A stretch of DNA of 64,000 nucleotides from positions 20,336,001 through 20,400,000 of the forward strand of contig NC_135803.1 in the NCBI RefSeq assembly GCF_964213995.1, read 5' to 3'. How positions within the stretch are numbered: the stretch's first letter is position 1; each line of letters starts with the position of its first letter. The stretch comes from Mustelus asterias (lineage: Eukaryota). The position numbers were made by a program, and so were the translations under genes. This document shows positions 1-64,000 of this stretch, piece after piece. The notes under the pieces were generated by a model, which was given only the letters and a program-made list of their open reading frames with translations, ran no database searches and had not been told where the DNA came from.

Positions 1-569
1 GCTGGCAGAGCAATTTCAGGTTAAATGTTCTTTATACGTCATGGCTCCAGTTTCCATGACTACACCCGTTAGTATAACAACTGTGCCCGACAGCCAACTA
101 GAATAGCAGTCAGCTTTGAATATTGATAGGTCAAGGAGGTGTGCAAACAGGACTGACAGCTGTGACCTCTCTTCGGCAGGGTGGCCAATTAATCGAACAT
201 AAGGTTCTGATTAAGCAACTTCTATTATGCTGCTGTATTCCGGGAACTTATTCTGGTGCTCCCTGTTATTAATCTTCACAATTCTTCACGTTTCAAGATT
301 CCCAAAACTTATATCCCTTACACTTTCTGTAGAAATGTTTGCTTTTAGTATTTGATCCTTAAAATGTTCTCAAGGGTGTACTTGCAGCTCAACCTACTTG
401 TCTCAAAAGGATGAACTTCCATTTATCTGACATCTCTAATGTAATAAGGTCCAAAATGTCTCTTGCTACAAAGAGATGTGCAATGGTGATCAGCAACAGA
501 GAGGGCAATCTAACAGGGCATACCCGGAGGTCATTAAAGCTAATAGGCTAACAGCTCATTGGTTTGCTA

Positions 570-593
570 TTTTCCTTAAGGGTATATTGACAG
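570..593 (+). promoter_or_regulatory. Putative U12-type (minor spliceosome) branch site and 3' splice site upstream of SLC9A9 exon
   Basis: TTTTCCTTAAG (570-580) matches the U12 branch consensus TTCCTTAAC except the last base. It lies about 14 nt before the acceptor CAG (591-593) with no polypyrimidine tract in between. Confidence 0.7.
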
Positions 594-705
594 ATTGCCA
601 TCTTTGTGGCACGAGCTTGCAATATCTATCCTTTATCCTTCCTTCTCAACCTGCGACGGAAAAGGAAAATCCCATGGAACTTCCAACACATGATGATGTT
701 TTCAG
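594..705 (+). CDS. SLC9A9: Sodium/hydrogen exchanger 9, internal coding exon (equivalent to human exon 11, 112 nt, phase 0 to phase 1)
   Basis: cag|ATT...TCAG|gtgagc. Translates [37 protein letters not shown](G), which I recognise as the NHE6/7/9 transmembrane region, closest to NHE9. The ORF track shows this region in a different frame. Confidence 0.9.
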
Positions 706-875
706 GTGAGCCATTTCTACCTGATTGGTGATGCCTTGTTTAAAACATTGCAGTCTATATCTTGTCTGGTAACGCCTCCGTTGGGATGTTTTGCTATGTT
801 AAAGTTGCCATATGAATGCAAGTTGCTGTTATTATCCAGCACATACAACATCTGCTTGTCTGGATCATGTGGTGG

Positions 876-1097
876 TCATAGAATCATAGACTCCCGACAG
901 TGCAGAAGGAGGCCATTCGGCCCATCAAGCCTGCACTGACAACAATCCCACCCAGGCACTTTCTATTCTTGTGTCAGGGGGATTATCAGGGTAAATATGT
1001 GGGGGTTATGGAGATTGGGCCTGGGTGGGATTGTTGTCGGTTCAGGCTCGATGGGCTGAATGGCCTCCTTCTGCATTGAAGGGATTCTATGATTCTA
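876..1097. mobile_element. Two HE1 SINE 3' tail fragments in inverted orientation (876-957 minus, ~971-1097 plus)
   Basis: Both carry the HE1/CR1 tail GGCCTCCTTCTGCA...ATTCTATGATTCTA. Arms 879-957 and 1019-1097 are near reverse complements. Confidence 0.85.
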
Positions 1098-1274
1098 AAT
1101 GTTAGCATCTTTTAGCGAATTGGACTTCTATTTACTTATTCAGTGTTTTGGGCCTGTTTTGTTTGGAGAAGTTCACTGAACATTGAACTGTTCATGAACA
1201 GGGGTGTGCACACTGTAAGCGACATACACAGTAGAGCCGCCTGTAGGTCAGACTGGGTGCGAACATGCAAATTA

Positions 1275-1850
1275 GGAATAGGCCACTCGGCCCTTCAAGC
1301 CTGCTTTCCAATTCACTAAGATCATGACTGATCTGATTGTAATCTCAACCCCACATTCATGCCTACCACCATTAACCTTTCACCCCGTTGTTAATCAAGA
1401 CTCTATCTAGCTCTGCCTTAAGAATATTCAAAGATTCTGCTTCCACCGCCTTTTGAGGAGCAGAGTTCCAGAGACTCACAACCCTCAGAGAGAAGAAATT
1501 TCTCCTCTTAAACAAGCAACCCCTTATTTTTAAGCAATGACCCCTCGTTTTAGATTCTCCTACAAGGGGAAACATTCTCTCCACGTCCACCCTGTCAGCA
1601 CCATTCAGGATCATAAATGTTTTGATCAAGTTGCCTCTTACTCTGCTAAACTCTGGTGGCTACAAACCTAATCTCTCCAACCTTTTCTCTTCAAACAACT
1701 CAATTTCTGGCATTAGTCAAATAAACCTTCTCTGAACTGCTTATAACACATTTACATCTTTCCTTCAATTAGGAGACCAATACTTTACACAGTACTCCAG
1801 ATCCGGTCTCATCAATTCCCTGTACAACTGAAGCATAATCTCCCTTATTT
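1275..1850 (-). mobile_element. CR1-type LINE 3' fragment (decayed)
   Basis: Minus-strand ORF 1372-1629 (DRVDVERMFPLVGESKTRGHCLKIRG...NFFSLRVVSLWNS) is the CR1 ORF2 C-terminus. Confidence 0.85.
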
Positions 1851-2206
1851 AGTAATCAATTCTCCTCACAATAAACAATAAGATTCTGTGAGCTTTCCTC
1901 GTTACTTGCTGTACCGCGAGTCACAATTTTACGGCATTCAGTCCAAGAAAGAGCCCCGATGCGATTCCCACCAGTGGGGGCAGGGCGGAGGGGGTGGTTG
2001 GGGGGTGGGGGGGGGGTGCAGTTGCTAAGCTCGCTGGTGAAGCTGGTTGCAGGCACCCCAAACTCCCAGTGCACCTGGAGACCTCCTGCCACCCTGTCAC
2101 CCCACCCCACGGTCATCGCCCCCCACCACCACCCCTCCCCCCCCCCCCCCACCCCCCTCCGCCAATAGTTGGAGCCCAAGCACTGATCCCTATGGGACCC
2201 TACTTG

Positions 2207-2490
2207 TTAAAAGTTAAAGTTAATTTATTAGTCACAAATAAGGCTTACGTTAATGCTGCAACGAAGTGACTGTGAAATTCCCCTAGTCGTCATTCTCCAG
2301 CGCCTGTTCAGGTCAATGCACCTAGCCAGCACATCTTTGGACTGTGGGAGGAAACCGGAGCACCCGGAGGAAGCCCATTCAGGCACAGGGAGAACGTGCA
2401 AACTCCACACAGGCAGTGACCCAAGCCGGGAATTGAAGCCGGGTCCCTGGCGCTGTGAGGCAGCAGTGCTAACCACTCTGCCACCATGCC
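2207..2490 (-). mobile_element. V-SINE (HE1-like head/core, alternative 'type B' tail)
   Basis: tRNA-like head TGGTTAGCACTGCTGCCTCACAGCGCCAGGGACCCGG, V-core GTGTGGAGTTTGCACGTTCTCCC...CCGGTTTCCTCCCACAGTCC, and tail CACAGT(C/A)ACTTC..TGCAG...AATAAATTAACTTTAA. Confidence 0.9.
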
Positions 2491-3452
2491 ACCCCATACC
2501 GCCTGCCACTCTGAAAAAGACCCATTTATTCCTAACAACCTCCAAGCAACAAGTTCATCGCACCGTCAGTAGTTGCCTTCTCCCTCTTCATATTAAAACA
2601 AAATAACAAAAATCTCTGTGTTGGAACATAATCGGCAATTTGAATACTTCCAGTGAGGTTCACAATCACTTCATTCTCTCCTGCATTCTCTGGATGCAGT
2701 GTGGGTGAAATCAGGTTTAGTGATCTAGATCCAGTTCCAAGTGGGCTTCGGTCTACAATATAAAGCTGTTCCCAACTGGAACATTAATAATTGATCATCT
2801 GACTCAGAGGCCAGAGGGCAACTAGTGTGGGAAACGGAAAGAATGTCTCCGCTGCAGCATGGGTGGCTATGGCTATTTATAGGTAGAAACTGAGTTGCGC
2901 TGTTAGAGTCGAGTACAGAGAGAATTGTTCTGCATTTGGCCATGTCATAGCCGACTGTGAAAGCGGGGGAGGGGAGCAGAATTCTCACCCCCGAACACAG
3001 CACCTACCATTTTCATGCGGGGAGGTGTGGGGAGGAGGAGGAATGATGCCTGGTTGGGATATGCAGAGGCAGCTGCTCATTTAAAACAGTACCTGCATCC
3101 ATTTCTGTTAACCAGGAGTGGGAAACATGATGGGTAGAAATCTCCCATCTGGGACTAAGTTCTGTGACGGCGGCAGGGGTGGGAGTGAGGAGTGTTTCCT
3201 GCTGTGGGGGCTGGTGGGAAAAGCGCACCATATCTTCTGCCCCCGGCCTCATTAACTATACACCCGTGGGGTTTAGTGCCAAATACCGTGGTAGGGCACG
3301 CCTGATGGCATGAGCCCCGCCATCATATCTGGATGCCATGCTGACCCACAGTTGAAGAAAGAAGATGGACCTCTTGAAAAAGATGTCTCTCCAGGAACAC
3401 TCTAAGGCTAGAAGATGGAGACCTTCGATGACACTGAAGCCCAGTCTGAATA

Positions 3453-3647
3453 GGCTTTCTCCGGGTGCTCCGGTTTCCTCCCACAGTCCAAAGATGTGCT
3501 GGCTAGGTGCATTGACCTGAACAGGTGCTGGAGAATGACGACTAGGGGAATTTCACAGTCACTTCATTGCAGCATTAACGTAAGCCTTATTTGTGACTAA
3601 TAAATTAACTTTAACTTTTAACAAGTAGGGTCCCGTAGGGATCAGTG
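3453..3647. repeat. Inverted near-identical copy of 2181-2375 (SINE 3' half plus its unique flank)
   Basis: Reverse complement match over about 195 bp with few mismatches, including the non-SINE flank CACTGATCCCTA(T/C)GGGACCCTACTTGT. Confidence 0.9.
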
Positions 3648-3819
3648 TTGTGAGGGTATCTGCTGGGACTAGCTGAGGGAGACAATGAACTGCGATCAAA
3701 TAACTGCTTATGAGTTGGGAGCTAACCCAACATTCACTTGTCACTTAGACTTGTATTTAGGCAGATGCAGGTGTGAATCATGGCAGATGGTAATGTGTTC
3801 ACATCATCCCCTTCTGAAC
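3647..3819. repeat. Inverted copy of 4865-5037
   Basis: About 173 bp reverse-complement match. ORF track entries 3685-3942(+) and 4802-4999(-) begin with near-identical peptides (MNCDQITAYELGANPT...). Confidence 0.88.
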
Positions 3820-5718
3820 CCCCACTCACCGTGGTGGTGTTCCGGGATTGAGGGTTGCTGGCAGCCTCTGGACTCTGGAGGCAGCCCCGGGCATTGTTCC
3901 AGTGAGGCCCGTCTTCTGCATGCCACATTGTTCCAGGCATAGTTCTGGACCGGCGTGTTTTCCCACTGGCATCGCAGAGAATCGGGCACGCGGGAAAAGA
4001 TTCCAGTCAGGCCTTCACCTGCAATCCATGAGGGATTGAGCCTCCTGTGGGGCTCCTGATTGGCCATGGTGAGCACTGCACCAACAGAAGATCCCGTGGG
4101 AAGTTCATAGCGGCGTGAAACTGATTTTTGGACTCGAGCTGAATTCTAACCCGGCCCCCTCACCCCACCCCCTGTCCACCATTGAACCCACCGGCAGGGC
4201 CAAGGGAGAATTCTGCCAGAATTATGCAAATTAGACATGGTAGGAGCAGGTATAAATCTTGTGGAGTACTTTGGAGAGCTGGGGTATGCTTTTGGAGAGG
4301 TAGGATATGGTCCTGGGACTCCTTTGAGGGAAACAAGGTGCTCTTTGGCAGGGGTCAAGCGTTCTTTGGGGGAGGTAGGGTGCCCTTTGGGATTGGTGAA
4401 AATAGAAATGAAGGTACATAAAAGTGCTTAACTCATTCGAACTGCCAAGAGAGATCTCAAAAGCAAGTGACAAAAACAACTGTCAAGGATTTAAAAGCTC
4501 CTGTCCTTTATGTCTTTTTAAAAATTCTGTGTGAAGTGTTAAAAAGTCAGGGATTGTTATTTCATACTGTCTATTGACATACTCTGAGGACTATCATTGT
4601 TGGCTTACTGATGCATGACTGATTTCACAATCTTCCATTATCAGTCATGTAGAAAAGCGCACTACTCCATCCTTAGGTCCAGGTCACAAACACGGCCAAT
4701 TTGTTCCATGAGTTCAGAACACAGCTAGTCTCAGAGCAATAGATTCCAGGCAGATTGCAAAACCTGAAAATGACAGTCTCCAAACCTCTTAACAACCAAG
4801 ATTACATGGTCCATTGTACCTCATTGAGACAAATGGGTCCCATTAATACCACAGATTGCAATCTGTTCAGAAGGGGATGATCTGAACCCATTACCATCTG
4901 CCATGATTCACACCTGCATCTGCCTAAATACAAGTCCAAGCGACAGGTGGATGTTGGGTTAGCTCCCAACTCATAAGCAGTTATTTGATCGCAGTTCATT
5001 TTCTCCCTCAGCTAATTCCAGCAGGTACCCTCGCAACTGTTGTCAAATCCTGTGCTGCCCCAAAACTGCACTGTTGATGGCGAAAGGAGTTTTGGATATT
5101 TATCGATTATTCTTGTCTTGTAACTAGCATTTACTGTATGGGCACTGGCTGCCTTTGGATGGGGAGCATTACTTTCTCATAAACACTCTCCCGTTTTCTA
5201 TTTAGTAAACACAGTTAGAAATATTACAGACACAGATTGATTAGTAAATGGATGTTGCATGGCAGATACACTTTAATGTGGAGAATCGTGAGCTATTATA
5301 TTACGGGAAGATAAACAGGGAGCGGGAGCATGCACTGAAGTCCACTCAAAAAGCTCCACACCATTCCAGACACAGCAACATCGTGGGTTTTGAGTATCTT
5401 GAAAACATTGATGGAAACTTCATGCTAAGATATAGGGTATTACCTCCAACTCACCAGAATCATTGACTTCTTTGGAAAATACAGATCTAACCAACAGCCT
5501 CAGCTCATTTGGGAAGAGAATGGAAGGGTTTGTGATATATTTAGAGGCTGAAAGAAACTAGGCTGGCATGTGTGTCAAATAAAACGCAGGTTAGGAAATA
5601 GGAGATGTGGAAAGGCTAGAGGCAATTAACATCCTGTTCATGTGCATCCTGTTAGGAGTTAAATGAATGGACCATATCAATTATGTTAAATTAAATTGAC
5701 AAAAATTAAATTAAATTG

Positions 5719-6054
5719 ATAGTCAACATCTTTTCCCAAAGGTAGGGGAGTCTAAAACTAGAGGGCATAAGTTTAAGGTGAGGGGGGGGGAAATACAAAA
5801 GGGTCCAGAGGGACAATTCTTTCACACAGAGGGTGGTGAGTGTCTGAAACAAGCTACCAGAGGCAATAGTAGAGACGGGTACAATTTTGTCTTTTTAAAA
5901 AGCTTTTAGACAGTTACATGAGTAAGATGGTTGTCGAGGGATATTGGCCAAGCGCGGGCAATTGGGACTAGCTTAGTCGTTAAATAAAAGGGCGGCATGG
6001 ACAAGTTGGGCCGAAGGGCCTGTTTCCATGCTGTAAACCTCTATGACTCTATGA
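5719..6054 (+). mobile_element. CR1-type LINE 3' end
   Basis: TCTAAAACTAGAGGGCAT...TTCACACAGAGGGTGGTG, 3' UTR GGGCCGAAGGGCCTGTTTCC and (CTCTATGA)n tail. Confidence 0.85.
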
Positions 6055-6231
6055 GATAAAAAATAAAGATGAGGATGGAGAGAAGCAGTAACGCTAAACA
6101 AAAGCATGCACACAAGACCAAATCTACTATTGGCAATCAGGATTTGACTTTTGTTCCTTCATGACACCGTGGTTAGCACTGCTGCCTCATAGCGCCAGGG
6201 ACCCGGGACCAGCCGCAGGTGACTGCGTGGA

Positions 6232-6585
6232 GTTAAAGTTTTTAAAGTTTATTTATTCGTACACCCTTAAGACAGGATGTATGTGCATTTAGAACGGAAC
6301 AATCTCATTATCACAAGTAGGCTTGAATTAACACTGCAATGACGTTACTGTGAAAATCCCCTAGTCACCACACTCCCGACACCTGTTCGGGGAGAATTTA
6401 GCACAGCCAATGTGTTTAACCAGCACATCTTTCCAACTGTGGGAGGAAACCTCAGCACTCAGAGGAAACCCACGCAGACATGGGGAGAATGCACAAACTC
6501 CACACAGACAGTCACCCAAGGCCGGAATTGAACCCGGGTCCCTGTGCTGTGAGGCAGCAGTGCTGTTCACTATGCCATCATGCCG
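6232..6585 (-). mobile_element. V-SINE, type B tail (with ~55-bp foreign insertion in the tail; a SINE head fragment lies at ~6165-6231 on +)
   Basis: Same head, V-core and tail as the 2207-2490 copy. Confidence 0.85.
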
Positions 6586-7878
6586 TATTTCAAGAGTATC
6601 CTTTTGGTTGTTCACTCCCTAGTTGAGAGTATATAGTCTGATTATTTTCTCCTGTGTTTATTGCACTGCTGATGTGAAATTGATACTTTAGTGGTTTGCG
6701 CACAGGTTTTCCCCTGTTCTCATTGAGGAAGTGTCAACTTTTCCTTTGTAATGCATGGCCTGAAATTGGATGGTTACCTTACAGCAAATCATGGCAGATC
6801 AGTGTAGTCAAATGTAATTGTATTTTTAATTTGCAGCAAAAGGTATGAAAGGTTACATTGACTTGCTCAGTCAGCTCCCTCTGTGTAGTGTGAATCTGTG
6901 TTCTCACTGAGGGACGGTCTTCAACCTCTCCCTCAAGGAACTGCTCTACATCATGGACTGCTCTACATCATGTCGATAATTTTCTTTCTCTCTCCTCCCC
7001 TCCCTCCTTCCCTCATTCATAACAGATCAGGCAGCCAAGGGGGATTGTGAAGTTTTGCATGCTCCCCACTGGATGGTGAATCTCCATTTATTGTCAGACT
7101 GGATATGTGTTGTGTCTGTGATGTCTGTCTCCTTATGACAGCACAGCAGAAGAGAGTCACCTGACTTGAGGAACCAATGGGACTGTGAGTGATCGTACCA
7201 GAGGGTGGAGTCCTTCCTCCCTCGGGCAGAATCATCGAGCAGCCATGTAGTAAACGTGGAAAGACTGGAGTTGCTGCTCCAGGGCACCCAAGGGCTGCAA
7301 ATTCCTGGGCCAAGTTTCTCTTATCAATAAGTAACTTCTGTTTCTAACAAAGCCTCTAATCTCTTGACAACGCTAGGAAGACACAATATAACAATACCTC
7401 CTTCCCAAAAGCTCCCGTTGCAACACACACAAGCATAAGTCACTGGCGACCTTTGCTTCTGGAACCCTAGACGTAGATGTCCATTTGTCTGCAACACAGT
7501 TTGGGAGCATTAAAATGCGCACGGATGCTGTTTTATTTTGCCACGTGTGTGATTCATTTGAAGGGAAATTGTGGTGATTCATTCTGAAATGTTCTGAATT
7601 CATGCCAAATTGGGAGCAGTTTTGGTTCTCATTCCAACTCATCCCCTATCTTTATGGCTGAGCTGGCTTGAATTTTGATGGCGGAAAATCACTTGTCAGC
7701 TGTTGCTTGCTTGTCGGCAGCCAGAACTATATAGCAATACAAACCAGTTAGGGGTGTTTTGACTGTGAGCATCTGTAACTTATTTCTAGCCATTTCCAAA
7801 TCTAATTATTTACTGCTGTCTCTGCATGAGTGTGTGTCTTGTGCATTCATGTGATAATTGGACCATTTGCTTCCCAAG

Positions 7879-8032
7879 GCTTGCGAGGCGCCATTGCGTT
7901 TGCCCTGGCAATCAGGGACACCGACTCAAAACCCAAACAGATGATGTTCACCACAACCCTGCTGATTGTGTTCTTCACCGTCTGGGTGTTTGGAGGGGGC
8001 ACCACACAGATGCTCACGTGGCTCCGTATCAG
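7879..8032 (+). CDS. SLC9A9: Sodium/hydrogen exchanger 9, internal coding exon (equivalent to human exon 12, 154 nt, phase 1 to phase 2)
   Basis: aag|GC TTG CGA...ATC AG|gtcagt. Translates (G)[51 protein letters not shown], containing the GLRGA NHE motif and NHE9-like [16 protein letters not shown]. Splices in frame with exon 594-705 (G+GC = Gly). Confidence 0.92.
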
Positions 8033-8321
8033 GTCAGTGATGACTGGGTCTTGACAGCAAAATATTTCCAGGATTTGGGGGGAAAAAAAGCAGCAAATGA
8101 ATCGAAGCATTGTTTCTGAAAACTCCCAAGAACTAATCACTAATTCTCTCTAATTTCAGGAAACAGAGTTCCTGAATTACACATAGCCATTGGCATAATT
8201 TAAACATCCATATTCCTACTGCCCTGCAGGCATCTCATTTCTCACCATAACATTATCATTTTAAACAATCCCCATAAACCTCTAGTCTGAGCACTTGTAA
8301 TGGTCAGCCACTTACGTTGGG

Positions 8322-8627
8322 AGTTAAAGTTTTAAGTTTATTTATCAGTGTCGCAAGTATGTTTACATTAACACTGCAATGAAGTTACTGTGAAAATCCC
8401 ACACTCCGTTGCCTGTGCAGGTACACTGAGGGAGAATTTAGCATGGCCAATGCACCTAACCAACATGTCTTTTGGACTGTGGGAGGAAACCGGAGCACCC
8501 GGAGGAAACCCACGCAGACACAGGGAGAATGTGCAGACTCCGCACAGACAGTGACCCAAGCCAGGAATGGAACCTATGTCCCTGGCGCTTTGAGGCAGCA
8601 GTGCTAACCACTGTGCCACCATGCTGC
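8322..8627 (-). mobile_element. V-SINE, type B tail
   Basis: Full head GGGCAGCATGGTGGCACAGTGGTTAGCACTGC, V-core, and tail ending ATAAATAAACTTAAAACTTTAA. Confidence 0.9.
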
Positions 8628-8851
8628 CCTAGAGAGTCATCCTTTGTCAAAAAGCCAACACCCACAAGTTCCGTCTTGACAGTGAGGATAGCCTTTGACT
8701 GGTCTGATGTTGAACAGTGCCAGTGAAAAGCCAAGCATGGGTCAAGCCACGTGCTCAAAAGCTGTACTTCCCCATTCTGATGCCATGTAATTTGTGGCCA
8801 CCATAGAGGATGTAGGAGAATCTGCTGCTGGGAAATTTGCACTAATGACAC

Positions 8852-9295
8852 TGTTGCCTGGACTGGAGAATTTTAGCAATGAGGAAAAATTTGATGGGTT
8901 AGGGTATTTTTCTTTGAAATAGAGGAGACTGAGGGAAGAAATAATTGAAGTGTATAAAGCTATGAGAGGTGTAGATGGAGTGGATAGAAATGTCCCTTTG
9001 CTCTTGGTTGAGGGGTCCAGGAAAAGAGACATAGATTTAGGTTCATAGGTATGATGTTTAGAGGGGATTTGAGGGTTTCCTTTGTACCCAAAGGGTGTTG
9101 CAGATCTAGAACTATCTGCCTGAAAGAGTGTTAGAGGTAGAAACCCCTCTTTGCATTTAAGATATACTTGGATATGCACTTCAAGTCTATGGACCAAGAG
9201 TTGAGAAGTGCACTGAAGCTGGATGGCTCCGTGTTGGCCAGCCTGGATATGATGGGCCAATGGCCACCTTCCCTGCTGTAAATTTCCATGATTCA
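8852..9295 (+). mobile_element. Old CR1-type LINE 3' fragment
   Basis: Degenerate TGTTGCCTGGACTGGAG...GAGGAAAAATTTGAT...GGAGACTGAGGG...GATGGGCCAATGGCC CR1 3' pattern. Confidence 0.65.
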
Positions 9296-10879
9296 GGCCA
9301 GACCTAACCATTCAGTCCATAAGCACTCTACAGGACCAACCAGGAATAAACTACAATCACAAGATGAGTTCAAAATCATATCCAGTCATTTCAAGCGATC
9401 CACAAGATGGAGCCTGATGGAAAGTATACAAGAGAAACAAAGAAAAAACAAAGAATAAGTCTTTTTATAAAGTACCTGGCAGACCTTTGCAGATTCCCAG
9501 CAGGAATTATGGCTTTTAAGTTACCATAAGGGTTGAGACATTGTTACAAAAAACAAAAATACAAAGTTCAAATTACAACCTTAAATTTACACTCTCTCAT
9601 TTATTTTAATGTATAGATATAAAATGCATAATATAAAACAACGACTTTAACAATTAAAAATAGGTCAAATTGGACTTATGGACTGATATAATTACTGCAG
9701 AATAACATAGCCATATGAACTATGGAAGGGTGTAAACAAGGATCTTTTTTATTCTAACACGATTGAGGAGGAAGTGGGACAAGTGACTGGGAGGAAATAA
9801 CCTTGTTAGTTTTGACGTGGCCAACGAACACCAAGAACACTGCTTTAGCGGCTTGTTCCATCTGAACTCTGGGATGAGATGATTTTTCACATTAGTTGTT
9901 GCTCATTTTTATAATAAGGCTGATCGATTTAACTGACACAGTATTGTTTGTATATTTACTAAAATCTGTCCATTGTATTGCAAAGAACATTGGAAAATGT
10001 CAAAATTACAGTATTAATAGAATTGTAGAATGTACAGGAAAAGGTCATTCAGGCTGTTAAACTTGCACTGGTGTTTATCTCCACAGAAGCTCCTTACTCT
10101 AAACCCATTGGCACACGTGTTTTCCTTGAATATTTTTTTTCAAGAAACTATTGAATTCCTTTTCAAATGAGTTTGCCGTTTTGTTCCAGCAATTGTTTGG
10201 ACAGGATCTTCCACGTTCTAATTATCTTCAGTGTAAAGACTTTTCTAACCTCTTTCAATTCCTTTTGTGATTATGGTTATAAGCCCCTTTGTCACAGTTT
10301 TTCTGAATACTGGGTTATACAGAAATTACAACATCGAAAGAAGCCATTTAACCCAGCCCGATCATGTTGGCACTTACATTCCACATGAGCAGACATCCTT
10401 TCTCAGCCTTTCCTTCAAAGAGTGGGTTAGCTATGTTAACTGTGTAAAAAGAGGTAAGGTTTGCCTGTTCTGTGTCTTTAATTTCTTACATCTACTCGTA
10501 TTTGGATCCAAACATCTTGCCTGCATTAACTTGCAGGGAAAATTTCCTTGGAATCTCAATCCTATGAGTTGAAACATAAAAAGCTGCATAAAACAAACTG
10601 AAACAATTGGGACCCAAGGAAAATGCAAAAGGTACATGGGCCGCAACTAAGTGTCTACACCAGCAGGAAAGCTGGAGTGTTTCCCATTGGCATTACCCGT
10701 GCTTTACACGTGCTAATCAGACTATAGTAATGGACCAACCCTCCACTATGTGTTTCACGCTGATTTTGTGATGCCCGACGCCTGACTTGCTGCAGTCAGG
10801 AATCGGCTGTTAGTCCTTCACAAGCGGGAGCAGTATTTCAGCACTCCCTTCAACAGCCGCTCTCACTTCAGCCAGCGAC

Positions 10880-12030
10880 ATGGCAGGGAGAAGGTCGGCG
10901 CCCAGATTCCTCGAGTCAGAGGTGGAGAGGATGCTGGAAGCTGTGAAGGAGAGGAGGGCCAACCTCGTCCCGAGAGTTGGCAGGAGGCTGCCATCAACCG
11001 AGGTCACGGAGGCACAGGGAGCGGTGGCTGAGTCAGTAAGTGCCAGGAGCTTCACAAGAGGGCGGGCATGCAATGCCACAAGATGATGAACGATCTCCTC
11101 TGGTCTTCAAGGGTGATTGCCCACTTCCCTGCCCCTGGCATCACTCATGTCCCTAACTTCTTCTACCTCCCCTTCTATCCCACCATACCACTTTCTAACA
11201 TTATCATGCAGAATCCCCATCAGAACCACCATTCCCCCCCACATCCCCGCAGTCCACATCACATCCCCTGATTGGCGAGGCTTCACGCCCACATATGTCA
11301 CCAGCTGTCAACCCCCCCCCCCCCCATCCTCATTAGGCCACTCTCTCACTCTATCATCTTTGTGTCCTCACAGGCAAAGATCCTCTTCAACAGGAGGGAA
11401 CAGGCAAAGACGGGTGGAGGCATCCCCAAAGGAGAGGGCCAGGGAAATAGTGGGTGTGGCACAAAACTGAGCTAATGCTGACTGCGAGGTCGGCAGGCCC
11501 CGAGCAAGTAAGAGCCCAGAGCACCATGATCCAAATGACCTATCTCAAGTGAGTCTATCATTCCCCCAAACCTTTGACATCTCCATCAGCTGACCCATGT
11601 CCTTTGTCCTGAAGGATCTCCAACGGATGAGGCCCTGCCATCCGGGGCCGCATCCTGCTGTGCTACCCCTTCGAACACCCTGGGCCACAGCTCCGGGGAG
11701 GACACAGACACACCATCACTGCATTCACCAGCACTAAACACCAGCACAGAAACACTCACCTCAGGGACGTTAGTGGACAAGCTTCTGGGGCACTGTCTGG
11801 TGAGTGCCACACTGCTGCTATTGCACAATGGGTGGAGGCTGGATCATCCAAGGGTGTGGCCAGTCGGAGGGCTGATGGCTCCCTGGGAATTGCTGACCTC
11901 AAGACAGATGTCGGGCCTTTGGAAACATTCATCCCAGCAACGGTCACCATGCAAAAGCAGAGCCAGACTTTACAGGAGGGGGTGTCAGCGACCTTCCAGC
12001 AAACACAGGCACAACTGCAGGAGTCCAGTT
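10880..12030 (+). pseudogene. Decayed, intron-containing Myb/SANT-like DNA-binding gene of a Harbinger/PIF transposon
   Basis: MAGRRSAPRFLESEVERMLEAVKERRANLVP...AVAESVSARS, frameshift, then QCHKMMNDLLWSSR|gtgatt (donor 11113) and cag|AKILFNRREQAKTGGGIP (exon from 11374). This is the PRF...W..VA..V...QC.KK.NDL...KTGGG pattern of Harbinger Myb-like ORFs. Confidence 0.75.
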
Positions 12031-12704
12031 TTGATTGCATGAAAATTTCCATCAATGTGTTTGAATTTTGGGTACATTAAATACACACGTGAATGAAGTT
12101 ATAATATTATAAAATAACGTATAATATACACGGTACAGGAAATTGATTGCTGAAAAAAAGACTTTTATGCAATATTAGCACTTTCATTGTGGCATTGCTT
12201 TTGACTACTTTGGAGTCTGGAGAACTTTGCAATGTTAGCTGTCAACTTGGCCTAGTCTTTTAAGGCCACTACTCAGCTAGTCTCTACATGGAAGTGCTCT
12301 AAATAGCATCCACTGGAGGCCACTTACAACCTAATTACTTCTGTAGGAAGTTTCTCCAGATTGGCAAATCCTTTGGTTCTTTTCTTGAAAAGGTGCCAGA
12401 TTCTGTCAATGTCGGGAAGTGACTGACCTTATTTCCTATTATGTCTATTTTCTAAGGATTTTTAATTATGATTCATCCATTGGTGTTTTATACAAAGTGC
12501 TCAAAGTGTGATGGATACTCTCAGAGCTTTCTTTATTTTGTAACAACGACATAGAGTATTCTTTCCCTGAAAGACAGCCTGTCATCTTCCTGCAGGAAGG
12601 TAATCCTATTATTACTCCTTTATAGTGTAGCACAATAACAAAAAACAAGGTTCTTCCTATCGAATAACACGGAGTCGCATTTTTGATCTAATTACGACTT
12701 AAAA

Positions 12705-12900
12705 GTACAGGTGCCATCTTTCAGACGAAGGTATTAAATCATCTTCCCTCTCAGGTGGACAGGAATGATCACGTGGCAGTATTTTGAAGAGTAGACATGC
12801 TCTACCCAATGTGCTGACCAATATTTATCCCAGACAATTGGGTGATCGTGTTCCTGCAGCCTGTGTTTCGCTCCTAGGTTAGGTAGCAGTCTTTGCAGAC
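12705..12900 (+). mobile_element. Ancient Deu-domain (SacSINE1/AmnSINE-like) SINE fragment
   Basis: GGTGCCATCTTTCAGACGA...CTCTCAGGTGGAC...TATTTTGAAGAG...CCAATATTTATCCC resembles the Deu-SINE body as I recall it. Confidence 0.5.
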
Positions 12901-13879
12901 ACATTATTCTCTTTTCCCCTCCTTGATTTTTTTTGTGTAAATCGATTCCACTCATGAGTCAGTGAGGATCAGTCCTAAGTCCCTTAACCTAAATCACATA
13001 ACATAAAAGTCAACTTTCACTGAGTCTTGAAAGATGAAAGAGAAAATGAAATTAGTCATGCTGTTCCTCCCACATAATATTCCTGAAGGAATTAGTGTTT
13101 TTATGATGACTCCATGCAGTTTGCTTTTTATTCGGCTATACAGTAAAATAGAAGTGAGGAAACTTCATAGGTATACCGATCTTGACAACATTTCTTTTCC
13201 TGTACAGATTGGGTACAATCGGAATTTGAGCCTTGCTAAACAATCTACACTTTAAAAACAGTTGAGGAGGAAAGGGAGACTGTAATTTGCATTAACATGT
13301 CTATTGAAAATGTCCTAAAGTATTTCACAAATACTTCATTATTTGGCAGAAATTGTTGTCATACAGAAAGGCTCTGCAACCTTTTTGTGTGCAGCAAGAT
13401 CCCACAATGAAACAAACGACCTGTATTCGGTAGTCGTTGAGGGAAGGATATTGAGTAGAAGCTAGAACTATTTTTTTTAAAGGTAACGGTGGTATTTTGT
13501 CACACATTCACTCATACATATTGTGTCAATAATTAGAAGCATTTTTAATGTTTATGAATACTTGTTTTGAGAATATTCTGGCCAAGTTCTCCCTTATTTC
13601 CTGTAGTCTATTTTGTCTTTTGGCAAGTGTTAGCCAGAGATTGCAATTATGTAGTTTCACCTACTTCCCCATTGGGACATGCAGTATGCTCAGCTCCATG
13701 CTCAATGCAGCTTAAATCAAGAACCAAGCACTAAAATAAAGTTACACTAACTCATTTCCTCTTCCTCTCTACATGTCTTTCTTGTACTCAATCCAACACT
13801 TGCATCCTCTCATACTTTCTCTCATACTCATAAACGTGCACTTGCCGTCCTTTTCTCTCTCATTCTCTCTCTCCACCAA

Positions 13880-14086
13880 AGTAAGAAGTCTCACAACACC
13901 AGGTTAAAGTCCAACAGGTTTATTTGAAATCACGAGCTTTCGGAGCATTGCTGCTTCATCAGGTGAGTGTTGAAGGAGCAGCGCTCCAAAACCTCGTGAT
14001 TCCAAATAAACCTGTTGGGCTTTAACCTGGTGTTGTGAGACTTCTTACTGTGCCCACCCCAGTCCAACGCCAGCACCTCCACCTCA
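13880..14086. mobile_element. Penelope-like element terminal insertion, fold-back arrangement, subfamily A
   Basis: Inverted arms of about 80 bp (AGTAAGAAGTCTCACAACACCAGG... / ...CCTGGTGTTGTGAGACTTCTTACT). Only the right arm has the tail CCCCAGTCCAACGCC..CA.CTCCAC. 12-bp TSD TCTCTCCACCAA at 13868-13879 and 14087-14098. Confidence 0.8.
13931..13965 (-). ncRNA. Minimal hammerhead ribozyme motif (PLE type)
   Basis: Minus strand CAC-CTGATGA-A-GCAGCAATGCTCC-GAAA-GC-TC-GTG. Intact catalytic core and stem I CAC/GTG; stem II has one mismatch. Confidence 0.7.
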
Positions 14087-15244
14087 TCTCTCCACCAAGA
14101 CTAGAAATTTTGCTGATATGGCACACTGGCGCATGAAAGTTTTTGGATCTTGTTGAGCTTGAATTGAAGGAACACCATGTTTCATTAATCCTCTTTTATG
14201 ATTGACCTTGGAGAGTTTAGTAGTTTCTCAATCTGCAAGGACATCGCAAAATTCATCAGGTTTTTAATGACAATTTGTTATCATGACATCTGCCCTTTAA
14301 GCAAAAATGCATAAGATATTTATGGAGGTGGAGGTAGCTGTGTGCGCAGCTCGTCATTTAGCTGCAGTGTATTTCTTTTATGAGTTTTTTTGCTGTTCTG
14401 TATTTGACAGAAATAATTTTGTGTTGCAAGTTTCTATGGCACTAAAACATAGCACTTAAATAGGTCAAAGCTGGCTACGCTGTGGCAGAGGTAGTTTGTA
14501 ACAGAAATAAATCACAGGTCAATTTTATATTAGTGTTCTACCCACAAAATTCATTATCTAAAAGTAATGGGATCATTCCTTTCCACCTTGCTTGGAAATG
14601 TGGGAGAGTCAGTGCAATTAATTTCAGTGATTAATTGTGGTGTGTCTCAGTGAAGGAAGTAATCTAGGAGTAAGTGTTCAAGAAGGTAGGCTTGATACCA
14701 AGGCAATCTTCACATTCCCAAATGTTTCATCATTTGTCTAGAAAAATGCCACATGAGAAACTAAAATTGCTTTCTTTGATGCTTCTTGTCCACTCAATAC
14801 TGCTGAGTGGTGACTTGTCACTGAACCTACTTGATTAAACAGGTGATCCAGATTTATATTTTTCATTCTTTCATGGGATGTGGACATTGTTGGCTAGGCC
14901 AGCATTTGTTGCCCATCCCTAACTGCCCTTGAGAAAGTGGTGGTGAGCCACCTTCTTGAACCGCTGCAGTCCATGTGGTGTGGGTACACCCACATTGCTA
15001 TTGTGGATTGCTTTTCATATATTGAATAACTATATTTCAGAACCATGATAGCCAGTCTGAAAGAAGGCACTGTAATTTGATGATGCTTTATGCAGGCAAC
15101 ACGTTGTGAACAGATATTTGACTCTAAAGAAACAATCGCTGTTTTCCAAAGATAATTGAGTGTGGAAACATTGTGAAAGCAGTTTTGCAGGCACTATATA
15201 AATGAAAGTTCTGTCAAATAGCCGCTTCTGTTGTGCCACTAGTG

Positions 15245-15430
15245 ATGCAGAGAGATGGCAACAGTGTGGGTTCAATTCCCATACCGGCAGAGTTTATTCC
15301 TGAAGGCCCCACCTTCTCAACCTTGCCCCTCGTCTGAGGTGTGGTGATCCTCAGGTTATATCACTACAAGTCATCTCTCCCACTCAAAGCAGCCTCTGGT
15401 CATCTGGGACAATGGTGACTTTACCTTGCC
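15245..15430 (+). mobile_element. Possible tRNA-derived SINE relic (different family)
   Basis: B-box-like GGTTCAATTCC at ~15269-15279 followed by a ~150-bp body ending GGTGACTTTACCTT. Confidence 0.4.
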
Positions 15431-15676
15431 ACTCGTATGCAGTGGACAAGATTGTAGATGCCAGATAGGAAGGAAAAGGAGAAATGGATGATGTTAGGGT
15501 GCAGGACTGTTGGCATGATGGAAAGGAAGGATTTTGACAATCCTTTTTACAGGGAGGAAGGAGGTGACCATGATGATCCAGGGGCCAGCACCATGGGAGC
15601 TGTATGAGTGACCACCAATGACACAACAAAGGAGGACCAGAACAAGATCAGCATTAGGGAGTGCAGAGTACTGTAA

Positions 15677-18200
15677 TGATTTGATTTGATTTGATTTATT
15701 ATTGTCACATGTATTGGGATACGGTGAAAAGTATTGTTTTTTGCACGTTTTGCACATTTTTGCACATTGAACAGACAAAGCATACCATTCATAGAGAAGG
15801 AAAGGAGAGGACACAGAATGTAGTGTTACAGTCATAGCTGGGGCATAGAGAAAGATCAACTTGAGTGAGGGAACCATGGTTCACAAAAGAGGTGGAATGC
15901 CTTGTAAAAGGGAAGAGGGAAGCTTATGTAGGAATGAGGAAACAAGGTTCAGTTGGCTCGATTGAGGGTTACAAGTTAGCAAGAAATGAGCTGAAAAAGG
16001 GGCTTAGGAGAGTTAGGAGGGGGCATCAGAAGTCCTTGGTGGGTCGGATCAAGGAAAACCCCAAGGCTTTTTACTCTTATGTGAGGAATAAAAGAATGAC
16101 CAGGGTGAGGTTAGGGCCGGTCAAGGACAGTAGTGGGAACTTGTGTATGGAGTCAGTAGAGATAGGCGAGGTGATGAATGAATACTTTTCTTCAGTGTTC
16201 ACCAAGGAGAGGGGCCATGTTTTTGAGGAAGAGAAGGGGTTACAGGCTAATAAGCTCGAGGAAGTAGATGTTCAGAGGGAGGATGTACTAGCTGTTTTGA
16301 ATAAACTGAAGGTCGATAAGTCCCCTGGGCCTGATGAAATATATCCTAGGATTATTTGGGAGGCAAGGGATGAGATTGCAGAGCCTTTGGCTTTGATCTT
16401 TGGGTCCTCACTGTCCACGGGGATAGTGCCAGAGGACTGGAGAGTGGCAAATGTTGTTCCTCTGTTTAAGAAAGGGAATTGAAATGACCCAGGTAATTAT
16501 AGGCCGGTTAGTCTTACTTCGGTGGTTGGTAAGTTGTTGGAAAAGGTCCTTAGGGATGGGATTTATGACCATTTAGAAAGATGCGGATTAATCCGGGATA
16601 GTCAGCACGAATTTGTGAAGGGCAAGTCGTGCCTCACAAATTTGATAAAATATTTTGAGGAGGTAATTAAGTGTGTTGATGAAGGTAGGGCAGTTGATGT
16701 CATATACATGGATTTTAGTAAGGCGTTTGATAAGGTCCCCCATGGTCGGCTTATGATGAAAGTAAGGAGGTGTGGGGTAGAGGGAAAGTTGGCCGATTGG
16801 ATAGGTAACTGGCTATCTGATCGAAGACAGAGGGTGGTGGTGGATGGAAAATTTTCGGACTGGAGGCAGGTTGCTAGCGGAGTGCCACAGGGATCAGTGC
16901 TTGGTCCTCTGCTCTTTGTGATTTTTATTAATGACTTAGAGGAGGGGGCTGAAGGGTGGATCAGTAAATTTGCTGATGACACCAAGATTGGTGGAGTAGT
17001 GGATGAGGTGGAGGGCTGTTGTAGACTGCAAAGAGACATAGATAGGATGAAAAGCTGGGCTGAAAAATGGCAGATGGAGTTTAACCCTGATAAATGTGAG
17101 GTGATTCATTTTGGTAGGACAAATTTAAATGTGGATTACAGGGTCAAAGGTAGGGTTCTGAAGACTGTGGAGGAACAGAGAGATCTTGGGGTCCTTATCC
17201 ACAGATCTCTGAAGGTTGTCACTCAAGTGGATAGAGCTGTGAAGAAGGCCTATAGTGTGTTAGCTTTTATTAACAGGGGGTTGGAGTTTAAGAGCTGTGG
17301 GGTTATGCTGCAACTGTACAGGACCTTGGTGAGACCACATTTGGAATATTGTGTGCAATTCTGGTCACCTCACTAAAAGAAGGATGTGGAAGCGCTGGAA
17401 AGTGTGCAAAGGAGATTTACCAGGATGCTGCTTGGTTTGGAGGGTAGGTCTTATGAGGAAAGGTTGAGGGAGCTGGGCTGTTCTCTCTGGAGCGGAGGAG
17501 GTTGAGGGGAGACTTAATAGAGGTTTATAAAATGATGAAGGTGATAGATAGAGTGAACGTTCAAAGACTATTTCCTCAAGTGGATGGAGCTATTACAAGG
17601 GGGCATAACTATAGGGTTCATGGTGGAAGATATAGGAAGGATGTCCGAGGTAGGTTCTTTACTCAGAGAGTGGTTGGGGTGTGGAATGGACTGCCTGCAG
17701 TGATAGTGGAGTCAGACACTTTAGGAACATTTAAGCGGTTATTGGATAGGCACATGGAGCACACCAGGATGATAGGGAGTGGGATAGCTTGATCTTGGTT
17801 TCAGATAAAGCTCGGCACAACATCATGGGCTGAAGGACCTGTTCTGTGCTGTACTGTTCTGTGTTCTATATGAGATAGGTTCATTCAAAAGCCTGAAGAA
17901 GCTGTTCTTGAGTCGGTTGGTACTTGTTCTCAGACTTTTTTTCTTTTTCCTGACAGTAGAAGGTGGAAGAGAGAATGTCTGGGGTGCGTGGGGTCCTTAA
18001 TTATGCTGGCTGCTTTGCCAAGGCAGCGGGAAGTGTAGACAGAGTCAATGGATGGAAGGCTGGTTTGCGTGATGGACTGGGCTTCGTTCACAACCCTTTG
18101 TAGTTTCTTGCGGTCTTGGACAGGGCAGGAGCCATACCAGCTGTGATACAACCAGAAAGAATGCTTTCTATGGTGCATCGGTAAAAGTTGGTGAGAGGAA
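15677..18200 (-). mobile_element. Rex1/Babar-type LINE 3' end, split by a CR1 insertion (parts ~15677-15862 and ~17870-18200)
   Basis: (CAAAT)n tail read as (ATTTG)n on +. ORF 17930-18229 has QDRKKLQRVVNEAQSITQTSLPSIDSVYTSRCLGKAASIIKDPTHP..SLFHLL.SG, typical of the Rex1-clade C-terminus. Confidence 0.8.
15863..17868 (+). mobile_element. 5'-truncated CR1/HER1-type LINE, ORF2 reverse transcriptase pseudogene
   Basis: ORFs 15865-16482, 16522-17376 and 17502-17792 give KSPGPD, YMDFSKAFDKVPH, GVPQGSVLGP, KFADDTK and RPHLEYCVQFWSP. Broken by stops at 16480 and 17374 and a frameshift. Ends in a (TGTTCT)-type tail. Confidence 0.95.
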
Positions 18201-19549
18201 GAGAGACAGTTAATGGAGGAAGCGGTCATGAAAACCTTTGAATCTGAAGCTGATTTGTGAGTTTCCTTACTGGTACATTGGAGCCAAAGGAGCTTGGAAA
18301 AGATGCACTATGGAAATGTTTGGACATCTGGAGAGTTATTTCTGAAAGATGATGTTGACTAGTTATTCCAAAGTTTCGGTCTGCATCATGAGAACCTTTT
18401 TGTCATTGAAAGAACATCATTCCTAATGAGTACAATTCTGGTGCACCAATTCCCTGGCCATGTCACTAAATCGAACGTCAGAATGAAAGCATCTGCTGCA
18501 TGTAGAAAATCTGATCATCGGTTCTTTGCCTCGACAGAAACAGAATCATTTAAGACACAGATCAATGAAAGTGGGTGCCTCGACATTTTAAGCTTTGCAA
18601 CACAAAGGCAACATTTAAGCCAGTCTTGAAATTTGCGGCGAGCGGTCCTCTTACAATTAGTCTGTGAAACATTCCTCCACTGACTAGTTAATAATGACTT
18701 TCAGTCACAGCTGATCAGTGGTTAAATTAAATTATTTTTGTAACAAGCTAATCTTTCAATTCCATTGCAATTTCTGACCTCCTGGCTGAACCCATGTCAG
18801 AATACCCAAGTTTTTCACACTGTTCATTCTTGTCCCACAGTGCTTGGCAATTACTTCTTGAAGAGGACAGTTTAAGTGCTCCTTGCATGAATGTTTCAAC
18901 TATTCATGGGCAGAATATTATCCGTGACTGGTTTCATGTGGCATGAACGTGGCTTTAATTTTGCCCAACCAGGTCGGAGCTTTCCATTAAAACAAGGAGG
19001 AATCCGTCGTAAATGACTGGACTTTCGTATTTGTGTATCAGTAATATTACGCCATTCCGTCAATGTAATCTAAAGTCAGATTGCTTGGCATTGTAACACC
19101 GTTTTTGAAAATCCATCTCATGCCGTTCAATACATTCAAGGTGAATTATTGGATTGCTTCTTTAAGTTTGGATGATGCGGTTATATTATATGCAGCTGCA
19201 CATAATAATGTCACTTTTTTAAAAATGTAGTTATTATGAGATGTAATGGCCAGCCTGAAGAGCACAAATGTTCTTGTTTTGCCTTTTACAAGGGCAGTGT
19301 TGATATGGTGCCATACTATTTAGTCTTACTCTGAGCTCAGCTTTTCTTTCTCTGTCTCTACTTAACTTCTGTTCAATCCCTGTCACAGCTCTTGCACATT
19401 TCCCTTCATTTGAATTTACTGGTCCGCCACAGACAAAATGTATTTGGATTGGTTGCGGGCTCTCTTAACGCTTTCGTTACCTACCCTGCTTAACAGGCAC
19501 AGTTCCATTGTCAGTGGTGCCAAAGAGTAGAATTTGAGAAGGCATATGG

Positions 19550-19990
19550 GATAGAAACATAGAAGATAGGGGCAGGAGAAGACCATTTGGCCCTTTGAGC
19601 CTGTTCCGCCATTCACCATGATCATGGTTGATCATCCAACTCAATGGCCTAATCCTGCTTTCTCCCTATAACCTTTGATCCCATTCACTCCAAGTGCTAT
19701 ATCCAGCCACCTCTTGAATACATTCAATGTTTTGGCAGCAGCTACTTCCTGTGGTCATGAATTCCACAGGCTCACCACTCTTTAGGTGAAGAAATGTCTC
19801 TTCATCTCCGTCCTAAATGGTCTACCCCAAATCCTCAGACTGTGACCCCTGGTTCTAGACACACTCACCATCGGGAACATCCTCCCTGTATCTACCCTGT
19901 CTAGTCCTGTTAGAATTTTATAAGTCTCTATGAGATCCCTCCTCATTCGTCTGAACTCCAGTGAAAACAATCCTAACCTAGTCAATCTGT
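19550..19990 (-). mobile_element. CR1-type LINE 3' fragment
   Basis: ORF 19782-19985 (RLGLFSLEFRRMRRDLIETYKIL) plus the 3' UTR with TCTATGTTTCTAT tail. Confidence 0.88.
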
Positions 19991-20716
19991 CAGCTTACTT
20001 GGCTTTATTAACTGAGGCATAGAATATAAGAGCAGGGAGGTTAAGATGGAGCTGTATAAAACACTCATTCAGCAGCTAAAATACTGGCTGCAGTTCTCAT
20101 CGCCACACTATAGGAAGATGCAGAAGAGATTCGCCAGGATGTTACCTGGGTTGGAGCTTTTTAACTTACCAGTTCCCACAACCACCCATCTCCCTTGCTG
20201 CCTTGGACCTGCATTGGGAGACAGCAGCCCTGGCTCCAGCCCACACCTGATCCTTGAAGACCAAAATTCCAGGTGAATGGACTGACTTTACAAAGTTGGG
20301 AACTCAATGTCGGGAAATGGACACTTCCTGAACTGAAGACAAATATTCCACCTCTAGTCTCAGTAATGGTAACCATGAAACTACCAGACTGTTGCAAAAA
20401 TACATCTGGTTCAATATTGTTCATTTGGGAAGGAAATCTGTCGTCCTTTCCCGATCAAGCCTACACATGTTCCCAGACCTAATCGAAAAGTCTGAAGAAT
20501 AAATGTGTGGACTACCTGGCTTTAACCCAGGCACTGGATATAACAAAGGCACAGCCAGCCCACCCAGCACTGTAACATCCTCCTCACTAACATCTGGGAA
20601 CAGCCAAAAGTGGGAGAACCTCCTCACAGATTAGTCAAGCAATAGCCTGACATGATTTGATTTAGTATTGTCACATGTACTCGTATACAGTGAAAAGTAT
20701 TGTTTCTTGTGCACTA

Positions 20717-21981
20717 TGTGTCTCATGAACTTGATCGAGTTTTTCAAGGAAGTGACAAAGATGATTGATGAGGATAGGGCAGTGGATGTTATCTACATGG
20801 ACTTCAGTAAGGCTTTTGACAAGGTCCCTCATGGCAGACTGGTGCAGAAGGTGAAGTCGCATGGGATCAAAGGTGAGCTGACAAGGTGGATACAAAACTG
20901 GCTCGGTCAAAGTAGACAGAGGGTAGCAGTGGAAGGGTGCGTTTCTGAATGGAGGGCTGTGACAAGTGGTGTTCCTCAGAGATCAGTGCTGGGACCTTTG
21001 CTGTTTGTAATATATATAAATGATTTGGAGGAAAATGTAACTGGATTGATTAGTAAGTTTGCGGACGACACAAAGGTTGGTGGATTTGCGGATAGCGATG
21101 AGGACCATCAGAGGATACAGCAGGATATTGATCAGTTGGAGACTTGGGCGGAGAGATGGCAGATGGAGTTTAATCTGGACAAATGTGAGATAATGCATTG
21201 TGGAAGGTCTAATACAGATAGGAAATGTACAGTAAATAGCAGAACCCTTAAGAGTATTGATAGGCGAAGGGATCTGGGTGTACAGGTACACAGGTCACTG
21301 AAAGTGGCAATGCAGGTGGAGCAGGTAGTCAAGAAGGCATATGGCATGCTTGCCTTCATCGGCCGGGGTATTAAGTTTAAAAATTGGCAAGTCATGTTGC
21401 AGCTTTATAGAACCTAAATTAGGCCGCACTTGAAATATAGTGTTCAATTCTGGTCGCCACACTACCAGAAGGATGTGGAGGCTTTGGAGAGGGTACAGAA
21501 AAGATTTACCAGGATGTTGCCTGGTATGGAGGACATTAGCTATGAGGAGAGGTTGGAGAAACTTGGTTTGTTCTCACTGGAGCGATGGAGGTTAAGGGGA
21601 GACCTGATAGAAGTCGACAAGATTATAAGAGGCATGGACAGAGTGGATAGTCAGAAGCTTTTTTCCAGGGTGGAAGAGTCAATTACTAGGGGGCAAAGGT
21701 TTAGGGTGTGAGGGACAAGGTTTAAAGGAGATGTACGAGGCAGATTTTCTGCACAGAGAGTGGTGGGTGCCTGGAACTCCTTGCCGGGGGAGGTAGTGGA
21801 AGCGGATACGGTAGTGACTTTTAAGGGGCGTCTTGACAAGTACATGAGTAGGATGGGAATAGAGGGATATGGTCCCCGGAAGGATAGGGGGTTTTAGTTA
21901 AGTCAGGCAACACGGTCGGTGCAGGCTTGGAGGGCCGAAGGGTCTGTTCCTGTGCTGTAATTTTCTTTGTTCTTTGTTCTT
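20717..21981 (+). mobile_element. 5'-truncated CR1-type LINE, RT pseudogene
   Basis: ORF 20668-21417 (YMDFSKAFDKVPH...GVPQRSVLGP...KFADDTK) and ORF 21430-21711; (TTCTTTG)n tail. Confidence 0.93.
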
Positions 21982-22042
21982 ATATGGACAAAACATACCA
22001 TTCATAGAGTACATAGGGGAGAAGGAAAGAAAAAGGTGCAGA

Positions 22043-22362
22043 ATCATAGAATCATAGAATCCTACAATGCAGAAGGAAGCCATTCAGCCCATCGAGTCTG
22101 CACCAACCACAATCCCACCCAGGCCCTGTCCCCGTAACCCTATGTATTTATCCTTCTAATCCCCTGAAGCTAAGGGGCAATTTAGCATGGCAAATCAACC
22201 TAACTCGCACATATTTGGACTGTGGAAGGAAACAGGAGCATCCGGAGGAAACCCACGCAGACACGGGGAGAATGTGCAGATTCCGCACAGTCACCCGAGG
22301 CCGGAATTAAACCTGGGTCCCTGGCTCTGTGAGGCAGCAGTGCAAATCACTGTGCCACTGTG
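22043..22362 (-). mobile_element. HE1 SINE (type A, CR1-derived tail)
   Basis: Head, V-core and tail ending (ATTCTATG)n. Confidence 0.88.
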
Positions 22363-22884
22363 CACAGAATGTAGTGTTCCCTCACAGCTCGAGTGAGGGG
22401 AAGATCAGCTTAATGTATGGTAGGCCCATTCAAAAGTCTGATGGCAGCAGGTAAGAAGCTGTTCTTGAGTCAGTTGATCATCCTCATCGGAACATCCACA
22501 CATATGCCCTGTCCCGCTAGCACAATGACGGTCAGTTAGGATGGAGTGGCAGTGAAATTCCCCAACAATGATTCTGAAGCCCGTGAAGCCTCTTGGCATC
22601 AGGTCAGACATGGACAAGGAACCCTCCTGCTGATCATCACCGACCATGCTCTCTCAACCGATGAATCAATACACAGTACTCCACAGCTGAACACCATTTG
22701 GAAGAGACAGTGAGAAGAGGATAGGTATAGAACCTCAATGTCCATCGCCAAAAGTGGCTTCATGCTAGCGATACCCATAAACCACAAACAAATAAAAAGA
22801 AAATCTGACAATGAACATAGCAACTTCGATGTCACCTTCACTTTAGTGTCACTTTCCAAAATATAAAGCCTTATCTCTTTTTCT

Positions 22885-23247
22885 GATTTGATTTGATTTG
22901 ATTTATTATTGTCATATGTATTAACATACAGTGAAAAGTATTGTTTCTTGCGCACTATACAGACAAAGCATACCGTTCATAGAGAAGGAAAGGAGAGACT
23001 GCAGAATGTAGTGTTACAGTCATAGCTAGAGTGTAGAGAAACATCAACTTAATGCAAGGTAAATCCATTCAAAATTCTGACAGCAGCAGGGAAGAAGCTG
23101 TTCTTTAGTCGGTTGGAACGTGACCTCAGACTTTTGTATATTTTTCCTGACGAAAGAAGTTGGAAAAGAGAATATCCAGGGTGTGTGGGATCCTTAATTA
23201 TGCCGGCTGCTTTGCTGAGGCAACGGGAAGAGTCAATGGATGGGAGG
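22885..23247 (-). mobile_element. Rex1-type LINE 3' end
   Basis: (ATTTG)n TATTATTGTCA...GAAAAGTATTGTTTCTTG...GGGATCCTTAATTATGC; same family as 15677-18200. Confidence 0.85.
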
Positions 23248-23957
23248 CAGAAGGAACGGATGAATGTGTTTTTGGAGAAACTTTGTTTTCTATGCTGCTA
23301 TTTGTTCATGTTGAATTAAGCTGTTCTCTTGTCGAAGTATAATATGATGGCATTTAGTTTTACATTTTAACGTGCATTCAGCATGCAAGGTTGGTTGTAG
23401 TTAGGTAAACTCTTTGCTAAATGGCTGTTTTAAGTTGACTTTTCTGGCGGAGTTAACAATGACATTTTTAATGATAATTAATGGACTGCAGTTGAATTTT
23501 AATGTTCATTAATTCAGCATGCCATTAAATTCAGCGTTCAGTGATATGACCTAGAAAACCCAAGATTCTCCAATCCACTGGTGCAGTTCTGGCTTTCTCC
23601 AAGGACTTTGATTGCATTTCTGAGCTGGTCTCTTTTTCAATCCTTTTCATTTATTAAAATGTTCCTTTTGATATAAGATATAAGGAATATAATCTACATC
23701 AACCCAATATCTTAAACCAAAAGAGAATGCTAATGGAAACATAATGCAGTCAAGATGTTCTTGTAGTCGAAATCATGTGTACCCCAATTTGAGAAACATC
23801 ATGGTTGTATCAGATGGATGAAGAGTAAGCCTTGACAAAACTTCTATTTTTGCAGAAAGGAAAGAGAACTCAGATCCAAAATGCAGTCTGTGTAGCAAAA
23901 AAATTACCATTGGTTTGTTCTTCCTACAATGACTTTGGAGACGAAGACGTGGATTTT

Positions 23958-24288
23958 TTGATTTGATTTATTATTGCCACATGTATTGGTTTACAATGAA
24001 AAATATTGTTCCTTGCGTGCTATACGGACAAAGCACACCGTTCATAGAGTACATAGGGGAGAAGGAAAGGAGAGGGTGCAGAATGTACTGTTACAGTCAC
24101 AGCTAGGGTGTAGAGAAAGATTAACTTAATATTCAAAAGTCTGACGGCCCCAGGGAAGAAGCTGTTCTTGAGCCGATTGGTACTTGCTCTCAGACTTTTG
24201 TATCTTTTTCCTGATGGAAGAAGGTGGAAGAGAGAATGTCCAGGGTGCGTGGGGTCCTTGATTATGCTGGCTGCTTTTCCAAGGCAGT
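23958..24288 (-). mobile_element. Rex1-type LINE 3' end
   Basis: Same tail sequence as 22885-23247. Confidence 0.85.
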
Positions 24289-26145
24289 GGGGATTTTCTC
24301 AGAATTGTAGAGACTCTGTGGGACCCCGATTTAGAAGTCCTGGAAAGGAGAAAGGGACGGGGCTCAATGCTGACTTTGTGCTGTAGCAAGAGGCTTAAGT
24401 GTGGGAGTTTAACATCTTTAGCTTTTGAAGGACAGATAAGATATATAGATCTGTAAAGTTATTTTAATTCCCAGACCTCACAGTGTCAGAAAAAAACCCT
24501 TCCAGTCGTAAAAAGAGCTATTTGTTGACAATACCCCAAGGTTTATCATTGTGTTACTATTAATGTTTGGCTGCTTTGCGCAACATATCATTATCTCAGC
24601 AGGGGATCTTAAGTTCACAGTTTGATTGACAGCTTAAAGAGGTTATGAAAGGATTTGATGTAGGGTTACAGTTAAAGGTCTGTTTGTTTTTATGATGTAT
24701 TATTTGAGGTGATTTAAATGTTTAAATGTTTTGAATGTGCTTTCATGAGTGGGATTGTACTTTGTTTTTACTATAGTAAAGGATGTAACAGATATTTAGA
24801 CCTTTTTCTTACTTCATCTCATTTGACTCTTGAGGTCTGCCTTTGGTGCATACTGGGTAATTGGCACAGATGGATAGGCAAAAGGTAGTGGGTGGGGGTA
24901 TGAGTTGGCATGAAATTTGCACGGGGGCTATAAGGGGCTATGGAGTGTCTGGGGGCACGGGTTGGCATTAAGTTGACATGGGGCAAGGAGGTGGCATGGT
25001 GATTTTATTGGGAGGGAGGGCAGGCGAGGGATAAGGGCCAGAGGTCCTAAACCTTTAGGAAACAACTGGATAAATTCCCAGAGTACCTAAACAGCCCGCC
25101 TCAGCAGTCTCTGCGGTCACCTCTGATCTGCATCCAGTTGCGTGGCAGGCCCAACTCTATCCTGAACCACTGTCACCCTGGAATCAATATCCTGCCATTT
25201 GCAGCACACCTGGAGATTTCCCAACACAAGCCATCCATCTCAGGAGCGGAAATCCAGGCTAAAAACCATTCCAAGTATTTGCATTTGTTGCAAGTGAGAA
25301 GGAGCTCAGGTAATTGGTCATATTTTTGGTTTAACAATGTCTATTGTAGTATGTAATATTCCTCACGTTTCCATGACAGCTGATGACAAAAAACACTTAA
25401 TTTTCCTGAATGTCTTTCAGAGCTAACATTTTAAATAACTTTGACAAGTGAAGGACTTGTTTACCAGGTTCCAGTATAATTTGGAAACAAGCATCCACAG
25501 AATATGTAATGAAGATCGAGAGATTGCTCTGCTCGCTGAATACCTAAACAAATATCATTTTCTCCAGAGGCATAGATAACAAATGGGGAATGACCGTGTT
25601 ATTACTGTCACAAACAAAATCCTATAATGGTCTTGGATTCTCCTGTTTGGTAGAGCTGGGAGTAAATTGGAAAAGTGTTATTCAGATTGGAGTCATTAGC
25701 TCATGAATTAAGGAATGTTTAATCTAATTTTATGCCCCACTATTGCAAGGGTTGTGGGGGGGGGGGGGGGTTATAAAATTGGGTAGCGTGCCTGTTGCTG
25801 CCTACCCCTCGCGGGTATATTATCCCTGGCAGGGAAGGCATCAGGTGGCCTGTTTGCCAATGGGCCAATTGAAACCTTGAAGTAATCCATTCAACGTCAC
25901 TTGAGGGCTTCTTCGTGCTGCTACTGCTGGGATTTTACTGTGCTGGAGGAGGCCCAGAGTATTGGCTTAGCTAAGAGGACTGGGGAGGTTGGAGGGGAGG
26001 GGGGGTGATAGCCTCCCATTTGGCATCTTCTGTCCATCGGGAAGTCCCCACACCATGTTGCTCCCAGTACACGAACAACCATCCCTAACGATCCTACCCC
26101 TGCCTACCCCACCCACCCCCCCAATCCCCCTTGCTGGATCTCGAT

Positions 26146-26226
26146 AAACCTGTTGGACTTTAACCTGGTGTTGTGAGACTTCTTACTGTGCTTACCCCAG
26201 TCCAACGCCGGCATCTCCACATCATC
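26146..26226 (+). mobile_element. Penelope-like element extreme 3' fragment, subfamily A
   Basis: AAACCTGTTGGACTTTAACCTGGTGTTGTGAGACTTCTTACTGTGCTTACCCCAGTCCAACGCCGGCATCTCCACATCAT, flanked by TCTCGAT (26139-26145 and 26227-26233). Confidence 0.8.
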
Positions 26227-26520
26227 TCTCGATCTTGCCAGCCTGGCCACGGCAAGATCTCAGACTTAATCTGAAAGTCCAAGCTCCATTGGCATTTCCT
26301 CATCGGAACTGCCTGCAGTGGCCACCACCTTCAGCAGCACTGCTGGGTCAAGAGATGAGGTGGAAAAAAATGAGAGGGTGAGAGAGAAAGAAAGAGTGGG
26401 TGGGATAAAAGTGAAGGCAAAATGACAGAGAGAAAGAGATGAGCGATGGAAATGAGAAAGCGGAGAAATGAGGTATAAGGGAGACTAATTCAGATTGCTA
26501 GTAAATTGCTGAAAACGACA

Positions 26521-26727
26521 GCCGGAATTTTCTGGCCATTGATGTTGGCGGCATCTCCCGGCCCCAGCAACGCCGTCACCCCCCCCCCCCCCCCCCCCGC
26601 GGCGATGAGGGATGCATTCAACGAGAAACCCCGTTGACAATGGTGGGACCAGAAGATCCCGTCAACGGCCCACGGCAGGCTGCCTCTGCCACTGCGAAAT
26701 ACATGACGGGTTGTGTAGAAAATCCCA
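26521..26727. mobile_element. Putative Harbinger-derived MITE
   Basis: Ends GCCGGAATTTTCT and AGAAAATCCC form imperfect TIRs; GC-rich body with a poly-C tract. Confidence 0.5.
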
Positions 26728-27166
26728 ATATCAAAAGTCATATTCACAGGGCTTTCATGCACAGTATACACCTTTTACCTGAGTATCATGGAAAATGCAA
26801 GCGTACATTACATTTAAATCATGCGGATTTGTCAGTCCTCTTCATTATTAAGTGCGGCCAACATCAGCAAGCCAGTATTGATTTTCCAAGCTGAGGGCAG
26901 CAAGAGTCAACCTGTTTATATATTAACAGGGTATGTGAAACTGGAGTCCATATATCTTGTATCGCAATGTTCTTACATAACATTGTGAAGTATGTAATGA
27001 CAAGGTGATGTTCTGAAAGGTTGCTTTTGAAGAAAAATACCTTTCTACCTGAAGCTTTTCAGTTTTCTTTTCAGCTATTTCTTCCTAATTGTCATTTACT
27101 CTTTCTATCAGCCGTTTGTCCTTGGTCATATCCATTTCTTTGTGCAATGCATTTTCACACTTGTTT

Positions 27167-27495
27167 ATAGAATCATAGAATCCTACAGTCCAGAAGGAGG
27201 CCATTCAGCCCATCGAGTCTGCATGGACCACAATCTCACCCAGGCCCTATTCCCATAACCCCTCATATTTACCTTGCTAATTCCCCATGACATTAAGGTT
27301 AATTTAGCATGGCCAATCAACCTAACCTGCACATCTTTGGAGTGTGGGAGGAAACTGGAGCACCCGGAGGAAACTCATGCAGACACAGGGAGAATGTGCA
27401 AACTCCACACAGACAGTGATCCGAGGCCGGAATTGAACCCGGGTCCCTGGTGCTGTGAGGCAGCAGTGCTAACCACTGTGCCACCGTGCCGACCC
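27167..27495 (-). mobile_element. HE1 SINE (type A)
   Basis: Full head, V-core and (ATTCTATG)n tail. Confidence 0.9.
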
Positions 27496-28050
27496 ACTCT
27501 CTCGACACTCTGTCCCATCTATCTTCTTTCTATCTCCTGATTTTTCAATAAATATTCTTTTATTGATCGAGAGAATTTTAATCTGCTACCTTTATTAAAG
27601 GCTAGAGTATGCCAGAAGCTGACAGATCTTATGTACCACGCACTGTGACAAATGCCTGTACAGAGGGCCTTGCTCCCCACCTAACAGCAACTTCCCAAGA
27701 AAAGATACATGGAAATTAAAAGGGTACGGGCAAATTCTGTTTGTTCTCCAGAAAAAAAAGAGGTTTGGTTCCTTGCAATTTTCAGAATCCGTTGCATTTA
27801 ATTAAGTGAGTGCTTTGCGCTCATGAAAGATTATTAGCAGAATTTTCACTGCATTTGGCAGAACGTGCGGGAAAAGTAACATTGAAGTCACTGGCACCAG
27901 TGATGAATTTCTCTGCCTTAATGTAGGGAATACTGTGAAAGAATGGCAAGGGTTGGTGCCACAGCATAACACTGGTGGGGCGGACTCTGCCCACCAGCAA
28001 CTTAGTTTTTTAAAGATCATGGCACCATTTTTAAAGACTGCTCTAGTGCA

Positions 28051-28275
28051 CATAGAATCATAGAATCCATACAGTGCAGAAGGAGGCCATTCGGGGCAAC
28101 TTAGTATGGCCCATCCACTTAATGTGCACATGTTTGGATTGTGGGAGGAAACTAGAGCACCCGGAGGAAACCCACGCAGACAACGTGCAGATTCCGCACA
28201 GTCACCCAAGGCCAGAATTGAACCCAGGTCCACAGCGTTGTGAGGCAGCGGTGCTAACCACTGTGCCACCGTGCC
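28051..28275 (-). mobile_element. HE1 SINE (type A, internally deleted)
   Basis: Head, V-core and tail present; ~70 bp of the tail region missing. Confidence 0.85.
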
Positions 28276-28345
28276 ATTACAAAAGCTCACATAGAAACCT
28301 CCCCTTCCTCCTTCCCCCCCCCCATGCAACCAGACTCTCCCCCCT

Positions 28346-28346
<1 letters not shown>

Positions 28347-28380
<34 letters not shown>
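28347..28380. repeat. (CA)17 microsatellite
   Basis: Direct reading of the sequence. Confidence 0.97.
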
Positions 28381-28383
<3 letters not shown>

Positions 28384-29842
28384 CAGCCTCTGGCCCCCTT
28401 CCCAGGCAGTACCCGGGCACTTACCCCTGAGCAATGTATTCATCTGAGCTCCTCTGGAAGATCTGTCCACCAGCTGCATGCTGTGGGCAACCTGAATGGA
28501 ATTTTTTCCGCTGTCGGGGTGAGGAGGGCGAGGAAATGATGTTTCCCATATTAAATGTCGGGAATTCCATTATGTCACAGACAGGGGTTGCAGGGAAAGT
28601 TGCGTCATGCTTTTACATCATCCTGAGCCGCAGTTCGGACACCTCACAAGATTTTCTATTTCCATCACAAATCCCACCCAATGAAAATCACCTGTATACA
28701 TATTCTGTGATGTCAGATGAGGTAAGTCAGATTCACAAAAAAAATACCTTTGGCAAACTGGTGACTAAAATGTCTAAGTGGCCACACAATTTGAGTACAT
28801 GCAGGGCAAAGATCAGTTTTGAATGGGCTTTCTATGTTCGGCATTCACTAACCATAAAAATACCCCTTTTGTGGGTTTATCATGCAACCTTAATCTTTTG
28901 TATGAAATAATTTTAGCATTTGCTGAAGAATTTTGCATTTAGCACTGTCTGCTACTTTCTACATATTATTTCCAGTGTATGTTCTCTGTTCTGTCAATGC
29001 TGTTCTTTATAACTTGTATGTTGAGTGCGCCATTCTTGTTTGGTTACATGAGGCTTCTGTCCCTGGATTTCATCATCGTCTCCCTTGGGTTTTTTTTCTT
29101 TCTCTTTCTCTCATTCCATTCTGTGGCAGTTGCCCTCATCCAATCCCCCCCCCCCGCCCCCCCCCCCCCCCCCCCACCCTTTTATAACTTCTTGTTTCTT
29201 GATTTTTCATGAATCCAAAGAACTCTCTTGTGAAATGCAATGGAGTTCACATATGGTAAGAAGTCAGGTTTGAAAAGTAAAGTTCCCCTTCATGGCAGAG
29301 CAATTAACGGTCATAAAAAATGAATTACTGAGTTAATTTAATTTGGCCTAATAATTTATGTTAATCGTATGCCTACTTTACATTTAGGTTACTTGGGTCC
29401 TTCAAGGAATGTTCTATGGAGTGAATCATGCAGGCAGCAAAGCTCTAATCACCACTAAACTTCATTTATGAATTTGGCTGGGCTCCATGTTCACAGTTTT
29501 CAAGATATATGTGCCAGCATAGGCCCTGAAGCAGCCTGAAAACAAAAGGGTTCAAGATCACAATTCATTAACTATGCAGCTGTTGGTTATTATGGCCAAG
29601 CTTCAACACAAATGCAATCAAAACTGAGCCTCGCAACGATATCCATGAAACACAAAAGCTTAAATCACATCCGAACCTGGCTTCTTACTTCTCTTAATAG
29701 CCACAATTGCGAACAACTCTGGTTTCTCTCAGATAGTTGTTAAACACGTTGGCTTGACATGTGCCTTAGTCAATACCCCAAAAACAGACAGTACTGAATT
29801 GTGCGCCTATTACAAGCCCCTCCTAATATTCAAACTATAAAA

Positions 29843-30105
29843 AGTAAAGTAAAGTTTATTTATTAGTCACAAATAAGACTTACATTAACACTGCAATGAA
29901 GTTACTGTGAAATTCCCCTAGTCGCCACATTATGGCACCTATTCGGGTAAATGCACCTAACTGGCATGTTTTTCAGACTCTGGGAGGAAACTGAAGGAAA
30001 CCCACGCAGATGCAAGGAGGACGTGCAAACTCCACATAGACAGTGACCCGAGCTGGGAATCGAACACGATGTGAGGCAACAGTGCTAACCACTGTGCCAC
30101 CGTGC
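29843..30105 (-). mobile_element. V-SINE, type B tail
   Basis: Head GCACGGTGGCACAGTGGTTAGCACTG, V-core and tail with AATAAATAAACTTTACTTTAC. Confidence 0.85.
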
Positions 30106-30443
30106 AGTTTCACTCCAGGGGATATAACAGACAGTCAAACCTTGTCTGCACTCCCCAACAAGGTGAATGTCCAGCCGTAATGCTTTATGGGGCGGGGTAC
30201 ATTTTTGTGCGATTTGTGCTGTCAGTGGCTGTAGCTCCCCATCAGATGCACAGGCCTGGAAAATTAACCTACTCATATTTTCCAAGATACACTCAGTCTA
30301 CACTGGGAATCGTCACTGGCATGCAAATTCTTTGTGTTGCATGATGGGGGCCATTGTGCCTGTTCCATGTTTGCAGCCGGGTACAAACCTGAAAACAAAA
30401 GTCATAATTCAGGCCTTTGGCTGCCAGTGAGCACAGAGCATAT

Positions 30444-30578
30444 CGGGATTTCCAGACATGCCCACCCCAAAACCGAAAAACCCTGCCCGAGGTCAGTGGA
30501 CCTTGGCATGGTCGGCCCCCCACCCTTCGCCTCACACACTACGATTCCCGTGGCAGGCGGGACGAGAAAACTCCCCCC
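30444..30578. mobile_element. ~130-bp Harbinger-like MITE (reverse-orientation relative of 37855-37978)
   Basis: CGGGATTT...GCCCGAGGTCA(G/A)TGG...GATTCCCGTGG..GGCGGGACG..AAAA is shared in reverse complement with 37855-37978. Confidence 0.6.
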
Positions 30579-31285
30579 AGAGTATTCATCACCTATTTAC
30601 TAACAGTTGAACAGATGAGTATCTTTTTGATTATTACTAAATCCAAATCTTTCAATAAGTTACCAATGTAACTTACTTTAATTGGTTTGCATTTTCATTC
30701 TTGGGAAGAATTCAGGGCCTCTGGTTTTGACAAAGGAACATGGGAACAGGGGTAGATTATTCAAGTAGCTCTTCGAACCTGACCCACATGGCTGATCTGT
30801 ATCTTAACTTAATCTACCCATTCTGGTTGTGTGCTCTTTAAAACACTTGCCAAATGAATAATTATCAAGGTGGGGAATTCTAGGGCTGAGGGCCTTGACA
30901 GTGAAGGCACGGTTGTCAATGGTGAAGCACTTAAAATCAGTGATACTCAAGAATGAGTGGAGTGCAGATTTCTCAGAGGATTGTGGGACTGGAGGAGGGA
31001 CAGAACGGGATACGACCATTCCTAATTGAGCCAGGAATTAAACAACTTGTTGACGATTAACCCAAATAATGCACGTTAAGTACTCAAATCTTTTTTAAGC
31101 TTTTATTACCTGCTTGCAAGGAGAACCGACCCGGTGACTTTCACTATGGTGTTCTGTTGATTCATACAGATACTTAGCAGTTATAGTTAATTACAGCAAA
31201 TGAAAAATGAGCAACTTTCTAATCCATCATTTGCATAAATAGTCCACCAATCATAGCATAGCTTTTTGCTCTTTCTTATCCAATA

Positions 31286-32313
31286 GAAAGTGACAAGTGG
31301 TGTCCCGCAGGGTTCAGTGTTGGGGCCACAGCTGTTCTCTTTATATATTAACGATCTAGATGACGGGACTGGGAGCATTCTGGCCAAGTTTGCCGATGAT
31401 ACAAAGATAGGTGGAGGGGCAGGTAGTATTGAGGAGGTGGGGAGGCTGCAGAAAGATTTAGACAGTTTAGGAGAGTGGTCCAAGAAGTGGCTGATGAAAT
31501 TCAACGTGGGCAAGTGCGAGGTCGTACACTTTGGAAAAAAGAATAGAGGCATGGACTATTTTCTAAACGGTGACAAAATTCATAATGCTAAAGTCCAAAG
31601 GGACTTGGGAGTCCTAGTCCAGGATTCTCTAAAGGTAAACTTGCAGGTTGAGTCCGTAATTAAGAAAGCAAATGTAATGTTGTCATTTATCTCAAGAGGC
31701 TTGGAATACAAAAGCAGGGATGTACTTCTGAGGCTTTATAAAGCACTGGTTAGGCCCCATTTGGAGTACTGTGAGCAATTTTGGGCCCCACACCTCAGGA
31801 AGGACATACTGGCACTGGAGCGGGTCCAGCGGAGATTCACACGGATGATCCCAGGAATGGTAGGCCTGACATACGATGAACGTCTGAGGATCGTGGGATT
31901 ATATTCATTGGAGTTTAGGAGGTTGAGGGGAGATCTGATAGAAACTTACAAGATAATGAACGGCTTAGATAGGATGGACGTAGGGAAGTTGTTTCCATTA
32001 ACAGGGGAGACTAGGACGCGGGGGCACAGCCTTAGAATAAAAGGGAGTCACTTTAGAACAGAGATGAGGAGAAATTTCTTCAGCCAGAGAGTGGTGGGTC
32101 TGTGGAATTCATTGCCACAGAGGGCTGTGGAGGCCGAGACGTTGAGCGTCTTCAAGACAGAAATTGATAAATTCTTGATTTCTCGAGGAATTAAGGGCTA
32201 TGGGGAGAGAGCGGGTAAATGGAGTTGAAATCAACCATGATTGAATGGTGGAGTGGACTCGATGGGCCGAATGGCCTTACTTCCGCTCCTATGTCTTATG
32301 GCCTTATGGTCTT
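31286..32313 (+). mobile_element. 5'-truncated young CR1-type LINE, uninterrupted C-terminal 312 codons of ORF2
   Basis: ORF 31290-32228 (TSGVPQGSVLGP...KFADDTK...RPHLEYC...GYGERAGKWS*), then 3' UTR and (CTTATGG)n tail. Confidence 0.95.
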
Positions 32314-33049
32314 AAAACTGTCTCCTTCATTAGCGTAATATGTCAACATATCTTGTTTTTTGGTATTTGTCATGGTAACTTGTCTTTATTTTCATCCTAT
32401 GTCCTAGCCCTAAAATGCAGTGTTTATGAAACTGATGCAAGGTTAGATTAGTCTCTTATCCTGAGTACGCAAGCGCTGGCCTCATTGAAGGCCTTGTTTG
32501 CTAATAAACAATTTCCATTCCTTGACAGTGTTATTTGTCATAACTTAATTTCCACAATTGTTGTAACTTAATTTCTCCCTACCAGCATCTGCAGTTTTTA
32601 ACTGCTTTTAACTATAGTTTCACAAGTTCCAGCAACTCCGTGGTGTTTTATTTGAAGTGAGCATCTTTAATCTTGCAGAACAAAGTGAATTAAATATTGG
32701 ACCATAGCTCGAATTACAACTTAATTTCCACACACTCAATCGTTGCAGCTAAATCCACAATAACACTGTGAATAAATATGCCAATTGCAAGTAAAGAAAA
32801 TTGAGGAAATCCAGATGTTCCCAACAGGAGGTGGTCCATCTGAAGGATAGAGATAATATCCAGGACTGTCATCATTTCTGGAAATGGCTTAAATCCATTT
32901 AGTAGGGAATCACACCAGCAGCAATTTGCATTTATATGCTGTCATCGGCAGAGTAAAATTTCCCAAGATTCTTCACAGGAGCACAATTGGACAACAATTG
33001 TAAGGAATAATAGTCTCAGCATGCAGGAAATTTGATTATGCAGTGTTCA

Positions 33050-33705
33050 TACATGGTAAGGGAATTTAAGATGCGAGGAGGACAAAAAGAGGGTGCAAAG
33101 AGATACTAATAGGTTAAGTGAGTGGGCAACATGATGGCAGATGGAGTATAATGTGTGAGATTATTCACTTTGGCAGGAAGAATAGAAAAGTAGAATTTCT
33201 TTGAAGTGTGAAACTTGTAAATGTTCCTTTACAGAAAGTGTTTCTATGCAAAGAACACAAAGTTAGTATGCAGAATTAGCAAGCAAATGGAGGAAAAATG
33301 GCATCTTTTGCAAAGAACAAAGATGCCTTGCCACAGTTGTACAAAGCATTGGTGAGACCACACCAGAAATACTGTGTACAGTTTTGGTCTCCATTTTTAA
33401 GAAAGAATATACTGGAATTGGAGGCCGTGCAGTGAAGATTCATGATGTTGGTCCCTGGAATGAGAGGGTTGCACTACAATGAACAAGCCTATCCTCTCTG
33501 GAGTTTAGAAGAATGAGAGGTGATCTCGTTGAAGCAGACACAATTCTGGAAGAGTTTAATGGGGCGCTGCAAAATTATTTCTCCTAACTGGGGAATCTAG
33601 AATATTGGGGCATCAGGTTCATCATTTAGGACTGACATGAGGAGAATTCTTTTCACTCAAAGCGTTGTCTTTGGAATTCTCCACACGTAGAGTTGTGGAT
33701 GCAGT
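33050..33705 (+). mobile_element. Old decayed CR1 RT fragment
   Basis: GGTTAAGTGAGTGGGCAA...TGGCAGATGGAGTATAATG...TTGGTGAGACCACACC...GAGTTTAGAAGAATGAGAGGTGATCTC with many indels. Confidence 0.75.
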
Positions 33706-33911
33706 TACAATCCTGGCTGATCTAACTTCTGGGAAGAAAGGTCCCAGAATGGAACTCTGGTTCACAAAACCATAACTTTTACTTTGTTTTAGAAAATGTG
33801 GATGAACAGCATCAGAGGAATGCCATTAGCTTTTAACTACAGAAAAGAACTTCAACAACTGTACATTCCTGTCTGGCATAAGAGTAAAATGGGGAAGGCT
33901 GCTCATCCATG

Positions 33912-34039
33912 ATGTCCTGTTTGTGAACAGAATTCCCACTCACCTGAAGAAGGGGCTTGGGGCTCCGAAAGCTTGTGTGGCTTTTGCTACCAAATAAACC
34001 TGTTGGACTTTAACCTGGTGTTGTTAAACTTCTTACTGT
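33912..34039 (+). mobile_element. Penelope-like terminal fragment, subfamily B, tail-less
   Basis: Matches the right arm of the 61894-62628 element (TGTTTGTGAACAGAATTCCCACTCACCTGAAGAAGGGG...CTTCTTACTGT). Confidence 0.82.
33941..33977 (+). ncRNA. Minimal hammerhead ribozyme motif (PLE type), sense to host pre-mRNA
   Basis: CAC-CTGAAGA-A-GGGGCT-TGG-GGCTCC-GAAA-GC-TT-GTG, with intact core, 6-bp stem II (including G-U pairs) and stem I CAC/GTG. Confidence 0.75.
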
Positions 34040-34052
34040 ACAAACAAGGGAA

Positions 34053-34267
34053 CACAGTAAGAGTTTTAACAACACCAGGTTAAAGTCCAACAGGTTTATT
34101 TGGTAGCAAACACCATTAGCTTTCGGAACGCTGCTCCTTCAGCGCTCCTTCAGCGCTCCGAAAGCTAGTGGCGTTTGCTACCAAATAAACCTGTTGGACT
34201 TTAACCTGGTGTTGTTAAAACTCTTACTGTGTTCACCCCAGTCCAACGCCGGCATCTCCACATCATG
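34053..34267. mobile_element. Penelope-like fold-back insertion, subfamily C
   Basis: Inverted arms CACAGTAAGAGTTTTAACAACACCAGG... / ...CCTGGTGTTGTTAAAACTCTTACTGTG plus tail; 13-bp TSD ACAAACAAGGGAA at 34040-34052 and 34268-34280; partial hammerhead ...GCTCC-GAAA-GC-TA-GTG. Confidence 0.85.
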
Positions 34268-36447
34268 ACAAACAAGGGAAACCAGGGATAGTGTTAAAGC
34301 CAAAGAGGAGGCATATAAACTGGACAGAAAAAGCAGCAAACCTGAGGACTGGGAGAATTTTAAAATCCAGCAGAGGAGGACAAAGGGTTTAATTCGGAAG
34401 GGAAAATAGAATATGAGAGTAGACTTGCAGGAAACATAAAAACTGACTGCAAAAGCTTCTATAGATATGTGAAGAGAAAAGACTTGTGAAGACAAATGTA
34501 AGTCTCTTATAGTTAGAATCAGGTGAATTCGTAATGGGCAATAAAGAGATGGCAGACCAGCTGACCAAAGACTTTAGACCTGAATTCACTAAGGAGGACA
34601 CAAATAACCTTCCAGAATTACTAGGGGACAGAGGGTCGAGCATGAAGGAAGAACTAAAAGAAATCCTTATTAGTCAGGAAATTGTATTGGGGAAATTGCT
34701 GGGATTAAAATCTGAAAGTCCCCAGGGCCTGATGCTCTGCATCCCAGTGTACTCAAGGAAGTGGCCCTAGAAATAGTGGACACATTATTGCATTTTCCAG
34801 TGTCCTATTCCTGTGGATTGGAGCTAACGTAACCCCACTTTTTAAAAAAAGAGGGAGAGAAGACCGGGAATTTAGACCGGTTAGTCTGACATCGGTGGTG
34901 GGGAAAATGCTGGGGTCAATTATTAAGGATGATATAACTGAGCCTTTGGAAAGCAGTGACAGGATCGGTCTGAGTCAGCATGGATTCACTAAGAGGAAAT
35001 CATGCTTGAAAAATCTTCTGGAACATTTTGAGGATGTGACCAATAGAGTGGACAAGAGTGAACCAGTGGATGTTGTGTATCTGGACTTTCAAAAGGCTTT
35101 TGACAAGATCCCACACAGGAGATTAATGAGCAAGATTAAAGCTCATGGTATTGGGGGTAATGTATTGACGTGGTTAGAGATCTGGTTGGCAGACAGGAAG
35201 TAGAATAAATAGGTTCTTTTCAGAGTGGCAGGCAGTGACTAGTGGGGTACCGCAGGGTTCAGTGCTGGGACCCAGCTATTCACAATATACATTAATGATT
35301 TAGAACATAGAACATTACAGCGCAGTGAAGGAATTGAATGCAATATCTCCAAATTTGCAGATGACACTAAGCTGGGTGCAGTGTGTGCTGTGAGGAGGAT
35401 GCTGAGAGGCTCCAGGGTGACTTGGACAGGCTTGCTGGGAGGTCAAATACTTGGCAAATGCAATATAATGTGGATAGATGTGAGGTTATCCACTTTGGTG
35501 GCAAAAACAGGAAGGAAGATTATTATCTGAATGGTGGCAGTTTAGGAAAAGGGGAAGTGCAATGTGACCCAGGTGTCATGGTGGAACAGTCGCTGAAGGT
35601 TGGCATGTAGGTACAGCAGGCGGTGAGGAAAGCTAATGGCACGCTGGCCTTCATAGCAAGAGGATTTGCATATAGGAGTAAGGATGTCTTATTGCAATTA
35701 TACCGTGCCTTGGTGAGGCCACACCTTGAGTATTGTGTGCAGTTTTGGTCTCCTGGTCTGAGGAAAGACATTCTTGCTATTGAGGGAGTCCAGCGAAGGT
35801 TGACCCGACTGATTCCTGGAATGGCAGGACTGACGTATGAAGAGAGACTGGATCAACTGGGCTTGCACTCACTGGAATTTAGAAGAATGAGGGGGAATCT
35901 CATAGAAACATATAAAACCCTGACGAGACTGGACAGGCAAGATGTGAGAAGAATGTTCCCAATGTTGGGCAAGTCCAGAACTAGGGGTCACCATCTAAGA
36001 ATAAGGGGTAAGCCATTCAGGGCTGAGATGAGGAAGAACTTCTTCACTCAGAGAGTTGTGAACCTGTGGAATTCTCTACCACAGAAAGCTGTTGGGGCCA
36101 GTTCATTAGATATGTTGAAGAGGGAACTGGAGGTGGCCCTTGCGACTAAAGGGATCAAGGGGCATGGAGAGAAAGTGGGGATGAGATACTAAAGGTGCAT
36201 GATCAACCATGATCATATTGAATGGTGGTGCAGGCTCCAAGGGCCAAATGGCCTACTCCTGCACCCATTTTCTATGTTTCTATGTAAAACTACCTCTGCT
36301 TCCTCACCGTGCTCCACTGTTGAATATATTCAAGGCTGAGATAGATTTTTGGTCTCTCAGAAAATTTAGGGCTGGGGGAGTGCACAGGAAGATGGAGCTG
36401 ACACCAAGGATATTACTGAACGGCGGAGCAGACTTGAGGACCAATAC

Positions 36448-37721
36448 GGGCCGGGATTTTCCTCTCCTGCTGTTGTCAGGCGGATTCAGCGACAGGAGTG
36501 GAAAATCCTGCAAGAACTCACAAATCATAGAAACATAGAAGCAGGAGGAGGCCATTCAGCCCTTCGAGCCTGATCCACCATTAATTATGATCATGGCTGA
36601 TCATCAAATTCAATATACTGATCCCACCTTCCCCCCCCCCCCCCCCCACCTATCTCTTGACCCCTTTACCCAAAGAGCTATATCTGATTTCTTCTTGAAA
36701 TCAGACAACATTTTGACCTCAACTACATTCTGTGGTAGTGATTTCCACACATTCACCACCCTCTGGGTGAAGTAATTTCTCCTTACCTCAGTTCTAAAAG
36801 GTTTACCCCTTATCCTCAAACTATGGCTCGCAGTTCTGGACTCCCCCAGCATCGGAAACATTCTTTCTGAATCTACCCTGTCGAACCCTGTTAGAATTTT
36901 ATAAGTTTCTATGAGGTGCCCTCTCACTCTTCTAAACCCCAGTGAATATAATGCTAACCGACTTAGTCTCTCCTCATATGACAGACCTGCCATCCCAGGA
37001 ATCAGCCTTCGCTGTACTTCCTCTATAGCAAGGATATCCTTCCTCAGATAAGGACACTAAAACTGCACACAAATCGTGTTTCACGCTGACGTCAATGTGT
37101 GTTGCGTTTGTCCCCTCCCCCTGTCACCGATGGGGGTGGGGGCTGTTTCCCAATGTTCAACATCAGGAACTTCATTTGAGCATCCAATTATCAGGCCTCT
37201 AGGTCTGAATCATCGTCCCCACCCCCCACGTCCACCAACACCCCCCCGTTCAGAAAATCTATTCACGCTGGTGTGAGTGCACAATTGCATTAATGACGAC
37301 TGGTCTCTTCAAGTGAGCACCTGGCGAACAGGCCTCCCAGGACAGTTCAGCTGAGTGCAGCTCTCGGAGGGAGGTCGGGGGGGGAGGCAGTCATGCTCTG
37401 GGCAAAACCCGGACTCTAACCCCTGGCACTGACCCTGGCACTGCCCAGGCAATGCTGTTGGGGTGGAGAGTTCCAGATGAATTCCTTCCTTCGCGCTTGG
37501 GCGGCCTTTAAAAATGGCACCCCGATATTCGAGGGATTAAGGTGCTAGGGGGGCAAACCAATCAGAGGCTGTCCCGCCAGCATCACCTCATGGGACAGGC
37601 GCCTTTACGATTTTTACTCTAAGTGTGGAACCATATTGCTGAGAAAACTATTATTGATGCCAGTTCCAATGACGCCTTTCCCCCGACATAGACGTTTTCT
37701 GATTTCTGGAAAATTCCGCCC
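36448..37721. mobile_element. Putative non-autonomous Harbinger-like element containing a nested CR1 fragment
   Basis: Termini GGGCCGGGATTTTCC and GGAAAATTCCGCCC are imperfect TIRs; subterminal hairpin at ~36454-36509; GC-rich body. Confidence 0.5.
36525..37070 (-). mobile_element. CR1-type LINE 3' fragment
   Basis: ORF 36610-36993 (MAGLSYEERLSRLALYSL...TQRVVNVWKSLPQ) plus tail. Confidence 0.9.
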
Positions 37722-37854
37722 ATGTTTTTACCATCTTATGTGTGCCTCAGTGACGTTCCCCCAGAATTGTTGAAACTCACCTCCATTTTGTGAAGCTGTG
37801 CCCTGAGCTAAGCTGATCTTTCTCTTCACCCTACCTGTAAGTGCAACACGACAG

Positions 37855-37978
37855 CCGGAATTTTACCGTCCCGCCCACCACGGGAATCGGAGCGGGTGAG
37901 GGCACACTTTCAAAAGGCCCATTGACCTCGGGCGGGATTTTAGGGTTTCAGGACGAGCGAGGCCATAAAATCCCGCCC
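37855..37978. mobile_element. ~125-bp Harbinger-like MITE
   Basis: TIR-like ends GCCGGAATTTTA and TAAAATCCCGCC, with an internal third copy GGCGGGATTTTA. Confidence 0.6.
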
Positions 37979-37981
37979 TAT

Positions 37982-38432
37982 ATTCTGCACCCTCTCCTTT
38001 CCTTCTCCCCTCTGTACTCTATGAATGGTATGTTTTGTCTATATAGTGCGCAAGAAACAATACTGTTCATGCATTTGGGGCGGCGCAGTGGTTAGCACTG
38101 CTGCCTCACAGCATCAGGGACCCAGGTTTGATTCCCGGCTTGGGTCACTGTCTGTGTGGAGTTTGCACATTCTCCCCATGTCTGCGTGGGTTTCCTGCGA
38201 GTGCTCCGATTTTCTCCCACAATCCAAAGATGTGCAGGTTAGGGGGGATTGGCCATGCTAAATTGCCCCTTAGTGTCAGGGGACTAGCTAGGGTGAATGC
38301 ATGGGGTTATGGGGATAGGGCCTGGGTAGGATTGTGTTCGGCATAGACTCGATGGTCCGAATGGCCTCCTTCTGCACTGTAAGATTCTTTGTATCCCAGT
38401 ACGTGTGACAATAATAAATCAAATCAAATCAA
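37982..38432 (+). mobile_element. Rex1-type tail (+) interrupted by a full HE1 SINE (38077-38390, +)
   Basis: ATTCTGCACCCTCTCC...CAAGAAACAATACT, then HE1, then GTATCCCAGTACGTGTGACAATAAT(AAATC)n. Confidence 0.85.
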
Positions 38433-39019
38433 ACCTGTGCTGTCAAACTGGGAACTCTGTCCCGGGATGGTGCCGTGTGCTGTAAGGGCAATGTATCCCG
38501 AAGCTCTCCTCATTGCTTTGAAGTGGAGGTTCTTGCTCTGATCCATGCAGTATGCTCTGATGCAGTCACTCAGCTCACACTGCAAGCTGCATGCACTGAG
38601 GTAGTATTCCCAGCCGGGAACTTGCTGACCTTGCCTTTTCCTAAAGAGAATAACAAATATCTGCCTCTCGATTTAATGAATTTAAATCCAATCAATGGCC
38701 CCTTCCTGCAATCAAAGCGATCAGTCAGATGACAAGGAAATGTAAAGTCAGTGACAAAGGATATTCCATCAAATGTTCCAATCCCGTGCTGGAGGTTTTA
38801 GTAACCAGTTTCTCATTAGCAAGTCTATTATTTTCTCTTTTCGCGCTGTCCCCAGATATGCTGGTTTGAATGCAAAGAGCACGCTCTGCACTAACAGCTG
38901 TCAACTGTGTTTGTCCGACCAGTGAATAGCTGGGAATTAATTTGATTTGTCCTGAAAATGACCAAGGAGCATGTGCTGATCAGAATGTGCCCATTCCAAG
39001 TACAATGGATTCATAGGGA

Positions 39020-39532
39020 ATGGTCCCTATGCTTCAAGAAGACGACCATCATCCCGGTACCTAAGAAAAACCAAGCAGCGTGCCTTAATGACTATCGGCC
39101 GGTGGCTCTGACATCCATCATTATGAAGTGCTTTGAAAGGCTAGTCATGGCACAAATCAATTCCAGCCTCCCAGACTACCTGGATCCACTACAGTTCGTG
39201 TATCGCCGCAACAGGTCCACAGCAGACGCCATCTCCCTGGCCCTGCACTCAACCCTGGAACACCTAGATAACAAGGGCACCTATGTCAGACTCCTATTTA
39301 TTGTCTATAGCTCAACCTTCAACACTAATATTCCTACAAAACTCATCTCCAAACTCCGTGGCCTGGGCCTCGGCACCTCCCTCTGCGACTGAATCCTAAA
39401 CTTCCTAACTCACAGACCACAATCAGTAAAGATAGGCAACAACACCTCCTCCATGATCATCCTCAACACTGGTGCTCCACAAGGCTGTGTTCTTCTCAGC
39501 CCCCTACTATACTCCTTATACACCTATGACTG
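39020..39532 (+). mobile_element. Rex1/Babar-type LINE reverse transcriptase fragment
   Basis: [13 protein letters not shown]...[21 protein letters not shown]...[17 protein letters not shown]...YVRLLF..YSS.FNT, then TGAPQGCVL after an in-frame stop. Confidence 0.9.
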
Positions 39533-39825
39533 TCGTTGGTGAGGGAATTAAACCCCTGATGAGATTAACTTAATCCCTGAGTCTGTCCTACTGTCCACCA
39601 CACTCACATGTGCGATATGATCCTGACAGATAATCAAGTTGATCTTCTCCCTCCCAGTCGTTTCGTAGGTCACAGTGGCACACTCCAGGTTTGCCAATAT
39701 GCAAAGCACCACAATGATCACTTGTGCTCACCCATGTGAAAAGGTGAGGGCAAAATTGCTGCAGGTTGGCATTGGACTTGAAGGTTGGATTCTTAACCGA
39801 TGCAGCGGTGGCTACAGTGTGATTA

Positions 39826-40020
39826 TTTGATTTGATTTGATTTATTATTGTCACATGTATTGATATACAGTGAAAAGTATTGTTTCTTGTGCGCTATACA
39901 GACAAAGCATACCGTTCATAGAGAAGGAAACAAGAGAGTGCAGAATGTAGTGTTACAGTCATAGCTAGGGTGTAGAGAAAGATCAACTTAATGCGAGGTA
40001 GGTCCATTCAAAAGTCTGAT
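39826..40020 (-). mobile_element. Rex1-type LINE 3' tail
   Basis: (ATTTG)n plus conserved tail sequence. Confidence 0.85.
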
Positions 40021-40252
40021 TGTAGAGAGAAGATAGAATTGAAATGGCCAGGATGTGTAGCATGAGGATCGAAGAGTTATAACTTTGATTGAAAACCCCT
40101 CAACCAGGACTTCTTCTTAGCTTTTTTAAATTGACCTTCAAGGGTGAAACCATGATCGTTCAAGTGATTCACCCAGGCTAGGGTAGGGTCAGGGATCTGG
40201 GTGGTCAATGAGGTTAAACCGAGACTTTACCTGATGCAATTTCTCAAAGCCA

Positions 40253-40277
40253 TCTGGGCCTTTTGGCTAAGATCAAG
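40253..40277 (+). pseudogene. U2 snRNA 5' fragment (U2 nt ~7-31)
   Basis: GGCCTTTTGGCTAAGATCAAG (40257-40277) is identical to vertebrate U2 snRNA nt 11-31 as I recall it. The sequence diverges before the branch-recognition motif GTAGTA, so this is not a U2 gene. Confidence 0.75.
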
Positions 40278-40538
40278 CCCAGGATAGGGTGCGATGCCTC
40301 ATCTTGTCAGCTTGGATCTTGTTTGTCCCTCTCGTGGGGACCATGAAATAGATTCCATTTGAATTTGGTTTTTTGGATCAAATAAAAATATTTAAGAAAT
40401 AAATAAACTCGAAATAGGTTAGCATTTTTCAACCAAAACTAGTTGCTCCCATTTCACATCAAACCTGCTCATATTCTAAGTTGTTGAGTTGCTAAGCTTA
40501 TTTGAAACTATTTTCTAGTTATGTATGCAGAATAGTCA

Positions 40539-40681
40539 TGATGTGGAGATGCCGGCGTTGGACTGGGGTAAACACAGTAAGAAGTTTAACAACACCAGGT
40601 TAAAGTCCAACAGGTTTATTTGGTAGCAAAAGCCACACAAGCTTTTGGAGCTCCAAGCCCCTTCTTCAGGTGAGTCTCAAC
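40539..40681 (-). mobile_element. Penelope-like terminal insertion, subfamily B, with mutated hammerhead (40636-40672)
   Basis: Tail plus pLTR-like end; 13-bp TSD TGCAGAATAGTCA at 40526-40538 and 40682-40694; hammerhead GAAA changed to AAAA (CpG-type decay). Confidence 0.85.
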
Positions 40682-41621
40682 TGCAGAATAGTCAACAGGA
40701 GAGCATAATGCACGTTTAGTGAAATGACAACATCACTGGTCCTGCTAATCTGGCGCTGCAAATGCACTTTACTTTTTATCTTTCGAAAGATATTGGAAAA
40801 TTTCAAGAGCTTGCACTGAAATAATTTGGTCAGCTTCAGATAGTGATCAGTTTACACTGTGACACCCGACGGAAAGGAAAACACAGCAGTCTGCTTTCAC
40901 AGCACGCCGTGCCAGTTCCAGGAGCTGTTTCAGCTTGCGGTGATGGCAGCATTTAACAAAGGCTACGCACTGTCAGAATGTTCTGATGGTACACCTTTAA
41001 CTAAAAGAAGGCAATCTGACAGGCAGGATTGCTGTCGCAATACCAAAGGTACTTCTGTATTGTGGTTGGGACTCCTAGACAGCAACACTCAAGTGGTAAT
41101 CCGTGACACGCGGAGGGCTGGGGGTGGGCGAGCCTTGCTGTTTACTCTTCTCTGCAGTTGAGTGCTTTGGAAGGAACATTTAGTCCCTCAAGTTATTCTG
41201 CCATTCAGTTGAATCATGATTGAGCTATATCTCAACTCCATTTACCCATTCCCCTCAATATCCTTAAATCAACATATGAGGCTAATCCAAGACATGATTA
41301 TTTTTCATACCACTGGTTCCTGTTCTTGTAACAAGAATCAGGAGGCACATTGTTTGCCTTATTGTAGTGTTCTCGGTGTTGGCACACTTCTGCTATGAAC
41401 ATCCCATCATCGATTTTAAAAATAACACAAAAATGGAGAGACACTCAGGCTAGACTTTGTTACACACTTTCTTTTAGGCACTTGTTGTTCAACACAATAG
41501 CATTTTTGTCTGGTATGTTTTTATTGTCAAGTGCTCTTTGTTGTGGACAAGAATTTTGCATTGAGAAGCTTAATTAAAAAGGTTAGAGACTTCCAAAGTT
41601 TCCCGAATATTGAAGCATGAA

Positions 41622-42417
41622 GGGGCAATCTTCCCAAAAACATACAAAGTGCTGAACGAGCGTGAAAACGGAAGAGAATCGCGCCCACCTTTTGGGCGAG
41701 CTCCCGGATGTAATTGTATGGCACATAGAAAATAAAATGATCCCAAATGTGATTCTCACCAGCAGGGGCAGTGGCTGGAGCTTATTCACACCGGGAAGCT
41801 GGTTGCTGAGCTGTACGAGCACCATTGCGCAGGTCTCCAATCTCCCAGTGCACCATGTACTGGGAGACCTGTCACCCACCCTGATTGCCCCCTGGACATT
41901 GCCACATCACCCCCCATCCCCCTGATCGCCGACCCACCGATTCCTGATCAGAGTACCGCCCTCACTACGGAGCTCCTCCGCCTTGCGTCCCCATCATGGA
42001 CCCGCTCCTACCCCATCATGGACTCTCCCACTTCAGACCCCCGTCTAAGCATTGCCTGGTGCCAAGTGGGCAGTGCCAGGGTACCAATGGACAGTGCCAG
42101 GCTGGTGACAGTGTCCCTCCATCCACCTGTGTTGGGGGGGGGGGGGAGGGGTGGTGGCACTGCCACTAGCCGGTGAGGACATCCACCAGCAAGCAGGTAA
42201 GTTCAAGTGAGCCCGCATGATTGCGTCTGGGACTCACTAATTACGTTGAAATCAGCTAATGAATATTTAATCAGCCTCGCACCCTTCCTGGTTGTGAGGC
42301 CGATTTCGCCGGCAGAACGGGGTAACATCGCGAAAGCCGAGAAACCGGGAGCGAGCCCGATTTTTGCCCCTTCCCGATCTTACCAGCTTGTCACGCCGGA
42401 GCTGGTAAGATTGCCCC
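41622..42417. mobile_element. Non-autonomous Harbinger-like DNA transposon
   Basis: TIRs GGGGCAATCTT (41622-41632) and AAGATTGCCCC (42407-42417); CpG-rich body; subterminal hairpin ATCTTACCAGCT...AGCTGGTAAGAT at ~42378-42411. Confidence 0.65.
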
Positions 42418-43019
42418 CTGGAGATCGCCCTCCACTCTGAGGAATACTGGGGGTATAATGGGAGCTGCATAGCAACATTCAGTTAGCACCATTTTCAATA
42501 AAGCATTGAGGATAAATGCAGGAAGATGACATTGCAAAGGATAATTGAAAGGATGAGTTTATCTGATTCAGATCACACAATGGAATTTTTTTCACAAAGT
42601 ATAGTATTCTTAAAGCCCCGGGAATTCTGAGGAACTCAAGGTCCATTTCTGCAGCAGCCTCCTTCCTCTCACCTTCTGTTTTGTGGCGTACTGTACTCTT
42701 ATTCCTTTCCAGTTTCCATATTACATCCTTGCATCTATAGGGACTTCCAAAGGAAGATGATTACTCAAAATCTTAAAAATACTTCTAAGATTAATGGTTC
42801 CCATTTGAGGGGGCAAGAGGAGGATGAATGCTGTTATTACATAGCAATTGTAGTCTATTTACAGAAACAATCACTTCTAGTATTTACACAAGTCAACAGA
42901 TTTTCATCAGGCAACTTTATTTGGCTAGAATGATGACCAACTGGAGTTGAATTAATGTCAGCAAGGTGATGGTGAATCAAGCACCCACCCCGCCTCCCCC
43001 CACACACACACCCCCTCAG

Positions 43020-43255
43020 ACAGACCAGGAGAGATCCCAGCGACTATTTGAAAAAGAGCAACAGAGTTCTTGCCAAATGTTGCAGCCAATATTTGTGGCT
43101 CAAACAAATGATCTGGCCATCGTTGCATTTCTGTTAGTGGGAGCTTGGGGGAGGGGGCGGGAGGAGGGAATGTGCAAATTCCCTGCTGTGTTCCCTACGT
43201 TGCCACTTCAAAAAGTCCTTCAGGTACTTTGGGAGATCGTGAAAGCTGCTATATC
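43020..43255 (+). mobile_element. Ancient Deu-domain SINE fragment
   Basis: GATCCCAGCGACTATTTGAAAAAGAGCA...CCAATATTT...GATCTGGCCAT...TGGGAGCTTG...TGTGCAAATT..CTGCTGTGTTCCCTAC...GTGAAAGCTGCTATAT. Confidence 0.55.
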
Positions 43256-43257
43256 AC

Positions 43258-43545
43258 TGCACGGTGGCACAGTGGTTAGCACTGCTGTCTCACAGCGCCA
43301 GGGACCCAGGTTCGATTCCTAGCTTGGAGTCTGCACGTTCTCCCCGTGTCTGCGTGGGTTTCCTCCAGGTGTTCTGGTTTCCTCCCGCAGTCTGAAAGAC
43401 GTGCTGGTTAGATACATTGGCCGTGTTAAATTCTCCCTCAGTGTACCCGAACAGGCGCCGGAGTGTGGTGACTAGGGGATTTTCACAATAACTTCATTGC
43501 AGTGTTAATGTAAGCCAACTTGTGACACTAATAAATAAACCTTTA
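43258..43545 (+). mobile_element. V-SINE, type B tail
   Basis: Head, partial V-core and tail CGGAGTGTGGTGACTAGGGGATTTTCACA...AATAAATAAACC. Confidence 0.88.
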
Positions 43546-43989
43546 AAAATTTTGTAGAATCTTCTGACTATATTGATTCATTGTTTAACCCAGTTGAAGA
43601 CACACATTTGAATCAGGGAGAGTTTCATATTAGCGTTTTGAGTCCTCCATTTAATACAGAGCTCGTCACACTGAGCTGAAATAAAAATAAACTGAGTTGT
43701 CTGGCTATGAGAGGTGGCACAGAACGAAAATAAAGATAACCAAAATTATCAAAATGCTCCAATAGAGTGTGTGCCTGGGTCCACTAGTCAAGAAAACTGA
43801 TGTATAGGAAGTGGCAAGATAGCTTTGGTGTCTCTGATAATTGGTGATTATCACTGCTTCTTCTGGACAGCCTATTCCCTGGAGGTTCATTTAAAAGCAG
43901 AATTTTATATGTGCCTTGCTGAGCTGACAACTTCTAATTGCTTTACTTAACCTTAGATAAGCGAAAAGATTTATTTTGAATTAAGGGTT

Positions 43990-44670
43990 ATTAAAAGTAC
44001 TTCTAACAACTTTATCACAGCCAGTGCAGTACGTTAAAATTATAGTCACTGTCGGAATAGAGAGAAATGTGACAGCCAATTTGTTATAGTGGTGCTAATT
44101 GATGGATAAATGTAGCCCATGATGCCAAGTTAACTCCCTTGTTCTTCTTCCATGGAATACCGCAAGATTTCTTGCGTCTGCTTGAAAAAGTAGATAGGAT
44201 TGGGGGTGGCACGGTGGCACAGTGGTTAGCACTGCTGCCTCACAGCGCCAGGGACCTGGGTTTGAATCCCGGCTTGGGTCACTGTCTGTGTGGAGTTTGC
44301 ACGTTCTCCCTGTGTCTGCGTGGGTTTCCTCCGGGTGCTCCGGTTTCCTCCCACAGTCTGAAAGATGTGCTGGTTAGGTGCGTTGGCCTGAACAGGCACT
44401 GGAATATGGCAACTAGGGGATTTTCACAGTAGCTTAATTGCCGTGTTAATGTAAGCCTTACTTATGACTAATAAATAAACTTTAAACTTTAAAAAAAAGG
44501 ACCCAAGGTGTGATGTCTAATCGAAAAAAAACAGCACCTTTGATGGTGCAGCAGTCCCTCAGTACTGCACTGATGTGTCACCTCTGATCAGGTGCTCAAA
44601 TCTCTGGAGTGGAACTAAACACCACTCCAGAGATTCTGACTCCTAGGAGAGATCGACCACTGAACCATGA
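43990..44670 (-). mobile_element. Ancient Deu-domain SINE split by a type B V-SINE (44203-44495, +)
   Basis: CAGCACCTTTGATGGTGCAGCAGTCCCTCAGTACTGCACTG...GTGCTCAAATCTCTGGAGTGG (head, minus strand), with Deu-like body at 44020-44200. Confidence 0.55.
44203..44495 (+). mobile_element. V-SINE, type B tail
   Basis: Full head, V-core and tail ending ATAAATAAACTTTAAACTTTAAAA. Confidence 0.9.
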
Positions 44671-46064
44671 TGAAAACCATAGAAACTTCTGCTGCTTGTT
44701 CGGTTCGATCAACAGGTTGGTTACATAAGAAAGTAGTTCAGATCTTTCTGCAGTTTTTTTTGCCCTGATGGTTCAGCACTCTTTGTTCTTTGAGAAGCCC
44801 TTTATTCTTGATATAATGAAGGGATAGAGCATTTTCCTCAGCTACAACGTTTGCTTTAACTTCAGCATAGTTTAATAACATGGAATGCCGACTCCTTTAC
44901 TCATCCTCCGGAATCTATCTGCTGTGAAACAATCATATTTGTAATGTATATAGTAAGCCTTGGGACATTTATAGTCTCTGTCACCTTCTGTGTGCACATG
45001 AAGGAAAGAGAACAGTTCACTCAGTGTTGTGCATGTCTCGATGTTCAATCTTGCGTGTACAGAATATGAGAAGGAGCAATTCATTGCTGTCTGCAATAGT
45101 GTTTCTCAGTTGTCACCTCCTGCACATGTACAGTATTCACCAAGGAACCTTATATCATTCACATCCATCTGGTACTGTGTGACTTGTGTATGTCTCCCAA
45201 TTCGCTTCCATCTGGTTCTCTGCAACTCGTGTGTCTCAAGTTATGCTCTTATATAACATTGCCAGAGAATAATTTCAATGGCAATGTGCTAAATTCTATT
45301 AGCACTATTTGCATCAAGAGATATGGTAGGGTACAGAATATATTTATACATTACTGCAGTTTTGCTGTGTGTTGCGAAACATTTACGTGCTCTTTTGTAG
45401 AGAAACGCACATTATGCCAGGCTAGATTGGGTTAATGTATAAAAGCATCTGTCAATAGGTTGCGACATGTAAAAATGATTACAGCATACTCTATGACCTC
45501 CTATGGCTTTGCTCAGGGTAATGTGACATCTGGTGCACAGATGTGATGTCGATCTCTTTAAGGCGATCGTACCATATTCTTTGCGTGGGAAATGTCTAAA
45601 AAGATACATCAGGAAGTTAACTCGAGGCTAGCTGTTCGGGGGAAATTTAAATAAATCAACTGATCCTGTCTTCAGATGGTTCAGTCTTGCAGAAGAATCA
45701 ATAGCAAATGGCTGGAATCCTTCCTTTTGCTTAATAAGCTTGGCAGTGTGACATCTGAATTTGTGTTAGGCACACTTGGCTTTTTAATATATACTCACAG
45801 AGTTGCTGTGGTATTGCTTATGCAGCATTAGAAGACATTGTAGAGCTGCAGAGGAACCAATATTTGACATTTCAAAAATGGAAAGGGAATAATCAAAAAT
45901 TTGGCAGAGTTGAAGAAGAGTCTTGAGGTTTTCCAGCACTCAGGATGGAGCTTCTGGGCTTCGACTACACTTGTATAGGGGATGGCCGGCAGGATTCCAC
46001 AGTAGCAAGGAGGGGGTGTACTGAGGGTTGATACTGGGAAGGAAGACTTTGAGGTTTAGTATCA

Positions 46065-46278
46065 CAGAGTTATAGAGATATATATCCAGCACAGGAACAA
46101 GCCCTTCGGCCCAACACATCCATGCTGACCAAGTTTCCTAAACTGAACTAGTTCCATTTGCCTGTGACTAGCCCATATCCCTCTAAACCTTTCCCACCCA
46201 TGTACCTGTCCAAATGTCTTTTAAATGTTGTAATTGTACCCGCCTCTACCACCTCCCCTGGCAGCTCATTCCATATAC
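46065..46278 (-). mobile_element. CR1-type LINE 3' UTR fragment
   Basis: GCCCTTCGGCCCAAC...CCCATATCCCTCTAAACC...TGTCTTTTAAATGTTGTAATTGTACCCGCCTCTACCAC; related to 5719-6054. Confidence 0.75.
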
Positions 46279-47709
46279 GTATGAATTGGACATCATAAGA
46301 CCCCAGAGTTTCCATTCCAACGAGCCTTTCACCTGCTTAGGATGAAAGACTCCAAACATGCCATATATAATAGCAAAGTCTGTACAAAGTGCTGATATTG
46401 GAGAAGCCATCCATCCACCCCCACGTACTATCGCTCTGTTCTGACTTGTTGTCCCTCACAGGCAAGGGACTCTCCAATACAATTGTAAGTGAGATGTCTA
46501 CCAACTGCTGAGTCACACTCAGTTAACACATTGTTTACAATCCACAGGGCAACATGAAAGCTGGTCTATTAGCATCTAAGTCTCTATCGCCTATGCGCTA
46601 CTTCTTTTACTTGCATAACCATACTGTGCTTTAATGCATAACATTTAACACACAACGTTTAGCCACTCTTTTCCCGAAGTTTTTCTGTGTGGCAAAACGG
46701 TCAAAAGATCTTAAACAATGACAACTTCTGTGGGATTAGTGTGCATCCATCATCAGGAAGGTGGAACATCGGTTTATGTTGGCCTCTCAAATAGTGTGAT
46801 TGGAAGGGTGCAGAGGATGGGAGAGAGAGGAAGTGGAGGCTTCCGACTGTTTCATGTTGCCAGCAGCCACTTCAATTGTTAAAAAGTTACTTTCAAGTAA
46901 AATAATAATTAGCAGATAAGGTGCCTTTGAATTCTTTGTCCACCAAGTTTTCACATGGGCCACTTGAATTATGCACAACACTGGATGCAGTGTTCCTTTT
47001 TTGTCCAGTTTCCTATGGGTGCAAAATGATGACAAATACATTGGATGTAACATTTCTAGCTTTGGAATATAATTTTAGTACATTTACCTAGCTAGAGAAG
47101 GTTGGTGGCAGGAACCCTGATAGGTAGGGATGTGACAAGATGCGTCCTTGTGCTGGATTTTGTGCCCCCCCCCCCCCCCCCACCTTCCATCCCCGCTCCA
47201 CCCCACCCTGTCGGTGGGTTTGAAAATGGGAGGGTACAGTGGGTGGTCTGCCCACTGCCTACACCCCCCACTGCCCACCTGCCAATGGGTCTGTTGAGGT
47301 CTCTAAGTTGTGTTCATGATGCTCCGTAAAATTCAGCCCCTATCTAGCTTTCTGTTCCCTCCTTCCCTTACCTCAGTTTCTCCCAAAAATTAGAGAATGC
47401 AGGGTGGAAGGTAAAAGCCAATTTATTTCATCCTGACACTTAAAGATTATTAAATACATCTTTCAATCAATAACTTCCTCACTTAAAGTTAAGAGCATTA
47501 ATCCCCCCCCCCAAATTATTAATTTATCCAGTCAGAACCTTCATTCTAAAACAACCTGTTTTATCCATGAACAACACCATGGAAGGTCAAACTTTATTTT
47601 ATATACATGACAAAATTTGACAAACCTAAAAGGGCTCTAAAGGAGTAGAATCATTGTTGCAGGTCCGGGTATAAACAGGTCAATGAAATCAGAAAACTGC
47701 AATTTCTTT

Positions 47710-47940
47710 TCTTTATTCTTTCATGGGAGATGTGAGTGTCACTAGCAAGGCCAGAATTTATTGCCCATCCCTAATTGCTCCTTGAATTGAAAGGCTTATT
47801 AGGCCAACTCAGAGGACAGTTAAGAGTCAACCACATTGCTGTGGGTCTGGAGTCACATGGAGACTAGACCAAGTAAGGATGGCAGATTTCCTTCCCTCAA
47901 GGACATTCGTGAAAGAGATGGGTTTTTATGACGATTGATG
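47710..47940 (-). mobile_element. 3' half of a tRNA-derived SINE with L2-type tail (same family as 55447-55815)
   Basis: TTTATTGCCCATCCCTAATTGC...AGTTAAGAGTCAACCACATTGCT...GATTTCCTTCCC is the reverse complement of motifs in 55640-55810. Confidence 0.65.
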
Positions 47941-47944
47941 ATTG

Positions 47945-48425
47945 TTGAGGTGTTGGAGTGTTGCTGCAACTGAACAAGGTACTAGTGAGGCCACATTTAG
48001 AATACCATGTACAGTTATGGTCCTCTTATTTAAGGAAAGATATTATCATTGGAGGCAATTCAGAGGAGGTTTACTTGGTATGGAGGGACTGCCGTATGAG
48101 AAAAGATTGGATTGGGTCTGCAGTCCTTGGAATTCAGAAGAATGAAAGGTAATATGATTGAAATATATTAGATTCTTTGGGGGTTAGACAGGGTAAATTT
48201 GGGAGGATGCTTCCACTCATGGGAGAATGTAGGACCAGAAGCAAAGTCGCAGGATAATGGTAAGAAGAAAGATAAATCTTTGGAATTCTTTACTCCAGAG
48301 AGCTGTGGAGGTTGAGTCCTTGAGCATTTTTAAGCCTGAGATCGATCAATTTTTAATCAGTTGAGGAATTAAGGGTTATGGAGAGATGGCAAGAAAGTCA
48401 ACTTAGTGAGTGTTTGATCAGCCTT
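47945..48425 (+). mobile_element. Old CR1 3' fragment
   Basis: LLQLNKVLVRPHLEYHVQLWSSYLRKDI (ORF 47958-48152) and downstream CR1 pattern. Confidence 0.8.
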
Positions 48426-48466
48426 AGGGAGTGTTACATCAGCCATAAATCAGGTAGTTTCATAGT

Positions 48467-48670
48467 AAGAAGTCTCACAACACCAGGTTAAAGTCCAACA
48501 GGTTTATTTGGAATCACAAGCTTTCGAAGCGCTGCTGCTTCATCTGGTGAGTGATGAAGGAGCAGTGCTCCAAAAGCTCGTGATTCCAAATAAACCTGTT
48601 GGACTTTAACCTGGTGTTGTGAGACTTCTTACTGTGCCCACCCCTGTCCAATGCCGGCATCTCCACATCA
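48467..48670. mobile_element. Penelope-like fold-back insertion, subfamily A
   Basis: Same structure as 13880-14086; TSD CAG(G/A)TAGTTTCATAGT at 48451-48466 and 48671-48686. The minus-strand hammerhead at 48515-48549 has CTGA changed to CAGA. Confidence 0.85.
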
Positions 48671-48994
48671 CAGATAGTTTCATAGTCGCATTACTGAGAG
48701 TAGTTTTCAGTTCCAGGTTTATTTATTGAATTTAAATTCTGCGGTGATGGGATTTGAACCAGCGCGAATCTGGGCCTCTTGATTACTAATCCAGTGACAT
48801 TACCACTATGCCACCATCTCTTTCCAGCTTGATACAGATCCTCATAATGACAAAAATCAATCAGTAACAGTGCATGGTTAATGATTCTTGAACATCTCTT
48901 GGGCAGCAACAGATGGAAGCATCAGTAATCCAGTTGTGGAGTTTGTCAAATGCAGAGAAAATGGCTGAGTGAAAATCAGTGCACACAAGGACAG

Positions 48995-49350
48995 AAGAAA
49001 TAGAAGCACGAGTAAGCCACCTGGCCCTTCAAGCCTGCCCCCCACCATTCAATACAATCATGGCTGATCTAAGTTGGCTTCAACTCCTTTTCTGAGCCAT
49101 TTCCCCAAAACCCTCTATTCTCGATCTATCATATTTATCCACCTCCACTTTAAATACTTCTAATGATCCAGCCTCCAACACCTTCTGGGCAGAGAATTCT
49201 ATAGATTCACCACCCTCTGCAAGAAGAATCACAAAACCCTCATCACAACATGCCCTTCATCCTATCTTTGTATCATCGGCAAATTTGGAAACCTTACATT
49301 CTGTTCTTTCCTCCAAGTCATTAATGTAAATTGTGAACAATTGCGAGCCA
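48995..49350 (-). mobile_element. CR1 fragments (3' end joined to RT-core piece)
   Basis: GGCCCTTCAAGCCTG...ATCATGGCTGATC...GATTCACCACCCTCTG, then TTTGTATCATCGGCAAATTT (KFADDTK on minus). Confidence 0.7.
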
Positions 49351-50655
49351 AGAACTGAAAATCCCAGTTTTCCCGGGAATAACTATGTTTTCAGGTTGCC
49401 TTGCAACAGGAGTAATCTGGAAACAGCCACAATCCCGCTGGATTGGCAGTGTGCTGCCGACTCCCCCAATAGCCTACCTACAGTGCAAAGTAAGAGTGAT
49501 TCTATGAATCAGGCACACTTAGTGGGGAGTGGACTTGCTGCTTATAAAATTACAGTTGTGAACCTGCGATTTTCCAAGATATGCTCTCTACAAATGCTGC
49601 TCCACGCTGAGTAGATTGTGAAATTACTCTGTTTTTTTAGATATATGACTAATTTTAACCTGAAGTATAAATGTGAAGTTTCACTGGACAATGAAAATGA
49701 TATTTTACAGGTTACTGTTCAGGCTTCCTCCCAGCATTCTGTAATTGTGACCATCACTAAAAGGCCAGTTCTCACACTTACAAATAAAATGTTAATCTTA
49801 TGCATGTAATTAATAGGTGCATCTGCTACACGATTAAAAATCCACCTATCTAATATTGAGATAGGTCAAAAATAATATGGAGTTCCCTTCATTAACTCTT
49901 GAATGCTCCAATGGTCAAAGAAACACAATAGTGATGGTGCATATTTTGGGCTACGCTGCAAGTTGTTCACTTCACGAGCGAAATGTCGTCAGAAAGAAAT
50001 TAACTTGGTGATGAGATAACAACAGCTTAGTTATAATACCTCTAACCATTTTCTTAGGCCAATGTTTTAGTGTTTCCATTTTCACCTTTTCATTTTTAAA
50101 TGACATTTCAATATGCACATTATTTCTCACAAGATATTATACAGTGAACCCATACACACATTGTACTGATGCTTTCACACAGGATTTGAAGTGTATTTGT
50201 TGTCAATACTTGTCACTGTGAGTACAAAAGTTTACTTCTGTTAATAAACTTGCATTGACTTCTTTGAAAATATGACATAGATTAATGTTCTCTAGCGTGA
50301 ATCATGAAATATTTTGAGTGTTAATAAATCCAATTAGTAGATGTTGGCGATGTTGAGTATTCCGGAGGTGAGAAACAGATGGAATAGTCATTATAAATTG
50401 CAACTTCCCTCATCCAAAATGTGCATTTATTAGTACTAGCAGCACTTATCCATCTCTAGATAATGTGAGATTCTGACCCAGGAGACGAGCCAAAGTGTGA
50501 AGTAATTCCAATGCCCGTGGACTTCCAGACATACAGGAAAAACATGTTGTTCACTTAAGGCTGCCCTGTGCTGCATATGTAAACTAATTCCAAAATGAAA
50601 TGCCCCAGAGGCACTTCCCTTTCCTTCCATTCTCCTTTTATTTCCAAGAGGAGAG

Positions 50656-51003
50656 GGCGGCACGGTGGCACAGCGCCAGGGCTCCACGTTCGATTCCAGC
50701 CTCGGGTGACTGTCTGTGCAGAATCTGCACATTCTCCCCATGTCTGCTTGGGTTCCCACAGGGTGCACCGGTTTCCTTCCACACTTCAAAGATGTGCAGG
50801 TTAGGTGGCTTGGCTATGCTAAATTGCCCCTTAGTGACCAACGATGTGTAGGTTAGGTGGATTAGCCATGGCAAATGCATGGGTTTATTAGATGGGGGGG
50901 GGGGGGGGGCGCGGTGAGCCTGAGTAAGGTACTCTTTTGGATAGTTGGTACAGACTCGATGGACCGAATGGCCTCCTTCTGCACTGAAGGGTTATATGGA
51001 TTT
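50656..51003 (+). mobile_element. HE1 SINE (type A variant)
   Basis: Head (with deletion), V-core and GGCCTCCTTCTGCACTG tail. Confidence 0.8.
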
Positions 51004-51614
51004 CATTCAGCAGAGTCTTTGGAAGCCGCCATCAGGTTTCCATTCCCCTCGTCTCTTTGACTCTTAAATGGCTCGGTTACTTCAGTGAAAAGTTAATCGA
51101 TCCATTTTTATAGCGATGGATGCACTTTGCAAATGTAAAGTCAAATGCAGAGCCAATCAGCATTTATCAGCAAAATTGCTTTGCTTCTAGCTGTTTATAT
51201 TGCTAAAATTATTGCTAAGATTTCTAAAACTACAGCCACATGTTTCTTAAAATCTCCAGTTTGGTACCGGAGATCGATATAAATTTCAAACTGTAGTCTA
51301 AATTTGCCACTTTGACCTGCCCACTCTCTGGCTTAGATTGCATGGATTTGGATCGGAAGTTGTTAAGATGCCTCTCTGCTGTCTCCCCACTCCCCTCGCC
51401 CATTCCGAAATTCCCTCCTAAAGTAATAGATGTTGTATAACACGTCTACCCATGTTTTTGTCGAAGTGGTTGCTATTTTGGTTCCGCAGTTCCAGTGTTG
51501 GCCACGCTGGTTGCGTTTTGGTTGAGGGTGTTCACACAGGGAGTGTGTGTCGGACATATGCAGATTAGGCAGCTCGTGACATCAGTCAGTTTGTCATGCT
51601 GATCGGATGTCTGT

Positions 51615-51708
51615 ATGGCTTGGGGCTCCGAAAGCTTGTGTGGCTTTTGCTACCAAATAAACCTGTTGGACTTTAACCTGGTGTTGTTAAACTTCTTACT
51701 GTGTTTAC
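51615..51708 (+). mobile_element. Penelope-like terminal fragment, subfamily B
   Basis: GGCTTGGGGCTCCGAAAGCTTGTGTGGCTTTTGCTACCAAATAAACCTG...CTTCTTACTGTGTTTACC; 3' half of the hammerhead only. Confidence 0.8.
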
Positions 51709-51977
51709 CATTTTCAACCACAACCACTTCAGCTGGTGCCCTTTGTTCATCTCATACAGCTGAACACAGCAGAATGGGTCCCCCTCTCCCAGCAATACTA
51801 TTCAAAGGTATCAACTACTTGCAGGTTAGTTGTTAATTGCTTTCTAGTGGCAGTTGTTGAGTTGATGCAAGCATTTGGATGGTCTTAATGTTGCTAAGCT
51901 CTATAGGGAATGGTGTGGCAATGCTGAAGGACTTGGTCCTGACTACCAGGGTTCCACTCAGACTACCCACTCCAGAT

Positions 51978-52900
51978 ATGGTTACAGTAGTTTTAGATGC
52001 CCCCTTAACCTACGACATGACAGGGAGAATGAGCAGAGATTACAAAGAGGAGGACAAACTGCTTGAAGAGGGAGAGGAGGAAAAGTTATCTCAGCAGGGG
52101 ACTATGTCCACTTGTGATTCAGGAACAATTCTCTGACCTTACCTCATCAAGGAACAGTGCGTCTTTACTTCACTTGGGATGTCCTCACTCATATGTGCCA
52201 ATTGCTGAAGTCACAACTGCGGTCTCCGAGCAGGGTGAAGACAGGTGGTTGTGGCCAGGAATTTCTGTGGCTGTCATTTGGCTCCTTCCCGGTTGGAGCA
52301 GGTGATATTTGCAACATCTCCCAGTTTGTCGTCCACTGCTGCATAAGGAAGGTCACTGGTATTCCAAGAGAGGTCAATATATTTCATTCTCTCTGGTTGT
52401 AGAGAAACAGGCAGAACGAGCACACGGCTTCACCAAGTACACTTACTGCTCTGTGGCACAGAGTGCCAATGACCACACACAGTTCATTTTTCAGAAGCTG
52501 CACGTGAACTATGAGATGCAACTCAACTGGAAAGGCTGACATTCACTCAACATTCAGCTGGTTTGTGGGCATACTGAATGAATCATGCAGTAACCTGGCA
52601 TTAGTCACAATGCCTTCACTCTACGATAGTTTGTTCCACCTTCAGCATTTGGCCCATCACAACAATCCAGAGAGTGGATACTGAGTGACAAAGACTAACA
52701 TGCCTCATGAGTCTTCCGCGCAACCAAAGCAAATGTGATCAAGCAGGGAACTGGGGCATTTCAAACACACTTCTGCTGCCTGGATCACTCTGCTGGATCC
52801 CTGCAGTACTCGGGCCGTTCAGGTATCAAGATTCACCATGGTCTGCAGCACCCTACATGACTTCACCATTGAGGTCACGGCCTTCCCATTGGGTTGACAA
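51978..52900 (+). pseudogene. HARBI1-like Harbinger DDE transposase pseudogene
   Basis: Fragments across frames: GSF..GAGDICNISQFVVHCCIRKVT (ORF 52157-52402), KQAERAHGF, NWKG*HSLNIQLVC, and HFCCLDHSAGSLQYS near 52770-52815. All match HARBI1-family motifs (GSFQ...GD...ISQ, NRKG.HS.N.Q.VCD, RFRCLD.SGG.LQY). Confidence 0.8.
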
Positions 52901-53224
52901 CAAGGAACTGAGGAGGAGAGGGAAGGGAGGTATCGATCAACATTTTTGGCTGGGCTGTCCAAGATCAACTCATTTTACTGCAGCACCAGTGAACACAACC
53001 CCAATTCTTCATTCGGCAACAACCTTACCATCCTTCTGTTACTGACCACCATAGAGTTTCCAAGGCCGCTGCGCTGAAATAAAGACCATAAGAAAACAAA
53101 CTTTCCAAACCAAATATATAAAGAAAACCATTTAATATTCCATATTAATTGCCCTGTTTGATGTATCTTTACCTGTCCTAGTATTCCTATTCAGCGCTAT
53201 CCCAAAGCTGCAGCATGGCTGTTG

Positions 53225-53552
53225 GAATCATAGAATCCCTCCAGTGCAGAAGGAGGCCATTCAGCCCATCGAGTCTGCACCGACCACAGTCCCATCAGGC
53301 CCTATTCCCGTTACCCCACATATTTATCCTGCTAATCCCCTGACACTAAGGGGCAATTTAGCATGGCCAATCAACCTAACCTGCACATCTTTGGTTGGAC
53401 TATGGGAGGAAACCGGAGCACCCAGAGGAAACCCACGCAGACACGAGGAGAATGTGCAACCTCCACACAGGCAGTGAACCAAGGCTGGAGTTCAACCCGG
53501 ATCCTTGGCGCTGTGAGGCAGCAGAGCTAGCCACTGTGCCACCGTGCTGCCC
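53225..53552 (-). mobile_element. HE1 SINE (type A)
   Basis: Full head, V-core and tail. Confidence 0.9.
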
Positions 53553-53559
53553 CAAAGGC

Positions 53560-55445
53560 TGCTAAGACTGGGTGGAGGACACTGATGATGACCTTGCAAG
53601 ATATCCTTGAGCAGCTCTGGGCTTAGGAGGTCCGGCTTCTTACTGCACCTTCTCGGCATGGGTAGCAGCAGTCGAGGCTAACTGGCCCACAGGCAGAGGC
53701 AAGGGCATCGGTGGAGGGAGAGACGGTGGTGCAAGGACAGGTGCTGTCACCCTCAGAGAGGACAGCAGGTTTGTGCTCCACTGCACTGGGCGGTGCCTCA
53801 GCCATCCTGATCATCTACTGGAGGACAGAACGTTGATCTGCTTTGATGCCCAGCAAGCCCCTTTGCAAACTGGCATCCTCTGTTAGGATGGCAGCAGTCT
53901 GAGCTGGCGTGGACGCAAGCTGAGCTTGTATAACCTCAGCCTGAGCTGCCACTGCAGCACCCAGACCTTGGATGGCTTCTGCTTGTGCTGCAATGGATGC
54001 TGAGACATTAGAGACTGCATCATGGTTTGTTCCGCTAGTGTTCCTGTGGACATGTTCACTGCCTCCACGCTGGAAAGGATGGGCTCCAAGCTCTGCACAA
54101 AGCCCTGTACCAAGTTGGGGCAGGCCGCGCCTTCCAGCCAGATGGCACCTCCGTGATCCTTGGCCCCTGTCTTCACTGCAGGCCACTCGGGTCCTCTGTC
54201 TCACCACGTGCAGTTTCTGCTTCAAATCTATCCTCTAAATTACCTGCAGTGTCAGTATCTGGGCTCTTGGCTACAAACATGAGATCGAGTGCCAGTCTTT
54301 CTTCTTCCAGCTCTTCCATTTCATGCTGTTCCACCACTCCCTGGCCAGGTAGCAGTTTTCAGTACCAGAATGAAGAAAGATATAAAGGCAGAATTGCAGT
54401 CAGAGGTGGGCATGGAAGAAAGAGGTCCCACCTTTACAGCTGTGCAACTTGTCAGATAAAGAGACTGTGAAATGAGCGGTTAGTGGGATGTTAGAAGGTG
54501 GATTCAGTATGAACATAACGTCACTTTGGTTTCCACCCCATTGCTGAGCAGGGACTTGGACATCACCACTCCAGTGATAGCGAAACCCATCTCCTCCATG
54601 GGAATATATATCTGTCCACTGCAGGATCACCTCTGCTGTCTGCGGTTTTGATCCACTTTGCCCTGCAAGAGAGAAAGTGAGGCAATGTGTTTGGGTGATT
54701 TCGGGCAGCACGGTGGCACAGTGGTTAGCACTGCTGCCTCACAGTGCCAGAGACCCGGGTTCGATTCCTGGCTTGGATCACTGTCTGTGCGGAGTCTGCA
54801 TGTTCTCCCCGTGTCTGCGTAGATTTCCTCCCACAGTCCAAAAGACGTGCTGGTTTGGTGCATTGGCCATGCCAGATTCCCCCTCAGTGTACCCGGACAG
54901 GCGCCGGAGTGTGGCAACGAGGGGATTTTCACAGTAACTTCATTGCAGTGTTAATGTAAGCCTACTTGTGACACTAATAGATAAATAAACTTTAAAAAAC
55001 TTTAAACTTTATAAACTTCAATAAATATGCCAGTCACGATTGGTGGCAGTTTGTGCAAGCTACAAGATATGTGTGTGAGTCTTGCAGCAGAGTTGCTGAG
55101 CATGTGAAGGATTGGTGAGGCAATGAGTGTGAGGGAAGAATTGCAATTGATTGAGATTGTTGGAAAACAAGTGAAGGGTCTGCGGAGAATTGAGCAGTGC
55201 CTGGGTCTCGTGGCTCATTAAGATGAGTTCGCGGACCTTGGCGATTTGTGTGAAATCATTATCCATCTTGTGGCGCAATGTCCAGGTGCTCAGGGCTATA
55301 GTGCTGACATTGACCACATTGGCTTTCTGACTGCATTGGTCCCACATGGATGGAGCATACCTTCCCTCCTCTCCAACTCTTGTGCCACAGCCTCCGGTCC
55401 CAGGTCAGAGAACGATGCAGTTCGTTTGCCGTCCTGTGGCACCAT
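53560..55445 (-). pseudogene. Decayed intron-containing Myb/SANT-like gene of the Harbinger element
   Basis: Exon 1 from ATG 55445: MVPQDGKRTASFSDLGPEAVAQELERREGMLHP.../WDQ...VNVSTIALSTW...NDFTQIAK|gt (donor ~55236). Exon 2: cag|GKVDQNRRQQR (from ~54662). Ala/Gln-rich coiled-coil-like segment IAAQAEAIQGLGAAVAAQ (ORF 53815-54225). Confidence 0.65.
54703..55020 (+). mobile_element. V-SINE, type B tail
   Basis: Full head, V-core (short deletion) and (AAACTTT)n tail. Confidence 0.9.
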
Positions 55446-55446
55446 T

Positions 55447-55815
55447 AGGGGAGGTGGTGGCGGAGTGGTATTGTCACTGGACTCGCAATCCAGAGACCCA
55501 GGGCAATGATCTGGAGACCCAGGTTTGAATCCCGCCACTGCAGATGGTGAAATTTGAATTCAGTAAAAATCTGGAATTAAAATTCTAATGATGGGCATGA
55601 AACCATCGTCGATTGGTCTAAAAACACATCTGGTTCCCTAATGTCCTTTCGGGAAGGAAATTTGCCTCCTTACCTGGTCTGGCCTACATGTGGTTGTGAT
55701 GGGAAATAGCAATGTGGTTGACTCTTAACTGCCCCCGCAGGGGCATTTAGGGATAGGCAATAAGTGCTGGGGCAGCCGGCGATACCCAAATCCCATGAAC
55801 GAATAAACAAAAAAT
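55447..55815 (+). mobile_element. tRNA-derived SINE with L2-type tail (non-V family)
   Basis: A-box-like TGGCGGAGTGG, B-box GGTTTGAATCC, body and tail ...CCCATGAACGAATAAACAAAAAA; related fragments at ~14860-14930, 47710-47940 and 48690-48820. Confidence 0.7.
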
Positions 55816-56569
55816 TCAAGTGTTCTTCATGCTCTGAAAACCTTCCCAAGTCTCTACCAGCAACACTACTTTCAAGTGGTGCTAGCCTCATACGCATTTA
55901 GACTCCCTAGTGAGGCATGCAGCCATGCAAGAACATTTTTAGCACTGGGCTGCACGCATCAATCATATAAATCAAAATTGCATGCGAGCTGTATCAGAAG
56001 GAACAGGAACGGGTCAATTGCACATTGCAACCTCTGTACCCATGTCAGATTTTGGCTCCCGCAGTCCCTAGTGGGACCATAACATTGCCGGTCACAAAGG
56101 ACACCTTTCACTCATCACAGCTGACTCCATGTGGCAAAGTTGGGTGGGTGGGGGAGAGAAAACGTTAAGGGGCCAAAATAGTCACAATATGCTAAGGACG
56201 TTCTTGCGTAAGATCTTTTGAAGTTTGAGGAGGCAGTATAGCAGCAATGCAACACTACAACAGTGTGTATTACCCACCAAAGCCTATCTTGGTCAGTCTC
56301 CCCCACTAGACTGCTTAGCAGAGGCTACAGAACCAGCCGCCCAAAGCCAGGGGTATATCTTGTGGCAGCTAATCTTCCCTGCCAAAGAGGCACTTTGATT
56401 TTGCAATAACAAAAAATCCAGGCCATAATCTGAGTGTGTTATATAAGATGGCAGAATCTTCCAGTCTGGAGTATATGCTGAGTGACAGGGGCAGAAGCGA
56501 CAGTGATTTACACTTGGAGGCCTGACAGCTGACTACACGCAGTCCTCACACTGGCCATCTCATTAGATA

Positions 56570-56870
56570 TGGCAGCAGAGTAGCACAGTGGTCAGCACCC
56601 CTGCCTCACAGCACCAGCGACATTGGGTGACTGTCTGTGTGAAGTTTGCACGTTCTCCACATGTCTGCGTGGGTTTCCTCCAGATGCTCTGGTTTCCTCC
56701 CACACTCCAAAGATGTGCAGATTAAGTGGATTGACTGTGCTAAATTGCCCATTAGTGTCCCAAGTTGTGTAGGTAAGGTGGATTAGGGGTTACAGGGATT
56801 GGGCGGGCAAACCTGGATAAGATTCTCAGTCAGTGCATACTCAATGGGCTGAATGGACTCCTCCCCAGCA
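56570..56870 (+). mobile_element. Older HE1 SINE (type A)
   Basis: Diverged head, V-core and GGGCTGAATGGACTCCT tail. Confidence 0.8.
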
Positions 56871-59172
56871 CCAGTCCCTGTGGCACCCCACTAGTTACTG
56901 CCTGCCAAGGACCCATTAATTCCTACTCTTTGTTTTCTCTCTGCCAACCAGTTTTCTATCCATCTCAATACACTTTGAAGCTGTCCCTCCCACCTTGAGC
57001 AATTCAGCCAATGGGAAGCCCTGTACCGAGCATCGGGCCACTCTTGGCCTCTCCTCGTCACGGTGAAACGCATCCTGGAGGAGCACAGATGTGTTGCCCT
57101 CTTGTTCTTATCGTCATGTGCATGCATTGACTGGGGTAATGAAAACCACGTCTGTGCATCCTCACTCAAACACTGTTGGGCTTTGAGAGACCCTTGCCTT
57201 GCCATCATAGACGTGCCATCTACCCCACGAAAAACCACGACCATCTACCTGGGTCCCTCGAGATCAAAACCGGCACACTGTTGTCATTCCCCTGTCCACC
57301 TTGCTATCCACTCCATGGAATCTCATCCACCTCCGAAGCAGTGCCCTCGCTTGTTGTAACAGAGCCTGTACATTTTCCTCTCCCACTCCTGTCTAGTTGC
57401 CAATGTTTCACGGTTAAGGGTCAAATGCAAGTAGAGTAGAATGACTTGATGGCATAAGACGCAGTGGAATGGGGAAAGCTACCTTCTACTGTGGGTAATG
57501 TTTTGGAATTCCTAATAACTATTCTAATAGTGGCAGCACTGGTTGAAGCTGTCCAGTTTACACAAAGATGTGAACATCATGAAATACATTGGCTGGTAAT
57601 TTCTGCTCTGGGAAAATATGGAGAGCGGCCAAAAGTCAATTGGAAAATTTGGAAAATCCTGGCCATCGAATCAGAATTCATAAAACGTTATGTGCGTTTT
57701 TCTGCTTAGTCTGATGTTTCTTTTTAAATGATAAATCCTGAGGAAATCATTGAATTAGCACCTCAGTGTCCAAACATTATGTCTCCAGGAAGATGAAAAT
57801 TCCAATGACTAATTCTGTTCTAGACCACAAAGACCCTGATATATGAATTCAGTTATTTACAGTGCATTTATTATAAATTTCTTTAATAGACTGAGCAGAA
57901 TGATTCATTAAATCATATTCTTCACTTGCATTAAGAGCCTCAGACAGCGGGAAGGAACAACACCACCCCTTCGCTGTCTGCAGTCACACACATATCTACA
58001 TATCACTTTGGCCTGTCACCCACTTCCTATCTCTTTCTTTGGTGCTGTGTCAGTTTTTATCTGATGTTGGTCATTTGAAGTGCCTTAGGATGTTGCTTAT
58101 GTTAAAAGCGGTTTATAATTGCAAGTTGTGACTTTGTTGAATGAGATCCGACGTTAGTTGACTGTGTACAACATAAATCCATTTTGTAATTCTCCACTGT
58201 TGATGTAATATTGTCTCAAACCCTTAACATCGAGACAATAACACTACATCGTACCTTGGTGGCTTAAAAACTAGATATGAGGCCAGTCAGTCAAAGTCAA
58301 GTTAATTTCAGATGTTTTCAAACAAATAGGACTATAATAGAAGAGGACAAAAGTGATATTACATTTGCAGTGTTATTTTAAGAGCCAGTTTCACATGTCA
58401 TAAATTTCTTTCTGAATTTAAAAGGTTGTTAAATTCCAGTACTGAAGAGAGAGAGAGCAATTTCTTCTAAAGGATTGAAGATTTAATTGAGCATTAAGGA
58501 ACAAATGTGCAGTTCTGATTACTAGTGTCGAACACTGTTTCAGTCAAAGTGCCGACATTCAATTAATCATGAACTTTCAGTGAAAATATTCACCATTCTC
58601 ATGTTTTACTTTCATAACGGCCCAAGCTGCCTAATTCCAACTGATCAATTCATTAAAGCAAAACAAAATACCTTCAATCTAGATTAAAATTAAACAAAAG
58701 ATTACACATTTGAAAATTATTGGGTTTGTAACAATATTGCAATGTAACACTTGTTTGAAAGCAGCACATTTTTATCAGTAGCTGTCTGATGCGTGACACA
58801 ATGCCATGGAAAATCTACGGTTATGGAAAGCAAACAGCAAATTTCGTAAATTAACATGGAAATAAGCACAATATATTCCAGTTCATCTTCATGCTCTCTT
58901 TCTACATCTCTTCCCCCCCCCATCTTTCCGATTGCCATTCCTTTGGTGTCTGTTCAGCTGTCCGTGTGCATCTTTCTTCTTGCTTTCTCTGTTTATCGAG
59001 CGTGTAATTTTCTCTCTCGCAGTCTGAAAACCTTTCGCAGTATTTTTTAGTGGATTAATTCAGACACTTGCCCCAGGTTCCCATATGTTCTACTTGAATA
59101 ATGTTGAGTGGTTTAATCGTCATGGAGAGACAGCTACTGATAAATTCACCACCTTCCCGGTTTAGGTTTAAA

Positions 59173-59520
59173 GGGCGGCACGGTAGCGCAGTGGTTAGCA
59201 CTGCTGCTTCACAGCTCCAGGGACCTAGGTTCGATTCCCGGCTTGGGTCACTGTCTGTGTGGAGTTTGCACATTCTCCTCGTGTCTGCGTGGGTTTCCTC
59301 CGGGTGCTCCGGTTTCCTCCCACAGTCCAGAGATATGCGGGTTAGGTTGATTGGCCATGTTAAAATTGCCCTTAGTGTCCTGGGATGCATAGGTTAGAGG
59401 GATTAGTGGGTAAAATATGTAGGGATATGGGGGTAGGGCCTGGGTGGGATTGTGGTCGGTGCAGACTCGATGGGCCGAATGGCCTCTTTCCGTGCTGTAG
59501 TGTTTCTAAGATTTCTAAGA
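59173..59520 (+). mobile_element. HE1 SINE (type A), near-consensus
   Basis: GGGCGGCACGGTAGCGCAGTGGTTAGC...GGTTCGATTCCC (A/B boxes), V-core, tail ending (TTTCTAAGA)2. Confidence 0.92.
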
Positions 59521-59782
59521 TCAACTTTGCCCACGTTGCCTTATGTGCCACATCTACCCTCTGGACCAGCATGGAAAATCAGGATGGCATTGCCAGCATT
59601 CAAAGTATGTCACTGAATCCTTCTGCCTGATTACCCTGGCCTAACAATATGTCCACAATTATATACATTGGCACTAACCCCTATCTATAAGCTCTCTCTT
59701 TCTCCTTTCCAATTACCTCTCTTGTCAGAGCTGTAGCCCCAGAGGATGGGATTTGCTATAGAATTATTATACAATTATTATA

Positions 59783-61040
59783 CTGGCACTGGAAGGGGTG
59801 CAGAGGAGATTCACTAGGTTAATTCCAGAGTTGAGAGGGTTGGCTTATGAGGAGAGACTGAGGAGACTAGGGCTAAACTCATTGGAATTTAGAAGAATGA
59901 GGGGGAATGAGGGAGGATACAGCAAGATTGTAGACCAGTTGGAAACTTGGGCGGAGAAATGGCAAATGGAGTTTAATCTGGACAAGTGTGAGTTAATGCA
60001 TTTTGGAAGGTCCATTGCATGTAGGAATTATACAGTAAATGGTAGAACCCTCAGGAATATTGACAGGCAGAGAGATCTAGGTGTACATGTCCACCGATCA
60101 CTGAAACTGGCAACGCAGGTGGATGAGGTAGTCAAGAAAGCATACAGTATGCTTGCCTTCATCGGTCGGGGCATTGAGTATAAAAATTGGTGGATCATGC
60201 TGCAGCTCTACAGAACCTTAGTTAGGCCTCATTTAGAATATTGTGTACAATTCTGGTCGCCACACTACCAGAAGGATGTGGATGCTTTGGAGAGGGTCCA
60301 GAAGAGGTTTAGCTATGAAGAGAGGTTGGAAGACGGAGGTTGAGGGGTGACCTGATAGAGGTCTACAAGATTATGAGTGGCATGGACAGAGTGGGTAGTC
60401 AGATGCTTTTCCCTAGGATAGAAAAGCCAAGTACTCGGGGACATAGGTTTAAGATGCGTGGGAAACATTTAGAGAAGATGTGCAAGGCAAGTTTTTTTAC
60501 ACAGAGGGTGGTGAATGTCTGGATGTGCTGCCCGGGGAGGTGGTGGGAGCAGGTACGATAGCAGCAGTTTAGGCAGGCACCATGATCGGTGCAGGCTTGG
60601 GGGGGCCGAAGGGCCTGTTCCTGTACTGTACTGTTCTTTATTCTTTGTTCTCTTTGTTTATAGAAACATATAAAATTGTGAAGGAAATAGATAAGATAGA
60701 AGCAGGGAGGTTGTTTCCACTGACAGGTGAAACCAGAACTAGAGGGCATAGCCTCAAAATAAGAGGGAGCAGATTTGGGACTGAGTTGCGGAGGAACTTC
60801 TTCACCCAAAGGGTTGTGAATCTGTGGAATTCCCTGCCCAGTGAAGCAGCTGAGGCTACCTCGTTGAATATTTTTAAGGCAGAGATAGATTGTTGAACAG
60901 TAAAGGAATTAAGGGTTATGGTGAGTCGGCGGGTAAGTGGAGCTGAGTCCACAAAAAGATCAGCCATGATCTGATTGAATGGCGGAGCAGGCTCGAGGGG
61001 ACCAAGTGGCCTACTCCTGCTCCTAGTTCTTATGTTCTTA
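59783..61040 (+). mobile_element. CR1 3' fragment (59783-59907 + 60656-61040) with a second CR1 family (~59908-60655) nested inside
   Basis: Host breaks at EFRRMRGN and resumes at IETYKIVK. The insert runs DQLETWAEKWQMEFN... to its own TTCTTTGTTC tail. Confidence 0.88.
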
Positions 61041-61426
61041 TTTATGAAGACACAATGCAACCATATTGGTGTTGTTGCTCAGTTAAGTTTTAATTCCCCT
61101 TTGCTACTTAGCAAATAAATATACTCATTTTGAATTTTCACTTAATCCTAAATGTTATAGATAAATATCAGTGCACTTATCATCATGTCTATATAATATA
61201 TATATTATAATAATCTATTTTCCTGCTCTTTATGCTTCAAAACTGCCGTTAGAGGCAGCTTGGGAATAGTTAATGATGTTGCTGTGGGGAGAATTAAGTT
61301 CTGCATGTTTTTTTTATGGTGATTTCAATTGTTGCTTCTCAGTATTGCAGAACAAATTGCTTTTCCATTTCTAGCACCTACTGTAGGAAAGTGCTCTCTC
61401 ATCACCTAAACAATATACACTTTATT

Positions 61427-61880
61427 GGGCGGCATGGTGGCACAGTGGTTAGCACTGCTGCCTCCAAAAGACATGCTGGTTAGGTGCATTGACTCAAACA
61501 GGCTCCGGAGTGTGGCGACTCGGGGAATTTCACAGTAACTTCATTGCAGTGTTAATGTAGGCATTACTTCTGACGAATAAATAAACTTTAAACTTTTCAC
61601 AGCACCAGGGACCCGGGTTTGATTCCCGGTTTGGATCAATGTCTGTGTGGAGTTTGCACGTTCTCCCCATGTCTGCGTGGGTTTCCTCCGGGTGCTCAGG
61701 TTTCCCCCCACAGTCCAAAAATGTGCGGGTTGGGTGGATTGGCCATGCTAAATTGCCGCTTGGTGTCAGGGTGGCTAGCTAGGGTAAAAGCATGGGGTTA
61801 TGGGGATAGGCCTGGGTGGGATTGTGGTCAGTGCAGAAGTGGGCCAAATGGCCTCCTTCTGCGCTGTAGGATTCTATGAT
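61427..61880 (+). mobile_element. HE1 SINE (type A) with a 5'-truncated type B SINE (~61465-61597) inserted in its head
   Basis: ...GCACTGCTGCCTC|CAAAAGACATGCTGG...AATAAATAAACTTTAAACTTTT|CACAGCACCAGGGACCCGGG... Confidence 0.88.
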
Positions 61881-61987
61881 TGCTTCAATATGATGTGGAG
61901 ATGCCGGCGTTGGACTGGGGTAAACACAGTAAGAAGTTTAACAACACCAGGTTAAAGTCCAACAGGTTTATTTGGTAGCAAAAGCCA

Positions 61988-62024
61988 CACAAGCTTTCGA
62001 GGCTCTGAGCCCCTTCTTCAGGTG
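61988..62024 (-). ncRNA. Minimal hammerhead ribozyme motif (PLE type)
   Basis: Reverse complement of 62531-62567; intact core. Confidence 0.75.
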
Positions 62025-62530
62025 AGTGGGAATTCTGTTCACAAACAGAACTTATAAGACACAGACTCAATTTACATGAATAATGGTTGGAATGCGAATA
62101 CTTACAACTAATCCAGTCTTTAAGAAACAAAACAATGGGAGTGGAGAGAGCATCAAGACAGGCTAAAAAGATGTGTATTGTCTCCAGACAAGACAGCCAG
62201 TGAAACTCTGCAGGTCCACGCAACTGTGGGAGTTACAAATAGTGTGACATAAATTCTGATTCTAGGATCGCATGATAAAGACTCAGGAGGAAAAAAGCAG
62301 AAATATTTATGTGAAATAGTGTGACATAAACCCAATATCCCGGTTGAGGCCGTCAATTCACAGTCGGTTGGAGACAATACACATCTTTTTAGCCTGTCTT
62401 GATGCTCTCTCCACTCCCATTGTTTTGTTTCTTAAAGACTGGATTAGTTGTAAGTATTCGCATTCCAACCATTATTCATGTAAATTGAGTCTGTGTCTTA
62501 TAAGTTCTGTTTGTGAACAGAATTCCCACT

Positions 62531-62567
62531 CACCTGAAGAAGGGGCTCAGAGCCTCGAAAGCTTGTG
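62531..62567 (+). ncRNA. Minimal hammerhead ribozyme motif (PLE type), sense to host pre-mRNA
   Basis: CAC-CTGAAGA-A-GGGGCT-CAG-AGCCTC-GAAA-GC-TT-GTG, with intact core, 6-bp stem II and a palindromic AGCT in place of stem III. Confidence 0.78.
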
Positions 62568-62869
62568 TGGCTTTTGCTACCAAATAAACCTGTTGGACTT
62601 TAACCTGGTGTTGTTAAACTTCTTACTGTGCTTCAATATGACCAGTGAGCTGAATGTAAATGGCCTGAACCAACTTCATTTTGGACTCTTCAAGCTGGCC
62701 AAAGGAGAAACAGCTTGGATTTATTTAGCCCCTTTGATATCTCAAATCACCTTGGCCATGTGGTCAATGCCACACCCAATTTGTGCATAGCACAATCCCG
62801 AGAATATTAATGAATTGACTGACCATTGGAATTGAGAGCTTCCTCCCCTTACGGAGCGATTGAAAGGTC

Positions 62870-63340
62870 ACAGCATCAAAGGAGGCCAGTTGGCCCATCG
62901 TGTCAGGAGCATCTCACCTAGCCCCACTCCCCTAGCTGGTTCCTGTAGTTCCCAATTACCTTCCCTTCAGGTGCTTATCCAATTCCCTTTTGAAAGTCAT
63001 GATTGAATCTGCTTCCAACAAACTCTCAGACTGTGTACTCTACATCCTACTGACTGCGTAGAAACATTTTACCTTAATAAATCATCTTAGACCTACATCC
63101 TTTGGTTCTCAACATTTCCACCGATGGGAACAGTTTCTCTCTATCTGCCCTGCCTAGACCCTTCACAATTTTGAATACTTATATCAAATCTCCTCTCAAC
63201 TTTCTCTTAGGAGAACAATCCCAGCTTCTCCAATCTACCCAAGCTCCTCATCGCTGGAACCATTCTCATTTATCTTTTCTGTACCTTCTCCCATCCCTCC
63301 ACATCCTTCCATTGCCCAGAATTCCATGCAATGCTCCAGT
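62870..63340 (-). mobile_element. Old CR1 3' fragment
   Basis: GGAGGCCAGTTGGCCCATCG...TTATCCAATTCCCTTTTGAA...TCACAATTTTGAATACTTATATCAAATCTCCTCTCAAC; reverse CR1 pattern. Confidence 0.65.
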
Positions 63341-63639
63341 TAAGGCAGAACCAATATGTTATAATTGTGCATAATAACCTCCTTGGTATTGTACTCCATG
63401 GGCTGGATCTTCCCCTCTGCACCTGGAAATGTGAATCCAGCTGTTTCTCGATTTGCAATTCTGAACCCATCACCTCTTCCCTCTCCCACAGAATTGTCAT
63501 CTCTGTGAGGCGAGGCTGGCCGTGTCCAGGCCTGCAGCCATGAACCGGGACATTTGGGCAATGTTTTAATGCCTATTTAATTTTTAATTATGCTTTTGAA
63601 ATTAAACCTTGAGCAACCAAGTGTAAACTCGTGCGAAAT

Positions 63640-63760
63640 AGCTAGGGTAAATGCATGGAGTTATGGGGTTAGGGCCTGGGTGGGATTGTGGTCAGTGCAG
63701 ACTCGATGGGCCAAATGGCCTCCTTCTGCACTGTAGGATTCTATGGATTCTATGATTCTT
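63640..63760 (+). mobile_element. HE1 SINE 3' tail fragment (another minus-strand tail begins at ~63968 and runs off the window)
   Basis: AGCTAGGGTAAATGCATGG...GGCCTCCTTCTGCACTGTAGGATTCTATG. Confidence 0.85.
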
Positions 63761-64000
63761 TATTTAGTTCCATGTGAGTGTTCAGCTAATAGCAAAAGTT
63801 CCGAACAATAAGAAGGCCGCATAAGATGCATTTTTCATTACAATACAAGTGCTGCTTCTAACGGATAGGAAAATATTATTACTGGGAATGAAAATGTTTC
63901 CCTAATTTATCTTATAGAATTAAGCAGTATCTACAAGACAGAGAGAGAGGCCATTCTAAAGGGATCTTGAATCATAGAATCCCTACAGTACAGAAAAAGG

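What the first reader, a model, noticed from the sequence alone, without database searches (positions are those of the whole stretch)
13880..62628. Dispersed family of hammerhead-ribozyme-bearing Penelope-like insertions in a shark SLC9A9 intron, with covariation across three subfamilies
Seen: eight related insertions (13880, 26146, 33912, 34053, 40539, 48467, 51615, 61894) share AAACCTGTTGG(A/G)CTTTAACCTGGTGTTGT...CTTACTGT. Just upstream, seven of them retain all or part of CAC-CTGA(T/A)GA-A-[stem II]-GAAA-GC-TH-GTG. Stem II differs in sequence but keeps pairing (GGAGC/GCTCC, GGGGCT/AGCCTC, GGGGCT/GGCTCC), and the cleavage-site base is C, T or A but never G. Established: CUGANGA/GAAA/NUH is the hammerhead core, and Penelope-like elements are known to carry minimal hammerheads with a tiny palindromic stem III that are thought to cleave as dimers. 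Inference: at least three PLE subfamilies with a selected ribozyme were recently active in this genome. About one copy per 8 kb here would imply a very large ribozyme-motif load if typical. I cannot tell whether these shark families are already described.
Basis: partly seen in the sequence, partly recalled or inferred. Interest (0 to 1): 0.8.

Follow-up and report, generated by a model that had tools for sequence, protein, structure and literature searches.

The report
Shark Penelope retrotransposon ends with hammerheads
The eight repeats are broken-off ends of a very abundant, young jumping gene of a known kind that carries a known small hammerhead RNA motif, predicted to cut itself only weakly; what stands out is more than 120,000 such motifs in one shark genome and a hint that a few percent of copies begin at the predicted cut.

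Summary
Observation confirmed. The 29-mer has 12 exact copies forming 8 insertions in a 66-kb SLC9A9 intron. They are 5'-truncated, often inverted 3' ends (pLTRs) of a Neptune-type Penelope-like element. Whole copies are 3,097-nt units with one frame encoding RT, Cys linker and GIY-YIG; about 90 of 150 scored copies have an unbroken 912-913-aa frame. The motif is the minimal hammerhead of Cervera & De la Pena 2014. Corrections: only 4 of 12 arms (3 of 8 insertions) keep a whole core; stem II covariation is modest; the cleanest covariation is in stem I (C-G 82,194; U-A 39,860; mixed 8,461). Genome load is 122,054 motifs, one per 30 kb, close to the axolotl total in a far smaller genome. 142 of 167 arms were copied across the cut site, yet 5' ends are twice as common at it (23 of 63 vs 11.5; microhomology confounds this). 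Targets are symmetric: TG-NN, 12-13-bp duplication, NN-CA. Catalysis is untested. The scan reported this family before, in this genome and others. New member of a known kind.

The parts
594..705 (+). SLC9A9 (NHE9) coding exon, host gene
   Evidence: tblastn 92-95% to two chondrichthyan NHE9 proteins over aa 404-443; AG/GT borders read
7879..8032 (+). SLC9A9 exon (aa 441-492); the 66-kb intron holding all 8 insertions follows
   Evidence: next exon at G000:C3:20410415
13880..14086 (.). Insertion 1: inverted pair, short-spacer subfamily, tail on the + arm, 12-bp target duplication
13934..13962 (-). Minimal hammerhead with whole core; one C-C mismatch in stem II; predicted cut after 13934
26146..26226 (+). 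Insertion 2: 29-mer plus tail only, no hammerhead, 7-bp duplication
33912..34039 (+). Insertion 3: single arm of the 21-nt-spacer subfamily, abutting insertion 4; no duplication found
33944..33974 (+). Minimal hammerhead with whole core, sense to SLC9A9; predicted cut after 33974
34053..34267 (.). Insertion 4: inverted pair, both arms keep only the 3' half of the hammerhead, 13-bp duplication
40539..40681 (-). Insertion 5: single arm with tail; core at 40669-40639 has G12->A; 13-bp duplication
48467..48674 (.). Insertion 6: inverted pair; minus-arm core (48546-48518) has U4->A, plus arm truncated with G12->A; 12-bp duplication
51623..51709 (+). Insertion 7: single arm starting inside stem II; no duplication found
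61894..62628 (.). Insertion 8: youngest. The minus arm is 431 nt at 100% identity to a whole copy (last ~15 codons, 3' UTR, hammerhead) plus the tail; 265-nt perfect inverted arm; 13-bp duplication
61991..62021 (-). Minimal hammerhead with whole core; predicted cut after 61991
62534..62564 (+). Minimal hammerhead with whole core, sense to SLC9A9; predicted cut after 62564

Best explanation
The eight insertions are 5'-truncated 3' ends of a Neptune-type Penelope-like retrotransposon with a minimal type I hammerhead motif in its terminal repeat; the motif is likely a weak ribozyme that works only as a dimer or with protein help, and the window's copies are likely inert. Shown: whole copies are 3,097-nt (or 3,021-nt) units with one RT + Cys-linker + GIY-YIG frame, a hammerhead about 130 nt before the ATG and a second one unit downstream. 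Copies end at two places, about 55-70 and 90-105 nt 3' of the predicted cut. Targets are duplicated by 12-13 bp and flanked symmetrically by TG..CA. Inferred: a dimeric endonuclease nicks both strands; reverse transcription starts inside the RNA at those two places (target-primed), runs back through the hammerhead and usually stops early or switches strand, giving stubs and hairpins. Inferred: two same-strand hammerheads pair through AGCU/AGCU and cut after C-U-H. Most templates were uncut or re-joined there, and a small share was probably cut. Selection on the motif acts in the few source elements, not in the >100,000 stubs.
For: Pfam RVT_1 (E 5e-10) and GIY-YIG (E 9e-5), both over cut-off. 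DKG, YIDD, CxxxxCxxC and CCHH motifs align with 11 homologs, two of which are truncated before parts of the C-terminal motifs. 26 of 26 loci chosen for a whole frame show a direct terminal repeat of 96-5,772 nt; 23 of 26 have two same-strand hammerheads. About 93 of 150 scored N-terminal matches lie in unbroken 912-913-aa frames (counted by eye). The tail is on exactly one arm in 55 of 60 inverted pairs, and the duplication is 12-13 bp in 31 of 60. In 110 arms not selected for the core, core positions are 93-100% invariant while N7 (54 C, 33 T, 23 A) and H17 (47 A, 45 T, 18 C, 0 G) vary. Pair 2.1:1.1 genome-wide: C-G 82,194, U-A 39,860, C-A 4,833, U-G 3,628; reversed-pattern controls 0. 22 haplotypes: 91% of cells paired, 4 of 10 pairs change on both sides (10 of 500 shuffles reach that), slid controls 32-47% paired. 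142 of 167 arms extend past the cut site. The features match the min-HHR as described in PMC4209133; internal priming, the tail and protein-assisted cleavage are described for a Poseidon element in PMC11167929.
Against: No cleavage was measured. No Rfam hammerhead family scored at E <= 5 in the window. The isolated motifs fold no better than shuffles (z 0.0 to 0.12 for three). The dimer hammerhead scores -18.1 kcal/mol against -37.6 for an inactive stem II cross-pairing (the model lacks tertiary terms). The covariation is a handful of events in related lineages, and the further-pair-types measure is not above shuffles (291 of 500). The 29-mer is equally invariant, so a conserved core does not by itself prove catalysis. 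Neptune versus Nematis was not separated by a tree with named references. An open frame was linked directly to four subfamily types (plus for the U-A type), not to the GUGAUUCC type of window insertions 1 and 6.
Confidence: 0.85

Rival explanations
1. Circle model: the two hammerheads one unit apart cut out a unit-length RNA that is circularised, and reverse transcription runs round it more than once, giving the partial and full tandems.
For: Upstream repeats vary from 96 nt to more than one unit, with seamless junctions. In 11 of 26 loci, repeats of one insertion share variants seen in none of the other 25 loci. Proposed in PMC4209133.
Against: Read-through transcripts of tandem sources (L161-L163) or template jumps give the same picture. 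L170's repeats differ at two subfamily-level sites. Hammerhead mutants did not affect insertion in vitro for the Anolis element (PMC11167929).
Confidence: 0.3
2. The motif is kept as a folded RNA or protein-binding element, or is a passenger, and does not cut in vivo.
For: 142 of 167 arms were copied through the site. The active fold is not the predicted minimum. Naiad and most Chlamys PLEs thrive without hammerheads (PMC8557442). No RNA-seq reads ended at the site in Anolis (PMC11167929).
Against: G is avoided at position 17 while A, U and C each mark subfamilies. The pair next to the cut changes on both sides. 5' ends are in two-fold excess at the site.
Confidence: 0.2
3. The short copies are a non-autonomous retrozyme- or MITE-like family that amplifies on its own.
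For: Most copies are short; 60 of 107 sampled insertions are inverted pairs.
Against: Arm lengths and junctions differ from copy to copy. No tandem arrays of short units were seen. Sequences are collinear with whole coding elements, at 100% identity for insertion 8.
Confidence: 0.04
4. The motifs are domesticated regulators of SLC9A9 pre-mRNA.
For: Two whole cores are sense to the gene.
Against: They are 28.6 kb apart, and one lies in a 265-bp perfect hairpin. No strand bias: 7+/5- in the window, 6+/6- in 200 kb of flank. The family is genome-wide.
Confidence: 0.02

Closest known systems
Minimal hammerheads (min-HHR) in pLTRs of metazoan PLEs, including Xena, Poseidon and Neptune of fishes (Cervera & De la Pena 2014, PMC4209133)
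   Same: Type I core, no stem III loop, palindromic 15.2-16.2, extra base between 9 and 10.1, G10.1-C11.1, short stem I, mostly single or opposite-strand copies
   Different: Shark host, not named in the parts read. 122,054 motifs against about 4,000 (coelacanth) and 9,000 (Xenopus tropicalis); the descriptors differ. Stem II is 5-6 bp against 7-8 bp in Schistosoma.
Neptune clade of EN+ Penelope-like elements (features as given in Craig et al. 2021, PMC8557442)
   Same: Single RT + C-terminal GIY-YIG frame, DKG, CX2-5CxxC linker, CCHH, partial tandems, inverted 5'-truncated copies, 30-40-bp tail
   Different: No microsatellite targeting seen; clear 12-13-bp duplications with symmetric TG..CA flanks. 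Copy number (170,125 exact 29-mers) exceeds the roughly 37,000 quoted as exceptional for Naiads; the units counted differ.
Poseidon element of Anolis carolinensis (PAc; Frangieh et al. 2024, PMC11167929)
   Same: Two internal 3' end points that define the tail; hammerhead upstream of them; insertion from uncut RNA; both target strands cut
   Different: Here the hammerhead and tail lie before the ATG, while in PAc the ORF starts in stem II. Cys linker present. Target preference is TG..CA rather than ATT.
Non-LTR retrozymes (Cervera & De la Pena 2020, PMC7229834; Li et al. bioRxiv 10.64898/2026.07.22.740005)
   Same: Type I hammerhead; very high number (axolotl 126,247 motifs)
   Different: Retrozymes are non-coding tandem repeats of 170-400 nt; these are dispersed truncations of a coding element.

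Membership tests
EN+ Penelope-like element | Single ORF with RT and C-terminal GIY-YIG endonuclease | tested here: met
   913-aa frame; RVT_1 and GIY-YIG over Pfam cut-offs
EN+ Penelope-like element | DKG motif; CCHH motif with cysteines between the GIY and YIG equivalents | tested here: met
   definition in PMC8557442
EN+ Penelope-like element | pLTRs from partial tandems; inverted 5'-truncated copies | tested here: met
   26 of 26 whole-frame loci with a direct repeat; 60 of 107 insertions inverted
EN+ Penelope-like element | 30-40-bp tail at one end only | tested here: met
   bimodal 3' ends; tail on exactly one arm in 55 of 60 pairs
EN+ Penelope-like element | RT groups with PLE RTs in a tree with named references | not tested
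   no named PLE reference proteins were on hand; homologs are unnamed
Neptune clade | CX2-5CxxC linker between RT and EN (shared with Nematis, absent in Penelope/Poseidon) | tested here: met
   C-x4-C-x2-C
Neptune clade | Placement in Neptune rather than Nematis | not tested
   inferred from the vertebrate host: Li et al. found only Neptune and Poseidon in vertebrates
min-HHR of metazoan PLEs | Core CUGANGA, GAAA, UH with H not G | tested here: met
   80 of 110 spanning arms whole; G17 631 of 82,194
min-HHR of metazoan PLEs | Extra base between 9 and 10.1; G10.1-C11.1; palindromic 15.2-16.2; no loop 3 | tested here: met
   A in 110 of 110; G-C 93 and G-U 14 of 110; AGCU
min-HHR of metazoan PLEs | Stems I and II kept through compensatory change | tested here: met
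   few independent events
min-HHR of metazoan PLEs | Self-cleavage as dimer or with protein | not testable with these tools
   only the indirect 5'-end excess
Rfam hammerhead families | Covariance-model match | tested here: not met
   no hammerhead family among 8 matches at E <= 5 in the window
Non-LTR retrozyme | Non-coding tandem repeats of 170-400 nt with a hammerhead in each unit | tested here: not met
   dispersed single or inverted arms; tandems are 3-kb coding units

The most novel reading that the evidence does not exclude
This shark Neptune family is a genomic record of a PLE hammerhead acting in vivo. About 2-4% of copies start where the ribozyme cuts, the rest came from uncut or re-joined RNA, and the symmetric TG-NN / 12-13 bp / NN-CA target shows a dimeric GIY-YIG cut. 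With over 120,000 motifs and dozens of intact young copies, the genome alone could settle what PLE hammerheads do.
Probability: 0.4. Interest if true: 0.62.

Novelty: new member of a known kind. Interest (0 to 1): 0.36.

Why it matters
The role of the hammerhead in Penelope-like elements is still called unclear (PMC8557442), and the one reconstituted element did not need it in vitro (PMC11167929). A young family with about 90 or more intact frames, over 120,000 motifs and subfamily-level covariation gives the numbers to test cutting from insertion junctions alone, and gives natural substrates for dimer and protein-assisted cleavage assays. The motif density (one per 30 kb) is about eight times that implied for axolotl (126,247 motifs in 28 Gb). 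The element class and the motif are known; the window's copies are ordinary stubs.

Tried and rejected
Rfam scan: no hammerhead hit. Single-strand folding: no excess stability. Expression: no RNA holder was listed on record. Four coded runs were laid, all assembled contigs, which cannot show RNA ends or strand; no place with many molecule ends was listed, so this gives no verdict. Circle versus linear template: repeats share private variants in 11 of 26 loci and one locus is discordant, so it is not decided. Cleavage footprint: the first sample gave 9 of 167 arms at -1..+1. The second gave 23 of 63 against 11.5. That set is the first 30 rows plus 40 regions picked by eye from rows 31-100; short-spacer rows, about 10 rows read as single substitutions and one palindromic pair were left out. 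About 6-7 of the 23 have a 3-4-nt microhomology (by eye), and arms of one insertion are not independent, so it stays a lead. Strand bias in SLC9A9: none. The first exon search put the last exons on another contig; the next exon was then found 10.4 kb past the window. Literature: searches for hammerhead + Penelope + shark (4 papers, none on this), Penelope + shark genome, Neptune + elasmobranch, PLE + Chondrichthyes, repeat landscape, hammerhead + cartilaginous fish and target preference found no description of this family in the held library. Dfam and Repbase could not be searched. The supplements of Li et al., which sampled one chondrichthyan, and of PMC4209133 were not seen and may list it. 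No structure prediction was run; sequence motifs sufficed.
Full report
Observation. The 29-mer has 12 exact matches in the window and none in 100 shuffles. Six have target duplications of 7-13 bp. A whole hammerhead core stands in 4 of the 12 arms, in 3 of the 8 insertions; the others carry G12->A or U4->A, or are cut short. The host gene is SLC9A9: exons at 594-705 and 7879-8032 match chondrichthyan NHE9 at 92-100%. The next exon is 10.4 kb past the window, so the insertions share one 66-kb intron.

What it is. Insertion 8 led to longer copies that encode a GIY-YIG domain. Whole copies are units of 3,097 or 3,021 nt with one 912-913-aa frame, 893 aa from the first Met in the longer form. The protein has RT motifs (RVT_1), DKG, a C-x4-C-x2-C linker and a CCHH-type GIY-YIG end. 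By the features given in PMC8557442 (passages) this is a Neptune- or Nematis-type EN+ PLE. Neptune is inferred from the host group, not from a tree. Relatives at 84-95% are annotated as uncharacterized proteins in three other sharks. About 93 of 150 scored N-terminal matches lie in unbroken 912-913-aa frames at 96-100% identity (counted by eye: 74 + 19), so amplification is recent. ORF remnants at 77-97% adjoin other hammerhead subfamilies, so the subfamilies belong to one lineage.

Anatomy of insertions. All 26 loci chosen for a whole frame have a direct terminal repeat of 96-5,772 nt, and three hold two or more whole units. In 167 arms not selected for the core (20 arbitrary stretches, 40 stretches chosen for the 29-mer, 20 stretches around SLC9A9, and the window), 3' ends fall in two groups, about 10-27 and 46-56 nt after the 29-mer. 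The longer end is the PLE tail; it sits on exactly one arm in 55 of 60 inverted pairs. This matches the two internal priming sites shown for the Anolis element (PMC11167929, parts 1-2 of 4 read). Of 114 sites with a duplication of 10 bp or more, 78 are 12-13 bp. Among those, TG lies at -4,-3 outside the duplication in 106 of 156 half-sites (background 7.8%) and CTG at -5..-3 in 71 of 156 (background 2.2%) (a few sites recur in reverse complement). A symmetric target is what a dimeric nuclease would give; that step is inferred.

The hammerhead. It reads stem I 5' strand, CUGANGA, one extra A, a 5-6-bp stem II opening with G-C, GAA, AGCU, H, stem I 3' strand. This is the min-HHR of PMC4209133 (parts 1-2 of 4 read), reported there in Neptune, Poseidon and Xena elements of fishes. 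There, monomers did not cleave and dimers cleaved weakly. In 110 parsed spanning arms (3 more did not parse), core positions are 93-100% invariant, N7 and H17 vary among three bases, G17 is absent, and 80 cores are whole. Genome-wide, the stem I pair beside the cut is C-G in 82,194 motifs and U-A in 39,860, against 4,833 C-A (the listed rows are mostly CpG decay of one subfamily) and 3,628 U-G. G17 is 631 of the 82,194, scattered over all stem types listed. On 22 chosen haplotypes, 91% of cells pair and 4 of 10 pairs change on both sides; shuffles reach that in 10 of 500, and the further-pair-types measure is not significant. Adding two rows of an older second family gives 8 of 12 pairs. The structure is real, but the number of independent changes is small. 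Folding does not favour the active form, in line with weak or protein-assisted activity.

Load. 170,125 exact 29-mers and 122,054 cores with a Watson-Crick first pair in 3.68 Gb, one per 30 kb. The patterns do not demand stem II pairing. The window is about four times richer in exact 29-mers than the genome. Published counts, with other descriptors: about 4,000 in coelacanth and 9,000 in Xenopus tropicalis, and 126,247 canonical motifs in axolotl (PMC7229834, passages; 28 Gb).

How it likely works. The element's protein nicks both strands at a TG..CA-flanked site and primes reverse transcription inside the RNA 55-105 nt downstream of the hammerhead. It usually stops early or switches strand. 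142 of 167 arms extend past the predicted cut, so most templates were uncut or re-joined. Only partial or full tandems put two hammerheads on one strand at a fixed distance; there, AGCU/AGCU pairing could allow cutting. Inverted stubs fold into long hairpins that bury the motif, so the window's copies are probably inert. 5' ends are in excess at the cut: 23 of 63 truncated arms at -1..+1 against 11.5 expected from a uniform null with the same filter (nominal P 5e-4), and 7 against 17.7 at +2..+5. About 6-7 of the 23 have microhomology, 40 of the 70 regions were picked by eye, and paired arms are not independent, so this is a lead. Whether cut RNA is circularised is open: repeats share private variants in 11 of 26 loci, and one locus is discordant.

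Comparison and novelty. It works like, and meets every tested feature of, an EN+ PLE with a min-HHR. It is not a retrozyme. Seven literature searches found no account of this shark family. Repeat databases were not available, and Li et al. (part 1 of 5, passages and section 12 read; supplements not seen) sampled one chondrichthyan for retrozymes and PLEs. PMC6155905 was seen as passages. The scan's own notes hold 259 findings with these words in at least 25 genomes, two of the eight shown from this genome, including the cut-site idea. My searches came before that look-up and after it.

Verdict. A real, correctly read finding; a new member of a known kind. Interest 0.36, carried by the load, the youth of the family, the stem I covariation, the target symmetry and a testable cut-site signal.

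Noticed in passing
114 insertion sites across loci L001-L317 and the window: Symmetric target preference: (C)TG two bases outside each end of a 12-13-bp duplication; TG in 106 of 156 half-sites against 7.8% background. Not found in print by one search.
   Followed up: partly
L174:5983-6025 (-), L297:577-619 (-), L240, L229, L245: A second, older hammerhead-bearing repeat with ACGU in place of AGCU and a GAGUC/GACUC stem II; 32 blast pieces in 400 kb, none in the window. Probably another PLE family; its ORF was not sought.
   Followed up: partly
G000:C681 and C2283; L230: SLC9A9 exons for aa 509-625 lie on other contigs, and there is a 200-N gap about 20-30 kb past the window, so the assembly splits the gene.
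   Followed up: partly
window 40246-40280: A 5' fragment of U2 snRNA of about 35 nt, likely a retroposed pseudogene piece.
   Followed up: no
window 33903-34267: Insertion 3 ends exactly at the target duplication of insertion 4, a different subfamily, and has no duplication of its own; possibly one compound event or a reused site.
   Followed up: no
L068:2158-6615 (+): A 1,486-aa open frame in which a CR1-like ORF2 runs in frame into a 5'-truncated PLE ORF; probably a chance in-frame insertion.
   Followed up: no
L170: The downstream repeat differs from the upstream and inverted repeats at two subfamily-level sites, suggesting a switch between two RNAs or gene conversion.
   Followed up: partly
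window 38070-38303, 44204-44388, 59173-59406 and others; 17041-17625, 21130-21715, 59780-60463: Many copies of a tRNA-like SINE and of LINE fragments; the labels SINE and CR1-like are from recall.
   Followed up: no
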